This document shows positions 1 to 40,000 of a stretch of DNA of 40,000 nt, piece by piece (position 1 is the stretch's first letter; every line of letters begins with the position of its first letter). The translations under genes and the position numbers were made by a program. This DNA is from Natronincolaceae bacterium. Its GTDB lineage: Bacteria > Bacillota > Clostridia > Peptostreptococcales > Natronincolaceae. Location: the NCBI GenBank assembly GCA_048264125.1, contig JBLXDM010000002.1, positions 318,005 to 358,004 on the forward strand. The letters are read 5' to 3'. Below the pieces are notes generated by a model. That model saw only the letters and a program-made list of their open reading frames with translations, was not told the origin of the DNA and ran no database searches.

Positions 1-1049
1 AGTTTTTCCTTTGCCTCCTCAGCTCTTCCGTCCTCTATCACGACTTCAGGATTCCACCAGGGCAGACCATCGCTTACGGTGTAGGCTGGAGTACCAAAGC
101 CCTCTAAAACACCAGCCACCAAGGCTTCTCTATCAACTGCGATGTTTATAGCCTTTCTTATGGCAGGGTCGGAGGTCACGTCATTACCAATCGCAGCACC
201 GGTTGAGGTTTTTTCTCCTGCAGGTACAAAGGGCATCATCATACCTCTATTATCAACGCTTTCAAAAGCCTCCAGCCGCATGCCCGCCACTGCTTGAGTT
301 CCGAAATTGTGAGGAATACTGGCAATGTCAACACTACCAGTCTTTGCAGCTGCAAAGGCTAAATCCTCACTCATAAATAAAAATGTGATTTTTTTAAAAA
401 AGGGCTTGTCTCCATAATATTCAGGATTTATCTCCACTATCAGCTGTTGTCCCTTGTCCCATTGCACAAACATAAAGGGTCCTGAGCCTATGGGCTTTTC
501 AGCATAATCCGAACCATGGGCATGCTTAGGTACAATACCTGTAGCCAATAAGATATTTATGAAGGTAGATTGCGGCTGCTTTAAAGCAAAGCTGACGGTA
601 TATTCATCCGTTGCCTCCACCCTATCTAGTACATTTAAATCGATTACAGAGCCGCTGGCAGCAGCTGTTTCATATGTATATACAACATCCTCAGCTGTTA
701 GGGCTTCACCATCAGAGAATTTTGCATCCTCCCTCAAGCTTACTGTCCATAACAGCCCATCCTCACTTACCACATAGCCTGTAGCAAGATCATTTATAAT
801 ATTTAATTCGCTATCTCTTTTAAATAAAGTACTTTGAAACAGCGGCGAACCATAACGGCCCCAGCCGGTTGTCGGATCAAAGCCATTTTCCGGCTCACTT
901 CCAATAGCTAAAATAAGCTCATCTCTGACTCCTACGACACCCGTCGCTTTACCTTTACCTTCATTAGTTTCCTTTGTACATCCTAACAGCAGCGTAGTAA
1001 ATAGAGCTAAAACCATCACCAAAGCCCCTAAACGCTTATACATTTTCAC
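1..1049 (-). CDS. ABC transporter substrate-binding lipoprotein, SBP family 5 (peptide/nickel type); C-terminal part lies beyond the window start
   Basis: The gene runs off the window, so it is absent from the ORF track. Reverse-strand translation from GTG 1049 (GGGAG 8 nt upstream; alternative ATG 1043) reads KMYKRLGALVMVLALFTTLLLGCTKE, a signal peptide plus L-L-G-C lipobox. It continues with LILAIGSEPENGFDPT, SLREDAKFSDGEALTAEDVVYTYE and KPIGSGPFMFVQWDKGQQLIVEINPEYYG, which is a typical family-5 solute-binding core. Confidence 0.8.
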   Translation of the reverse strand, partial: MKMYKRLGALVMVLALFTTLLLGCTKETNEGKGKATGVVGVRDELILAIGSEPENGFDPTTGWGRYGSPLFQSTLFKRDSELNIINDLATGYVVSEDGLLWTVSLREDAKFSDGEALTAEDVVYTYETAAASGSVIDLNVLDRVEATDEYTVSFALKQPQSTFINILLATGIVPKHAHGSDYAEKPIGSGPFMFVQWDKGQQLIVEINPEYYGDKPFFKKITFLFMSEDLAFAAAKTGSVDIASIPHNFGTQAVAGMRLEAFESVDNRGMMMPFVPAGEKTSTGAAIGNDVTSDPAIRKAINIAVDREALVAGVLEGFGTPAYTVSDGLPWWNPEVVIEDGRAEEAKEK

Positions 1050-1075
1050 AAAATCAGCTCCCTCTTATCCTTTGC

Positions 1076-1132
1076 ATAAAAAAGCCACGCTAAATTAAAC
1101 TGTCCCTTCTCGAAACAATTTAACCTTCGTGG
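1076..1132 (-). promoter_or_regulatory. Terminator-like hairpin plus U-run inside the 5' leader of the SBP gene (candidate attenuator or riboswitch expression platform)
   Basis: The minus strand reads CCACGAAGGTTAAATTGTTTCGAGAAGGGACAGTTTAATTTAGCGTGG followed by CTTTTTTAT. The outer stem is CCACG/CGTGG and the inner stem is TTAAATTGT/ACAGTTTAA. It lies about 30 nt upstream of the start codon and downstream of the predicted promoter. No converging gene needs a terminator here. Confidence 0.5.
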
Positions 1133-1206
1133 TTGTATTCGCCATATGTGTTTTTTGAGTATATTTCACAAGATTTCGATAACTTCATGCTATCAATTAT
1201 TTCAGT

Positions 1207-1235
1207 ATTATAACACAGTTTGTTTGTTTCTTCAA
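1207..1235 (-). promoter_or_regulatory. Sigma-A type promoter for the SBP gene
   Basis: On the minus strand there is a -35 TTGAAG (1235..1230), a 17-nt spacer ending in TGT (extended -10 TG) and a -10 TATAAT (1212..1207). Confidence 0.5.
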
Positions 1236-1385
1236 TAAGGAAGATAGACAGGGAGTGACTTATCTTTCCCTTACATTATTAAACATTAATTATGCCTGTT
1301 AACTTTGACAACTGCATAAATTCCACCCTTTAAGAATATAAATTCTCATAATACACTTTTTAAATAAATATAAGGATGTGAATTA

Positions 1386-2627
1386 ATGAGGAGAAATAAG
1401 AAAAGAGCTGCTTTATACACACTAGCTATATCCATAGCACTGGCTTTTAGCTTTAGCCTTAAAGCACTAGCCTTCAATGGAAACTTTCCTCCGCTATCCT
1501 TTTTGACGGAGGAGCTGAGGGATATATATTATCCCTATAAGGTTCAAGACTATACCTTGATTGATGAGCCATTAGCTTCAAGGGGATGGGTAGGTGTATT
1601 TCAGGGAGATAATGGAGATTCTGCCCAGCAGTCAAGTATTAATGGAAGCTTCGTAAGCATGTATAGAAATTATCAATCATCTCTACACCTAAAAAACAAT
1701 ATCTATCTCCAGCTGGAGATTTCAGCTCCGACGGATATAGCCTGGCTGAGCTTCTATCTCTCCCCCACCGAAGGCTTTGAGGATTATTTTTATGTTGATT
1801 TGACTCCTAGACTTAAGCCCGGCATAAACAGCATAGTACTAAACAGAAGTGACTTCTCATTAGGACATGGGGCTCCTAGCTGGGAGGATATCAGTGTTAT
1901 CCAGCTTGCCTTTGAATCCAAAGAAGCATCTACGGCATCAGTAAAAATAAGCACAATTGCAACCCATTCCTCAAAACCAATGCTTACGCTATGGTTCGAT
2001 GATGGCTGGGAAAGCACCTACTCAGAAGCCTTACCCAGAATGAGGGAAAAAAATATCGAGGGAGTAGTATCTGTTATAGGCTCTCTAGTTGATGATTACG
2101 GCTATTGCAGCCTAAAGCAGCTAAAATCTTTGGAAAATAGCGGCTGGGAGCTGGTAAATCATACGTATCGCCATCCAGACCTTGTGGAGCTCAGCCTTGA
2201 GGTGGCTGAGACCGAAATTTCTATGGGGCAGGAATATTTGCTAAGGAACGGCTTTATCAGCGGCTCCCATTACTTTGTCCCACCTTATACCAGTGTAAAT
2301 AGTGAAATAAACGACATTATAAGTAAGTATTCGATATTGAATAGAAAACGACCAAGCGCCTACAATGCCATACCCGTACTGGATCTGTCAGATATTGCCT
2401 TCAGAGAGGTAACAAATGTTACAGATGTTGAGACGGTAAAGGCATGGATTGACGAAGCCATAGCAATGGAGCTTTGGTTAGTCCTTTTATTCCACAGACT
2501 AGAGGATACCACAGAATGGACGACTCAGTACACCCCAGAAGACTTTCAGCAAATTTTAAACTATATAGCCGAGAAAGGAGATTTAATAGAGCCGGTAACT
2601 ATAACTGAAGCAATATCCATGATGTGA
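1386..2627 (+). CDS. Secreted or anchored polysaccharide deacetylase (NodB/CE4 domain) with an unknown beta-rich N-terminal domain
   Basis: 413-aa ORF. The N-terminal hydrophobic signal is AALYTLAISIALAFSFSLKALA. NodB motifs LTLWFDDGWES (Asp pair) and NHTYRHPDL (H-x4-H) are present. Its stop overlaps the next ORF. Confidence 0.8.
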   Translation: MRRNKKRAALYTLAISIALAFSFSLKALAFNGNFPPLSFLTEELRDIYYPYKVQDYTLIDEPLASRGWVGVFQGDNGDSAQQSSINGSFVSMYRNYQSSLHLKNNIYLQLEISAPTDIAWLSFYLSPTEGFEDYFYVDLTPRLKPGINSIVLNRSDFSLGHGAPSWEDISVIQLAFESKEASTASVKISTIATHSSKPMLTLWFDDGWESTYSEALPRMREKNIEGVVSVIGSLVDDYGYCSLKQLKSLENSGWELVNHTYRHPDLVELSLEVAETEISMGQEYLLRNGFISGSHYFVPPYTSVNSEINDIISKYSILNRKRPSAYNAIPVLDLSDIAFREVTNVTDVETVKAWIDEAIAMELWLVLLFHRLEDTTEWTTQYTPEDFQQILNYIAEKGDLIEPVTITEAISMM

Positions 2628-2683
2628 CAAGGCGGATATTAAATTACGCTTTTAGACCAATATATAGGAGGAACGGAGCCGAT

Positions 2684-3523
2684 ATGAAGCCATTAAAGCT
2701 TGTATTACTATTGACCTCCATTAGCCTTATAGGATTTATCCTTTACACCCTTACTGCTGTTCTTTTTCAGGAGGAGGAAATAGAAAAAACGTATATCTAT
2801 CAGCATCGTCCCTTTAGATCCTATTATGTTAAGCTTCTAGAGGCAAAGGAATGGCAGCTGATATGGAATGATGAATTTAATGGAAGGGCTATAAGCTCTA
2901 GGAATTGGAATACTGTTGATTGGATAGCTAACAAGAATAATGAGCTCCAATACTATAGCCCTCAAAACGTCTATCAGGAAAATGGACTTTTGAGGATATA
3001 TACAGAAGAAAAAAACACCTCAGGCAAGCCCTATACCTCCGGCGCAGTGGATACCCTTAATAAACTAGAGCTCCTTTATGGCAGGATAGAAATAAAGGCT
3101 AAGCTCCCTAAGGGACAGGGAATGTTTCCCGCCTTTTGGCTCCTTCCTGCCAATGGCGATGCACTTCCCGAAATAGATATCGTAGAGCTCTTAGGTCATG
3201 AGCCCAATAAAATTTGGATGGTCTATCATTGGTTTAACAATGCGGGAGTTCATGAGAGTGCCTACAGCTACTACGAGGGCCCCGACTTTTCAGAGGAGTT
3301 TAACCTATTTGCCCTTGAATGGTTTCCCGATAAAATCGTTTGGTATATCAACAACATAGAGGTATTTTATTATGATCTCCATAGCCCCAGCACCCCCCTC
3401 TACCTTAATATAAATACTGCCGCGGGAGGTAATTGGCCAGGAGCACCGGATAAAACCACCAGCTTTCCTCAATATTTAGACATCGACTACGTTCGTATCT
3501 ATAAGCATAATAACTCCAGATAA
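2684..3523 (+). CDS. Membrane-anchored glycoside hydrolase family 16 (beta-glucanase/laminarinase-like)
   Basis: The track ORF is 2624..3523. The better start is ATG 2684 with GGAG 5 nt upstream, giving the anchor MKPLKLVLLLTSISLIGFILYTL. The GH16 catalytic signature E-I-D-I-V-E (LPEIDIVELLG) is present, together with FPAFWLLP and GRIEIKAKLP. Confidence 0.85.
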   Translation: MKPLKLVLLLTSISLIGFILYTLTAVLFQEEEIEKTYIYQHRPFRSYYVKLLEAKEWQLIWNDEFNGRAISSRNWNTVDWIANKNNELQYYSPQNVYQENGLLRIYTEEKNTSGKPYTSGAVDTLNKLELLYGRIEIKAKLPKGQGMFPAFWLLPANGDALPEIDIVELLGHEPNKIWMVYHWFNNAGVHESAYSYYEGPDFSEEFNLFALEWFPDKIVWYINNIEVFYYDLHSPSTPLYLNINTAAGGNWPGAPDKTTSFPQYLDIDYVRIYKHNNSR

Positions 3524-3568
3524 AGAAACTAATTTTTTATTATTACATATCCAAATGGAGGTATTTAA

Positions 3569-4945
3569 ATGCTAATGCTTGGCCTGGTTTTATTCAGTAT
3601 TTATGTTGTTTTTCAGCTAATCTATATTCTCGTACCAATAATTAGGGGTACGTCAAACAGCAGCTACGATATCACTGTACCTCAGAAGGGCTTCACAATC
3701 CTAATCCCTGCCTATAATGAGGAGCAGGTTATAGCGGGCTGTATCTATAGCTTGAAAAATACCTGCTATCAAGATTTCGAAGCAATAATAATTAATGATG
3801 GCTCAACCGACTGTACCTTTGACACTCTATGCTACCATTTAGAGCTAATGCCTTTAGAGGCTGCTTCCTTAAGTCAATTAAGCTATAAAACCATAAAGGG
3901 CATCTATCAATCCGCCCTATACCCTTATGTATATGTAATAGACAAGGAAAATGGCGGAAAGGCCGACGCCCTTAACGCAGGAATTGAATATAGCTCAAAG
4001 GAAATCATCATAACCCTCGATGCAGATTGTGTCCTGAAGCCCAATGCCCTTCAGGCGATGAGCAATACCTTTCAGGATTCAAGGGTTGTAGCAGCAGGGG
4101 GCATGGTGCATATTGTTCAGGGCTTAAACCAAAAGAAAAATCAGTCCCTACTGTCCTTTAGGGCCCCTAACCTAATAAAATATCAAATCATTCAATATCT
4201 AACCGCCTTCTATCTTCATAAAAGAACGCAGGCAGCCCTCAACTCTATTACTGTTATAGCAGGAGCCTTTGGCGCCTTCCGAAGGGAACTACTCTTGGAG
4301 GTCAAGGGCTACAGGAATTCGATAGGAGAGGATATGGAAATAACCCTGAGAATTCAGCAGCTAATATACAAGCAAGCGCAGGGGAAAAAAATAACCTTCG
4401 TCCCTGATGCCGTTTGCTATACAGAATGTCCTGAAGGCTTGAAGAACCTATTTAAGCAAAGACTTAGATGGCAGAAGGCTTTTCTAGATTGTATTCGACT
4501 ATATGCTCGGCATCTATTTAGAGATTTTAACAAAAGCATGTCCTTATACTTACTTTTTGACTCATTTCTGTTTGGTACCGTCATCGCCTTTCCCACCCTC
4601 GCTGTTCCTTTTTTTCTTCTAATATACCAATCAAGCCTTCAGCTATTTTTTATCCTCTTATCAATAGCTCTAGCTTTAGGCATCCTACAAAGCTGCGTTG
4701 CACTTGTTATAAGCAGAAGCTTCGGTTACAGCTATGGTCTTGCAGATAGCATCAGATTGCTTTTTTTCATACCCATAGAGGTCATAAGTTATCGGCTTTT
4801 AGGCCTATTATTTGTTACTATAGGAACCTTTAAATATTTTAAAAAGGAAAAAAGCTGGGATAAAATTGACAGAGCTGGCAGGGCCTATGAGCTTATTTAC
4901 CAAAGTGACATAGCTGCAGCTAAGGAGCTTCAGGGCAAGGCTTAG
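3569..4945 (+). CDS. Processive family-2 glycosyltransferase (PgaC/IcaA/cellulose-synthase-like polysaccharide synthase)
   Basis: 458 aa with GGAGG upstream. It has an N-terminal TM, then ILIPAYNEE, INDGSTD, ITLDADC and the processive Q-R-L-R-W motif (KQRLRWQKA). Four or more C-terminal TM helices follow. Confidence 0.85.
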   Translation: MLMLGLVLFSIYVVFQLIYILVPIIRGTSNSSYDITVPQKGFTILIPAYNEEQVIAGCIYSLKNTCYQDFEAIIINDGSTDCTFDTLCYHLELMPLEAASLSQLSYKTIKGIYQSALYPYVYVIDKENGGKADALNAGIEYSSKEIIITLDADCVLKPNALQAMSNTFQDSRVVAAGGMVHIVQGLNQKKNQSLLSFRAPNLIKYQIIQYLTAFYLHKRTQAALNSITVIAGAFGAFRRELLLEVKGYRNSIGEDMEITLRIQQLIYKQAQGKKITFVPDAVCYTECPEGLKNLFKQRLRWQKAFLDCIRLYARHLFRDFNKSMSLYLLFDSFLFGTVIAFPTLAVPFFLLIYQSSLQLFFILLSIALALGILQSCVALVISRSFGYSYGLADSIRLLFFIPIEVISYRLLGLLFVTIGTFKYFKKEKSWDKIDRAGRAYELIYQSDIAAAKELQGKA

Positions 4946-5000
4946 TTTGGAAGGTAGATGTGCCATTATTACTTACCAATAGCCTTGTTTATTTGAAGCG

Positions 5001-5621
5001 CTATCTTTCCCTACCCTTCAGCTCTTTTATAATACGTTCTAAAGGAATATTCTTCTCATTCAGCAGTACCAGCAAATGATAAACTAAATCGGAGGCTTCA
5101 TAAATTAGCTCCTCTTCATCTATATTCTTAGCCGCTATTATGGTTTCTGCAGCCTCCTCCCCAAGCTTTTTCAGGATTTTATCAATCCCCTTATCGAAAA
5201 GGTAATTGGTGTAGGAGCCCTCCTTAGGGTTTTCCTTACGATCCTTTATTACCTCATATAGCTTAAAAAGAAAATTTCCACCTGCTTTCTCCTCACCATT
5301 ATTATACACCTCATTAAAAAAGCAGCTTCTTTCCCCGGTATGGCAGGCGTTACCCATTTGGTTTACCTTAATCAACAAGCTATCTCCATCACAATCATAG
5401 GAAAGCCTCTTTACCCTTTGGGTATTTCCTGAAGTGGCCCCCTTATTCCATAGCTCACCTCTGCTTCTGCTCCAAAACCAGGTTTCCTTAGTCTCTAGGG
5501 TCTTGTTCACGGATTCTTTATTCATGTAGGCCAGCATTAAAACCTCTCCTGTTTCAAAATCCTGTACAATAGCAGGCACCAGCCCCGAAGCATCAAATTT
5601 TATATTAGTAAATTCCTCCAT
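5001..5621 (-). CDS. hisIE: Bifunctional phosphoribosyl-AMP cyclohydrolase / phosphoribosyl-ATP pyrophosphatase
   Basis: The ORF is 5001..5651. The likely start is ATG 5621 behind GGAGGTG. Motifs [19 protein letters not shown] and DCDGD mark the HisI half, and a C-terminal HisE-like helical half follows. Confidence 0.93.
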
Positions 5622-5643
5622 TATGCCACCTCCTGATATTTTT

Positions 5644-5672
5644 GGTGACAAGGGGACGGTTCTCTTGTCACC
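5644..5672. repeat. GC-rich palindromic intercistronic element (hisF-hisIE spacer)
   Basis: The stem is GGTGACAAG (5644-5652) paired with CTTGTCACC (5664-5672), around GGGACGGTTCT. It contains the 12-mer GGGGACGGTTCT (5652-5663), which is also found in the hisA-hisF palindrome. A partial extra arm TACTTGTCACC follows. Confidence 0.6.
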
Positions 5673-5682
5673 TACTTGTCAC

Positions 5683-6441
5683 CTACCGCCTAACTGCTAT
5701 TCCTTTATTTGAAAGATATCCCTTTAGCTCTGCGATCTCTATTTCCTTAAAGTGAAATAAAGAGGCCGCTAGGGCTGCATCTGCCTTGCCTTCTGTAAAA
5801 ACCTCATAAAAATCCTCCAGCCCTCCGGCTCCACCAGAGGCGATAACCGGGATATTCACTGCCTCGCTAATCTGACGGGTAATATCTATAGCATAGCCCT
5901 TCTTAGTGCCATCACAATCCATGCTGGTGAGAAGAATTTCCCCAGCCCCTAAGGCCTCAACCTCCTTGGCCCATTTTACTGCATCCAGTCCAGTGTCCAC
6001 CCTTCCACCCTTTACAAAAACATTGTAGCCTCCTGAGGCGACTGACTTAACATCTATTGCCACCACCACAGCTTGGCTTCCGAATTTTGTGGCGCATTCG
6101 GTTATAAGCCTTGGGTTTTCTACAGCAGCAGAATTTATCGAGGCCTTATCTGCCCCATATTTTATTACCTCTCTAAAATCCGCTAGGGTCCTAATGCCTC
6201 CCCCTACAGTTAAGGGAATGAATACCTCCTCAGCGGTTCTTCTAACGATATCCAATAATATATCCCTTTCCTCATTGGAGGCGGTTATATCTAAAAACAC
6301 CAGCTCATCAGCGCCACAGCGGTTGTATTCTCTAGCTACAGCCACAGGGTCGCCGGCATCAATGAGATTCACGAAATTAACTCCCTTCACCACCCGACCC
6401 CTATTAACATCCAAGCAGGGAATTATTCTTTTAGCCAGCAT
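5683..6441 (-). CDS. hisF: Imidazole glycerol phosphate synthase cyclase subunit
   Basis: 252 aa. Motifs are [14 protein letters not shown] and the ASGGAG phosphate-binding motif. It sits in its operon position. Confidence 0.95.
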
Positions 6442-6469
6442 ACTATTCCTCCTTCATTGAAAGAACAAA

Positions 6470-6531
6470 CAACACAGGGGGACGGTTCTTGTGTGTCCTT
6501 AACAACACACAAGAACCGTCCCCCTGTGTTG
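6470..6531. repeat. Perfect 27-bp inverted repeat (REP-like element) in the hisA-hisF spacer
   Basis: CAACACAGGGGGACGGTTCTTGTGTGT (6470-6496) pairs with ACACACAAGAACCGTCCCCCTGTGTTG (6505-6531), with an 8-nt loop CCTTAACA. A degenerate third arm (GTGTTCCTCGTCCCC) lies at 6536-6550. Confidence 0.8.
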
Positions 6532-6553
6532 CTTGTGTTCCTCGTCCCCTTAC

Positions 6554-7258
6554 TTATTGGCCTACCTCAGTTAGGTTAAACTTGCCTTCGTATAGGGCCT
6601 TGCCTACTATGGCACCCTCAACGCTTATTTCCTTAAGCTTGACTAGGTCCTCCTTGCTGGATATTCCCCCAGAGGCTATTACCTTGATGATGGCTGCCTG
6701 CTTTATTGCCAGCAGTCCCTCTATATCCGGGCCCATCAGCATACCGTCTCTGCTGATATCGGTATAGACAATGGTATCCACCCCTATGGCCTCCAGCTCC
6801 TTAACAAAATCCAGAACCGCTAGCTCACTGGTCTTTACCCAGCCTTCGGTGGCAACATAGCCCTTTTTAGCATCTATAGATACAACAATTCTGTCTCCGT
6901 AACGTCTAACGGCCTCCTTCAGCATTTCCTTGTCCTCTAGGGCCTTAGTACCTAATATGGCCTTCGCTGCTCCAGCCTCCAGCAGTGCTTCGATTGCTTC
7001 TAGGCTTCGGATACCTCCACCAACCTGCACCGGAATATCTACCTCAGCAATTATACGCCTTATCACTGAAAGGTTTTTAGGGCTGCCCTCAAAGGCTCCA
7101 TCCAAATCCACCACATGCAACGCCTTTGCCCCTTGGCTTTTCCATAGCCTTGCTGCCTCCAGTGGGTCATCAAAGTATTTCTTTTCCTCATTTATTAATC
7201 CCTGTGTTAGTCTCACACATCTTCCGTTTTTTATATCAATTGCTGGATATATCAGCAT
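6554..7258 (-). CDS. hisA: 1-(5-phosphoribosyl)-5-[(5-phosphoribosylamino)methylideneamino]imidazole-4-carboxamide isomerase
   Basis: 234 aa. Motifs are IYPAIDIKNGRCVRL, VGGGIRS and ASGGIS. Confidence 0.95.
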   Translation of the reverse strand: MLIYPAIDIKNGRCVRLTQGLINEEKKYFDDPLEAARLWKSQGAKALHVVDLDGAFEGSPKNLSVIRRIIAEVDIPVQVGGGIRSLEAIEALLEAGAAKAILGTKALEDKEMLKEAVRRYGDRIVVSIDAKKGYVATEGWVKTSELAVLDFVKELEAIGVDTIVYTDISRDGMLMGPDIEGLLAIKQAAIIKVIASGGISSKEDLVKLKEISVEGAIVGKALYEGKFNLTEVGQ

Positions 7259-7860
7259 TAGATCACCCGCCTAAAGTTTTCTAGTATTTTTAAACCCACA
7301 TCACTGCTTTTTTCCGGATGAAATTGCAGCCCAAATATATTATCCCGTTCTACAATAGCAGGCATTTCTATGCCATAGTCGGTTGTTGCCTTTACGTCAG
7401 AGGAATTAGCTGCATTGGCATAATAGGAATGAACAAAGTACACATAGGAAGCTTCATCAATACCCTTCATCAGTATACCCTCACCCTGAGGCTTTAGCTG
7501 ATTCCAGCCCATATGGGGTATTTTTACCTCAGCAGGAATCCTGAGTATATCTCCCTTTAATAAAGCCAGACCTTCACATTCCCGAACCTCAAAGCCCCTC
7601 TCAAAAAGCAGCTGCATGCCTAAGCAGATTCCAATAACCGGCTTACCCTTTTTTACTTCTCCAACAATGATTTTATCCAATCCTTTGCTTCTGATATTCT
7701 CCATGGCATCGTAAAAGGCTCCTACTCCCGGGACAACTATTGCCTTAGCATCCAACAGCTTGCTTTTATCATCTGTAATTATCGCCTCCAGGCCCACATA
7801 TTCAAAGGCCTTTTGAGCACTTCTAAGGTTCCCCATACCATAGTCTACAATTGCAATCAT
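7258..7860 (-). CDS. hisH: Imidazole glycerol phosphate synthase glutamine amidotransferase subunit
   Basis: The ORF is 7258..7899. The likely start is ATG 7860 behind AGGAGGG, which avoids overlap with hisB. Motifs are IAIVDYGMGN, VPGVGAF, the nucleophile in ICLGMQLL, and FHPEKS. Confidence 0.95.
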   Translation of the reverse strand: MIAIVDYGMGNLRSAQKAFEYVGLEAIITDDKSKLLDAKAIVVPGVGAFYDAMENIRSKGLDKIIVGEVKKGKPVIGICLGMQLLFERGFEVRECEGLALLKGDILRIPAEVKIPHMGWNQLKPQGEGILMKGIDEASYVYFVHSYYANAANSSDVKATTDYGIEMPAIVERDNIFGLQFHPEKSSDVGLKILENFRRVI

Positions 7861-7870
7861 AACAACCCTC

Positions 7871-8458
7871 CTATAATGCTCCCTTTGTTGATAAAACACC
7901 CTTTACCCTTGGGTCTAGGGCTGTGGCCTCATCTAGGGCTCTGCCGAAGCTTTTAAATATACTCTCGATAATATGGTGATTATTTTTCCCATATAGACTT
8001 CTAATATGGAGGGTAATGCCACTATTAAAGGCCACTGCCCTAAAAAACTCCTCCACCAGCTGCACCTCAAAGCTGCCTACTCTCTCCCCAGTGAAGCTGA
8101 CCTCGAAGTGCAAAAAGGGTCTTCCGCTGATATCCATCGACACCATCGACAGGGCCTCATCCATCGGGGTAAATTGAGTAGCGTAACGCTTTATCCCAGC
8201 CTTATCCCCCAAGGCCTCTTTAATAGCTAGTCCCAGAACAATCCCGACATCCTCCACAGTATGATGATCGTCCACCTGTAGGTCCCCAGTGGCTTTTAGC
8301 TTCATATCCATAAAGCCATGCTTGGCTACCTGCTCCAGCATATGGTCAAAAAAGCCCACCCCTGTCGATATATCGTAGCTACCTGTGCCATCTAGCCCTA
8401 GCTCTATGTTTATCTCGGTTTCCTTTGTTTTTCTCTCACCTTGAAATTGTCTCTCCAT
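7871..8458 (-). CDS. hisB: Imidazoleglycerol-phosphate dehydratase
   Basis: 195 aa. Motifs are RKTKETEI, DHHTVEDVGIVLG and NHHIIES. Confidence 0.95.
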   Translation of the reverse strand: MERQFQGERKTKETEINIELGLDGTGSYDISTGVGFFDHMLEQVAKHGFMDMKLKATGDLQVDDHHTVEDVGIVLGLAIKEALGDKAGIKRYATQFTPMDEALSMVSMDISGRPFLHFEVSFTGERVGSFEVQLVEEFFRAVAFNSGITLHIRSLYGKNNHHIIESIFKSFGRALDEATALDPRVKGVLSTKGAL

Positions 8459-8488
8459 ATTGACCTACTCCTTTACCTAGCCCTTGCT

Positions 8489-9595
8489 TCAACTGTGGAC
8501 CACCTGTTTTAATTTGGCAGCCTTATTTTCTACCCCAAAATATTCCCCCAGCACCTCTAGAAGTATCGTGTTTTCCTCTGCTGTACCGATGGATATTCTA
8601 AGACAATTTTCCAAGGCTCCTTTACTGCCAAAATACCTTATAACAATGCCCTTTTCCAGCAGGTAGCTATATAGCTCCGTAGCCTTTTCATATCTTACTA
8701 AAAGGAAGTTTCCAAAGCTCTCATAGACCCTTAGTCCCTCCAGCTTAGCCAGCTCCTGTGCAAGCCTCCCCCTTTGAAGAATGATTTCTTCAATAATTCC
8801 ATCAAATAGCGGCTTATTCTCAAGGCAGACTCTTGCAGCCGCTTGATCTAGGCTACTGACATTGTAGGGGGGCTTAACCCTCTTAATTAAGCCTGTTAGC
8901 TCCTTGGAGGCCACCGAATAGCCAACCCTTGTTCCGGCTAAGCCATAGGCCTTAGAGAGGGTTCTAAGAACCACCAGGTTAGAATAATAGGAGGTCAGGT
9001 CTATGACGCTCTCCTGATAAAACTCGTAATAGGCCTCATCCACCACCACAATTGCATTTGAATGCTCTATTATTTTAATAATTTGCTCCCGTGGAATCAC
9101 GCCACCGGTAGGATTATTCGGATTTGTTATAAATACAAGCTTCGGATTTTCCTTTTTAATTTCCTTAATAAATTCATAGTAATCAAATTCAAAATCCTGC
9201 TTTAAAGGAATTTCAACCGTTACACCACCTGCTATTTGATTAGATATTTTGTACATCGTAAAGGTTGGACTTGAGGTCACTATTTTATCTCCCTTATCGA
9301 TAAAGGCATTTAAAAGCATTACGATGAGCTGATCTGAGCCACAGCCGATTAAAAGCTCCTCCTCAGAAACCATAAGCACCTTTGCCAGCATACCCCTTAG
9401 CTGAGTACAATCTGTGTCGGGATATTGATTAATATTAACCTCCATGAGAGCCTTTGCCAGTTTTTGATTTAAAAGCCTTGAGCCATAATTGTTCTCATTG
9501 GCATCTAGCCTTATCACATTGGAATACTCCAATGGTTGATAGGGCGTAAGAGTTTTTATACTACTTCTCAATAAATTCTCCATCATATTAATCAA
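8489..9595 (-). CDS. hisC: Histidinol-phosphate aminotransferase
   Basis: 368 aa. Motifs are DANENNYG, NPNNPTG and the PLP lysine region LSKAYGLAGTRVGY. Confidence 0.93.
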   Translation of the reverse strand: MINMMENLLRSSIKTLTPYQPLEYSNVIRLDANENNYGSRLLNQKLAKALMEVNINQYPDTDCTQLRGMLAKVLMVSEEELLIGCGSDQLIVMLLNAFIDKGDKIVTSSPTFTMYKISNQIAGGVTVEIPLKQDFEFDYYEFIKEIKKENPKLVFITNPNNPTGGVIPREQIIKIIEHSNAIVVVDEAYYEFYQESVIDLTSYYSNLVVLRTLSKAYGLAGTRVGYSVASKELTGLIKRVKPPYNVSSLDQAAARVCLENKPLFDGIIEEIILQRGRLAQELAKLEGLRVYESFGNFLLVRYEKATELYSYLLEKGIVIRYFGSKGALENCLRISIGTAEENTILLEVLGEYFGVENKAAKLKQVVHS

Positions 9596-10880
9596 ACCTC
9601 ACTTTTATCGCATTTTTGTGGGCTGTTAGGCCCTCCTCCTCTGCCAATACCATAATGTCATCCTTTACCGCCTGCAATGCCTCCTGCTGATAATATATAA
9701 TGCTGGACTTTTTAGTAAAGTCGCCGACGGATAGGGGTGAAAAGAACCTTGCAGTGCCACTGGTGGGTAAAACGTGATTTGGTCCCGCCATATAATCCCC
9801 TAAGGGCTCCGGGGAATAGTGGCCCAGAAAAATTGCCCCCGCATGCTCTATGCTATTTAATAATTCAAAGGGCTTATCAACACAAAGCTCTAAATGCTCT
9901 GGCGCTATTTGGTTAGAAAGCTGAACCGCCTCCATCAAATCCTCCACCACTATGATATATCCATAATCCCTTAGAGACTTTTCTATAATGCTGCTTCTCT
10001 CCAGCACCTTGGTTTGGATCATAAGCTCCTCTTTAATCTGTAGCGCCAGCGCCTCACTGGTGGTGATGCAAATGGCAGAGGCCAGCTCATCATGCTCTGC
10101 CTGAGATAATAGGTCCGCAGCAACATATCGTGGCTTAGCAGTTTCGTCTGCAATAACTAGGATTTCGCTTGGCCCAGCTATCATATCGATGTCCACCAGC
10201 CCATAAACTAAGCGCTTTGCCGTGGCCACATATATATTTCCCGGCCCTACTATTTTATCCACCTTAGGTATCGCTTCAGTGCCATAGGCTAGGGCTCCAA
10301 TTGCCTGAGCTCCTCCAACCTTGTATATTGCCTTCAGTCCCAGCTCCTTTGCCGCCACCAGCACAGCTGGGTTTACACTGCCCCTTTGGTCCGGTGGAGT
10401 CACCATAACAATATTCTTTACCCCAGCTACAATAGCTGGAATGGCATTCATCAATACCGATGAGGGATATGCTGCAGTACCCCCCGGGACGTATATTCCT
10501 ACGCTTGCCAGAGGAGTCACCTTCTGCCCCAGCATTATTCCCTGTCCCTCTGAGGAGAACCATGAATTTTCTCTTTGCTTGCTATGATACGCTGTTATTT
10601 TTTCAATGGCTAATCTCAGGGCCTTTATATAGCTCTCCTCAACTAAGCCATAGGCCTCCTCCAGCTCTTGGTCGCTTACCAATAAGTTATCCTTTGTAAG
10701 CCTCACCCCATCAAATTTTTCCGTATAGGCTATTACCGCCTGATCCCCTTCCTCCTTAACTGAGGCAAGGATTTCCTTAACCACAGGGCTAAATTTATCG
10801 GCATCCGTCTCCTTACGGCTATCAAAGCCTTTAAAAAGCTGTTGCTTCTCTATATTCCTTAAGTTAATTATCTCAAGCAT
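9588..10880 (-). CDS. hisD: Histidinol dehydrogenase
   Basis: The ORF is 9588..10913. The likely start is ATG 10880 behind GGGGGAGG. Motifs are GGAQAIGALAYGTE, IVGPGNIYVATAKR, AGPSEILVIAD and QAEHD. Confidence 0.95.
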   Translation of the reverse strand: MLEIINLRNIEKQQLFKGFDSRKETDADKFSPVVKEILASVKEEGDQAVIAYTEKFDGVRLTKDNLLVSDQELEEAYGLVEESYIKALRLAIEKITAYHSKQRENSWFSSEGQGIMLGQKVTPLASVGIYVPGGTAAYPSSVLMNAIPAIVAGVKNIVMVTPPDQRGSVNPAVLVAAKELGLKAIYKVGGAQAIGALAYGTEAIPKVDKIVGPGNIYVATAKRLVYGLVDIDMIAGPSEILVIADETAKPRYVAADLLSQAEHDELASAICITTSEALALQIKEELMIQTKVLERSSIIEKSLRDYGYIIVVEDLMEAVQLSNQIAPEHLELCVDKPFELLNSIEHAGAIFLGHYSPEPLGDYMAGPNHVLPTSGTARFFSPLSVGDFTKKSSIIYYQQEALQAVKDDIMVLAEEEGLTAHKNAIKVRFD

Positions 10881-10893
10881 AGGCTGCCTCCCC

Positions 10894-11520
10894 CTAATCG
10901 ATATTGTTGGCAATTAAATTTATAATTTCATTCATCTTTTCCTTCTTGGTTTTGATGCTTACCTTATTTGAAACCAGCCTAGCGCTAATATCCATGATTT
11001 CCTCTAATATCACCAGGCCATTGTCCCTTAGGGTATTTCCCGTCTCTACGATATCTACAATGACATCCGAAAGCCCCATTATGGGAGCCAGCTCTACAGA
11101 GCCCTCCTGCTTGATAATCTCCACCGATTGGCCCTTTTCTGCAAAGTATTGTTTAGTGATATTGGGATATTTAGTTGCCACCCTCAAATGCTTTTTATTA
11201 TTATTCATCAGCTCCGGTTTTCCAGCTACGGATATCCGGCACCTGCCAAAGCCCAGGTCCGCCACCTCATAAAGCTGCTTATCCTGCTCCAGAACAACAT
11301 CCTTGCCTACAATACCAATATCCACTACACCATGCTCAACATAGGTCGGGACATCCACTGCCTTTAATAAAATGATCTGCAGACAGCTGTTGGGAATATC
11401 AAATATGAGCTTTCTATTCTTTTCTAATAGACATCGGCAGTCTAATCCGCTCCTAATTAAAACCTTGATGGCCTCCTCCTGAAGCCTCCCCTTTGCCAAT
11501 GCCAGCTTAATAACCTCCAT
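10894..11520 (-). CDS. hisG: ATP phosphoribosyltransferase, short (HisZ-dependent) form
   Basis: 208 aa with no C-terminal regulatory domain. Motifs are LALAKGRL and DVPTYVEHGVVDIGIVGKD. It lies directly downstream of hisZ. Confidence 0.93.
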   Translation of the reverse strand: MEVIKLALAKGRLQEEAIKVLIRSGLDCRCLLEKNRKLIFDIPNSCLQIILLKAVDVPTYVEHGVVDIGIVGKDVVLEQDKQLYEVADLGFGRCRISVAGKPELMNNNKKHLRVATKYPNITKQYFAEKGQSVEIIKQEGSVELAPIMGLSDVIVDIVETGNTLRDNGLVILEEIMDISARLVSNKVSIKTKKEKMNEIINLIANNID

Positions 11521-11532
11521 GGTATAGCCCTC

Positions 11533-12741
11533 CTATAATGTAACAGTTGAAATGCTACCGTCCTTATTGATTGTAATTATTTCGTCCACCTGCCGTCTTC
11601 TGCAATAAACCTCCAGCTCCTCCTGGATATCCAGCAGATTTATCTCAACAATACAGTCCTCTTGCTTGAGGCTTTTCATTAGCTCTGCTATTTTCTCATC
11701 TCTTTGTAGCTCATCTATGATTAAATAATGCTTCTTCTTTTCAATATTAAGCTTCTCTTGAATTTTTAAAGCCTTTGTTATCTTATTTATGATAAAGGCA
11801 AAGCCTGTGGCAGGGCATTTCATGCCGAAATCCTCCAGCAGCTTGTCGTAGCGACCACCACTACATAGCACCTCTCCTAAATCCTTGGTATAGCCCTTAA
11901 AAATAATTCCGGTGTAGTAGCCCAGCTGCGATAGCATACCTAAGTCGAAGGTAATGTATTCACCATAGCCAAAGGAGGAAATAACCTTAAAAACCTGCTC
12001 CAGCTCCTCTACTGCTGTCAGCATCTCCCCAGTTAAGGGCAATGCCCTCAGCTCCTGCAATACCTCCTGAGGCTTACCATATAGCTTCGGTATATTATTT
12101 ATAATCAGCTTAATATCATCCGCGATATAGAGGCCCTCCAGCAGCTTACCAAGCTCCAATAAATTCTTGTTTTCCAGAGCCTCCAGTAGCCTATCTCCCT
12201 CAGCCTCCTGCAGCTGAAGCTTAGCTATGATATCCTTTAATAGCTTAACCTGACCGATCTCTATAATAAAATCCTCCAGGCCTAGCTTTTTTAGGCTTTC
12301 TATAGCGGTAATAATAACCTCGGCATCTGCCCTATAGGAGGCAACCCCAAAGAGCTCCACCCCCGCTTGCCGATATTCTCGTTTCTTACCGGACTGCTCC
12401 TGGTCAAAGCGATACACATCCTCTATATAGCAGAGCTTTAAAGGATAAGTAAAATCCTTCATTTTGGTAGCCACCATTCTAGCTATGGGAATAGTGCAGT
12501 CGGGTCTTAAGACCAACAGGCTGCCTTTAGTATCAATAAGCTTAAACATCCTTTCCCCATACCTAGTCAGGTAATCATAGGAAAATAAATCATAATATTC
12601 TAAAGTAGGACTGCTAACCTCCATGTATCCCCAGGCATTGAAGCTGTCCATCAATACCCCTTCAATCTTTCTTCTGTAGAGGCAATCATCAATCAATAGG
12701 TCCTGAACCCCCTCAGGAAGCATAACCTTTTTTAAAACCAT
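11533..12741 (-). CDS. hisZ: ATP phosphoribosyltransferase regulatory subunit (HisRS paralogue)
   Basis: The track start at 12750 is GTG. ATG 12741 behind GGGGTGG is the more likely start. The protein has a class-II aaRS-like core (LPEGVQD, MFKLIDTKGSLLVLRPDCT, GGRYD) but no anticodon-binding domain. Confidence 0.9.
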   Translation of the reverse strand: MVLKKVMLPEGVQDLLIDDCLYRRKIEGVLMDSFNAWGYMEVSSPTLEYYDLFSYDYLTRYGERMFKLIDTKGSLLVLRPDCTIPIARMVATKMKDFTYPLKLCYIEDVYRFDQEQSGKKREYRQAGVELFGVASYRADAEVIITAIESLKKLGLEDFIIEIGQVKLLKDIIAKLQLQEAEGDRLLEALENKNLLELGKLLEGLYIADDIKLIINNIPKLYGKPQEVLQELRALPLTGEMLTAVEELEQVFKVISSFGYGEYITFDLGMLSQLGYYTGIIFKGYTKDLGEVLCSGGRYDKLLEDFGMKCPATGFAFIINKITKALKIQEKLNIEKKKHYLIIDELQRDEKIAELMKSLKQEDCIVEINLLDIQEELEVYCRRRQVDEIITINKDGSISTVTL

Positions 12742-12794
12742 CCCGTCCACCCCATTGCTTTATTGTGATAAAGTGCTAAAGTATCATGGTTAAT

Positions 12795-12823
12795 ATTTTA
12801 TATCCCTCACTTAGATTTGTCAA
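12795..12823 (-). promoter_or_regulatory. Candidate sigma-A promoter of the his operon
   Basis: On the minus strand there is TTGACA (12823..12818), a 17-nt spacer and TAAAAT (12800..12795), about 50 nt upstream of the hisZ start. Confidence 0.45.
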
Positions 12824-13214
12824 CAGTGAAAATGTAAAAAAGGAGAATTAGTTTGTCAATATTTTAATAACAGATACAAAATACACATTTTATGATACAA
12901 TGTAGTAAGCTATAAATAAAATTCCTTATCTAATAACAATTTCTTTTATTTGAATATTCTGACTTATAATTGGGTATCCCATATCTTATACGCCCTTTTA
13001 CAGAGCATCTTGTATTTCATCTGAACCTATAACCAGCAAAATTTGAATCTACTTAATCAGCTTTAAAAACTGTACCTTAATTCAAAATGAGGCATACTAT
13101 GTAAGCTGTAGTTGCTTTATATAAATATAAGGGGCCATACCCTAAACCACCTTCAATGCTTGGTAAACCATACGACATTTACTATGCATTAAATCTTGAA
13201 AGGAGTTGATCGTA

Positions 13215-13952
13215 ATGGCAGTTATCCAGGGCTATTCAGGACCGGGTAAAATAAATTATTATAAGAAGCTATTCAAAAACCCATTTTGGGCCTATTTAAT
13301 GACGATTGCTTTGGTTTTCTTCGTAGCAGCCAAGGGGCCTTTGATGTACTTTATGGCAGCCGCCTTCCTACTGTTGTCGATAATGATTATTTTTCTCGCA
13401 TATTTTGAAAACGAATTCAGGCTTCACAATAAGGTGCTGAAGCTATTTGAAAAGCTTGAGGATGAATTTGTTATACTCCCAGCAATGAAGCTTTCCGATG
13501 GTTATGAAAACTCCTGCACATGCTTTATAGTAATATCATCAAAGGGAATCTTTAATATAAAGGTTTTGGAATTCTCGGGGATATTGCAAGGCTTAGAAAA
13601 GGATGAAATGTGGAAGTATACCGATGCAACGAATGCCTATAACATTGTTGAAAAACATATAAGAAACCCTATTTCCTACTTGAGAAAAAGCCATAAGGTG
13701 ATAGAACAGCTTCTTAAAAACAATCACATCGATTATATGTTTTTGAAATCAATTACCGTAGTCAACAATTCAAATGCGGTTGTTAAATCAGATACAGATA
13801 TCCCAATCATCAAATTACATCAGCTTAATGAATATTTGCATGGACATATTGAAAGGCAGCATCAGCATATGCTGAAGGAAACAATCGTTGAAGCAATTAT
13901 GGGAGGTCATAGCGGAAAAAGCTGCTTAAGGCTTCACTGCCCCGATTGCTAG
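13215..13952 (+). CDS. Membrane-anchored NERD-like (nuclease-related domain) protein, paralogue 1
   Basis: The track start at 13206 is TTG. ATG 13215 lies 9 nt after AGGAG. Two N-terminal TM helices are present (FWAYLMTIALVFFVAA and MYFMAAAFLLLSIMIIFLAYF). A NERD-like core follows: FVILPAMKLS..CFIVISSKGIFNIKVLEFSG..W......NP.SYLRKSHKVIEQLL...ITVVN. Confidence 0.65.
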   Translation: MAVIQGYSGPGKINYYKKLFKNPFWAYLMTIALVFFVAAKGPLMYFMAAAFLLLSIMIIFLAYFENEFRLHNKVLKLFEKLEDEFVILPAMKLSDGYENSCTCFIVISSKGIFNIKVLEFSGILQGLEKDEMWKYTDATNAYNIVEKHIRNPISYLRKSHKVIEQLLKNNHIDYMFLKSITVVNNSNAVVKSDTDIPIIKLHQLNEYLHGHIERQHQHMLKETIVEAIMGGHSGKSCLRLHCPDC

Positions 13953-13971
13953 GATCAATACTTTAATATTC

Positions 13972-13998
13972 AAAACGTCATTCTAAAATGGCGTTTTT
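13972..13998 (+). terminator. Rho-independent terminator after NERD paralogue 1
   Basis: AAAACGTCA-ttctaaaa-TGGCGTTTT (one G.U pair) is followed by a T-rich tail. Confidence 0.5.
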
Positions 13999-14210
13999 CC
14001 TGTTGGAATACTCCTGTTGTTATACCTAAGCCCAACCTACCTTCTGGTCATCCTGCGGAAAGAGAGGGATCTATTCTTCAACACAGGCTGTCCCTTATGG
14101 TATAGAAAACACTATAGCCATTTTTCTTCCAACCACATGTGTAATACATAGCTATAGGGGGTATAAAAATAGAAAATAAAAGCATTAAAATGCGGCGAGG
14201 AGTGATGGAT

Positions 14211-14939
14211 ATGTCGAAAATGAATCAGGATAATACCATTCAGCCTACAAGGCTACAAAGGTTTTTGAAGGACCCACTTTGGCTGTTGCTGCTGGCTATT
14301 ACATCCTTCGCATATTATATAGCAACTGATACCGTAGGCTATATGCTGGCAACGGCATTACTTGTATTCAGCGCAAATGTAATATTTAAAACCTATTTCT
14401 ATGAGGATGAACCCCTGAAGGAAATGATAGCTAAGGAGCTGACAAAATTCAATGAGGATTATATTATTCTTCCATCAATAGAGCTTTCAGATGGAAGGTT
14501 GAAGGGCTACAGCGACTTTATTGTAATATCCCCTAAGGGGGTATTTAATCTAAGAGCATTGGATTTTCAAGGGCTTATTACAGGCTATCAAAATGACGAG
14601 GTGTGGGAATATATAAAGGCCACCAGCCCCTATGACGTTACTAGGAAAATCATAAAAAATCCGATTTACTACCATCAAAGGACCCAAGAAATAATTGAAG
14701 GGCTATTAGAGCAGCAGCATATAAAATATATACCCATACAGTCGCTGCTGGTGGTAAATGGCAATCTAAAAATAGAAACCGATAGCAAAATACCTGTTGT
14801 TAAGGCAGAGGAGCTGTATGCGTATATCTCAGAATATGCCGATAGAAGCATCATGTCCAGCCTAAAGAATTCAATAGAGGATACTCTGAGGAAGGCTATT
14901 TCCTCGAACATAGGGTATATGCCTGTTTCCTTCAAATAA
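14211..14939 (+). CDS. Membrane-anchored NERD-like protein, paralogue 2
   Basis: The ORF is 14190..14939. ATG 14211 has the best spacing to GAGGAG. The architecture matches paralogue 1 (LWLLLLAITSFAYYIA and MLATALLVFSANVIF, then YIILPSIELS..DFIVISPKGVFNLRALDFQG..W......NPIYYHQRTQEIIEGLL...LLVVNG). It is collinear with paralogue 1, and about one third of residues are identical by eye. Confidence 0.65.
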   Translation: MSKMNQDNTIQPTRLQRFLKDPLWLLLLAITSFAYYIATDTVGYMLATALLVFSANVIFKTYFYEDEPLKEMIAKELTKFNEDYIILPSIELSDGRLKGYSDFIVISPKGVFNLRALDFQGLITGYQNDEVWEYIKATSPYDVTRKIIKNPIYYHQRTQEIIEGLLEQQHIKYIPIQSLLVVNGNLKIETDSKIPVVKAEELYAYISEYADRSIMSSLKNSIEDTLRKAISSNIGYMPVSFK

Positions 14940-14950
14940 ATAAACAAATA

Positions 14951-14982
14951 AAAAAGTTGGCTAAAATATGCCAACTTTTTTA
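14951..14982 (+). terminator. Strong, probably bidirectional, rho-independent terminator
   Basis: AAAAAGTTGGC-taaaatat-GCCAACTTTTTT is a perfect 11-bp stem flanked by an A-run and a T-run. Confidence 0.7.
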
Positions 14983-15044
14983 TAACTTTCTATTATATTT
15001 AGAGCTATTTTATAAAACAGCTTAAGTATATTATATAATTGTGT

Positions 15045-15076
15045 GTAATTTAAAGGAGCTGCGTTGACAGCTCCTT
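15045..15076 (-). terminator. Candidate terminator of the SLH-protein gene
   Basis: The minus strand reads AAGGAGCTG-tcaacg-CAGCTCCTT followed by TAAATT, 13 nt after the stop. The U tract is weak. Confidence 0.45.
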
Positions 15077-15088
15077 AAGTAATAATAT

Positions 15089-16915
15089 TTAATTTACTAC
15101 AACCACTCTGTCCAAAACAAATGCTCCATTTGTCATGGTTCCAACCAATAATAGCTGGTCACCAACATTGATTAATGAAAAATGCCATGCACTGCCTGTT
15201 TTTCCTATAAAGGTCGTGGTGTTTTTTACATGAACCTGTATATCTTTAGTAGTTCCATTCTGTTCTATCGTAACAGTCATTACGTTAATCTCTCTATTTA
15301 TTGATTTTACCTTGCCAATATAGCTCTCAGGCTCAACCTTCTTTGAAGTAATTATCGTGTAAACCTCGTTATTTTCAATATGCATTATTACAGAATAGTT
15401 TAGCCTTAGATCATAAACCGTGCTGGCAGTACTATCTATTAGGATAATAGCAGTACTGCTTATAACAAATTCCTCGGTCTCCTGGCTCTTATTTTCAACT
15501 GTTATAACCGTCTCTTCAGCATTTACTATCCTCTTAATTGTACCCTCGAAGGTTCTCTTAACGGAGGCTGCTGTCACAGTCTTAACCTTGTCATATTCAA
15601 GCTCTAGAGTAACCTCGTCATGTAGCTTAATATCGTTCAAGGTTACGGTTCTTCCATCCCTCTTAATTACAGTATTAGTCTCCAGTGTAAAAGCAATAGG
15701 CTCCTCGTCCTTAGGGGTGACCTCCAGTTTTCTGTCGGTTGTAGTCCCTTTTGAGGTCACTACCCCCTTAATCATCTTATTTTTACTGCCTGCTTCAACC
15801 TCATAGACGTAAATCCCATTAATATATGCCTTTATAAAATCTCCTACCTTGTAGTTTGAAAAGGAGCTTATTTCATCATTAAGATATACCTTAGTATTTG
15901 GTGCTACGGTATAATATTTAAATTCTCCATTTAAGGTCTTTACCGTTAATATGTTTTCGCCTTCATTAGCAAAAACTCTTTGGAAATACCCTTCAACAGC
16001 CTCTTTATTGGAGATTGCCTCTATTTCCTCCACCACTCCATTGAGAAGCTTAAACTTAACAGCCTGACCCTTTTCAAGAGATTGTAGGCTTCCACCACTG
16101 CCGTCAATAGTAACCTTTGCATTATCCTTAACATCATATATAGCAGTATTGCTATCCTCATCAAAGATAGTCAACACCGTACGATTTGCAACAACAATAT
16201 TATTTATTACACCATTAACATAAACTGCTTCTTCAACAGAATCAGGCGCTGTAGTCGACAGACCATTGTCTAATATTTTAGCCGTCAAGGCCATTAGCTT
16301 CGCTGTCTCAGCTCTGGTTATATTATTATTGGGCAAAAACTGACCATCGTTACTTTCTTTATTTAGAATATCCAAAGATAATAGAAGGTCAATATAGGGC
16401 TTGGCATCATTGGGAATAGAAAGCTCGTCCTTATAGGGAATGTAATAGCTTCTGCTGGTACTCTTTCCCCCAAATTCAACCAGTACTCTTCCTATATATG
16501 TAGCTACCTCGTGGCGCTTAGCATTGTTCCCCAATCCATTGGTAACAAAGGTCTTAATCTCTGATTCCAGCAATACTCCCTTATCCAGCAGGTAAACTAC
16601 TTGATTTTGTGCCCAGGCTGGAATATTATATTGTCTTACTATATTCTCATATTTTACTAGTAGGCTATTATTTGCAGTAGCCTTCAGCATATTTCCCAGC
16701 ATTACGGAGGTTTCTAAATTTGTAATGGAATTGCCTGGTCTAAAGGTTGCGTCAGTATAGCCTTGGGTAATTTTTCTATTATATATATCCTCTATGAATT
16801 CCTTTGCCCAATGGTCTTTTATATCAGTGAATATAAGATTATCGGCAAATGCAACAATACTATTGGTCAGTAAAAGTACTGCCAGAAGAAGGATAAAGAA
16901 ATGACGTTTCTTCAC
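15089..16915 (-). CDS. Secreted S-layer-homology (SLH) domain cell-wall protein with five C-terminal beta-rich repeat modules
   Basis: 608 aa. The signal peptide is MKKRHFFILLLAVLLLTNSIVAFA. Three SLH units are present (FTDIKDHWAKEFIEDIY..GYTDATFRPGNSIT, AWAQNQVVYLLDKGVL, ITRAETAKLMALTAKIL). About five modules of 55-65 aa follow. Confidence 0.85.
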   Translation of the reverse strand: MKKRHFFILLLAVLLLTNSIVAFADNLIFTDIKDHWAKEFIEDIYNRKITQGYTDATFRPGNSITNLETSVMLGNMLKATANNSLLVKYENIVRQYNIPAWAQNQVVYLLDKGVLLESEIKTFVTNGLGNNAKRHEVATYIGRVLVEFGGKSTSRSYYIPYKDELSIPNDAKPYIDLLLSLDILNKESNDGQFLPNNNITRAETAKLMALTAKILDNGLSTTAPDSVEEAVYVNGVINNIVVANRTVLTIFDEDSNTAIYDVKDNAKVTIDGSGGSLQSLEKGQAVKFKLLNGVVEEIEAISNKEAVEGYFQRVFANEGENILTVKTLNGEFKYYTVAPNTKVYLNDEISSFSNYKVGDFIKAYINGIYVYEVEAGSKNKMIKGVVTSKGTTTDRKLEVTPKDEEPIAFTLETNTVIKRDGRTVTLNDIKLHDEVTLELEYDKVKTVTAASVKRTFEGTIKRIVNAEETVITVENKSQETEEFVISSTAIILIDSTASTVYDLRLNYSVIMHIENNEVYTIITSKKVEPESYIGKVKSINREINVMTVTIEQNGTTKDIQVHVKNTTTFIGKTGSAWHFSLINVGDQLLLVGTMTNGAFVLDRVVVVN

Positions 16916-17143
16916 ATGAATGCCCCCTTTTAAATTTAATAACTACTATTTCTACATTTTGGCTTGATTTCCTGCATTTTTCTTGATTTCTTTTAATTAT
17001 TGGGTAATCCTGCTTATGTAGATAAACTTATCCAGAAGTAAGACGAGACCACAGTAGAAAAGGTTCCATATTATTGGAAAAATAATTATTTAATACCAAA
17101 TTGAGGCTCCAACTTATTTAGTTTTAGTCTAATATTTAGGCAC

Positions 17144-17172
17144 AAAAAAAAGCGGACTGGCATAACCAGTCC
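17144..17172 (-). terminator. Rho-independent terminator closing the phage lysis cassette
   Basis: The minus strand reads GGACTGG-ttatg-CCAGTCC followed by GCTTTTTTTT. Confidence 0.7.
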
Positions 17173-17256
17173 ATAAATACAGAAACACTAAGGCCAACGT
17201 CATCCCCAGCGCCAGCGAAGGGTCGCAGTTCTAAAGAGCTTTAAAATAGCGACTCA

Positions 17257-17592
17257 TCAAACTGCTGGTTCATTTTCCTCTGATAAAAATTCCTTCAAGC
17301 GGCCGACGGCATCCTCTATCAAATCATCCAACTGCTGCTGCGTATAAATTACCCTTAATATCCATGGCAGCCTTTTATAAAGACCTTCAAGAACCATATC
17401 ATACTTCAGTCGTCCGGTACCGCTCCCCAGCTTCTTTTCAGCCTCTACTACCAAGGAAAACACTATTTTCTTTACCAATTCGTGATGGCCTCGCTTATAT
17501 AAAATTAGACCTGAGGCTACCAATAATAGGATTAAGATTATGTCCACCATATTGGTCTTTATAAAGCTATATACTACACTATGCATCATCAT
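17257..17592 (-). CDS. Small membrane protein, LL-H-type holin-like (putative)
   Basis: 111 aa with one N-terminal TM (VDIILILLLVASGLILY). The following segment VVEAEKKLGSGTGRLKYDMVLEGL resembles LL-H family holins. Its start overlaps the amidase stop. Confidence 0.5.
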   Translation of the reverse strand: MMMHSVVYSFIKTNMVDIILILLLVASGLILYKRGHHELVKKIVFSLVVEAEKKLGSGTGRLKYDMVLEGLYKRLPWILRVIYTQQQLDDLIEDAVGRLKEFLSEENEPAV

Positions 17593-18247
17593 TCCCCCCC
17601 TTTAAATCCCTGTGAATATTCGCCATTATAATCATAGCCGCCCACACAGGCATCGGTTCATCAATTTTATTTGTCCATAGCACGGAGTCATTTATAAGGC
17701 CTCTTTCCTCGAGATATTTCAGGCCCTCCAGCTTCCATTCATCAGCCTCTGCTTTCTCTGTCGGAGCTTCAGAGCGGGCCTTTATACCCTGCTCAATATC
17801 CGTAAGAAACTCAGTCCATCTGGGCAATAGCAGTCTCGGACACTCCTTTCCACTCCAGCTCTTATGGGTGCGGATATTTGCTATTCCCCAGCCCCTTTCT
17901 ATTAGAAGCCTAACCACAAGGTCTATGGCATTTTCCCAGGTCCTTTGCTGATCTCCCGACTCACAGACCTCAATCCCTATGCTGCTCCTATTGCCCTCTG
18001 CATTGCCTGCATGATAAGCCACCTCATTAAGTGAGATGCACTCTATGGCCTCCTTATCATCCACCACAATATGAAAGGAGGCAGCTCTGTTATTTTCAGG
18101 ATTAGTGAGCCACCCCCTTTCGTTTCTTGCTGTAGACTTTGGATTTCCTGTATTGTGGATTGTTATACTGGTCATGCCTGCTCTGGTGCCGGGTCTTTTA
18201 TCTTTGGATATTGGGATATGGTCTACAATATAGTCCATATTTATCAC
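17579..18247 (-). CDS. N-acetylmuramoyl-L-alanine amidase endolysin (Amidase_2/PGRP fold) with a C-terminal wall-binding region
   Basis: 222 aa. Motifs are ITIHNTGNP, ASFHIVVDD, AYHAGN, SIGIEVCE and HKSWSGKECP. Confidence 0.9.
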   Translation of the reverse strand: MINMDYIVDHIPISKDKRPGTRAGMTSITIHNTGNPKSTARNERGWLTNPENNRAASFHIVVDDKEAIECISLNEVAYHAGNAEGNRSSIGIEVCESGDQQRTWENAIDLVVRLLIERGWGIANIRTHKSWSGKECPRLLLPRWTEFLTDIEQGIKARSEAPTEKAEADEWKLEGLKYLEERGLINDSVLWTNKIDEPMPVWAAMIIMANIHRDLKGGNDDA

Positions 18248-18450
18248 CTGCCTACAAGCTTTTCTTTGATTTCCTTGACATCATCCTTAACATCCTCAAT
18301 AATATTGAATTTGCAGGAAAGCTCTTGAATGATATCCTGATACTTTTCCTCTCTTTTACTATTTTCCTTTAATACATAAAAAAGAAGGTAGCCAAATAGC
18401 ATTGCAAATATTCCTTGGCTTAGAAGTTGCTGTATTATTTCATTTTCCAT
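18244..18450 (-). CDS. BhlA/UviB-family holin-like protein
   Basis: 68 aa. QGIFAMLFGYLLFYVLKENSKREEKY matches the BhlA signature (QGPFAVLF..LLFYV.K..KERE). A C-terminal coiled coil follows. It has a 4-nt overlap with the amidase start. Confidence 0.8.
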   Translation of the reverse strand: MENEIIQQLLSQGIFAMLFGYLLFYVLKENSKREEKYQDIIQELSCKFNIIEDVKDDVKEIKEKLVGR

Positions 18451-18512
18451 TTTGACACCTGCTTTCTTTGGAGATTGGGGGAAGCGGGGCTTCCCCGATT
18501 GCCCCTCCTCCT

Positions 18513-18539
18513 AAAATAAAATAACACCGTATAGGTGTT
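18513..18539 (-). terminator. Weak terminator-like hairpin between the tail genes and the lysis cassette
   Basis: The minus strand reads AACACC-tatac-GGTGTT followed by ATTTTATTTT. The stem is only 6 bp. Confidence 0.3.
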
Positions 18540-18616
18540 TGATTGGATGCGAGTTGATTTGTGGGATTTGAGTTATTGAGATGATGTATTTTTTGATTTA
18601 GTGTCGCAATAAAATC

Positions 18617-18754
18617 CTATGGTGTAGGATAATCCTCACCTGTTACTTCTTTGTTTTGCTCTACGGTTATCTTGCCTACACGAACAGCATCTACTACCAT
18701 TTCCTTAGTCCATAGTCCTTGGTCATAAAATCTTTTTATTCTGTCGAACCACAT
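18617..18754 (-). CDS. XkdX-family small phage protein
   Basis: A 45-aa ORF below the track cutoff. It reads MWFDRIKRFYDQGLWTKEMVVDAVRVGKITVEQNKEVTGEDYPTP, which matches the XkdX pattern (W..RIK.YY..GLWTKE.V...V..GKIT.E.Y.EITGE). Confidence 0.8.
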   Translation of the reverse strand: MWFDRIKRFYDQGLWTKEMVVDAVRVGKITVEQNKEVTGEDYPTP

Positions 18755-18755
18755 T

Positions 18756-19163
18756 TTACATTCCCCCCATCATAATTTCATACCATAGCATTGCTAGCTC
18801 TGATTCTGTTGCACTTGCTTTGTCCTCTAATATCATTGCGCTATACCACAATTCAGCAACCTCAATCTCTAAGGGGTCTGGTGCTTGCGGTTCGGACTCT
18901 AGTTGTTCGAGTATCTCTACCACTTCGTAAATTACCACAACTTCACCTTCTTTTACTTCATAACCACCACGCTGTAAGTAGTTCGTTTCGTGGTTATACT
19001 CGGGCAGTTCATCCCTTATGGGTAGCCAGCCCTCTTGAAGTAGTGTTTCGTGGTCAAGTAGATTATAACCGCTTACGCTGCTGCCGTCTTTCAGGTAGCC
19101 TGTCTGCGGTAAACCTACTTTTGTTACTTGGTTGTTTTCTACTAATGCATAGTTCATTTTCAT
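18756..19163 (-). CDS. Phage hypothetical protein in the XkdW position
   Basis: The ORF is 18756..19205. The likely start is ATG 19163 behind AGGAGGG (MKMNYALVENNQV...). It lies between the tail-fibre genes and the xkdX-like gene. Confidence 0.5.
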   Translation of the reverse strand: MKMNYALVENNQVTKVGLPQTGYLKDGSSVSGYNLLDHETLLQEGWLPIRDELPEYNHETNYLQRGGYEVKEGEVVVIYEVVEILEQLESEPQAPDPLEIEVAELWYSAMILEDKASATESELAMLWYEIMMGGM

Positions 19164-19168
19164 CCCTC

Positions 19169-20407
19169 CTATTCGTACCATTTTCCATATAGACGTATAA
19201 TCCACGGAGCGCTTCTTCTATCTTCAAACATAAATATGGGTAAATCAAAATCTAGTATGTCGTGACACATCTGCGTGTTTATATAACTAGGAGACGTTGA
19301 ATCTGTAATTTCAGTTATACTTGACCATGTTCCACTATTGGTAATCATGCGTAAGTTATATACAGCAGAGCCTGTGCTTGCCTTTGTGCCAGCCCATATA
19401 ACATAAATTTTTCCATTTTTATCCGCTATAACATTTGGCCTTTGCTGATTGTAAACATTCCCAATAGTTAATTTCGCCGGAACACTCCAATTTACACCCC
19501 CATCCGTTGAAGTACAGTACCGTATGTTAAATGTCCCTGTGTTTACACTATCCCTGCTCTCCCACACAGCGTGGATTATATTAGTGTTCTTATCATAGAA
19601 AGTAGCAACTTCCCTTTGGGTGTAACCTTCAGAAAATATATGAGGGGCTTCACTCATTATCCATGAACTAGAAGGCTTCCTCCAACTTCTAATTTCATAA
19701 ATACCAGCATCACTTCTGAACCAAGAGGCTACAATTACTGGTATATTACTAGTTGTTGATTCAATGGAGATAAATTGATAATTATAATTTGTGTTAGTAT
19801 CAAAACTGACTTGTATAACAGTGCCCCATGCTATTGAGTCATCTGAATTAATAGTCCCAGCTCTATATCTTATATTGAAAGACTGTGAATAAGTCGCATC
19901 TTTAGAAATCCATGCACAATATATGGAATTTTTAGCCGGATTGAGGCTCATGGTTATGCTCCCAGATAGGCCCCCTGTAGAGTTAAATGTAGTTTGATTG
20001 TTTGCTATATCCACGGTTGAAGCTGTTATATCCTCATAACTAACTGTAGTAGCGTCAAAGTGTACAAAATAGCTTCTTACGCCTCCTGCCGTGCTTGACT
20101 TAGCCCAAAAAGCATAGACTGTATTCCCTCTACTTGTTATAGCCGCACCAGCGGCACTTTCTGAGTTTGAGTAAACTAATGGTGTCCATGTATGTCCGCT
20201 ATCCTCAGATTTTTCAAAGAAGATTGTGTCTGTTGTACTCGTATTCCTCAACATAGCTATTAACCAACCATTTTCCAAACGAATTATTTTCTTGCCACCA
20301 CACGCTCCTCCAGTGACTATATTGGTTGTTCCCTCTTTAATTGTTGGCATTGTACTTCTATCAATTAACCTTTTGCCACCGCCCATTCTCATTCTTGTGT
20401 CTAACAT
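19169..20407 (-). CDS. BNR/Asp-box repeat (sialidase-like beta-propeller) tail-associated protein
   Basis: 412 aa. Canonical Asp-boxes are SEDSGHTW and STDGGVNW, and blade-like strings recur (GNTVYAFWAK, NSIYCAWIS, GKIYVIWAG). A TAATG overlap joins it to the tail-fibre gene. Confidence 0.75.
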   Translation of the reverse strand: MLDTRMRMGGGKRLIDRSTMPTIKEGTTNIVTGGACGGKKIIRLENGWLIAMLRNTSTTDTIFFEKSEDSGHTWTPLVYSNSESAAGAAITSRGNTVYAFWAKSSTAGGVRSYFVHFDATTVSYEDITASTVDIANNQTTFNSTGGLSGSITMSLNPAKNSIYCAWISKDATYSQSFNIRYRAGTINSDDSIAWGTVIQVSFDTNTNYNYQFISIESTTSNIPVIVASWFRSDAGIYEIRSWRKPSSSWIMSEAPHIFSEGYTQREVATFYDKNTNIIHAVWESRDSVNTGTFNIRYCTSTDGGVNWSVPAKLTIGNVYNQQRPNVIADKNGKIYVIWAGTKASTGSAVYNLRMITNSGTWSSITEITDSTSPSYINTQMCHDILDFDLPIFMFEDRRSAPWIIRLYGKWYE

Positions 20408-21702
20408 TATAAAGTTACCTCACTAATAGCCTGTGAGCCTATCCATTTTGTACCGCCATCGAAAGTAAAGAATGTATAGACTGCTGTTTTATTCGCAGTA
20501 GGCACAGCAGGTATTGTACCATTAGCCCACCTCACAGATGCAGGGAAGATAATAGATACTGCTGTTGCAGGTTGAGTGACAATGAGAGTAAGCGAATGAC
20601 ATTGACCACTTGTCGCAGGATTATCAAAAGTAAAGGTTACATTGGATGTTAATGTGTATCGGTGTACATTACCATAATTTAAATTTACAGATACACTAGC
20701 TCCAACTCCAGATATAAATATAGTCTCAGTATAGTTTTTGATTTGGGGTGCTGTTAGCAAGTTCCTGCCAAATGCAACCTCTCCAGTGAATGTATCGCCA
20801 TTAGCATTTACTAATTTAGTCCATGGTTGCCATATTTCTTGAAAATGATGTCTTATCCACATTTCCCTTAATCCACCATTATATTTGACCGCAATTTGGC
20901 ATCTGTTTGATTCTATGGCTACAGAAGAATGAAAGAATGTCTGTATGTGCCAATAATAGGAGGAACTAGGGGAATTAGCATGATTTGTTACCATATAACC
21001 ACGTAGTACAGTGTCGGGGTCATCAGTTGTTGCGGCGACGTTTAACATTGGCATTTGTTTTACATTATCCACATTAGGATTTGATTTAAATTGCAACCAA
21101 GTTCCCCACGCGTTAGTAGTTATTTTTGACCTAATATAAAAAGCAGGATTTACATTTCCTCCTATATCGTGAGGATAAAATGTTTGCCATATATATTGAG
21201 TATCATTAAATGTTGTACCTAACCTTGTTGCTACTTCTAACCTACCATATATATTACCTGTAAATGGTGCGTTAGCTAGTCCTGAGCCAGTGTGAGCCAC
21301 AGAATAATTTCCTACAGATAGGGCATTATTAAAGTCTACTACCTCGCCTAAATATTTAGAAGGTGCAAATTTATCTAAGGCTTCTTTTGTCCTTAGTGGT
21401 GTCATATATTTTTCATTTGAAGTTCCTGCTTGCGCTTCAGTTTGAGAGGCTGTCCCGTGTGCCGTACTATCCGCTTTATGCACAACAAAGTCAGTCTCCA
21501 ACTCATCTATGGCTGTGTTGATATTACACAAACTTAGCCCCTGAGCCTCAATGCTATCACTCATGGTCTGAGTCTTACCCTCCAATACCCCAAAGGCCTC
21601 ATCAATCTTCATATTATCCTCAACAAAATCCTGCCGCTTTACATATTCATTGCCCATCCATTGGTTTAAACCAAGGCTTTGGGTCTTTTCCTGACTTGGC
21701 AT
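20407..21702 (-). CDS. Phage tail fibre protein
   Basis: 431 aa. It follows the baseplate genes. It carries the fibre motif HKADSTAHGTASQTEAQAGTSNEKYMTPLRTKEAL and a knob-like domain shared with the 33871..34695 protein. Confidence 0.8.
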   Translation of the reverse strand: MPSQEKTQSLGLNQWMGNEYVKRQDFVEDNMKIDEAFGVLEGKTQTMSDSIEAQGLSLCNINTAIDELETDFVVHKADSTAHGTASQTEAQAGTSNEKYMTPLRTKEALDKFAPSKYLGEVVDFNNALSVGNYSVAHTGSGLANAPFTGNIYGRLEVATRLGTTFNDTQYIWQTFYPHDIGGNVNPAFYIRSKITTNAWGTWLQFKSNPNVDNVKQMPMLNVAATTDDPDTVLRGYMVTNHANSPSSSYYWHIQTFFHSSVAIESNRCQIAVKYNGGLREMWIRHHFQEIWQPWTKLVNANGDTFTGEVAFGRNLLTAPQIKNYTETIFISGVGASVSVNLNYGNVHRYTLTSNVTFTFDNPATSGQCHSLTLIVTQPATAVSIIFPASVRWANGTIPAVPTANKTAVYTFFTFDGGTKWIGSQAISEVTL

Positions 21703-22250
21703 TATATCGCCTCCTTATATGCTTCTAATTGCTCCCATGTGAGATTTAGGACATCCCAAGCCTGCCAGCTTTTATTAAAGTCATCAAATTCACTCCAGGT
21801 CAAATAGTTAAACCTGAAGCTGAAGGGAAGGTGAGCAGGCTTAATGCTATTGATGGTGTCCTCAAGGTCATTTAAATTGGGAGGTACACCCCTAGTGCCT
21901 ACAAAGCTTATGACAATGGAGCCATCAAAGCTCACCTGTACCTCTCCATTGGAATAGGCCTCAGCCACCAGCTGTATGAGCCGGGCATCTACCTTACCAG
22001 TGCCCCGCCATTTTGACTTAATGACACTCCTTCGCTCCTCAAGGCCTTTGCTTAAGTCGGTTTTTATACCCAGCTCTGCCTCATATATCTCCAGGCCCCA
22101 TGTTGCCGTGTCAATATTTAGCTGCTGCCTAATCTCCTCAATGCTTGCCTCTGCAGCCTCAAGCTCCTTTTCCTCGCCTCGGAAGATTTCATTAAATATT
22201 TGGGATTTCCTCATAAATATGGGAAGGTAATTAATCAATTTAGTCCTCAT
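21702..22250 (-). CDS. Baseplate/tail protein, XkdU/YmfQ (gpI-like, DUF2313-type)
   Basis: 182 aa. It reads YLPIFMRKSQIFNEIF...ATWGLEIYEAELGI....LEERRSVIKSKWRG and lies downstream of the baseplate J gene. Confidence 0.75.
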   Translation of the reverse strand: MRTKLINYLPIFMRKSQIFNEIFRGEEKELEAAEASIEEIRQQLNIDTATWGLEIYEAELGIKTDLSKGLEERRSVIKSKWRGTGKVDARLIQLVAEAYSNGEVQVSFDGSIVISFVGTRGVPPNLNDLEDTINSIKPAHLPFSFRFNYLTWSEFDDFNKSWQAWDVLNLTWEQLEAYKEAI

Positions 22251-23310
22251 TGATAGCTACCTCCCCTAAAACAGGAATCTCATTCTCCTCCAGATAAATA
22301 TTTGTTGCACCGCCATTAAGGGAGAGATTCGTATAATCAACTATGCCTGATGTTTGGAGAATCAAGCTTCCTATAATTGCATAGCTAATATAACTGTCAG
22401 TAAATGAGACCTCTCTAAAATAGCCCCTAAGAGACTCCCTTACCGCCGCTTCAACCGCTTCCTTTGTATAGCTTCCCTCCAGCACTGCATCGAAGGATAT
22501 CTGCAGGAGCTTTGCCACAGCACTTTCAACAGTACAATGGGCTCCAATTGGTGCTGCTCCCTCTCCTGCTCCAGCGGCATTTGGGTCAATATGTCCCTGC
22601 ACCATTTCTACTATTTCAGAGTCTGCCGGCTCCTTTAGCTCATTGATTATGACCACCTTAACCGTGTTGTCACCGGCCCATAGTGGAAATACCTTTGCAT
22701 CGCCAACCCCCTGAACCTCCTTGGCCCAGCTTTTATAATGGGCTCTATTGCCGCTGGTGGTGGGGGTCTTTATTCTCTCATAATATCTCTGCAGCAGGGC
22801 CTTATCACCTTCTGCTTCAAACCCATTGTTGGTGGGCTGTGGATTTGTTGCCTCTGTTATTCCTGCTATGGTTATAGGAATACGCCTTACTTGATTGGCA
22901 GGTACATTACCAACAACCCCTTCAGCTAAGCATTGAATCTTAACCAGTGCTAAGCCGGCAACATTCCGTGTCTCAATTGCTTCAAACTGTATCCCGCTTT
23001 CTGTCTCAAACAGACTCCCCATTGCTACGGTACCATTACCCTTTACCTCAACCTGACCTATGGCCTTGGTGGCGGCTTTTCTAGTTAAGCCTGTCATCTG
23101 ATAAATTTTCTGCTCCAGCTCAGCTGCCGACAGCTTTTCAATATCCAGCTTTTCGGCTACTATGCTCATATCCTTATACATTTCTTCCAGTCTAATGGCT
23201 ACAGGCTTGGTGGCATCATATATAAAGCTGCCCTCTGTTTTGTCATATTCGTTGCTTATCTCCTGCATGATATCATCATGTATTTTATTTCTTTCCTTTT
23301 CTTTAAACAC
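22240..23310 (-). CDS. Baseplate J-like protein (XkdT/gp47 family)
   Basis: The call rests on 356 aa length, its position, and a J-like N-terminal region (EGSFIYDATKPVAIRLEEMY). Confidence 0.85.
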   Translation of the reverse strand: MFKEKERNKIHDDIMQEISNEYDKTEGSFIYDATKPVAIRLEEMYKDMSIVAEKLDIEKLSAAELEQKIYQMTGLTRKAATKAIGQVEVKGNGTVAMGSLFETESGIQFEAIETRNVAGLALVKIQCLAEGVVGNVPANQVRRIPITIAGITEATNPQPTNNGFEAEGDKALLQRYYERIKTPTTSGNRAHYKSWAKEVQGVGDAKVFPLWAGDNTVKVVIINELKEPADSEIVEMVQGHIDPNAAGAGEGAAPIGAHCTVESAVAKLLQISFDAVLEGSYTKEAVEAAVRESLRGYFREVSFTDSYISYAIIGSLILQTSGIVDYTNLSLNGGATNIYLEENEIPVLGEVAINED

Positions 23311-23728
23311 TCAGCATCACCTCCTGCTCTATGGCATTGTTCACATTAAAGAAAATAGTTAGGCATGAGTTATCCTTTTCCAGCTGCCAGCCGCTGATAT
23401 TCATTACCTGTGGATTCTTCATCAATGCCTCAGTAATCTCTCTTTTTATCTCGCTTTTTATATACTCTATAGGGAGATTCTGACCTACGATTAAATCCTC
23501 CAGTGATACACCATAGCTGCTTGTGTAGATTTCATGTTTTCCCTTTTCGGTCCTCAGGAGCTTTTCAATCCAGATGCTTAACGCCTCCTCATCACTGGCC
23601 TCCACCAGTCTTCCATCCTTCATTACAAAGTCCCCACCTTCAAAATCAAATAAAAAGGACCTACCCTGTTGTAAGCCCTCATTCGATTCCGGTGATTCAA
23701 TTTGTAGATATCCTATCCTTGGTAGCAT
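23303..23728 (-). CDS. Baseplate wedge protein, XkdS-like (DUF2634/gp25-like fold)
   Basis: 141 aa. It reads FLFDFEGGDFVMKDGRLV...IWIEKLLRTEKGKHEIY and overlaps the J gene. Confidence 0.7.
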   Translation of the reverse strand: MLPRIGYLQIESPESNEGLQQGRSFLFDFEGGDFVMKDGRLVEASDEEALSIWIEKLLRTEKGKHEIYTSSYGVSLEDLIVGQNLPIEYIKSEIKREITEALMKNPQVMNISGWQLEKDNSCLTIFFNVNNAIEQEVMLSV

Positions 23729-24079
23729 CTAAAAGCTCACCGCCTTATCTAATACATAATATTTCTGTTCATCCTTTGTGGGGATTATGATCACCCTATC
23801 ACCTGCCTGAAGGGAATCTGTAAATTCAATTTCACCCTCCGCAGTAAAAGGAGCATCAACGTCTAAAAATTCAATGCTTCCATTAGCCCGATAGCCTCGT
23901 TTATGGTCCTTTAGCATATGGGCTGCAAAAATCAAATGCTCCTTGGTAAGAATGATTTTTTCCCCTAAGGCCACTTTAATATCCGGCAATGGTGAAACCA
24001 CCCTTCCCAGCTGTACCCCTGAATTAACGATGTTATCCCTAGCCCTGAGGAGCTTCGCCAGCTCAACTATACCATTCAT
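23729..24079 (-). CDS. Baseplate spike/plug protein, XkdR-like (DUF2577-type)
   Basis: 116 aa. It reads GVQLGRVVSPLPDIKVALGEKIILTKEHLIF and is in synteny. Confidence 0.7.
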   Translation of the reverse strand: MNGIVELAKLLRARDNIVNSGVQLGRVVSPLPDIKVALGEKIILTKEHLIFAAHMLKDHKRGYRANGSIEFLDVDAPFTAEGEIEFTDSLQAGDRVIIIPTKDEQKYYVLDKAVSF

Positions 24080-25050
24080 TCAAACACCCCCAAATCTAAG
24101 GTCATGGTATGAATGCGGTTTTTAACCACATGACTGCAGCCCTCAATTATATAGAGGCCCTTCATCCCTGTAGTCTCCTCCTCTATTTCTATCAATCTTC
24201 CAGCCCTGACCTCATCATGACCCATAATAGCTAAGGAGCTCTTTTCTGTAATCCTGCCGCTCTCCTTCAAGCTGTTACTGCCAATGGCTATTGCCTTTCC
24301 CCTATTGGTATCCTCCACCTCTATTACCTGCTGCAGCAGACCATATTTTTCTATAAGCGCCTCGTCCTTTGCTGTATGGATAACATCATTGTTGTTCACC
24401 AGCTTTACACTGTTAAACATTTCAGTTATAGAAAGACTCCTTGAGGGGCCTCCTATTGAGGTCTGAAGGCTATGCTCCTCCAGATTTGCAGCCAAGCTGA
24501 AGAGGCCCTCCACCCTGAGGATTTTTTGAGGCTCAACATAAAGCTTTCCTGCCCTCATTTCCATAACATATTTATCACCAGTCTCAGCCTCCACTGTTGC
24601 CAATATATCTCTGATGATGTCGCTTAGGGCTTTATCTTTATAGATTTTATTTATTGTAGCTGCTATACTTACAACATTTCCTATAGGTATACTGAAATCC
24701 CTTAAGATCTGAAGTATCGCGCTTGTAGCAGAAATTGAATTGAATTGATAGACCTCTTGAGATTTATTGAGATAAAAGGAAAAGTCCATCGCGGTATATT
24801 GAAGGGGCTGCCTTCCGCTTCTTTGCTCCGATACTACTATTCCTCTAAATACCTCCCCCTTGTTTTCAAGCATTATCATATCGCCTATGCCGCAGGGGTT
24901 GGCAGGAAAAAATCTGGTATCATTAAAGGCTATATTAAAGCTTAGCTCATCCCCCAGCTGGTCTATACTGCTTTTCCAGCTTATTTCTCCCACCAAAGGG
25001 GTTATGTTTATTCTTTCATCCTTCTTTATAAGCCAAAGCTGATGAGCCAT
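24076..25050 (-). CDS. Baseplate hub protein, XkdQ / late-control-D-like
   Basis: The call rests mainly on size (324 aa) and position between the XkdP-position and XkdR-like genes. Confidence 0.6.
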   Translation of the reverse strand: MAHQLWLIKKDERINITPLVGEISWKSSIDQLGDELSFNIAFNDTRFFPANPCGIGDMIMLENKGEVFRGIVVSEQRSGRQPLQYTAMDFSFYLNKSQEVYQFNSISATSAILQILRDFSIPIGNVVSIAATINKIYKDKALSDIIRDILATVEAETGDKYVMEMRAGKLYVEPQKILRVEGLFSLAANLEEHSLQTSIGGPSRSLSITEMFNSVKLVNNNDVIHTAKDEALIEKYGLLQQVIEVEDTNRGKAIAIGSNSLKESGRITEKSSLAIMGHDEVRAGRLIEIEEETTGMKGLYIIEGCSHVVKNRIHTMTLDLGVFE

Positions 25051-25051
25051 A

Positions 25052-25474
25052 TTACACCTTCTCCCTCTTTAGCTGAATGAATTTGAATTCCTCCAGGCTT
25101 AATGTATAATATATATCCCCGCTGCCATTGGACACGCCATAGGTGAAGTCCTCAATCGTGCAGGCCATATTTATAGGAGTATTTGTAATAACCAGCCTAA
25201 TGGGAAGCCTCTCGGACATCCATGCCTGCAGCCGCTCAACATACTCCCAGCCCATATACCTTCTGGCCCTTAAAAAGGGATAGTTCCTTACTGGAAAGAA
25301 TGACTGAATGGATATGGATTTTAGCCCCTCCATTCCTATTAGCTTTATATCCCCCTGCGAGATTGTCTCATAGGTTTCATTTTTTTGGGGATGCTGAAGG
25401 GTAAACTCCTCTGGAACTACGGGAAGCCGAATAATTTCTTTCCTATTGTTTATAGATAAAAAGACATCTATCAT
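25052..25474 (-). CDS. Tail protein in the XkdP position (no LysM motif seen)
   Basis: 140 aa, immediately after the tape measure gene. The call is positional only. Confidence 0.5.
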   Translation of the reverse strand: MIDVFLSINNRKEIIRLPVVPEEFTLQHPQKNETYETISQGDIKLIGMEGLKSISIQSFFPVRNYPFLRARRYMGWEYVERLQAWMSERLPIRLVITNTPINMACTIEDFTYGVSNGSGDIYYTLSLEEFKFIQLKREKV

Positions 25475-25486
25475 ATGCTCTCCCCC

Positions 25487-27292
25487 TTACATATTGGCTA
25501 ATGTAAACTTCAGCCTTGTAACCATTTCATTTACAACCTCATCCGTTGACATATTACTGCCATTTATATTTATTGTGATATTGGGTGCATTACTAGCCCC
25601 TTCAATCAAACGCTGTGACTTATCCGCTGGTATAATGGCTTCGCCGCTGCTTAAGTGTCTGATCTCCCCGCCACGTTCATGCAGGAGGGCAAGGCCTCCC
25701 CTTGAATAGGTGGTTCCCATAGCAAAGGCAGGAATTTTAGGTATATCTATGCCAAAGCTCATGCCCCCATATTTAGGCACCCAATCAGGAACTGTAAAGT
25801 TAATTTGGTTTACACCGTCTATTACCATGTTGATGAGTTCAGCCGCTGGTCTGAAAAATGATAGAACCCCTTCTAGGGCATTGTTAAAGACGTTTTTGAA
25901 AAAGGTAGATACGTTTCCATATATCGACTGGATGCTCTCCCATAGGACTAGTGCCTTTTCTTTAACGGTGTCCCAGTTCCGGTATAGTGCGACGCCAGCT
26001 ATTATCAATCCTCCAATAACCATTGTAGCAATTCCAAGGCCAGAAGATAGAAATGCAGTTGCCGTTGCCAGCATATACTTCAATACAATCGTTATTGCAA
26101 CATAAGAATTGTATATGATGGTGTTAATATTGGCAACCAGCATCGCTGCATTATAAAATGCCAACGCTCCAGCAACACCCCAAATAATTGGCTCAAATAT
26201 CACCCATTTATCCTTTATAAAATTGTACAATTTTATAGCTCCGTTGCATATTTCTCCAATGGAATCAACAATACTTGGCAAGCCAACATTTTTCATCCAA
26301 TCCAAGATTGGCTTAAAGAGCTTAAAAGCATTATCAAAGGTTAATCCTATGTTTTCCGCACCTGACCTAAGCTCATCGAGGATTCCCCTTACACCTTCAA
26401 AAGCAGGCATATTTTCATTAATTTTTTCCTTTATTTTTTCAAAGGCATCAAGTCCCCATATCCCTACCTCCTTCATAATTCTACCGAAGCTTTTAATTTT
26501 TTCGGTTAAAGTATTTATCATAGGAGCATTTCTCACAATAGCCTCTTTAATTCTTTGGAAAACATTTACCGTTATGCTGTGAATATAGGGGATATATTGT
26601 ACAAACCACTTTGCCAGCCCACCTTGAAGACCTAAAACCACCATTCCAACCTCTTCTTTAACATCAGCCCATGCATTTTTCATATTTTGAATTCGTCCTA
26701 TATCTGTATCTGCCATGGTTTGGCTTAAACCACCAATATTGTCATTTAGGATTTTAGCCAGAGTGCTTGCTTTATCAGATTCCTTCCCATATTTTAATAT
26801 TTCCCCTTGGGCAAAACTGAATTTCATACCTGCTTTAGCGAGGACATCTGTTTGCCCTGTCATTACAGCTGCCAGCATATTCCCTGTGTTTGCAGCATCC
26901 TGCTGAGTTGCAGCTACCCCATGCTGTAGAGCTATCAGATCATTCATTCCCGGCAATAATGCCTTTATTGTCTCTGTCCCCAATTTATTGGTTGCCAGCT
27001 GCTTTACACCTGATAGCTGTACTTCATCACCTGTTACCCCTAATTTCTGCAGCTCATTAGCATATTTTTTAATACCCTCGATCTGTTCAGCTGTTGCTCC
27101 ATTCAAGCTCTTCATTACAGTTTCCATATTCATTTCAGCAGCCATCTTGTTTTTAGCAGCTGAAATGCTATCCTTAACAAATTCTTTAGTTGCTGCTAAT
27201 CCAATCTTTTCGTACTTCTTAACTAAAGCGGCTGCACCTTTTAAAAACTTATCGTATGCATTAATTTGTTTTTTTTCAATATCTGTAGACAT
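25487..27292 (-). CDS. Tail tape measure protein (module 1)
   Basis: The ORF is 25487..27310. The likely start is ATG 27292. It has a helical Ala/Lys-rich N-terminus, a central hydrophobic block and the C-terminal motif GTTYSRGGLALLHERGGE. That motif parallels GTNYHPGGLALVGERGPE in the second tape measure. Confidence 0.85.
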   Translation of the reverse strand: MSTDIEKKQINAYDKFLKGAAALVKKYEKIGLAATKEFVKDSISAAKNKMAAEMNMETVMKSLNGATAEQIEGIKKYANELQKLGVTGDEVQLSGVKQLATNKLGTETIKALLPGMNDLIALQHGVAATQQDAANTGNMLAAVMTGQTDVLAKAGMKFSFAQGEILKYGKESDKASTLAKILNDNIGGLSQTMADTDIGRIQNMKNAWADVKEEVGMVVLGLQGGLAKWFVQYIPYIHSITVNVFQRIKEAIVRNAPMINTLTEKIKSFGRIMKEVGIWGLDAFEKIKEKINENMPAFEGVRGILDELRSGAENIGLTFDNAFKLFKPILDWMKNVGLPSIVDSIGEICNGAIKLYNFIKDKWVIFEPIIWGVAGALAFYNAAMLVANINTIIYNSYVAITIVLKYMLATATAFLSSGLGIATMVIGGLIIAGVALYRNWDTVKEKALVLWESIQSIYGNVSTFFKNVFNNALEGVLSFFRPAAELINMVIDGVNQINFTVPDWVPKYGGMSFGIDIPKIPAFAMGTTYSRGGLALLHERGGEIRHLSSGEAIIPADKSQRLIEGASNAPNITININGSNMSTDEVVNEMVTRLKFTLANM

Positions 27293-27329
27293 CTCTTCAC
27301 CTTCTTTCAAGGAAGATAAAAGAAGGAGC

Positions 27330-27470
27330 CTATTTCATGCTCCATCGCTCCTTCTCCTCTTCAAAATACAGCTCCATACTGGCTGCCATCAGCAGCCTTT
27401 CATCATAGCTTAGATTAATTAGATAATCCAGCCTGAAGCCCCTTTGCAGGTAGTGATGCAGAAAGTACAT
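27330..27470 (-). CDS. Small ORF in the -1 frame downstream of the chaperone gene (probable frameshift extension, gpT-like)
   Basis: A 46-codon ORF below the track cutoff (MYFLHHYLQRGFRLDYLINLSYDERLLMAASMELYFEEEKERWSMK). It has no good SD of its own. It is in the -1 frame relative to 27488..27886. Confidence 0.5.
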   Translation of the reverse strand: MYFLHHYLQRGFRLDYLINLSYDERLLMAASMELYFEEEKERWSMK

Positions 27471-27487
27471 ATCTCCATCACTACTTA

Positions 27488-27886
27488 TTAGTTTTTTATA
27501 TCCTTAACCGCCTTTACACTGTCGGAATATCCTGCCATCTGCAAGCAGTAGCCGGATATGCTTCCGATTTCTCCAGCTTCAAAGATTTTTTCCACGATAT
27601 CCGTTGGTTCCACACAGCCAAACTCCTCCTGCAGCTTTTCATCCTTAAGATTAGGCTCGATCACACAGTTATAAACCATGTGGAGATCCGCCTTATCCTG
27701 AGTGGACTCATTTTGTGCAATGGAAAGGGCCTCCATGCATAGGGCCCTTGTTGGCTTCTTTACAATGATATAGGCCTCCAAGGAGGGAACATAAATCTCC
27801 TCCCGCTGATTTTCCTTTTGCTTCAATTCTTCCTTCTTCCTTATCAGGTCTGTTACCGTTAGCTTCTTAAGATTTTTCTTTGACAT
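27488..27886 (-). CDS. Tail assembly chaperone, XkdN-like
   Basis: 132 aa, between the tube and tape measure genes. It ends in ..GAT ATA AAA AAC TAA, which contains a slippery heptamer. Confidence 0.7.
   Translation of the reverse strand: MSKKNLKKLTVTDLIRKKEELKQKENQREEIYVPSLEAYIIVKKPTRALCMEALSIAQNESTQDKADLHMVYNCVIEPNLKDEKLQEEFGCVEPTDIVEKIFEAGEIGSISGYCLQMAGYSDSVKAVKDIKN
27491..27497 (-). other. Candidate -1 programmed frameshift heptamer A AAA AAC
   Basis: The minus strand reads ATA AAA AAC TAA. The X XXY YYZ pattern sits directly before the chaperone stop. A -1 slip reads CTA ATA AGT AGT GAT GGA GAT ATG TAC..., which joins the 27330..27470 ORF. Confidence 0.5.
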
Positions 27887-27901
27887 GACTGTAGCCTCCT
27901 A

Positions 27902-28336
27902 TTAACCTTCTATTAAATCAGGAAAATCAAAATCACTGAAGCCGAAGGGGATATCCTCCTCCACCTTTGCCTTTTGCTCAAAGGACATCAGCATTACCTC
28001 GTTGAACCAAACATTATAGAGGACAACCCTCTGAGTTCCGAAGGCATCGGGGTCCGCCAGCTTGGCAACTATTTTAGACCTTACCTCCTGACCATCCTTA
28101 ATCGCCATAGCTATTTTCTTTTGGGCCCTTGAATAAACCTTCTTCAGCTTCATGGTGCCTTCACCGCTCCAGCCCAGCACCTTGGAGTCCTTTGACAGTG
28201 AGCCTGCCATATTTATCTCTTCTCTATCGATGGTAATCTTAGCCTCAAAGCTTTCAATATCCGCCAGCAGCTCATTATCCCACCATACGGAGCCAAAAGT
28301 GCCATTTATCAATCTTTTACCTTCTACCTTATTCAT
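27902..28336 (-). CDS. Contractile tail tube protein (XkdM-like)
   Basis: 144 aa. It reads INGTFGSVWWDNELLADIESFEAKITIDREE...GWSGEGTMKLKKVYS and lies downstream of the sheath gene. Confidence 0.78.
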   Translation of the reverse strand: MNKVEGKRLINGTFGSVWWDNELLADIESFEAKITIDREEINMAGSLSKDSKVLGWSGEGTMKLKKVYSRAQKKIAMAIKDGQEVRSKIVAKLADPDAFGTQRVVLYNVWFNEVMLMSFEQKAKVEEDIPFGFSDFDFPDLIEG

Positions 28337-28373
28337 TTATATCATCCTCTCCACGAAATTGTATTTTGACCTT

Positions 28374-29423
28374 TTATAAAGAAATGTTAAACTTTAAGTC
28401 CTCAACTGAATCCAAGAACTTCAGGTTGCCCTTGACGAACACCTGACTTCTGAAGGCCTTCTCTTTGATCTGCTGCTCTGTAAGGTTACTGGTATTCACA
28501 CCGATTCCCTCCCAGGCCAAACGCTGAGCTTCTGTATCGATAGCAACGCTGTTGTTGTAGGATGGGTCCAGAATATCCCCCTCCAGCCCCTTTAAATATG
28601 AATTTACAGCAGTTAAAAACAGCACCTGATTATCATAGGAATTGTTGACCTTGCCTACATACTCATCCTCGAAGGTTCTGGTGATGTCCTCCTTAATTAG
28701 ATCCATTCCCTCTACTATCTTGATCTTCTTAAACTCCTCACCCTTTTCAGTAGTTGTGGTGGTTAGGGAGTTTACGCCTCTGGCGATTTTTATCTTTTCG
28801 CCGTCGTTTATTAAAATAAGCTTCCCGGCATCGATGTCTGCATTGGGATTAGCTGAATCTGAAATAGATTCCACCTCCGGTAAAACATAGTAGGTTGCAG
28901 AGCGGGTAAAGGGCAGACCTGCTAAAATCCCCGCTATTCTGCAGGTGTATTCAGCTGCTGAGTATACCTTTCCTGCTGCTGTTATGCCTGATGCTGAATA
29001 ATTAATGATGGCTTCATCGTCAGCACTATGGCCTGCAACAACAGCCTTAAAGGTCTTGCCTTCATTTTGCCTGCAGCCTTTAGTCCATTGTGCTACATCC
29101 TCTGAGGCAGCTGCATCCGGCACCGCCAGATAATTAAAGCTCTTTGATTTTAAACGCTCCAATGCAGGATTATAGCTGGTGGCCTCTGTATCTATTCTCT
29201 CCACTATCAGCTTAGAGGGATTTCCTAAGAAGGTCTTTTTAATTAGATCTAGGCTTTCCTCAGACCAGTCCTCCTCCTTTACCTCACTTATGATTCTGTA
29301 TTCCTTAGCATCAAAGGCTCCTGTGTCATCCTTTAATATAAGGGCCACTATGCCCCTTTCACTTCTTTCTACTGCATTAACTGATTTTGTTTTAAAAATA
29401 ATATCAATTGTTGGTAAACCCAT
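28374..29423 (-). CDS. Contractile tail sheath protein (XkdK-like)
   Basis: 349 aa. It lies upstream of the tube gene and carries a sheath-like segment YTCRIAGILAGLPFTRSATYYVLPEV. Confidence 0.85.
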   Translation of the reverse strand: MGLPTIDIIFKTKSVNAVERSERGIVALILKDDTGAFDAKEYRIISEVKEEDWSEESLDLIKKTFLGNPSKLIVERIDTEATSYNPALERLKSKSFNYLAVPDAAASEDVAQWTKGCRQNEGKTFKAVVAGHSADDEAIINYSASGITAAGKVYSAAEYTCRIAGILAGLPFTRSATYYVLPEVESISDSANPNADIDAGKLILINDGEKIKIARGVNSLTTTTTEKGEEFKKIKIVEGMDLIKEDITRTFEDEYVGKVNNSYDNQVLFLTAVNSYLKGLEGDILDPSYNNSVAIDTEAQRLAWEGIGVNTSNLTEQQIKEKAFRSQVFVKGNLKFLDSVEDLKFNISL

Positions 29424-29446
29424 TTACATCAACTTCCCTTCTTTTT

Positions 29447-29866
29447 TTATTTAAGCTTAATGTTTTGCATAAGCTCATTATCATCCGTCTCTTCTTTGGC
29501 TTCAAAATAATTAACATTGAATTCAAATTGAAAGACTCCATCCACTAGCTTGGATGAAGTCTCCAGTATTTTAATGCTTCTGTCCTCAATTTTCATTGTC
29601 AGCTGAAACAACTCCTCCAGACCTTCTATAGCCTCCAAAGCCTCCGACATTCCAGCAGTAGTATTTGAAGGATAGATATAGATTCTGACAGTTAGGCTTC
29701 TTTCGTAATTGTAGAGCCTGTTGTTTTTGATGATGTTGTCCAGTTCGATGTATATTGAGGTTGCTTCGAGTGCTTCTGTTGGTTTTTGAGGCAGTAGCTG
29801 TAGTTGAGGAAGGCCGATGGTGACTACTTCCTCAACTGTTTGTTTGATTTTTTTTAGGGTGATCAT
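29447..29866 (-). CDS. Tail completion/terminator-type protein (XkdJ position)
   Basis: The ORF is 29447..29902. The likely start is ATG 29866 behind GGAGGG. It is the first gene of the module, and the call is positional. Confidence 0.5.
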   Translation of the reverse strand: MITLKKIKQTVEEVVTIGLPQLQLLPQKPTEALEATSIYIELDNIIKNNRLYNYERSLTVRIYIYPSNTTAGMSEALEAIEGLEELFQLTMKIEDRSIKILETSSKLVDGVFQFEFNVNYFEAKEETDDNELMQNIKLK

Positions 29867-29932
29867 TGGTTTTTTCCCTCCGTGTTTTTGAATAAGGACC
29901 ATTCTTTGTTAGATATAATTGGATGTAATGGC

Positions 29933-29957
29933 ATAAAAAGAACACCTGGTCGGTGTT
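29933..29957 (-). terminator. Weak terminator-like hairpin at the junction
   Basis: The minus strand reads AACACC-gacca-GGTGTT followed by CTTTTTAT. The stem sequence is the same as at 18523-18539. Confidence 0.3.
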
Positions 29958-30192
29958 GTGTCGTAATAATATCTTTTGTTGATTTTAGAATTTCATTAAT
30001 ACCTTCAATAGCCAACTCAAGCTTACTTGTTTTTCTATAGTGCCTCTCGTCGTTTTCTTTAAGCTGACTAATTTAGTGCTTAATTCTTTCTTCTAATTTT
30101 ACCATTGTATCTTTGATTCCCTCGACTTCCCTGATTATCAAAGCAATCTCTACTTCCTTTGTACATATTTTATGCTTATCCAGTATACCCAC
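29958..30192 (-). pseudogene. Interrupted coiled-coil ORF, possible remnant of a phage lysis-cassette gene
   Basis: The reading frame VGILDKHKICTKEVEIALIIREVEGIKDTMVKLEERIKH runs into an in-frame TAA (30075..30073). It then continues as ISQLKENDERHYRKTSKLELAIEGINEILKSTKDI. Resemblance to the tail of the BhlA-like protein (LKEN..R...) is weak. Confidence 0.25.
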
Positions 30193-30216
30193 CCTTTTCT
30201 TTGACAGCTTAACTTT

Positions 30217-31284
30217 TTATAATATGAAAATTGTACTTTGTCTTAAGAAATAAAAATAAATTGTCAAAACAATTACTTGACTTACAACAACTTTACCACC
30301 TATTTTAAATAAGGTTTTTTGTGGAAGTCCATAGCTTGAAGCTATTGCCAAACAGCTATTAGCAAAAATTGTCATAAAAGATAAATCTATAGCTTTCACT
30401 GCAAGGGTAAATAACCACAGGTTCTCTGTTGAGATCGTAAAAGGTAACGCTATAGTGGTGATAGCAGTATTAGTTAATATGTTGGTTAGTCCTGCTAATA
30501 CACTAGTTATAAATAGAGTTTCGAGAAATGAATACTCTCTTGCTAGGTCTATTAAAATATTTCCTTTTGCCCAGGTATTAATATAATTGCCAAGTATAAA
30601 TGCACTACTCCAAATATAGATTGCTTTAAAAGGCAGTTTAATAAATTCTTCCTTACCTAATAAACATATGAAGATCAATGCTATAGCAATGCAAATTATA
30701 TAGTATTCTGTGCCTTTTAAAAATACTAATGTCACTGCAATTATTATCAACAATGACTGTAAGCAAAACAATGGATTTATGTTGATATCTTTTTTAGGTA
30801 GTCTCCTTGCTATTCCACTATCATATGTTTTGTATAATATAAATCCTGTCGCTATTATTCCCATCAACGTCGGCAATAAAAATAATTTAAACCATAATCC
30901 AATAGTAACGTCTACTTTTAAAATGCTTTCTAGTAAACTTCTTGAAATAATATTGTCCCCACCACCTAAAAACGTAAAATCACTACCAGCACTAATTCCA
31001 AAAGCTACTGTCAAAATCATAGACATCTTGTCTATTCCTCTTTCTTCAGCATAAATCAATGCCATCGGTATTAATATCGTAGCTATAGTCATATCAGTTG
31101 TAATTCCAGTCATGACAGAAGCAAAACCAAACCATGCTAGTAATACTAATTTTGAATTTCTTATTCTATCAAATGGGTGTGTAGCTAACTGTAGTAATCC
31201 TATTTTATTAGCTGATAATATTACAAGCATTAAGCTAAACATTAAAGCTATATTGATAATTAATTTTGGAAGCATATTAATCAT
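30217..31284 (-). CDS. Polytopic permease, ion-transporter superfamily (ArsB/NhaD, CitMHS, DASS-like)
   Basis: The ORF is 30217..31314. The likely start is ATG 31284, which forms an ATGA overlap with the rSAM stop. It has about 10 TM segments. Two related halves each carry a hairpin-like motif (FASVMTGITTDMTIATILIP and LAGLTNILTNTAITTIALP) and a G-rich loop (FTFLGGGDNII). Confidence 0.6.
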   Translation of the reverse strand: MINMLPKLIINIALMFSLMLVILSANKIGLLQLATHPFDRIRNSKLVLLAWFGFASVMTGITTDMTIATILIPMALIYAEERGIDKMSMILTVAFGISAGSDFTFLGGGDNIISRSLLESILKVDVTIGLWFKLFLLPTLMGIIATGFILYKTYDSGIARRLPKKDININPLFCLQSLLIIIAVTLVFLKGTEYYIICIAIALIFICLLGKEEFIKLPFKAIYIWSSAFILGNYINTWAKGNILIDLAREYSFLETLFITSVLAGLTNILTNTAITTIALPFTISTENLWLFTLAVKAIDLSFMTIFANSCLAIASSYGLPQKTLFKIGGKVVVSQVIVLTIYFYFLRQSTIFIL

Positions 31285-32114
31285 ATATCTTCTACTCCTT
31301 CTGTATAGTAGCAAGTTACTCCTTGCAGCATTCTTAGCATTCTCATTCTTGTTTTTACTTCATCAAAATTATTTATATGACCAAACTTATATTTAGCTAA
31401 ATTAGGGCAAGGTATGATATTACCATTAAAATCAAATGATAAATTTGAACCTTTTGCACTACTAAGTAAATTATTACATTTAGTAGTAATACTTCTACAT
31501 GGTATATCTTTACTTTTAAGTTTATTTATTACTTGATCACGGTTTATATTTTGAGTTTCATTTAATTCTTCTGCTCTACCAGAAGAACTTACAAATTGTA
31601 CACGCTGAAAAACTTTTAATTCTTCATTTACGAATTTACTAAGTTCTACAATTCGTTCAATATCATCATCGCATATAACAGTAGCTACTATAACTTCAAA
31701 ACCTTTATCCCTATAAATTTTAATAAATTCAACTGCTTTATCAAACACCCCTTTACCTCTAATATTATCATGACAATCTCTCATTCCATCTAAACTTACT
31801 TGAAAAGTGATATTTTCTTTAGAGAAATCTTTAAAAGGAAATTCAAAGGTACCGTTAGTATTAAGTTGTACTTTAATATTATTTTCTAAGCAAAAATCTA
31901 AAACAGATTTAGTCTTAGAATACACTAACGGATGAAGAGGTTCTCCGCCAGATATTTTGATATTTTTTAAATCAGGCAGCTTTCTAAACAGAGATACTAA
32001 TTCTTCAGTAGTAACTTCTTTATCTAACGTGGCTAAAGAGCTAGATGAAGAACAACAATGAGGACATTTCAAATTACATAATTGAGATATAAGCATAGTT
32101 ATACTTGTTATCAT
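31281..32114 (-). CDS. Radical SAM enzyme with a short SPASM/twitch-like C-terminal Cys domain
   Basis: 277 aa. The C-x3-C-x2-C motif is at residues 13-20 (LCNLKCPHCC), and the GGE motif is in ISGGEPL. SLDGMRDCHDNIRGKGVFDKAVEFIK is an AlbA/SkfB/anSME-type string. The C-terminal Cys set is PCRSITTKC...FNGNIIPCPN...VTCYY. Confidence 0.85.
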   Translation of the reverse strand: MITSITMLISQLCNLKCPHCCSSSSSLATLDKEVTTEELVSLFRKLPDLKNIKISGGEPLHPLVYSKTKSVLDFCLENNIKVQLNTNGTFEFPFKDFSKENITFQVSLDGMRDCHDNIRGKGVFDKAVEFIKIYRDKGFEVIVATVICDDDIERIVELSKFVNEELKVFQRVQFVSSSGRAEELNETQNINRDQVINKLKSKDIPCRSITTKCNNLLSSAKGSNLSFDFNGNIIPCPNLAKYKFGHINNFDEVKTRMRMLRMLQGVTCYYTEGVEDI

Positions 32115-32120
32115 TATTCA

Positions 32121-33113
32121 TTACCATCCACTGTGAGGCTTTACAACTATAGCACTAATTGAAGTAATATTAGTAGTTATTTGCCCCGTTATCTTTACTC
32201 TACATTTACTTCTTATCTTTTGCATTCTCCACATTTGATATTGCATAAGATTTGTTGTTAAATGCCAAGTATGTGTTTGATACCCAGAACAACCACAACC
32301 ATCTGAGTAATAAGTATCAAAAGCCGCTGTATGAAGTATATTATTTGCTTCATCAACTATTTGAAGCTCACCTTTGCCTTTGAGAGTTAATGTTAATTGT
32401 CTTAATCCATTAAAATCATGTAGCTCTGAAGTATAAGTGGCTCCAGCAGTTATAGTTCTAGAACCACTTACTATAACTGTATGAGAAGGTTTAAGCATTA
32501 ACATTTGATATATTGTTGATTGACCTCCCCAATAAGAGTCGCCACGGCAACAATCTTCATCATAATTAGATCTACCTCTAATATCAATAATAATATCACC
32601 TTGATGGTTGAGTACGCTTGAATTAAATGCATACAAGCTATTCATGGGTGAGTGCGTAGCACCACTATAACCAGTGTTATAACTATGCGTTTGAAGTATA
32701 CTTAAGTCGGAAGCTTTGCGAATATATAAATAAGCAAATGCGCTACCAAATCCTTGAAAATGGCCTGTAAACATTAAGTGAGTGAATCCTGAAGCATTAA
32801 CATTAAATCTCATATATCCATATACACTTTCATTATAACAACAGTAAAACTGTAGCCTTGCATAAGTTGACATATCTAAAAATCTTAAAGAGTTACCCAA
32901 AGGTATACCATCAGCACCAGCTATTATAGGTGTGCCCTTAAACCCAAAGTCATATAATACTCCCTCAGATAGTGGATCGTAATTTACCCAACCTTCTCGC
33001 CAAGTACCACTTATGTTAGGACTTATAGAATCTACCTCTCTCCATACTCCATTAATATTTACCCATGAACCATCGATTTTTCGCCAAGTACCACCTACAT
33101 TAATATGAGACAT
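32121..33113 (-). CDS. Unknown 330-aa beta-rich protein with N-terminal G-x-W repeats and vicinal-cysteine clusters (possibly a distal tail-fibre or receptor-binding protein)
   Basis: A strong RBS GGAGGTG lies 7 nt upstream. The N-terminus is INVGGTWRKIDGSWVNINGVWREVDSISPNISGTWREGW. Cysteines occur only at 91-92 (CC), 188-189 (CC), 273/275 (CGC) and 304. No TM or signal peptide is present. Confidence 0.6.
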   Translation of the reverse strand: MSHINVGGTWRKIDGSWVNINGVWREVDSISPNISGTWREGWVNYDPLSEGVLYDFGFKGTPIIAGADGIPLGNSLRFLDMSTYARLQFYCCYNESVYGYMRFNVNASGFTHLMFTGHFQGFGSAFAYLYIRKASDLSILQTHSYNTGYSGATHSPMNSLYAFNSSVLNHQGDIIIDIRGRSNYDEDCCRGDSYWGGQSTIYQMLMLKPSHTVIVSGSRTITAGATYTSELHDFNGLRQLTLTLKGKGELQIVDEANNILHTAAFDTYYSDGCGCSGYQTHTWHLTTNLMQYQMWRMQKIRSKCRVKITGQITTNITSISAIVVKPHSGW

Positions 33114-33116
33114 ATA

Positions 33117-33218
33117 TTACACCTCCAATAAGGCTATTACCTGTCCTTTCCACTTTGTAGGTACTTGCTCGACAGTCCATAAACCTTCTTTTATTAAGTC
33201 AGCATATATTTTAGCCAT
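33117..33218 (-). CDS. Small conserved-looking phage protein (33 aa)
   Basis: Below the track cutoff. It reads MAKIYADLIKEGLWTVEQVPTKWKGQVIALLEV. Its ATG overlaps the stop of the upstream gene by 8 nt (ATGGCTAA). Its 3' end carries the RBS of the 330-aa gene. It resembles short A.LI..G..T...VP proteins found next to Firmicutes phage fibre genes; this is from memory, not a search. Confidence 0.5.
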   Translation of the reverse strand: MAKIYADLIKEGLWTVEQVPTKWKGQVIALLEV

Positions 33219-33858
33219 TAATATCCTCTCCTTTTAATAAGATACCAGCCAGCTCTACTAATGCTAGCTTGATATCAATATTATCTTGTAAAATTTGTTG
33301 AAGGACTGTCTCAATTGTGTTCGACTCGTTAATATTTTTAGTTGGTATATCATTCACTATAAGGTGAATAGTTAAAGTTTCTTGAATGTCTTCACATTTT
33401 GCAGTTACATGAATTTGGTCTTCTGGTTTATCGGGTTTAGATACTAAAACTTCACCGTTAGTAGCACCCTCCCAAATAACTTCTCCTAGATAAATATTAT
33501 TATATTGATCTCTAACTTCTGCATTAAGTGTTATAATTCTTTCAGGGTCGCCCTCTTCGAAAAATGCACAATTGTCTCCCTTAATTATAATCTTATTTGC
33601 CTTTGGTTCTTCGGGTATGAAACCTATGCCATCTACATTTAGAGGTGCAAGAATGGATGGATAACCTCCCAATTCTACTACTTTCTTTTCATAGTCTAAA
33701 GAATGCTTTATTACTTTATACAACTCCATGTATTTTTGTTCTTCACTCAAACCTTCTATAGTTTCTTTACCTATGGAACCATAAACTAATATATTATCAT
33801 ACACAAATCCTGCTGAAATGTCTGTATTCGTTTCTTTGTATTCTATAATTGTATACAT
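33211..33858 (-). CDS. Phage hypothetical protein downstream of the tail fibre (accessory or chaperone position)
   Basis: 215 aa with a GGGGGG RBS. It is AT-rich like the cassette that follows, and I recognised no motif. Confidence 0.55.
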   Translation of the reverse strand: MYTIIEYKETNTDISAGFVYDNILVYGSIGKETIEGLSEEQKYMELYKVIKHSLDYEKKVVELGGYPSILAPLNVDGIGFIPEEPKANKIIIKGDNCAFFEEGDPERIITLNAEVRDQYNNIYLGEVIWEGATNGEVLVSKPDKPEDQIHVTAKCEDIQETLTIHLIVNDIPTKNINESNTIETVLQQILQDNIDIKLALVELAGILLKGEDING

Positions 33859-33870
33859 TTGAATCCCCCC

Positions 33871-34695
33871 TTACTTATATTTAATCCATATGTCTCCATT
33901 GCTTCCACCACTTGGGTCAGCTGTAGACATAATTACATTTCTTAGCTGTCTAGTAGTATATGATGTGTTCGATTGCGCAACAGCTATTCCTGTGAAAGCG
34001 TCACCATTAGCGTTTACTAACTTAGTCCATGCACTCCAAACAGCACTATATCTGTTACGTATATAAATACCATTACCGCCATTGTATTGAATTGCTATTT
34101 GACAAGCATTAACTGCTTCACCCAATGAGGCATAGAAGTATGTTTGTATATACCAGTAAAATGCACTATTTGGACTATTTGAATGATTAGTAAGTATCTG
34201 ACCATGCAATGTGGTATTTGGGTCTGCGGTTGTGGTTCCTTGGGTAATCATTGGAATTTGCTTTGCGTTATCTACGCTACCAAGCCCTACTTGGGATTTT
34301 GTTACAGTATGTGGATTCGCAGTATCCGCCTTATGTGCATTACACTCATTTTCAATAGCCGACACCTCTTGAGCTATAGTTGCAATTTCGCTATCAGTGT
34401 ACCCTTTAGCTGTATCCACCGCACCCTGCAACTTATTATCAATATCATGGGCAGTGTTGTCTGTCTTATGCTCCTGTAGCTCTTGTTCTGATGCAAAGCC
34501 TCCTTCATCCATCGTTATAGCTTTTTCCTGCAGCTCCTCGATTGCTTTATAGCTTCTATTAAAGAGCCAATTTAACCACCCTGCAGGTGGTCTTTCCTGC
34601 GGCTGCCAGCCCTCTGTCTGCTTGGAGGCAGGGGGCTCTGTGCCTACATTCTCCCACTTGGGGAGTCTTTCATTAAAATTTCCCATAGCTTGCAC
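33871..34695 (-). CDS. Phage tail fibre protein (module 2)
   Basis: 274 aa. The N-terminus is LPKWENVGTEPP...GWQPQERPPAGWLNWLFNRSY. It carries HKADTANPHTVTKSQVGLGSVDN, a knob domain shared with the module-1 fibre, and the ending GGSNGDIWIKYK. Confidence 0.8.
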   Translation of the reverse strand: MQAMGNFNERLPKWENVGTEPPASKQTEGWQPQERPPAGWLNWLFNRSYKAIEELQEKAITMDEGGFASEQELQEHKTDNTAHDIDNKLQGAVDTAKGYTDSEIATIAQEVSAIENECNAHKADTANPHTVTKSQVGLGSVDNAKQIPMITQGTTTADPNTTLHGQILTNHSNSPNSAFYWYIQTYFYASLGEAVNACQIAIQYNGGNGIYIRNRYSAVWSAWTKLVNANGDAFTGIAVAQSNTSYTTRQLRNVIMSTADPSGGSNGDIWIKYK

Positions 34696-34698
34696 CTC

Positions 34699-35316
34699 CT
34701 ATATTGGTAAATCCAAATCATTCCCCGGCGAATATACTGCCCCTAGAGTTCCCCCTATGGTCTGCTCTAAATCGGCTAAACCTGTGGTGGCATCAAGCTC
34801 TAGCACATTATTTGAAGCTGAAAACTGAAAGGTCCCTTGAAACAGCACCTTTGCCCTAACCCCAGCTGCCACTATTAGGTTTACCAGCCTTCCGAATTGG
34901 TTGATTGAGAAACCTATACTGTTCAGCAGCTCCGTTGGGAAGCTTATAAATACGCTTGCGGCTTCTGGCTCATCGGGGTCATTGTAAAGCTCCTGAACCT
35001 CAATATCCTCAGCTGTGGTGTTTAAGGTGACGGACAGTATTCTTATGAGTGTATTGATATCTCCGGTGGAAAGGTTTCTTGCAACGCTGGATTTTATTAG
35101 TATTCTATAGACCTCATCCGTTGCTGCCCCCCTTGGCTGCTGTAGGTTAACTCCTATCCTATCCAGCACTTCACCTATTGCCTGATCGATATCTCTGTAG
35201 GCCTCAGTTTTATTTACGGCCCCCTTTATATCCTCCAGCTCACCTGCTACTATGCTGAAGAGCTTTCCTATATTGCTACCGGGGTCTTTTTTGTAGTTAT
35301 CCGTCAGTCTATCCCA
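34699..35316 (-). CDS. Baseplate/tail protein, gpI/YmfQ-like; true start unclear
   Basis: The track ORF starts at GTG 35169. The open frame continues upstream with family-like sequence (WDRLTDNYKKDPGSNIGKLFSIVAGELEDIKGAVNKTEAYRDIDQAIGEVLDRIG) and no canonical start codon. The nearest ATG (35320) is one nucleotide out of frame. Confidence 0.55.
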   Translation of the reverse strand, partial: WDRLTDNYKKDPGSNIGKLFSIVAGELEDIKGAVNKTEAYRDIDQAIGEVLDRIGVNLQQPRGAATDEVYRILIKSSVARNLSTGDINTLIRILSVTLNTTAEDIEVQELYNDPDEPEAASVFISFPTELLNSIGFSINQFGRLVNLIVAAGVRAKVLFQGTFQFSASNNVLELDATTGLADLEQTIGGTLGAVYSPGNDLDLPI

Positions 35317-35324
35317 GCATTGAG

Positions 35325-36512
35325 CTAAGCACTGGTTACCACCACCCTGGTATAGTCTGTTTCGGCAACCCTTGCCATCGTTACTGCAATATTCCCTGTT
35401 ATATATTCAACTCCGTCGGTGGATACCTGTAGCTCTAAATCATTTATCCCCGGTACGCCATAGGCTGAATTTATCAGCTTGGTATACACCAGCTCCTGCC
35501 CCATTCCTAGGCCCGAGTATATATTTCCGTCAGCATCTGTACCGCCTATATGCTTAATTAGCTCTGTCCTGACTCTATCGTCCCCATCCAGTGGGTATAG
35601 TGTGCTTTTAGAAATATTGACCCTACAATAAATAGGAACCTCCTCGGCGAAGGTGAAGTTTACAGTATGGGGGTTGCCTGCGATATCCTTTACTGATACG
35701 GATTGAGTGCCCACAGTTTCTATTCCTGCTGCCTTGGTAGAAAGAATGGCTTCTCCGATATTGTCGGGATTTCCCCCCAGCACATAGCATTCTATGCTTT
35801 TAGGTGGTCTGCCCTCATCATCCTCAGCACTACTGCTGTTTTCCAATACCAAGGCCGCCCTTACCCCCGTCAGCTCCAGTAGGCTCGCCCTAATACTGGC
35901 AAGGGTACTGGCTCCACCTCTGGCAACGGATTTGATATATCTCTCCCGAAGCTCTGCATCTGTTTCAATATTTGTCCCCTCTGAAAGGGCTGCGGGGTTG
36001 GTTATGGACTCCACTCCAGCTATAGGGTTTGTGATTTCTGTTATTGTATTGGCGGGTACATTCCCTTCAACACCGGGCATCATGGCCTCTATGGGAAGCA
36101 GCAGCTCTCCTGCCTCATTTATGACACCCAACCCTGTGGTTTTAAATTTTATTTCATCCTTGGTCTCCACAATAAAATCCTTCTCTACCATAGTACCGCT
36201 GTCTCCAAGGATTAATATTTCCCCTTTTGCCGACGTCCACAGTCTTCTTTCTATTCCAATGTACTTGCCTAGATAATCCAGCTGCACGCCCTCTGCAGTG
36301 TCTACATAGCCGCTGTAGTAGACCTTTTCGGTGGTCTCCCACAGCAGCGCCAGACTCCAGGCAATTACCCTGAAGAATATTCCCAGGGGACTTCTTGGGC
36401 TGAGATTTACATCCTCTCCAAACAGGCCTTTGGCCCTGCTGTTCATGCTTTCTATAAGGTCGTTGTATCTCTTTCGTTTAAAGCCCTGCCTGCCTAATCC
36501 AAAGCTATCCAA
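35325..36512 (-). CDS. Baseplate J-like protein (module 2)
   Basis: The call rests on 395 aa length, position, and a J-like N-terminal region (SPRSPLGIFFRVIAWSLALLWE). Confidence 0.85.
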   Translation of the reverse strand: MDSFGLGRQGFKRKRYNDLIESMNSRAKGLFGEDVNLSPRSPLGIFFRVIAWSLALLWETTEKVYYSGYVDTAEGVQLDYLGKYIGIERRLWTSAKGEILILGDSGTMVEKDFIVETKDEIKFKTTGLGVINEAGELLLPIEAMMPGVEGNVPANTITEITNPIAGVESITNPAALSEGTNIETDAELRERYIKSVARGGASTLASIRASLLELTGVRAALVLENSSSAEDDEGRPPKSIECYVLGGNPDNIGEAILSTKAAGIETVGTQSVSVKDIAGNPHTVNFTFAEEVPIYCRVNISKSTLYPLDGDDRVRTELIKHIGGTDADGNIYSGLGMGQELVYTKLINSAYGVPGINDLELQVSTDGVEYITGNIAVTMARVAETDYTRVVVTSA

Positions 36513-36867
36513 TATCCAGCACCTCCTCTACCTCAATTGTTTCTCCGCTTTTCATCAAGGCTATAAAGCTTAACTGAAGCTTCCTTTCCTTTCTATCAAA
36601 GCTCATATTAAATTCCTTCAGCTCTTCAAACCTAGGGTCCTGACTCAATGCCCTGATTATTTCCAGCCGTTTTCTGTCATCCTCCACCAGCTTATTCCGG
36701 ATAATATCAATGTCCAGCCCATGCTCTATGTTTAGAAACCATTCTCCTATATTTGTGGATAGAACCCTCTCTATGCTTTGGGCTGCTTCCTCTCGCCCCT
36801 CTACTAATTGTAGACTGTTCTGTCCGTCAAATACCAAATCATCATTTTGAAGCTTTAATGTCCTCAT
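36505..36867 (-). CDS. Baseplate wedge protein, gpW/gp25-like (putative)
   Basis: 120 aa. AAQSIERVLSTNIGEWFLNIEHGLD resembles the gp25/W motif. It overlaps the J gene. Confidence 0.55.
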   Translation of the reverse strand: MRTLKLQNDDLVFDGQNSLQLVEGREEAAQSIERVLSTNIGEWFLNIEHGLDIDIIRNKLVEDDRKRLEIIRALSQDPRFEELKEFNMSFDRKERKLQLSFIALMKSGETIEVEEVLDIG

Positions 36868-36871
36868 TTTA

Positions 36872-37252
36872 TCACCTCAAGTGACCTATTATTATCGCAT
36901 CCTTCAAATCATGCTTCCTGCTGTATTTAGGGTCAGCGATTTTCCCCGTTATGACATTGTCCAAGGCCCTTTCTGCAAAGGACACCACTACGATGTCTCC
37001 CTTTTCGTAAAAGACCTGCTCCAGCTTTATTACCCCACTGTCATCCTTGTATTTCCTCCGTAGCACCGGCACTGCCATTATGGGGCTATATTCCGAAGCG
37101 GGAGTGTCTACATATTTCCTCATAAATAAAGGAACTACATCAGCAGTTCCCTTCGCTTCATTGAAGCTTAATACTCGGCATGGCATACAGGTATGGATTT
37201 CAGCAATCCTCTCCTCTAATAAGGCCTTCATAAATTTAAGTAGGCTGCTCAT
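36872..37252 (-). CDS. Baseplate central spike protein (Mu gp45 / gp138 N-domain-like)
   Basis: 126 aa. It reads IHTCMPCRVLSFNEAKGTADVVPL...AVPVL...EKGDIVVVSFAERALD...HDLKDAIIIG. Confidence 0.6.
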   Translation of the reverse strand: MSSLLKFMKALLEERIAEIHTCMPCRVLSFNEAKGTADVVPLFMRKYVDTPASEYSPIMAVPVLRRKYKDDSGVIKLEQVFYEKGDIVVVSFAERALDNVITGKIADPKYSRKHDLKDAIIIGHLR

Positions 37253-38040
37253 AGAGGCATCACCTCACATTCGGTAACAAAGCTGCCCTTGTGGCTGCCC
37301 TTTTTAACCTTGAAATTACCTGTTACAGCTCTGCTCTCTATCCTTATAAGGCTATCTACATTTATTCTATGATTTAATAGCATTTCCACCTTGTAGCCCT
37401 CTGCCGCTTCTTTGCTGAGCCTTTCGGGACTGCCTATCATGCCTGTGTCGCTGTTTAAAAGAAAGCCTGTCTCAGTGCCCTTCTTTGCAGGACGAATGAA
37501 GATTACACCATTTTTTACATAGAACCTGCTGCCGGTATCGCTTACTATTGTCTTTATGTTATTTTGCAGCTGACCGCTTAGGTTCAAGCCATTTGTATAG
37601 GTAATATCCTCCGTTAGCTCTATGTCACCTATTTGCAGTCCAAAGCTGCCCAAAAGCTCTGTCAGTACCTGTGAGGCCTTTATATTACTTCTATAGGTCT
37701 TGTTCACTATGGTCTTAAACCAATCCTGTGAGCCATCCACCACCATCAGCTTCAGCACCTTATCCAGTCCATCATGACTGGTCTCAAGCTCCTTTACTAC
37801 ACCTATTAGTAGACTCCCTATATCTCCTGCATAGCCTGCATTAAGTATGACCTTGGAGCTTTGACCTATGCCATTAAGGGTGGCGCTGCTGAGATTATAT
37901 ATTTCTACATTGCTGACATTGGGCTCTGGATCATCATCAAAGCTGATATCAAAATTGATTTCAAAGTCCTTATTTGTGTACTTTTGTCTGTCTATGATCA
38001 GCTCTATGCTTCTTCCGAATAAATTAGCCATTGTCCTCAT
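37249..38040 (-). CDS. Baseplate hub protein (gpD/Mu gp44/XkdQ-like)
   Basis: The call rests on 263 aa length and position between the spike gene and the genes proximal to the tape measure. Confidence 0.5.
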   Translation of the reverse strand: MRTMANLFGRSIELIIDRQKYTNKDFEINFDISFDDDPEPNVSNVEIYNLSSATLNGIGQSSKVILNAGYAGDIGSLLIGVVKELETSHDGLDKVLKLMVVDGSQDWFKTIVNKTYRSNIKASQVLTELLGSFGLQIGDIELTEDITYTNGLNLSGQLQNNIKTIVSDTGSRFYVKNGVIFIRPAKKGTETGFLLNSDTGMIGSPERLSKEAAEGYKVEMLLNHRINVDSLIRIESRAVTGNFKVKKGSHKGSFVTECEVMPL

Positions 38041-38347
38041 CTCCTATTACATACAGCAATACCCGCTCCCCCAGATTTTCATAGGTTACTCTGGTTTCCT
38101 TTCCTGTTAAATCCAAGGGCACTATTACCACCGGAGGGGTGGGCAAATGTGGGAGGCTGCTGAATAAAGGCTTGCCATAAACCAGCTTTTCGCCAATGAC
38201 CACCAGCCTGCCTAGGTAATATAAATCCACTGTGAAGTAGTCGTGCTGGGTATTGTAATGAACCTCAAAGCTAAAGGTGTAGCCCCCCAGCTGCATATCG
38301 AAGCTGTAGGGTATTTTGTCCTTTTCTATTTTTATGGATTTTATCAT
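38024..38347 (-). CDS. Small tail/baseplate protein
   Basis: 107 aa. YSFDMQLGGYTFSFEVHYNTQHDYFTVDLYYLGRLVVIGEKLVYG resembles small baseplate plug proteins. The family assignment is weak. Confidence 0.4.
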   Translation of the reverse strand: MIKSIKIEKDKIPYSFDMQLGGYTFSFEVHYNTQHDYFTVDLYYLGRLVVIGEKLVYGKPLFSSLPHLPTPPVVIVPLDLTGKETRVTYENLGERVLLYVIGDEDNG

Positions 38348-38904
38348 TCCATCATAGGCCTCCTATCCTCCCGATTGCCCAGTTCAATTAATTCCTTTTT
38401 CTTTTGCTCCTTTTTTAAGTATTCATAATACTGATCCATGCTATCATATTGCGGTGGCTCCTGATACGGATATTGGAAACCATTATTTTTCGTTGGTGCC
38501 TTTAGGGGGAGCGGGGCTTTAATGGGATTAGGAAGCTCTATCTCTGTCTGTTGGCCTTTGGCTATCCTCACATGCTTCAGGCTTATGTCAAAGGTGAAGC
38601 CATTCCTAATGCTGTTATCATGGGTGGTGGACAATTTCTCTATTATTAGGTTATCTACAGCATTTCTACCCACATATCTTAACATAGCTCCGTCATTTTG
38701 ATATTTCCTCAGCCTGGCTATTGTCTCTGCTGCCTTTTCTCCCGTAACGACTCCCGATATTGAGAAGCTGATGGGATTTTGGCGAACATGGTCTGTTATA
38801 TCCGTCCCCTGCTCTACAGGGTTGGAGGTTATATCATTGGAATATTCGGGGTTTTCGCTTTCTACTACTGAAAGCTCTATATCCCCCAGCATTGCTCTTT
38901 TCAT
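38344..38904 (-). CDS. Tail protein immediately after the tape measure (distal-tail/XkdP position)
   Basis: 186 aa. The call is positional. Confidence 0.45.
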   Translation of the reverse strand: MKRAMLGDIELSVVESENPEYSNDITSNPVEQGTDITDHVRQNPISFSISGVVTGEKAAETIARLRKYQNDGAMLRYVGRNAVDNLIIEKLSTTHDNSIRNGFTFDISLKHVRIAKGQQTEIELPNPIKAPLPLKAPTKNNGFQYPYQEPPQYDSMDQYYEYLKKEQKKKELIELGNREDRRPMME

Positions 38905-38954
38905 GCTATCACCGCCTTAATGTCAACGGCACCCACAGGGGGTGCCGTTGTCCT

Positions 38955-40000
38955 TTATCTTTCAATTAATATCGGATGCTTTAGCCTCATAATACTGAAG
39001 TATTCCTCCAGCATTGGCAGTATTTGATCCCTTACTTCCCTTTTTATCAGTGTGGTTTTTGAATCATTTACCTCTCTACCCTCTACATTTACAATTATTT
39101 GTGGGGCAAAGGGCATGCTTATACTACTGCTGGATATGTCGGACTGTAGGCTACCATCGATTGTTGCATTGCTACTGCTGTTTAGTATCCTTTCGGTTCT
39201 ATAGTTGGTGGCTACCTTGGAGCCTTTTGGGAGGCTTAATAATTCAGGGCCTCTTTCTCCTACTAAGGCAAGACCTCCGGGGTGGTAGTTTGTGCCTTTG
39301 TGGTACGCATTAAATCCATCATCCTCAAATTGTGGCCCATCGCCCTTGTAAAAACCATGATAGCCATCTTCCATAATCTGATGTCCACCAGTATCTCTCT
39401 TAAAAAGAGATAAAAAGCCTTGAACTGCATTTCTGAAACCTTCAAACCTTTTATAGAGCATACCAAATACTGCTACTATACCAATAATTGCAGCAGGTAT
39501 TAAAAAAATCCACCCAACACTGACTCCTAATGCACCTGATATAATTAGCATATTACTCATCATCATCAGTAGAGGTCCCATAGCAGCTACCAAAATCCCA
39601 ACACCTACAATTATTATTTTCCATCCATCATCTAAGCGGCCAAACCAATTCACGACATTTCCTACCACTGTAAAGACATCTATTAAAATAGGCATCAAGA
39701 CCTCACCAAATTTAGCCGCAACATCTTGACATATTGCCTTAAGCCTCTCCAACTGACCTGCAAATGTGCCAGCAGCTTCTTGAGAATAGCCTTGAATTTC
39801 ATTAGACTGTTTTAAAATCTCATTGAATCTTTCAAGTTGCTTTTCATCCTCACTCAGGTCTGCAAACCCATCACCAAAATCAGCATCATTTAGTTTGTAG
39901 CCCAGTGCTTCAGCCTCTTTAGCATTACCGGCTATTGCCATACTAAGGCTGCTTATAGCATCCTCATCGCTTTTTCCGTGGAATGCCGCATAGTCTGCTC
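38955..40000 (-). CDS. Tail tape measure protein (module 2), N-terminus beyond the window end
   Basis: The frame stays open upstream of the track Met at 39941 all the way to position 40000 (..ADYAAFHGKSDEDAISSLSMAIAGN..). It has a hydrophobic central block and the C-terminal motif GTNYHPGGLALVGERGPELLSLPKGS. Confidence 0.8.
   Translation of the reverse strand, partial: ADYAAFHGKSDEDAISSLSMAIAGNAKEAEALGYKLNDADFGDGFADLSEDEKQLERFNEILKQSNEIQGYSQEAAGTFAGQLERLKAICQDVAAKFGEVLMPILIDVFTVVGNVVNWFGRLDDGWKIIIVGVGILVAAMGPLLMMMSNMLIISGALGVSVGWIFLIPAAIIGIVAVFGMLYKRFEGFRNAVQGFLSLFKRDTGGHQIMEDGYHGFYKGDGPQFEDDGFNAYHKGTNYHPGGLALVGERGPELLSLPKGSKVATNYRTERILNSSSNATIDGSLQSDISSSSISMPFAPQIIVNVEGREVNDSKTTLIKREVRDQILPMLEEYFSIMRLKHPILIER

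Follow-up and report, generated by a model that had tools for sequence, protein, structure and literature searches.

Two head-less contractile-tail modules in tandem in a Natronincolaceae genome: a probable double R-type tailocin cluster

Gene content of the locus

The window analysed is a stretch of 40,000 nucleotides from a Natronincolaceae bacterium (contig JBLXDM010000002.1, positions 318,005 to 358,004; genome G000, contig C2). The host is an Alkaliphilus-like anaerobe. Two contractile-tail modules lie in tandem on the minus strand, module 2 first and module 1 with the lysis genes after it. Pfam and PHROG profile searches recovered on this strand, each in its place, all the genes named in a preliminary description of this DNA, and its account of two different, complete-looking tail modules is thereby borne out.

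Module 2 reaches 3.3 kb past window position 40000. Its tape measure, 488 amino acids in all, extends to L001:421, just beyond the window. Upstream of it, outside the window, are found in order a chaperone pair, the tube, the sheath, the neck terminator and a 127-aa Cys-rich protein, and farther upstream the late promoter, a 175-aa activator and a divergent S24 repressor. Profile matches in this part are to KPP10_Orf10 (tube), DUF3383 (sheath), tail terminator_9, and HTH_3 with Peptidase_S24. The parts of module 2 inside the window, in the direction of transcription, are as follows.

38955..40000 (-): tape measure, C-terminal 347 aa; PHROG tape-measure families
38344..38904 (-): Dit-like baseplate protein; PF21821, E 1.6e-32
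38024..38347 (-): baseplate plug, Pam3 gp18 type; PF22479, E 1e-24
37249..38040 (-): baseplate hub; phrog_196 baseplate hub, E 3e-62
36872..37252 (-): spike-type protein, N-terminal domain family; PF18352, E 1.7e-11
36505..36867 (-): sheath initiator/wedge (W); phrog_120, E 1e-21; PF10934 weak
35325..36512 (-): baseplate J; PF04865, E 4e-27; phrog_6, E 3e-65
34699..35349 (-): I-like wedge gene, open frame (34699-35169 from the canonical start); phrog_1160
33871..34695 (-): tail fibre, with a knob region common to the module 1 fibre; PHROG tail-fibre families

The module 2 sheath is of the DUF3383/Pam3 type, and among phages it is closest to Bacillus Sam112 and Geobacillus D6E. On these matches module 2 is of a Pam3/Bacillus Sam112-type lineage, other than that of module 1.

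Module 2 is followed by a low-GC insert that is missing in the sister species (G001), the GC content falling from the gene of a 215-aa protein onward.

33211..33858 (-): 215-aa low-GC protein, no family; by position a putative fibre accessory
32121..33113 (-): 330-aa protein; (V/I)N(I/V)GGxW repeats over the N-terminal 45 aa, C-terminal part orphan
31281..32114 (-): radical SAM enzyme (cargo); PF04055, E 2e-17
30217..31314 (-): multi-pass membrane protein, permease-like (cargo); six hydrophobic segments, weak DASS match

The 215-aa protein has no Pfam, PHROG or NCBIfam match. No full-length homologue of the 330-aa protein was found among 5.8e9 proteins, and its 82 partial matches are nearly all confined to the N-terminal ~45 residues. 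Proteins sharing this N-terminus match PHROG baseplate, fibre and virion families, and the 330-aa protein is a candidate for an extra receptor-binding protein of module 2. The radical SAM enzyme shows only sub-threshold matches to SPASM-type maturases and pVip, and gave no tblastn match in the sister species.

Module 1 and the lysis cassette consist of the following genes.

29447..29902 (-): tail terminator; PF20765, E 7.5e-16
28374..29423 (-): sheath, diffocin CD1363 type; PDB 8v3t_D, E 2.5e-65, full length; PF04984/PF17482
27902..28336 (-): tube (DUF2001); PF09393, E 1e-50
27330..27886 (-): XkdN-type chaperone and downstream 46-codon frame; PF08890
25487..27310 (-): tape measure (607 aa); PHROG tape-measure families; motif GGLALLHERGGE
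25052..25474 (-): 140-aa baseplate-proximal protein; phrog_23201/5184/380
24076..25050 (-): YqbQ-type hub; PF24032, E 1e-64
23729..24079 (-): DUF2577 protein; PF10844, E 1e-17
23303..23728 (-): sheath initiator (W); PF10934, E 3e-30
22240..23310 (-): baseplate J, diffocin TRI-2/CD1371 type; PF04865, E 9e-64; PDB 8v3w_E, E 1e-40
21702..22250 (-): I, Mu gp48 type; PF10076, E 1e-34
20407..21702 (-): fibre (431 aa), R-pyocin-like knob domains; PDB 6cl6, E 5e-7, residues 222-357; PHROG fibre families
19169..20407 (-): second distal protein, BNR/sialidase-like; PF13088 below cut-off; phrog_21129
18756..19205 (-): 149-aa protein, no family; no Pfam/PHROG match
18244..18450 (-): BhlA-family holin; PF10960, E 7e-23
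17579..18247 (-): N-acetylmuramoyl-L-alanine amidase (endolysin); PF01510, E 6e-18
17257..17592 (-): 111-aa protein, one N-terminal TM helix by hydropathy; phrog_15303

The nearest phages of module 1 are myophages of C. difficile and Terrisporobacter. A slippery A AAA AAC at the end of the chaperone gene is a putative frameshift site. The 149-aa protein recurs in part, at 75-80% identity, in an ORF after module 2 (fibre region) of the sister species. The 111-aa protein, a candidate lysis accessory or second holin, is kept next to the amidase in G001, G021, G002, G154 and G164.

The Pfam/PHROG scan found neither lysis genes after module 2 nor head genes before module 1; a single lysis cassette common to both modules, with no head genes between them, had been proposed and was recovered by the ORF scan. 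Past position 40000, where an inspection had been suggested, the sheath and tube of module 2 were encountered and terminase, portal, capsid and integrase genes were found nowhere in the module. Beyond its neck terminator module 2 stops at the RinA/sigma-like activator gene and the divergent HTH-S24 (LexA-like) repressor, which are followed by host genes, and both modules are therefore without head, packaging and integration genes, none being detected in a scan of every ORF from repressor to terminator. Matches to Phage_portal, Phage_capsid and TerL_ATPase in the whole genome are located on contigs C3 and C7 only, never at this locus. Host genes flank the locus, those of the his operon and an SLH protein at one end and those of an SDF symporter and a rhomboid at the other.

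Ancestry, conservation and regulation

Blastp between the modules detects likeness in three pairs only: the tape-measure C-termini (30% over 116 aa, E 9e-9), the J proteins (35% over 111 aa) and the fibres (51% identity over 114 aa, E 4e-36). The preliminary description of diverged paralogous sets holds for these pairs and fails for the rest, the sheaths belonging to separate families; the two modules are, to judge by their sequences, of different ancestry. The GGLAL..ERG.E motif noticed in both tape measures is indeed present in each (GGLALVGERGPE in module 2). The knob domain said to be common to both fibres was likewise confirmed, since the region in common can be aligned with Knob1/Knob2 of the R-pyocin fibre (PDB 6CL6, E 5e-7; domain limits from PMC6116203).

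The sister species G001 possesses an identical tandem with the same gene order and flanks; two separate complete prophages at this locus, looked for in relatives, were not found. For 21 tail genes of both modules, dN/dS against G001 is 0.014-0.34 at dS 0.4-1.6, strongly indicating that both modules are maintained under purifying selection. No match to an HK97-type portal, capsid or TerL occurs anywhere in the genome of G001, and G012 likewise has no portal, capsid or TerL match. Alkaliphilus peptidifermentans (G021) has the repressor (72%) and activator (78%), with the module 1 orthologue and lysis genes preceded by a head-less module of another kind. In G012 the head-less module in front is different again and is flanked by allantoin-pathway genes, and G206, from another family, has a further tandem; three more genera thus repeat the design with other modules upstream. 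Module 1 with its lysis genes occurs apart from module 2 in G021 and another genus, in each case behind a different head-less module. Complete prophages with module-1-like tails are present in the family (G000 contig C3, G014 and G003), as are those with a module-2-like tail (three copies in G003), and it is clearly from phages of this sort that the modules descend.

The S24 repressor has a GDSM motif, the conserved Lys of a KR motif and AG at the cleavage site. In their source records, homologues of the 175-aa activator bear the names RinA family or sigma-70 family. At the activator promoter lie a perfect GAACATATGTTC box and three sites of the operator-like form ATCAC-N6-GTTGTA. The late promoter consists of three TGACCG direct repeats with 11 bp spacing, then TAGGCA-17-TATGAT. 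Exactly two copies of this motif occur in the genome, one in the complete C3 prophage, behind its activator homologue, and one at the locus, where the activator-type late promoter is single and stands before module 2. In G021 a copy precedes each module. No separate promoter was found for module 1, sigma-70-like matches being no commoner than in shuffles. A strong terminator-like hairpin (-19.9 kcal/mol) directly follows the late promoter, and three further elements lie in the window.

29941..29957 (-): hairpin AACACC-N5-GGTGTT and T-run, 39 nt before the first gene of module 1; -7.4 kcal/mol
18523..18539 (-): second AACACC-N5-GGTGTT hairpin and T-run, just before the holin gene; -6.9 kcal/mol
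17153..17173 (-): intrinsic terminator at the operon end, 9-bp stem and T8; -13.5 kcal/mol, z -4.0

The stem of the first of these is kept in G001. Without antitermination or leakiness, the hairpins would leave downstream genes poorly expressed.

Interpretation and alternative explanations

The locus is probably a chromosomal, domesticated and co-regulated double R-type tailocin cluster of ~28 kb, not a prophage. The divergent HTH-S24 repressor and, in this strain, also a host LexA box would keep the activator promoter shut, and DNA damage would remove both blocks in an SOS-type induction. The RinA/sigma-r4-like activator might then switch on the single late promoter, giving a ~26 kb transcript that would run, by read-through of the hairpins, from module 2 across the low-GC insert and module 1 to the sole lysis cassette. 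The sets of parts are too unlike to mix, and the cell should therefore assemble particles of two separate kinds, one on a 488-aa and the other on a 607-aa tape measure. Lysis by holin, amidase and small membrane protein would free both, and related bacteria might be killed; killing activity and target range are purely what we infer. Of the two origins suggested previously, fusion of two elements by a deletion does not fit fully, as module 2 also lacks head genes and ends at regulators and host genes, and a tail-only element parked in a prophage late region finds no prophage here (terminase, portal, capsid and integrase are absent). The accompanying idea of read-through or co-induction is supported in spirit by the one late promoter copy before module 2.

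It is unlikely, though worth considering, that only module 1 with the lysis cassette works and that module 2 is a crippled passenger, just inactivated by a frameshift in gene I and retained only because promoter and activator precede it. At the start of the I-like gene a 1-nt insertion (CTGGGATAG here, CTGGATAGG in G001) puts the GTG/ATG start out of frame, and from the one canonical start left in frame only 156 aa are encoded, the G001 protein having 210 aa; the foreign insert behind module 2, lacking in the sister species, also speaks for this explanation. Against it, no stop interrupts the frame between the end of J and the gene, and the 54 codons before the alternative start still encode an amino-acid sequence nearly identical to that of G001, so the change is very recent, or an assembly error in the G-run, or bypassed. 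The remaining module 2 genes are all intact, with dN/dS of 0.01-0.23. Module 2 may be impaired in this strain by the insertion, or the extra base may be an assembly error.

Decaying, functionless remnants of two prophages joined by deletions are very improbable. Complete prophages with both tail types do occur in the family, but strong purifying selection acts on both modules at the synonymous divergence given above, order and flanks are the same in G001, the design recurs in other genera, and regulator, promoter, lysis genes and terminator are intact.

There is scarcely any likelihood that the tails serve heads encoded elsewhere, as in a PBSX- or GTA-like split system or as a supply of tails to a resident prophage. 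Genes for portal, capsid and TerL exist at the C3 and C7 loci, and the C3 prophage has an activator homologue (57%) and a promoter of like design; that prophage, however, owns a complete tail and has promoter repeats TGTCGT rather than TGACCG, the double tail locus is present in G001 and G012, whose genomes give no match to any of the three head families, and the locus contains no head-tail connector genes beyond tail terminators. An extracellular contractile injection system (Afp/PVC-like) delivering protein effectors, with the radical SAM enzyme, permease and orphan protein as payload or payload maturation, is hardly credible. The position of these cargo-like genes inside the cluster speaks for it; against it, no AAA+ ATPase, Afp16-type cap or toxin domain was found in any ORF, the sister species keeps both modules without cargo, release by holin and amidase and S24 repressor control are as in diffocin- and pyocin-type tailocins, and the N-terminus of the orphan protein is a phage baseplate/fibre-type anchor.

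Comparison with known systems

On the best reading, the double tailocin cluster is a Gram-positive counterpart of the Pseudomonas multi-tailocin clusters, namely the R2/F2 pyocin locus of P. aeruginosa, the Rp1-Rp4 combinations and the double R-tailocin of P. chlororaphis 30-84 (PMC4684702, PMC12090994). So far such a layout has been described in print only for Pseudomonas, and no described tailocin of the module 2 lineage was found in the literature searched. In both kinds of cluster a regulatory block and a lysis function, one of each, enclose two tail-only modules that differ in ancestry and are fused head-to-tail (PMC4684702, PMC12090994). The modules of a cluster are presumed to be made jointly and let out via a single lysis cassette, and both kinds of cluster have cargo genes inside. 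Their regulatory and lysis genes are not homologous: Pseudomonas uses PrtR/PrtN, whereas an HTH-S24 repressor and RinA/sigma-like activator are present here, and the entire lysis cassette is 3' and comprises an amidase and a Gram-positive BhlA holin, spanins being absent. The tail lineages here are diffocin/PBSX-like and Pam3/Sam112-like, those of Pseudomonas P2-, Mu- or lambda-like. The host, unlike Pseudomonas, is an anaerobic Gram-positive, and the target is therefore not LPS. The locus looks like a double tailocin weapon, two complete, unrelated head-less tails behind one DNA-damage switch and ahead of one lysis kit.

PBSX of Bacillus subtilis shares tail genes of the XkdN, YqbQ and sheath-initiator types, a sigma-type late activator, repressor control of the SOS type and a holin/amidase cassette at its end; it still encodes terminase, portal and capsid and packages DNA, whereas the locus has none of these genes. 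The minimal myophage Pam3 and the temperate Firmicutes myophages Bacillus vB_BcM_Sam112, Geobacillus D6E and Listeria B054 have the same simple baseplate parts as module 2 (Dit-like, gp18 plug, hub, spike, W, J) and a sheath of the same type. These are complete phages with heads, while module 2 is tail-only and chromosomally fixed. Diffocin (C. difficile CD1360-CD1374; PDB 8V3T etc.) resembles module 1 in its sheath (CD1363, E 2.5e-65) and TRI-2 (CD1371, E 1e-40) and is likewise head-less, under SOS-type control and in a host of the same order. It is a single module, whereas here a second, unrelated tail module stands between the regulators and the diffocin-like module. By description, diffocin also differs in its very large receptor-binding protein, where module 1 has the 431-aa fibre with R-pyocin-like knob and the BNR protein.

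Gene content and limits of the locus

The locus contains two contractile-tail modules in tandem, with every tail gene in the window (C2:318005-358004) on the minus strand, and the preliminary description was right that no head genes separate them and that lysis genes follow module 1 only; the interpretation it offered is supported in part. Module 1 extends from 29902 to 17257 and opens with a tail terminator (PF20765), a 349-aa sheath, a tube (DUF2001), an XkdN-type chaperone and a 607-aa tape measure. It continues with a 140-aa protein, a YqbQ hub, DUF2577, a sheath initiator (W), Baseplate_J and a Mu gp48-type I, and its distal end consists of a 431-aa fibre, a BNR-like 412-aa protein and a 149-aa protein. 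Its lysis end is formed by a BhlA holin, an Amidase_2 protein and a 111-aa protein with one TM helix. An unlisted 45-codon ORF (MWFDRIKRFYDQGLWTKE..., 18617-18754, minus strand) lies between the 149-aa gene and the holin gene, and may belong with the XkdX family of PBSX-like tails.

Module 2 runs within the window from 40000 down to 33871 and contains the C-terminus of the tape measure, a Dit-like protein, a Pam3 gp18-type plug, a hub, a spike-type protein, W, J, an I-like protein and a 274-aa fibre. Its sheath and tube, which the preliminary description proposed to look for beyond 40000, were both found in the next 40 kb (L001). The tape measure, 488 aa at full length, extends past the window and is preceded there by two overlapping chaperone genes (91 and 79 aa), a KPP10_Orf10 tube and a 334-aa DUF3383 sheath. 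A neck/tail terminator (PF23961) and a 127-aa Cys-rich protein form the 5' end of the module. The chaperone ORFs overlap, but no canonical in-frame slippery heptamer was found in the pair. The cluster is closed and controlled by the following features:

17153-17173, minus strand: operon-closing terminator, a 9-bp stem with a T8 run
L001:3446-3973: gene of a 175-aa regulator, next after the 127-aa Cys-rich protein
L001:4304-5326, divergent from the 175-aa regulator gene: 340-aa protein with profile matches to HTH_3 and Peptidase_S24

Past the repressor lie host genes for a Cu-amine-oxidase-N-domain protein, a VCA0040-like protein, an SDF symporter, a rhomboid protein and hemerythrins, while the opposite flank holds an SLH-domain surface protein, two small genes and the his operon. 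Scans of all ORFs of the cluster identified no gene for capsid, portal, terminase, replication or integration, and no integrase. As a genome-wide control, Phage_portal (PF04860), Phage_capsid (PF05065) and TerL_ATPase (PF03354) match only contigs C3 and C7 of the same genome and never the tailocin locus. The head genes or integrase that might have been expected beyond 40000 are thus not there; since that region holds the rest of the tail, then regulators, then host genes, module 2 is head-less like module 1.

Both modules comprise the complete contractile tail set of an R-type tailocin, with the start of gene I displaced in module 2. This I-like gene (34699-35349, minus strand) carries one extra G near its start relative to its counterpart in the sister-species genome G001 (CTGGGATAG in the genome under study, CTGGATAGG in G001), and its GTG/ATG start now reads M-L-G-stop. 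In the conserved frame the first canonical start is a GTG 54 codons downstream, and these 54 codons are open and conserved. The extra G may have arisen during assembly, may be a lesion of very recent date, or may be bypassed when the gene is translated.

Three genes between the modules (30217-33113) have 28-34% GC against about 43% around them and are absent from G001. One of them (32121-33113, minus strand) encodes an orphan 330-aa protein, for which no full-length homologue was found among 5.8 billion proteins. Its first ~45 residues form a (V/I)N(I/V)GGxW repeat that is N-terminal in dozens of proteins with variable C-termini, several of which match PHROG baseplate, fibre or virion families; the C-terminal 280 aa contain vicinal Cys pairs and have no relative. 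The exhaustive search led us to abandon the idea of a stand-alone cassette member, as the N-terminal repeat is a common phage-protein handle. Since this handle is common to phage baseplate and fibre proteins, the 330-aa protein is put forward, with low confidence, as an additional receptor-binding (or fibre) candidate of module 2. The other two genes, for a radical SAM enzyme and a permease-like protein, are unassigned cargo. Assignment of the radical SAM gene to a defence system was dropped, as PADLOC gave weak pVip-like matches only (36 bits) and NCBIfam scores were far below cut-offs. In Pseudomonas, too, tailocin clusters can contain cargo genes (PMC4684702).

Ancestry and distribution of the two modules

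Judged by sequence similarity, module 1 falls into the diffocin/PBSX-type tail lineage. Its sheath aligns over the full length with the diffocin sheath CD1363 (PDB 8V3T, E 2.5e-65) and its J with the diffocin protein TRI-2/CD1371 (full length, E 1e-40); among phages, the closest are myophages of Terrisporobacter and C. difficile (45-50%). The module 2 sheath aligns with those of Pam3 and other DUF3383-type tails, with Bacillus Sam112/Sam46 (46%), Geobacillus D6E and Listeria B054 as the nearest phages. The modules had been described as strongly diverged paralogous sets, which is partly supported. The GGLAL.ERG.E motif of the tape measures and the fibre knob are indeed common to both, but all-against-all blastp detected only three alike pairs: the tape-measure C-termini (30% over 116 aa, including the motif), J (35% over 111 aa, part of the protein only) and the fibres (51% over 114 aa, E 4e-36). 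The same comparisons indicate that the modules are two separate lineages, not paralogues. The fibre stretch common to both aligns to Knob1/Knob2 of the R2 pyocin fibre (6CL6, E 5e-7; domain limits from PMC6116203). As the likeness of the fibres is far above all other likeness between the modules, it points to receptor-binding parts having been exchanged between the modules.

The host is a member of the Alkaliphilus group of Clostridia, and the genome closest to it, G001, is a MAG labelled 'Clostridiaceae bacterium M1-B18'. It possesses both modules, with order and flanking genes as in the genome under study. Protein identities are mostly 73-98%, with the module 2 tape measure an outlier at 44%; the fibre region is reshuffled in G001, and a piece of the module 1 149-aa protein is placed after module 2. 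For 21 tail genes compared between the two genomes, dN/dS is 0.014-0.34 at dS 0.4-1.6 (Nei-Gojobori), which indicates purifying selection on both modules. The locus accordingly occupies a fixed chromosomal site in two species under purifying selection, as a domesticated element does. No relative was found to carry two separate complete prophages at this site, an arrangement that would have reduced the locus to a deletion remnant: G001 has the same head-less tandem, and genome-wide searches for portal, capsid and TerL families gave zero matches in G001 and in a further relative, G012.

The upstream module differs among other relatives. In Alkaliphilus peptidifermentans DSM 18978 (G021) the repressor and activator are 72% and 78% identical to those described here. 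Behind them stands another head-less module (438-aa sheath, only 25-35% identical to module 1), and then come an orthologue of module 1, with 48-92% identity for most of its proteins, and the lysis genes found here. G012 contains a third kind of head-less upstream module, adjoining allantoin-catabolism genes, and then a module 1 orthologue. In these tandems the diffocin-like module is the constant part and the upstream module the exchangeable one.

A census of Baseplate_J pairs on the same strand and 10-16 kb apart identified the genome under study, G001, G021 and G012 within the family, and additionally G206, G089, G154 and G164 in an order-level sample of 301 genomes. G206, from another family of the order, has a full, head-less-looking tandem, and the upstream side of the G089 tandem may still carry head genes of other families. 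G002 (with a cut contig), G154 and G164 were rejected as full tandems because their full diffocin-like module is preceded by no more than an extra J-I-fibre cassette. Two to three Baseplate_J genes 3-6 kb apart were also observed elsewhere in the order, at G103:C1:442754-451514 and G110:C1:4027671-4039040 and in G078, G084, G114, G119, G136 and G139; this spacing, on one strand, is too short for whole modules. Such closely spaced J genes and extra J-I-fibre cassettes may be alternative wedge/fibre sets. In all, stacked head-less tail modules with one switch and one lysis kit are found in at least four species from three genera of the Alkaliphilus family, and the census is consistent with a layout recurrent in the order. 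Complete prophages with module-1-like tails occur on contig C3 of the genome under study, in G014 and in G003, and three copies of a complete prophage with a module-2-like tail occur in G003, so that each lineage also exists in its ancestral, complete form.

Regulatory block and proposed mechanism

In all three species compared, the S24 protein retains GDSM, a conserved Lys (KR motif) and an Ala-Gly cleavage site. The 175-aa protein has homologues that their sources annotate as 'phage transcriptional activator, RinA family' or 'sigma-70 family', one of them with Sigma70_r4/ECF Pfam matches. The locus thus possesses its own stress-type regulators and its own lysis genes, and its inducibility is predicted from these. 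Between repressor and activator lie three conserved ATCAC(C/T)-N5-GTTGTA-like sites, one of which sits between the -35 and -10 of the activator promoter. Just past this -10, a perfect Gram-positive LexA (Cheo) box, GAACATATGTTC, is located at L001:4093-4104 (window-equivalent 44093-44104) and coincides with the presumed transcription start of the activator gene. The box is absent from this promoter in G001 and G021. The exact 12-mer occurs 3 times in the genome, which has only 19 GAAC-N4-GTTC sites, and a GAAC-N4-GTTT site precedes the host lexA gene.

A conserved late-promoter element directly 3' of the activator stop codon consists of three TGACCG direct repeats with 11-bp spacing, followed by TAGGCA-17-TATGAT. 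In G001 an extra 270-aa ORF is inserted between the activator gene and this element. The first gene behind the late promoter (L001:2941-3324, minus strand) encodes a small Cys-rich protein (CxxC...C...C) without family match, conserved at 35-88% in homologues from G001, G021 and the C3 prophage; a role as zinc-finger co-regulator is possible. The core motif of the promoter has exactly two copies in the whole genome, one at the tailocin locus and one in the C3 prophage. The latter is a complete myovirus prophage (C3:~124000-164000) with the same promoter design behind a late activator 57% identical to that of the tailocin. Its repeats are TGTCGT versus TGACCG, which suggests orthogonal activator-promoter pairs in one cell.

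The element is found before each module in G021 (two copies) and before module 2 only in the genome under study and G001. A separate promoter for module 1 was rejected, as sigma-70-like matches there were not above shuffles and the activator-type motif is absent in both of the latter genomes. A hairpin with a T-run lies within ~45 nt downstream of each promoter copy (-19.9 kcal/mol, z -5.7 at L001:3334-3361 in the genome under study). There are two near-identical weaker hairpins, AACACC-N5-GGTGTT with a T-run, one 39 nt ahead of module 1 (29941-29957) and the other immediately ahead of the holin gene (18523-18539); these are the only two such sites in the window, against none in 100 shuffles, and the one before module 1 is kept in G001 with another loop.

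These features suggest a mechanism in which DNA damage would inactivate LexA and the S24 repressor, the RinA-like activator would be made and the late promoter fired. Transcription, with a predicted start just past TATGAT at L001:~3380, would then run from module 2 across the insert and module 1 into the lysis cassette, either via leaky hairpins or by a terminator-resistant polymerase. Two independent assembly lines would produce two contractile particles, and the holin and amidase would release both types. The parts have no detectable similarity, so cross-assembly is unlikely, an argument also made for P. chlororaphis (PMC12090994). Particle production and killing of related strains are thereby predicted.

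Tail length is set by the tape measure acting as a ruler, and from the tape measures of 607 and 488 aa tails of different length are predicted. An unlikely form of the read-through is a ~26-kb single transcription unit maintained by processive antitermination, with the RinA-like or the Cys-rich protein acting like lambda Q. RNA polymerase would then be made terminator-resistant past the -19.9 kcal/mol hairpin and the AACACC-N5-GGTGTT hairpins, the latter marking where module 1 and the lysis cassette begin, and relatives such as A. peptidifermentans would have solved the same problem by promoter duplication. If true, antitermination would place two unrelated tail sets and lysis under a single decision and, together with the interchangeable upstream module, would constitute a 'slot' architecture for stacking tailocins in Peptostreptococcales. 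The contrast between one- and two-promoter species provides a natural test case for the co-regulation of two assembly lines.

Relationship to known systems

The closest parallel is with the multi-tailocin clusters of Pseudomonas, which likewise combine two or more tail modules of different ancestry with one regulatory block and one lysis function (PMC4684702). Those clusters, however, contain PrtR/PrtN-type regulators, a holin/endolysin/spanin set and a mutS-cinA or trpE-trpG site, none of which is found here, where the site lies between the his operon/SLH side and the SDF side. As regulatory and lysis genes are not homologous, the likeness is one of analogy, and the locus a convergent Gram-positive version. 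Recurrent stacked modules thus point to convergent evolution of multi-tailocin loci, while one tailocin per genome is the rule (PMC12090994).

Diffocins, described as the only well-recognised Gram-positive R-type tailocins (PMC10538166), resemble module 1 only, in the sheath (CD1363) and the baseplate triplex protein (CD1371). A diffocin is a single tail module with large CD1373/CD1374-type receptor-binding proteins, and two modules are present here. In the PDB sequence set, the module 1 fibre matches only R-pyocin fibres. For the Pam3/Sam112-type lineage of module 2, no tailocin description was found in the literature searched, and the locus would add this lineage to those known. The two modules would also offer natural, mutually non-interfering chassis pairs for engineering Gram-positive-targeting particles.

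PBSX-like defective prophages and GTAs package DNA by means of head and packaging genes, and the locus has none. Systems of the eCIS (Afp/PVC) type are defined by an AAA+ ATPase, an Afp16-type cap and effector/toxin genes, for which no locus ORF gave a Pfam, PHROG, NCBIfam or PADLOC match.

The SLH-domain surface protein (15089-16915, minus strand) adjoins the tailocin terminator. Identity to the G001 orthologue is only 70%, at saturated dS, against ~90% for nearby his genes. S-layer proteins are the diffocin receptor in C. difficile, and it is conceivable that the divergence of the SLH protein is linked to self-protection or receptor variation.

Follow-up and report, generated by a model that had tools for sequence, protein, structure and literature searches.

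A radical-SAM enzyme gene and a putative permease gene inherited as a pair in phages and prophages of anaerobic Clostridia

The gene order of PBSX is xkdV-xkdW-xkdX-xepA-xhlA-xhlB-xlyA. Fibre-adjacent exclusion genes exist, e.g., llp of T5 and the lambdoid cor gene, as do prophage-borne peptide toxins such as sublancin and SKF. GntP is one family of the ion-transporter superfamily. In SkfB, the radical-SAM sactisynthase of the Bacillus subtilis sporulation killing factor, the ligands of the auxiliary cluster are arranged as CX33CXC (PMC6231123). In arsQML, a radical-SAM enzyme (ArsL) works with a methyltransferase (ArsM) and a permease of the GntP family (ArsQ) to make and export the antibiotic arsinothricin (PMC8552651). 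In this study, we describe a radical-SAM gene and a putative permease gene that lie side by side in the window, i.e., the whole stretch of 40,000 nucleotides analysed, and in other phage loci. The pair is rare and previously undescribed; no counterpart of it was found among curated families, PADLOC defence models, or papers, in agreement with the original remark that the trio was not recognised as a described gene set.

The three tightly packed ORFs originally predicted on the minus strand were all found, i.e., a 330-aa gene (32121-33113), the radical-SAM gene (31281-32114, 277 aa), and the permease gene. The last was taken as 30217-31284 (355 aa, minus strand), with an ATG at 31284 that is preceded 11 nt upstream by a GGAG Shine-Dalgarno sequence and yields the form that is present in the public protein collection; an alternative in-frame TTG at 31314 gives a longer ORF (30217-31314, 365 aa, minus strand). 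The predicted 6-nt gap between the 330-aa and radical-SAM genes (TAA-tgaata-ATG, 32115-32120) and the ATGA overlap between the radical-SAM stop codon and the permease start codon (31284-31281, read in GATATATGATTAAT) are both present. The region is as AT-rich as claimed, with a G+C content of 28-32% over 30000-32500 versus 40-49% in the flanks (500-nt windows). The GC3 values of the radical-SAM, permease, and 330-aa genes are 12.9%, 22.5%, and 20%, respectively, and those of the flanking baseplate, sheath, and amidase genes are 45-49%. The AT-rich island is larger than first described, reaching approximately 33.9-34.2 kb, and also takes in a 215-aa gene (GC3 22%) and a 33-aa ORF.

The predicted location between two tail modules is supported by baseplate and tail-fibre genes upstream (PHROG matches) and by terminator and sheath genes downstream (Pfam matches). 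The downstream module, the second of the window, is a PBSX-like contractile-tail module of approximately 11.95 kb (18273-30223, minus strand), identified from the ORF list and these Pfam matches, and contains terminator, sheath, tube, tape measure, baseplate, fibre, and XkdW/XkdX-like genes. In the lysis cassette that follows (17257-18247, minus strand), a 222-aa Amidase_2 endolysin (17579-18247) matches PF01510 with an E value of 6.4e-18, and the product of the second gene (17257-17592, 111 aa) is holin-like, with a weak Holin_LLH match. In L001, the closest relative of the window, the lysis cassette comes directly after the permease gene, and the genes in that position are 71% (endolysin) and 58% (holin-like) identical to those of the window. 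The DNA homology between the window and L001 ends at 30224 and restarts at 18272, with the intervening window DNA replacing approximately 190 nt of L001. Relative to L001, the second tail module is, judged from this alignment, an insertion between the permease and the endolysin.

Upstream of the pair, a 274-aa tail-fibre protein (33871-34695, minus strand) matches PHROG tail-fibre families (best E = 2.9e-21). Its N-terminal 85 residues are 68% identical to the L001 protein, and its C-terminal part, which ends in ...SGGSNGDIWIKYK, is variable; the DNA homology with L001 stops within this gene at 34489. The 215-aa gene (33211-33858, minus strand) belongs to the variable fibre block, has no Pfam or PHROG match, and resembles an occupant of the XkdW slot in its position and in a by-eye C-terminal likeness to a 101-aa protein of L001. 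The end of this gene is overlapped by the unannotated, XkdX-like 33-aa ORF (33117-33218, minus strand; MAKIYADLIKEGLWTVEQVPTKWKGQVIALLEV), read from the sequence, which stops 3 nt before the 330-aa gene and is 56% identical to a small ORF of L089; in other loci, ORFs of 45-49 aa fill the equivalent slot just 5' of the radical-SAM gene. The 330-aa protein carries the Cys clusters that had been noted (7 Cys at 91/92, 188/189, 273/275, and 304, i.e., two CC and one CGC). Residues 1-48 consist of three copies of an "NIGGxW(K/R)" adaptor, and the remainder is an orphan body. The adaptor is common to more than 80 proteins (E values down to 9e-10), whose C-terminal domains are diverse (e.g., β-propeller, LamG, and DUF6273), and the NIGGxWK-repeat proteins form PHROG 21772/25859, annotated as function unknown; the match of PHROG 21772 to the 330-aa protein itself has an E value of 0.003 and is stronger for its relatives. 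Adaptor proteins are encoded directly 3' of the tail-fibre gene in seven IMG/VR loci, and the preceding fibre genes end in ...GGxNGD(I/V)W..., as does the 274-aa fibre of the window, where two small genes lie between the fibre and the 330-aa gene.

No full-length homologue of the 330-aa protein other than itself was found among 5.8 billion proteins, and 1.84 billion representatives scanned exhaustively with HMMER again gave none; its co-occurrence with the pair in other genomes, posed as a check, was not observed. The idea of a three-gene set was abandoned, since the third gene has no full-length homologues, lies in a block where the window and L001 share no homology, and belongs to a fibre-adjacent class. 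The 330-aa gene is a separate fibre-associated virion gene of the hypervariable tail-fibre region, outside the conserved pair.

On the other hand, the radical-SAM and permease genes lie next to each other in every one of 11 distinct loci (the window, L001, L002, L005, L006, L007, L139, L140, L141, L142, and L089), all of which are phages or prophages, and the hosts are anaerobic Clostridia. Co-occurrence at prophage fibre/lysis junctions, which had been set as a test beforehand, was seen in 10 of these loci, in which the pair follows the tail-fibre genes: it lies directly 5' of XhlA-like, holin, and amidase genes in eight and is parted from the lysis genes by a second fibre set in L089 and by the second tail module in the window. 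In 9 of the 11 loci, the two genes overlap by at most 14 nt or are separated by at most 18 nt; in L005, a methyltransferase-like gene stands between them, and in L140 the gap is 196 nt. In L139, a jumbo-phage-like contig, the order is reversed with a 4-nt overlap retained, and the pair is away from lysis genes and from any recognisable fibre module. Profile scans of IMG/VR with either gene recovered the identical four viral contigs, the pairwise divergence values of the enzyme are correlated with those of the permease (Spearman 0.42, p = 0.004), and the pN/pS ratio is approximately 0.3-0.5. A SAM-methyltransferase-like gene is present within the block in 2 of the 11 loci (L005 and L141), and no third gene and no Cys-rich small ORF is conserved across the pair loci. 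The pair is an inherited unit, seen in phages and prophages only.

The pair is exchanged with the tail-fibre set as one block among near-identical prophages. The flanking DNA of L002 and L141 is 93% and 85% identical, while no relatedness is seen in the stretch that runs from the fibre gene across the radical-SAM gene and covers the first two-thirds of the permease gene; alleles of the pair in near-identical phages are only 39-54% identical. In L089, a fibre-XkdW-XkdX-radical-SAM-permease block stands ahead of a second fibre set, and the close relatives L288 and L312 are without the pair. The G+C content of the pair is under that of its flanks in 8 of 10 loci. It is encoded on the strand of the late tail operon and is tightly packed against it, and no promoter or terminator signature of its own was found beyond chance. 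The pair is a mobile, dispensable, phage-specific accessory module. Its site ahead of the lysis genes (XhlA-like, holin, and amidase; immediately so in eight loci and at a distance in two), together with a terminator-like hairpin 3' of the permease gene in L001 and L002, would suit a lysis accessory that times or executes host lysis from a position like that of xepA in PBSX. We regard this role as highly improbable, as complete holin and endolysin sets exist without the pair, the near-identical prophages L288 and L312 lack it, it is remote from lysis genes in L139, and 12 kb separates it from the lysis genes in the window.

The radical-SAM protein belongs to the radical-SAM superfamily (PF04055, E = 2.4e-17; 64.1 bits versus a cut-off of 29.5 bits). 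In the family alignment, the CX3CX2C motif (C13, C17, and C20) is invariant in 15 sequences; in the C-terminal part, C213, C236, and C268 do not vary, and positions 266/268 form a CxC in most members, where the window enzyme has a single Cys. The enzyme had been described as SPASM-twitch-like. The twitch part of this description agrees with the three invariant C-terminal Cys, and the domain appears twitch-like, fitting one auxiliary cluster; the SPASM part did not hold, as PF13186 matches neither the window enzyme nor any of 14 close homologues. A SPASM-type enzyme was rejected on this ground and because only three C-terminal Cys are invariant, versus the seven-Cys motif. The best profile match among PDB sequences is SkfB (E = 7.8e-22; query residues 4-251 versus chain residues 110-371), in which the "GYVTPCQ" segment aligns with "GNIIPCP" of the phage enzyme. 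The AF2 model (pLDDT 86.7) has alternating β and α elements; its best Foldseek match is likewise SkfB (TM 0.73), and EpeE and anSME are also structural matches (Foldseek E values of 1e-10 to 1e-9). The predicted assignment to a class that modifies peptides or proteins is supported by the closest solved relatives, SkfB, SuiB, EpeE, and anSME, all of which do so. Every NCBIfam score, including the best (ScmE, 75 bits versus a cut-off of 400) and that of MoaA (41.5 bits versus 284), is far under its cut-off, and placement in a housekeeping family, part of the outcome that was to count against the original prediction, was not obtained; MoaA, QueE, PflA/NrdG activase, and anSME were rejected as identities on these scores.

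The alignment with SkfB starts with query residue 4 against chain residue 110, and the entire N-terminal RiPP-recognition element (RRE) is therefore absent; no PF05402 match was found in the window enzyme or its homologues. Membership among the sactisynthases or RiPP maturases was rejected, as there is no RRE and no adjacent Cys-bearing precursor gene is conserved across the loci. A related proposal, that the enzyme matures a small peptide, such as an XkdX-like ORF of 33-49 aa, for export by the permease as a minimal RiPP or bacteriocin, draws on the maturase-like class of the enzyme, on the structural match to EpeE/YydG, which is likewise without an RRE, on the ORF of this size immediately 5' of the radical-SAM gene in 6 of the 11 loci (one gene further in the window), and on the precedent of sublancin and SKF. 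We consider it very unlikely: the small ORFs are similar to XkdX, a widespread family that is present in phages without any radical-SAM gene (the L001 ORF scores 22.4 bits versus the 23.5-bit Pfam XkdX cut-off, and the others have no Pfam match), carry 0-1 Cys, none of them conserved, and are missing in L002, L007, and L139. The enzyme has no RRE, a leader peptidase and an ABC or MFS exporter are lacking, and we know of no ion-transporter-superfamily permease that moves or exports peptides.

The same enzyme might instead act on a virion protein. SkfB, its closest solved relative, forms Cys-to-Cα thioethers, and the loss of the RRE suits a protein substrate better than a leader peptide; the enzyme could modify Cys-bearing distal fibre or receptor-binding proteins encoded just upstream, e.g., by thioether cross-links, with the 330-aa protein as the target in the window and the permease in a supporting role. 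A vicinal CC is present in the pair-adjacent distal fibre protein in 6 of 10 loci (the window 330-aa protein, L002, L006, L007, L140, and L141), and in L006 and L140 the two adjacent Cys are the only ones in the protein. Among 67 non-redundant fibres that are homologous but come from phages lacking the pair, CC occurs in one (Fisher p = 5.9e-6; the controls are mostly from other host clades), although the contrast is not significant within the close clade and confounding by host clade is possible. A Gly-rich "GGVTSFG" fibre domain was seen in pair-carrying loci only, and the pair is exchanged and co-transcribed with the fibre sets. However, fibre modification leaves the universal, translationally coupled permease without a role, the Cys surroundings share no sequence motif, and the nearest relative of the window, L001, has no CC, as is also the case for L005, L089, and L142; the L139 pair stands apart from any recognisable fibre module, and in L312, which lacks the pair, the fibre has a CC and the lysis cassette is near-identical. 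The original suggestion that the enzyme modifies its Cys-rich neighbour survives as a minority reading, unlikely but with some new statistical support. If it were true, fibre sets and their cognate maturase, plus the permease, would travel as one host-range cassette, and we know of no earlier case of a virion protein modified post-translationally by a radical-SAM enzyme.

The permease family is 352-369 aa in length and conserves the motifs GGGD and TNxxTNT, with a weak internal-repeat signal (motifs at approximately residues 56-77 versus 264-285). PF03600 (CitMHS) is matched by 8 of 10 members (best E = 1.3e-10); scores are far under the curated cut-offs. The window permease has no Pfam match and only a weak DASS match (E = 4e-4, 19 bits versus a cut-off of 198.6), a PDB sequence search gave no match, and its structure model is poor (pLDDT 46). 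The best reading is a putative divergent, polytopic member of the CitMHS/ion-transporter superfamily. As the window permease has no Pfam match and its model is unusable, transport activity is assigned to it solely through family membership.

The pair as a whole is best read, at a probability of about 0.45, as an enzyme-transporter couple acting on a small solute. A cytoplasmic SkfB-type enzyme without a leader-peptide recognition domain, translationally coupled to a secondary permease, would cleave SAM at the CX3CX2C [4Fe-4S] cluster and would abstract a hydrogen atom from a substrate near the predicted three-Cys auxiliary cluster; the permease would act on that same solute, of low molecular weight and probably anionic, by bringing the substrate across the membrane into the cell or by releasing the product from it. 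By analogy, arsQML is a precedent for a radical-SAM enzyme and a permease that make and export a small antimetabolite. We suggest, with little conviction, that the compound may be made or altered for the cell surface or for inter-cell competition (e.g., receptor or envelope modification, or an exported antimetabolite), which would account for the pair travelling with fibre sets. Against a solute substrate, SkfB, SuiB, EpeE, and anSME, which are the characterised proteins most closely related to the phage enzyme, act on peptides or proteins and not on small molecules, the packing in a late structural operon with no obvious promoter of its own is atypical for a lysogenic-conversion gene, the 39-54% allele identity in near-identical phages resembles that of host-interaction genes more than metabolic genes, and the Cys-Cys enrichment in the neighbouring fibre proteins is not predicted.

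Divergence of this kind could also reflect superinfection exclusion or anti-phage defence, with a membrane protein that blocks entry or collapses the membrane, the radical-SAM protein as sensor or effector, and the module co-inherited with the fibre whose receptor it protects. The pair has the traits of an arms-race gene, i.e., it is dispensable, AT-rich, rare, highly divergent, and recombined with the fibre set; known fibre-adjacent exclusion genes offer a precedent, and in L139 an Acb2/Tad1-like gene lies 2 kb away. On the other hand, PADLOC-DB v2 gave no match for the permease or the 330-aa protein and only a weak pVip match for the radical-SAM protein (E = 1.2e-9), which is confined to the generic shared core (residues 5-184); viperin structures rank after SkfB, SuiB, EpeE, and anSME in the structure search, and a Cys-bearing twitch domain is, to our knowledge, not a feature of viperins. 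The pair is inside the late operon with no promoter or terminator signature of its own beyond chance, and the conservation of transporter motifs is more suggestive of genuine transport than of a pore or decoy. We therefore regard a defence role as distinctly unlikely. Among the hypotheses originally offered, that of a small molecule made and exported, or imported, is favoured on mechanism, and both it and defence stay live.

Compared with known systems, the phage enzyme appears to share with SkfB (PDB 6efn) a twitch domain with one cluster, located C-terminal to a radical-SAM core, and its C...CxC pattern is comparable to the CX33CXC of SkfB; the identity is approximately 21%, however, the phage enzyme begins at SkfB residue 110 and thus lacks the N-terminal RRE, and no SkfA-like precursor, CAAX protease, or ABC exporter is encoded nearby. 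EpeE/YydG and anSME are RRE-less structural matches that act on peptides or proteins, but YydG operates with a peptide of its own, a protease, and an ABC transporter, all of which are missing beside the phage pair, and anSME, whose target is a Cys or Ser of a full-length protein, carries the complete SPASM domain and its two auxiliary clusters, which are absent here. The combination of a compact radical-SAM gene, an optional SAM-methyltransferase gene, and a putative ion-transporter-superfamily permease gene recalls arsQML, a likeness by analogy: the phage enzyme is SkfB-like, the permease is CitMHS-like and not GntP, a methyltransferase-like gene is present in 2 of 11 loci, and the setting is a phage late operon and not an ars operon. 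The permease resembles the CitMHS, DASS, and ArsB families in its PF03600 matches (8 of 10 members) and weak internal repeat, but is short (352-369 aa), scores far below the curated cut-offs, and has no PDB sequence match. In position, the pair corresponds to the PBSX slot that has the fibre, XkdW, and XkdX genes on its 5' side and the XhlA-like, holin, and amidase genes on its 3' side. Although PBSX xepA, T5 llp, and cor have no sequence relationship to it and none is an enzyme-transporter pair, it resembles fibre-linked accessory genes such as T5 llp and cor in being co-inherited with the fibre set.

The three open reading frames described in the original prediction can all be read from the minus strand of the window: a 330-aa gene at 32121-33113, a radical-SAM enzyme of 277 aa at 31281-32114, and a permease at 30217-31314 that is 365 aa long from a TTG start or 355 aa from the ATG at 31284. 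The first two are separated by 6 nt (TAA-tgaata-ATG), and the radical-SAM stop codon and permease start codon share an ATGA overlap in the sequence GATATATGATT, with a GGAG motif 11 nt upstream. The cassette is as AT-rich as had been claimed, with a G+C content of 28-32% over 30.0-32.5 kb versus 40-49% in the flanks and a GC3 of 13% (radical-SAM gene), 22% (permease), and 20% (330-aa gene) versus 45-49% in the neighboring phage genes. The AT-rich island also contains a 215-aa gene and an unannotated, XkdX-like ORF of 33 aa (33117-33218, minus strand), which occupies an apparent 97-nt intergenic gap, overlaps the 215-aa gene at its end, stops 3 nt before the 330-aa gene, and shares 56% identity with a small ORF of L089, another phage locus that carries the enzyme and permease. 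The cassette lies between two tail modules, with baseplate and tail-fiber genes upstream and tail terminator, sheath, and tube genes downstream. Scans for promoters and terminators around the cassette returned nothing above shuffled expectation in the window, and no riboswitch or other RNA clue was found within it.

The proposal that the three genes form one unit was not borne out; the conserved unit is the radical-SAM enzyme and the permease. About 14 full-length homologs of the enzyme (35-54% identity) were found, and in all 11 distinct contexts (the window, L001, L002, L005, L006, L007, L139, L140, L141, L142, and L089) a permease homolog of 352-369 aa adjoins it, while no third gene is common to all loci. 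Fiber genes precede the pair and lysis genes follow it in 10 of the 11 contexts, in the order fiber, XkdW-like and XkdX-like genes (or DUF4376 and CmpB-like genes), radical-SAM enzyme, permease. The XhlA-like, holin, and amidase lysis genes follow the permease directly in 8 of these 10; in L089 a second fiber set separates them from the permease, and in the window a second tail module does. That the pair itself helps lysis is an extremely unlikely reading of this arrangement. The remaining context, L139, is a 241-kb jumbo-phage-like contig without a fiber module, in which the permease comes first and the 4-nt overlap is kept. A tRNA gene (8090-8174) lies within the gap of approximately 940 nt upstream of the pair in this contig, and ferritin-like and Acb2/Tad1-like genes are found just upstream.

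The carriers are siphovirus-like, PBSX-like, and E217-like phages, and the named hosts (Desulfitobacterium dehalogenans, Desulfosporosinus acididurans, and Candidatus Formimonas warabiya) belong to the Desulfitobacteriaceae or Peptococcaceae of the Clostridia, strict anaerobes. IMG/VR scans with either protein returned the identical four viral contigs. Scans of genome and metagenome contigs with the radical-SAM profile returned mostly mycofactocin-type maturases and recovered only the known Desulfosporosinus locus, and the permease profile had no match in the metagenome contigs. In the phage GenBank collection, the enzyme matched only two distant gut-phage RiPP-type enzymes, one of which (H3) has a RiPP recognition element (RRE) and an MFS transporter and was set aside as a different family. 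The next-closest radical-SAM clade (about 380-400 aa) matches only in the core and was therefore kept out of the inference. It is encoded in small mobile elements (L145 and L146, the contexts of its member P0018) beside an Apyc1-like metallo-β-lactamase, a NUDIX hydrolase, and a zeta toxin, and these elements look like an anti-defense or defense islet of their own.

The enzyme had been described as SPASM-twitch-like; the radical-SAM assignment stands (PF04055 match), whereas no SPASM match was obtained. It falls outside the housekeeping families, with all NCBIfam scores far below the cut-offs. Its invariant cysteines are Cys13, Cys17, and Cys20, and Cys213, Cys236, and Cys268, with a CxC at positions 266 and 268 in most members; the auxiliary cluster of SkfB is held by a CX33CXC ligand set (PMC6231123). 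SkfB is the best match of the family profile (E = 7.8e-22), followed by anSME (4.5e-12), and of the AF2 model (pLDDT = 86.7, TM = 0.73), followed by SuiB, EpeE, BlsE, ChlB, and anSME. The profile alignment begins at residue 110 of the SkfB chain, which indicates that the enzyme has no RRE; we consider it very unlikely that this SkfB-type enzyme belongs to a cryptic RiPP system. The prediction of an ion-transporter-type permease is compatible with a PF03600 (CitMHS) match in 8 of 10 family members. GGGD and TNxxTNT motifs are conserved in this family, the internal-repeat signal is weak, and PDB sequences gave no match.

The 330-aa protein matches only itself in a search of 5.8 billion proteins, and an exhaustive HMMER scan found relatives only for its first ~48 residues, which consist of three NIGGxW(K/R) repeats. 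These repeats are N-terminal in more than 80 proteins with variable C-terminal domains (β-propeller, LamG, or DUF6273), and at seven IMG/VR loci a gene of this kind comes immediately after a tail-fiber gene ending in GGxNGD(I/V)W, as the 274-aa fiber of the window also does. The repeat-headed relatives and the position after fiber genes mark it as a modular, fiber-associated virion protein, and the 330-aa gene is separate from the pair. Matches of residues 222-304 to two large proteins were rejected as spurious; one, a eukaryotic SAXO repeat protein, is compositional (Cys/Tyr/Thr-rich), and the other has no significant domain match. Neither the cassette nor the 330-aa protein had a match, at the DNA or protein level, in the phage GenBank collection.

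Comparison with the closest relative, L001, shows synteny from the tail genes through the host hisZGD genes. DNA homology to L001 is lost at 34489 and regained at 32078, where the radical-SAM gene starts. The fiber C terminus, the XkdX-like ORF, and the 215-aa and 330-aa genes therefore form a variable host-range block; the enzyme and permease belong to the common backbone, in which DNA identity is 67%. Homology is lost a second time at 30224 and regained at 18272, immediately ahead of the amidase gene, which shows that the second tail module (~11.95 kb) has been inserted after the permease and ahead of the lysis cassette, made up of the amidase gene (17579-18247) and a holin-like gene (17257-17592). 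Two different tail modules of the same orientation thus appear to share one lysis cassette. The inserted stretch (18273-30223) is a complete contractile-tail module, from terminator to fibers and XkdW/XkdX-like genes, and within the window it lacks its own head genes. At its junction with the permease, a coiled-coil-like frame of 110 codons (29863-30192, minus strand) with one in-frame TAA (30073-30075) is possibly the remnant of an XhlA-like lysis gene, and a terminator-like hairpin is located at 29957-29941. In the baseplate gene (34699-35340, minus strand), L001 homology reaches approximately 54 codons upstream of the first start (GTG, 35169), and W-D-R-L-T-D replaces the M-E-R-L-T-D of L001; the start codon was apparently lost, and the gene may be truncated or defective in a decaying prophage.

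The pair is AT-rich relative to its own phage in 8 of 10 loci and is under purifying selection (pN/pS of 0.3-0.5), and the divergence of one protein correlates with that of the other. It is dispensable, since the close relatives L288 and L312 lack it although their lysis cassettes share 72-89% identity with the L002 cassette. L002 and L141 share 93% identity as far as the fiber N terminus and 85% identity beginning with the final third of the permease, with unrelated sequence between these points, and in L089 a fiber-XkdW-XkdX-enzyme-permease block precedes the second fiber set. The pair is swapped as a block together with the fibers. A SAM-methyltransferase-like gene lies in the block between enzyme and permease in L005 (10840-11454) and upstream in L141 (8957-9553); the products (~200 aa, motif LEIMAGCG) are 45% identical and have no Pfam or NCBIfam match.

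A vicinal Cys-Cys motif is present in the distal fiber protein adjoining the pair in 6 of the 10 fiber-linked loci, in two of which these are the only two cysteines of the protein, versus 1 of 67 nonredundant homologous fibers from IMG/VR loci without the pair (Fisher p = 5.9e-6), an enrichment that may be confounded by host clade because same-host-clade controls are few. The motif is missing at four pair-carrying loci, including L001, and L312 has such a fiber without the pair. A Gly-rich C-terminal domain, GGGAGG...W..C(C)..D...GGVTSFG, occurs in the fibers of L140, L141, L005, and L089, only in pair-carrying phages and in none of the 67 controls. Modification of the fibers by the enzyme would explain why the enzyme is of this class, why Cys-Cys is enriched, and why the pair moves with fibers; it leaves the permease without an explanation, and we regard it as unlikely. 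If correct, it would represent a new class of virion posttranslational modification and would account for the unusual vicinal-Cys fiber tips.

The pair is a real, conserved phage accessory module, an enzyme and a transporter assembled from known superfamilies. The original prediction is supported in part. The 330-aa gene is a separate, fiber-associated gene, and the pair is undescribed: no PADLOC model or curated family covers it, and no published description was found in literature on the pair or on phage twitch/SPASM radical-SAM enzymes generally. An exclusion or defense module is, in our assessment, quite unlikely. Phage radical-SAM enzymes are known chiefly from nucleotide and queuosine pathways, and an RRE-less SkfB-type enzyme tied to a secondary transporter at a fiber/lysis junction is undescribed in curated libraries and the searchable literature. 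The family is small (~14 protein clusters among 5.8 billion proteins), yet it is found in siphovirus-like and jumbo-phage-like genomes and in two kinds of myovirus-like genome, all from strictly anaerobic hosts, which argues for a selectable function. Under either the small-molecule or the fiber reading, the pair offers anaerobic biochemistry a clearly defined target of two genes, and one host, Desulfitobacterium dehalogenans ATCC 51507, is cultivable (prophage at ~4.20-4.22 Mb of CP003348).

The coupling of enzyme and permease is the strongest and most universal feature of these loci, and its simplest explanation would be that both proteins handle one common small solute, a tentative reading to which we assign a probability of roughly 45%. 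Making or moving such a molecule would be a form of chemistry new to phage accessory genes. A documented precedent for the architecture is arsQML (PMC8552651), which combines a radical-SAM enzyme and a methyltransferase with a permease of the GntP family.
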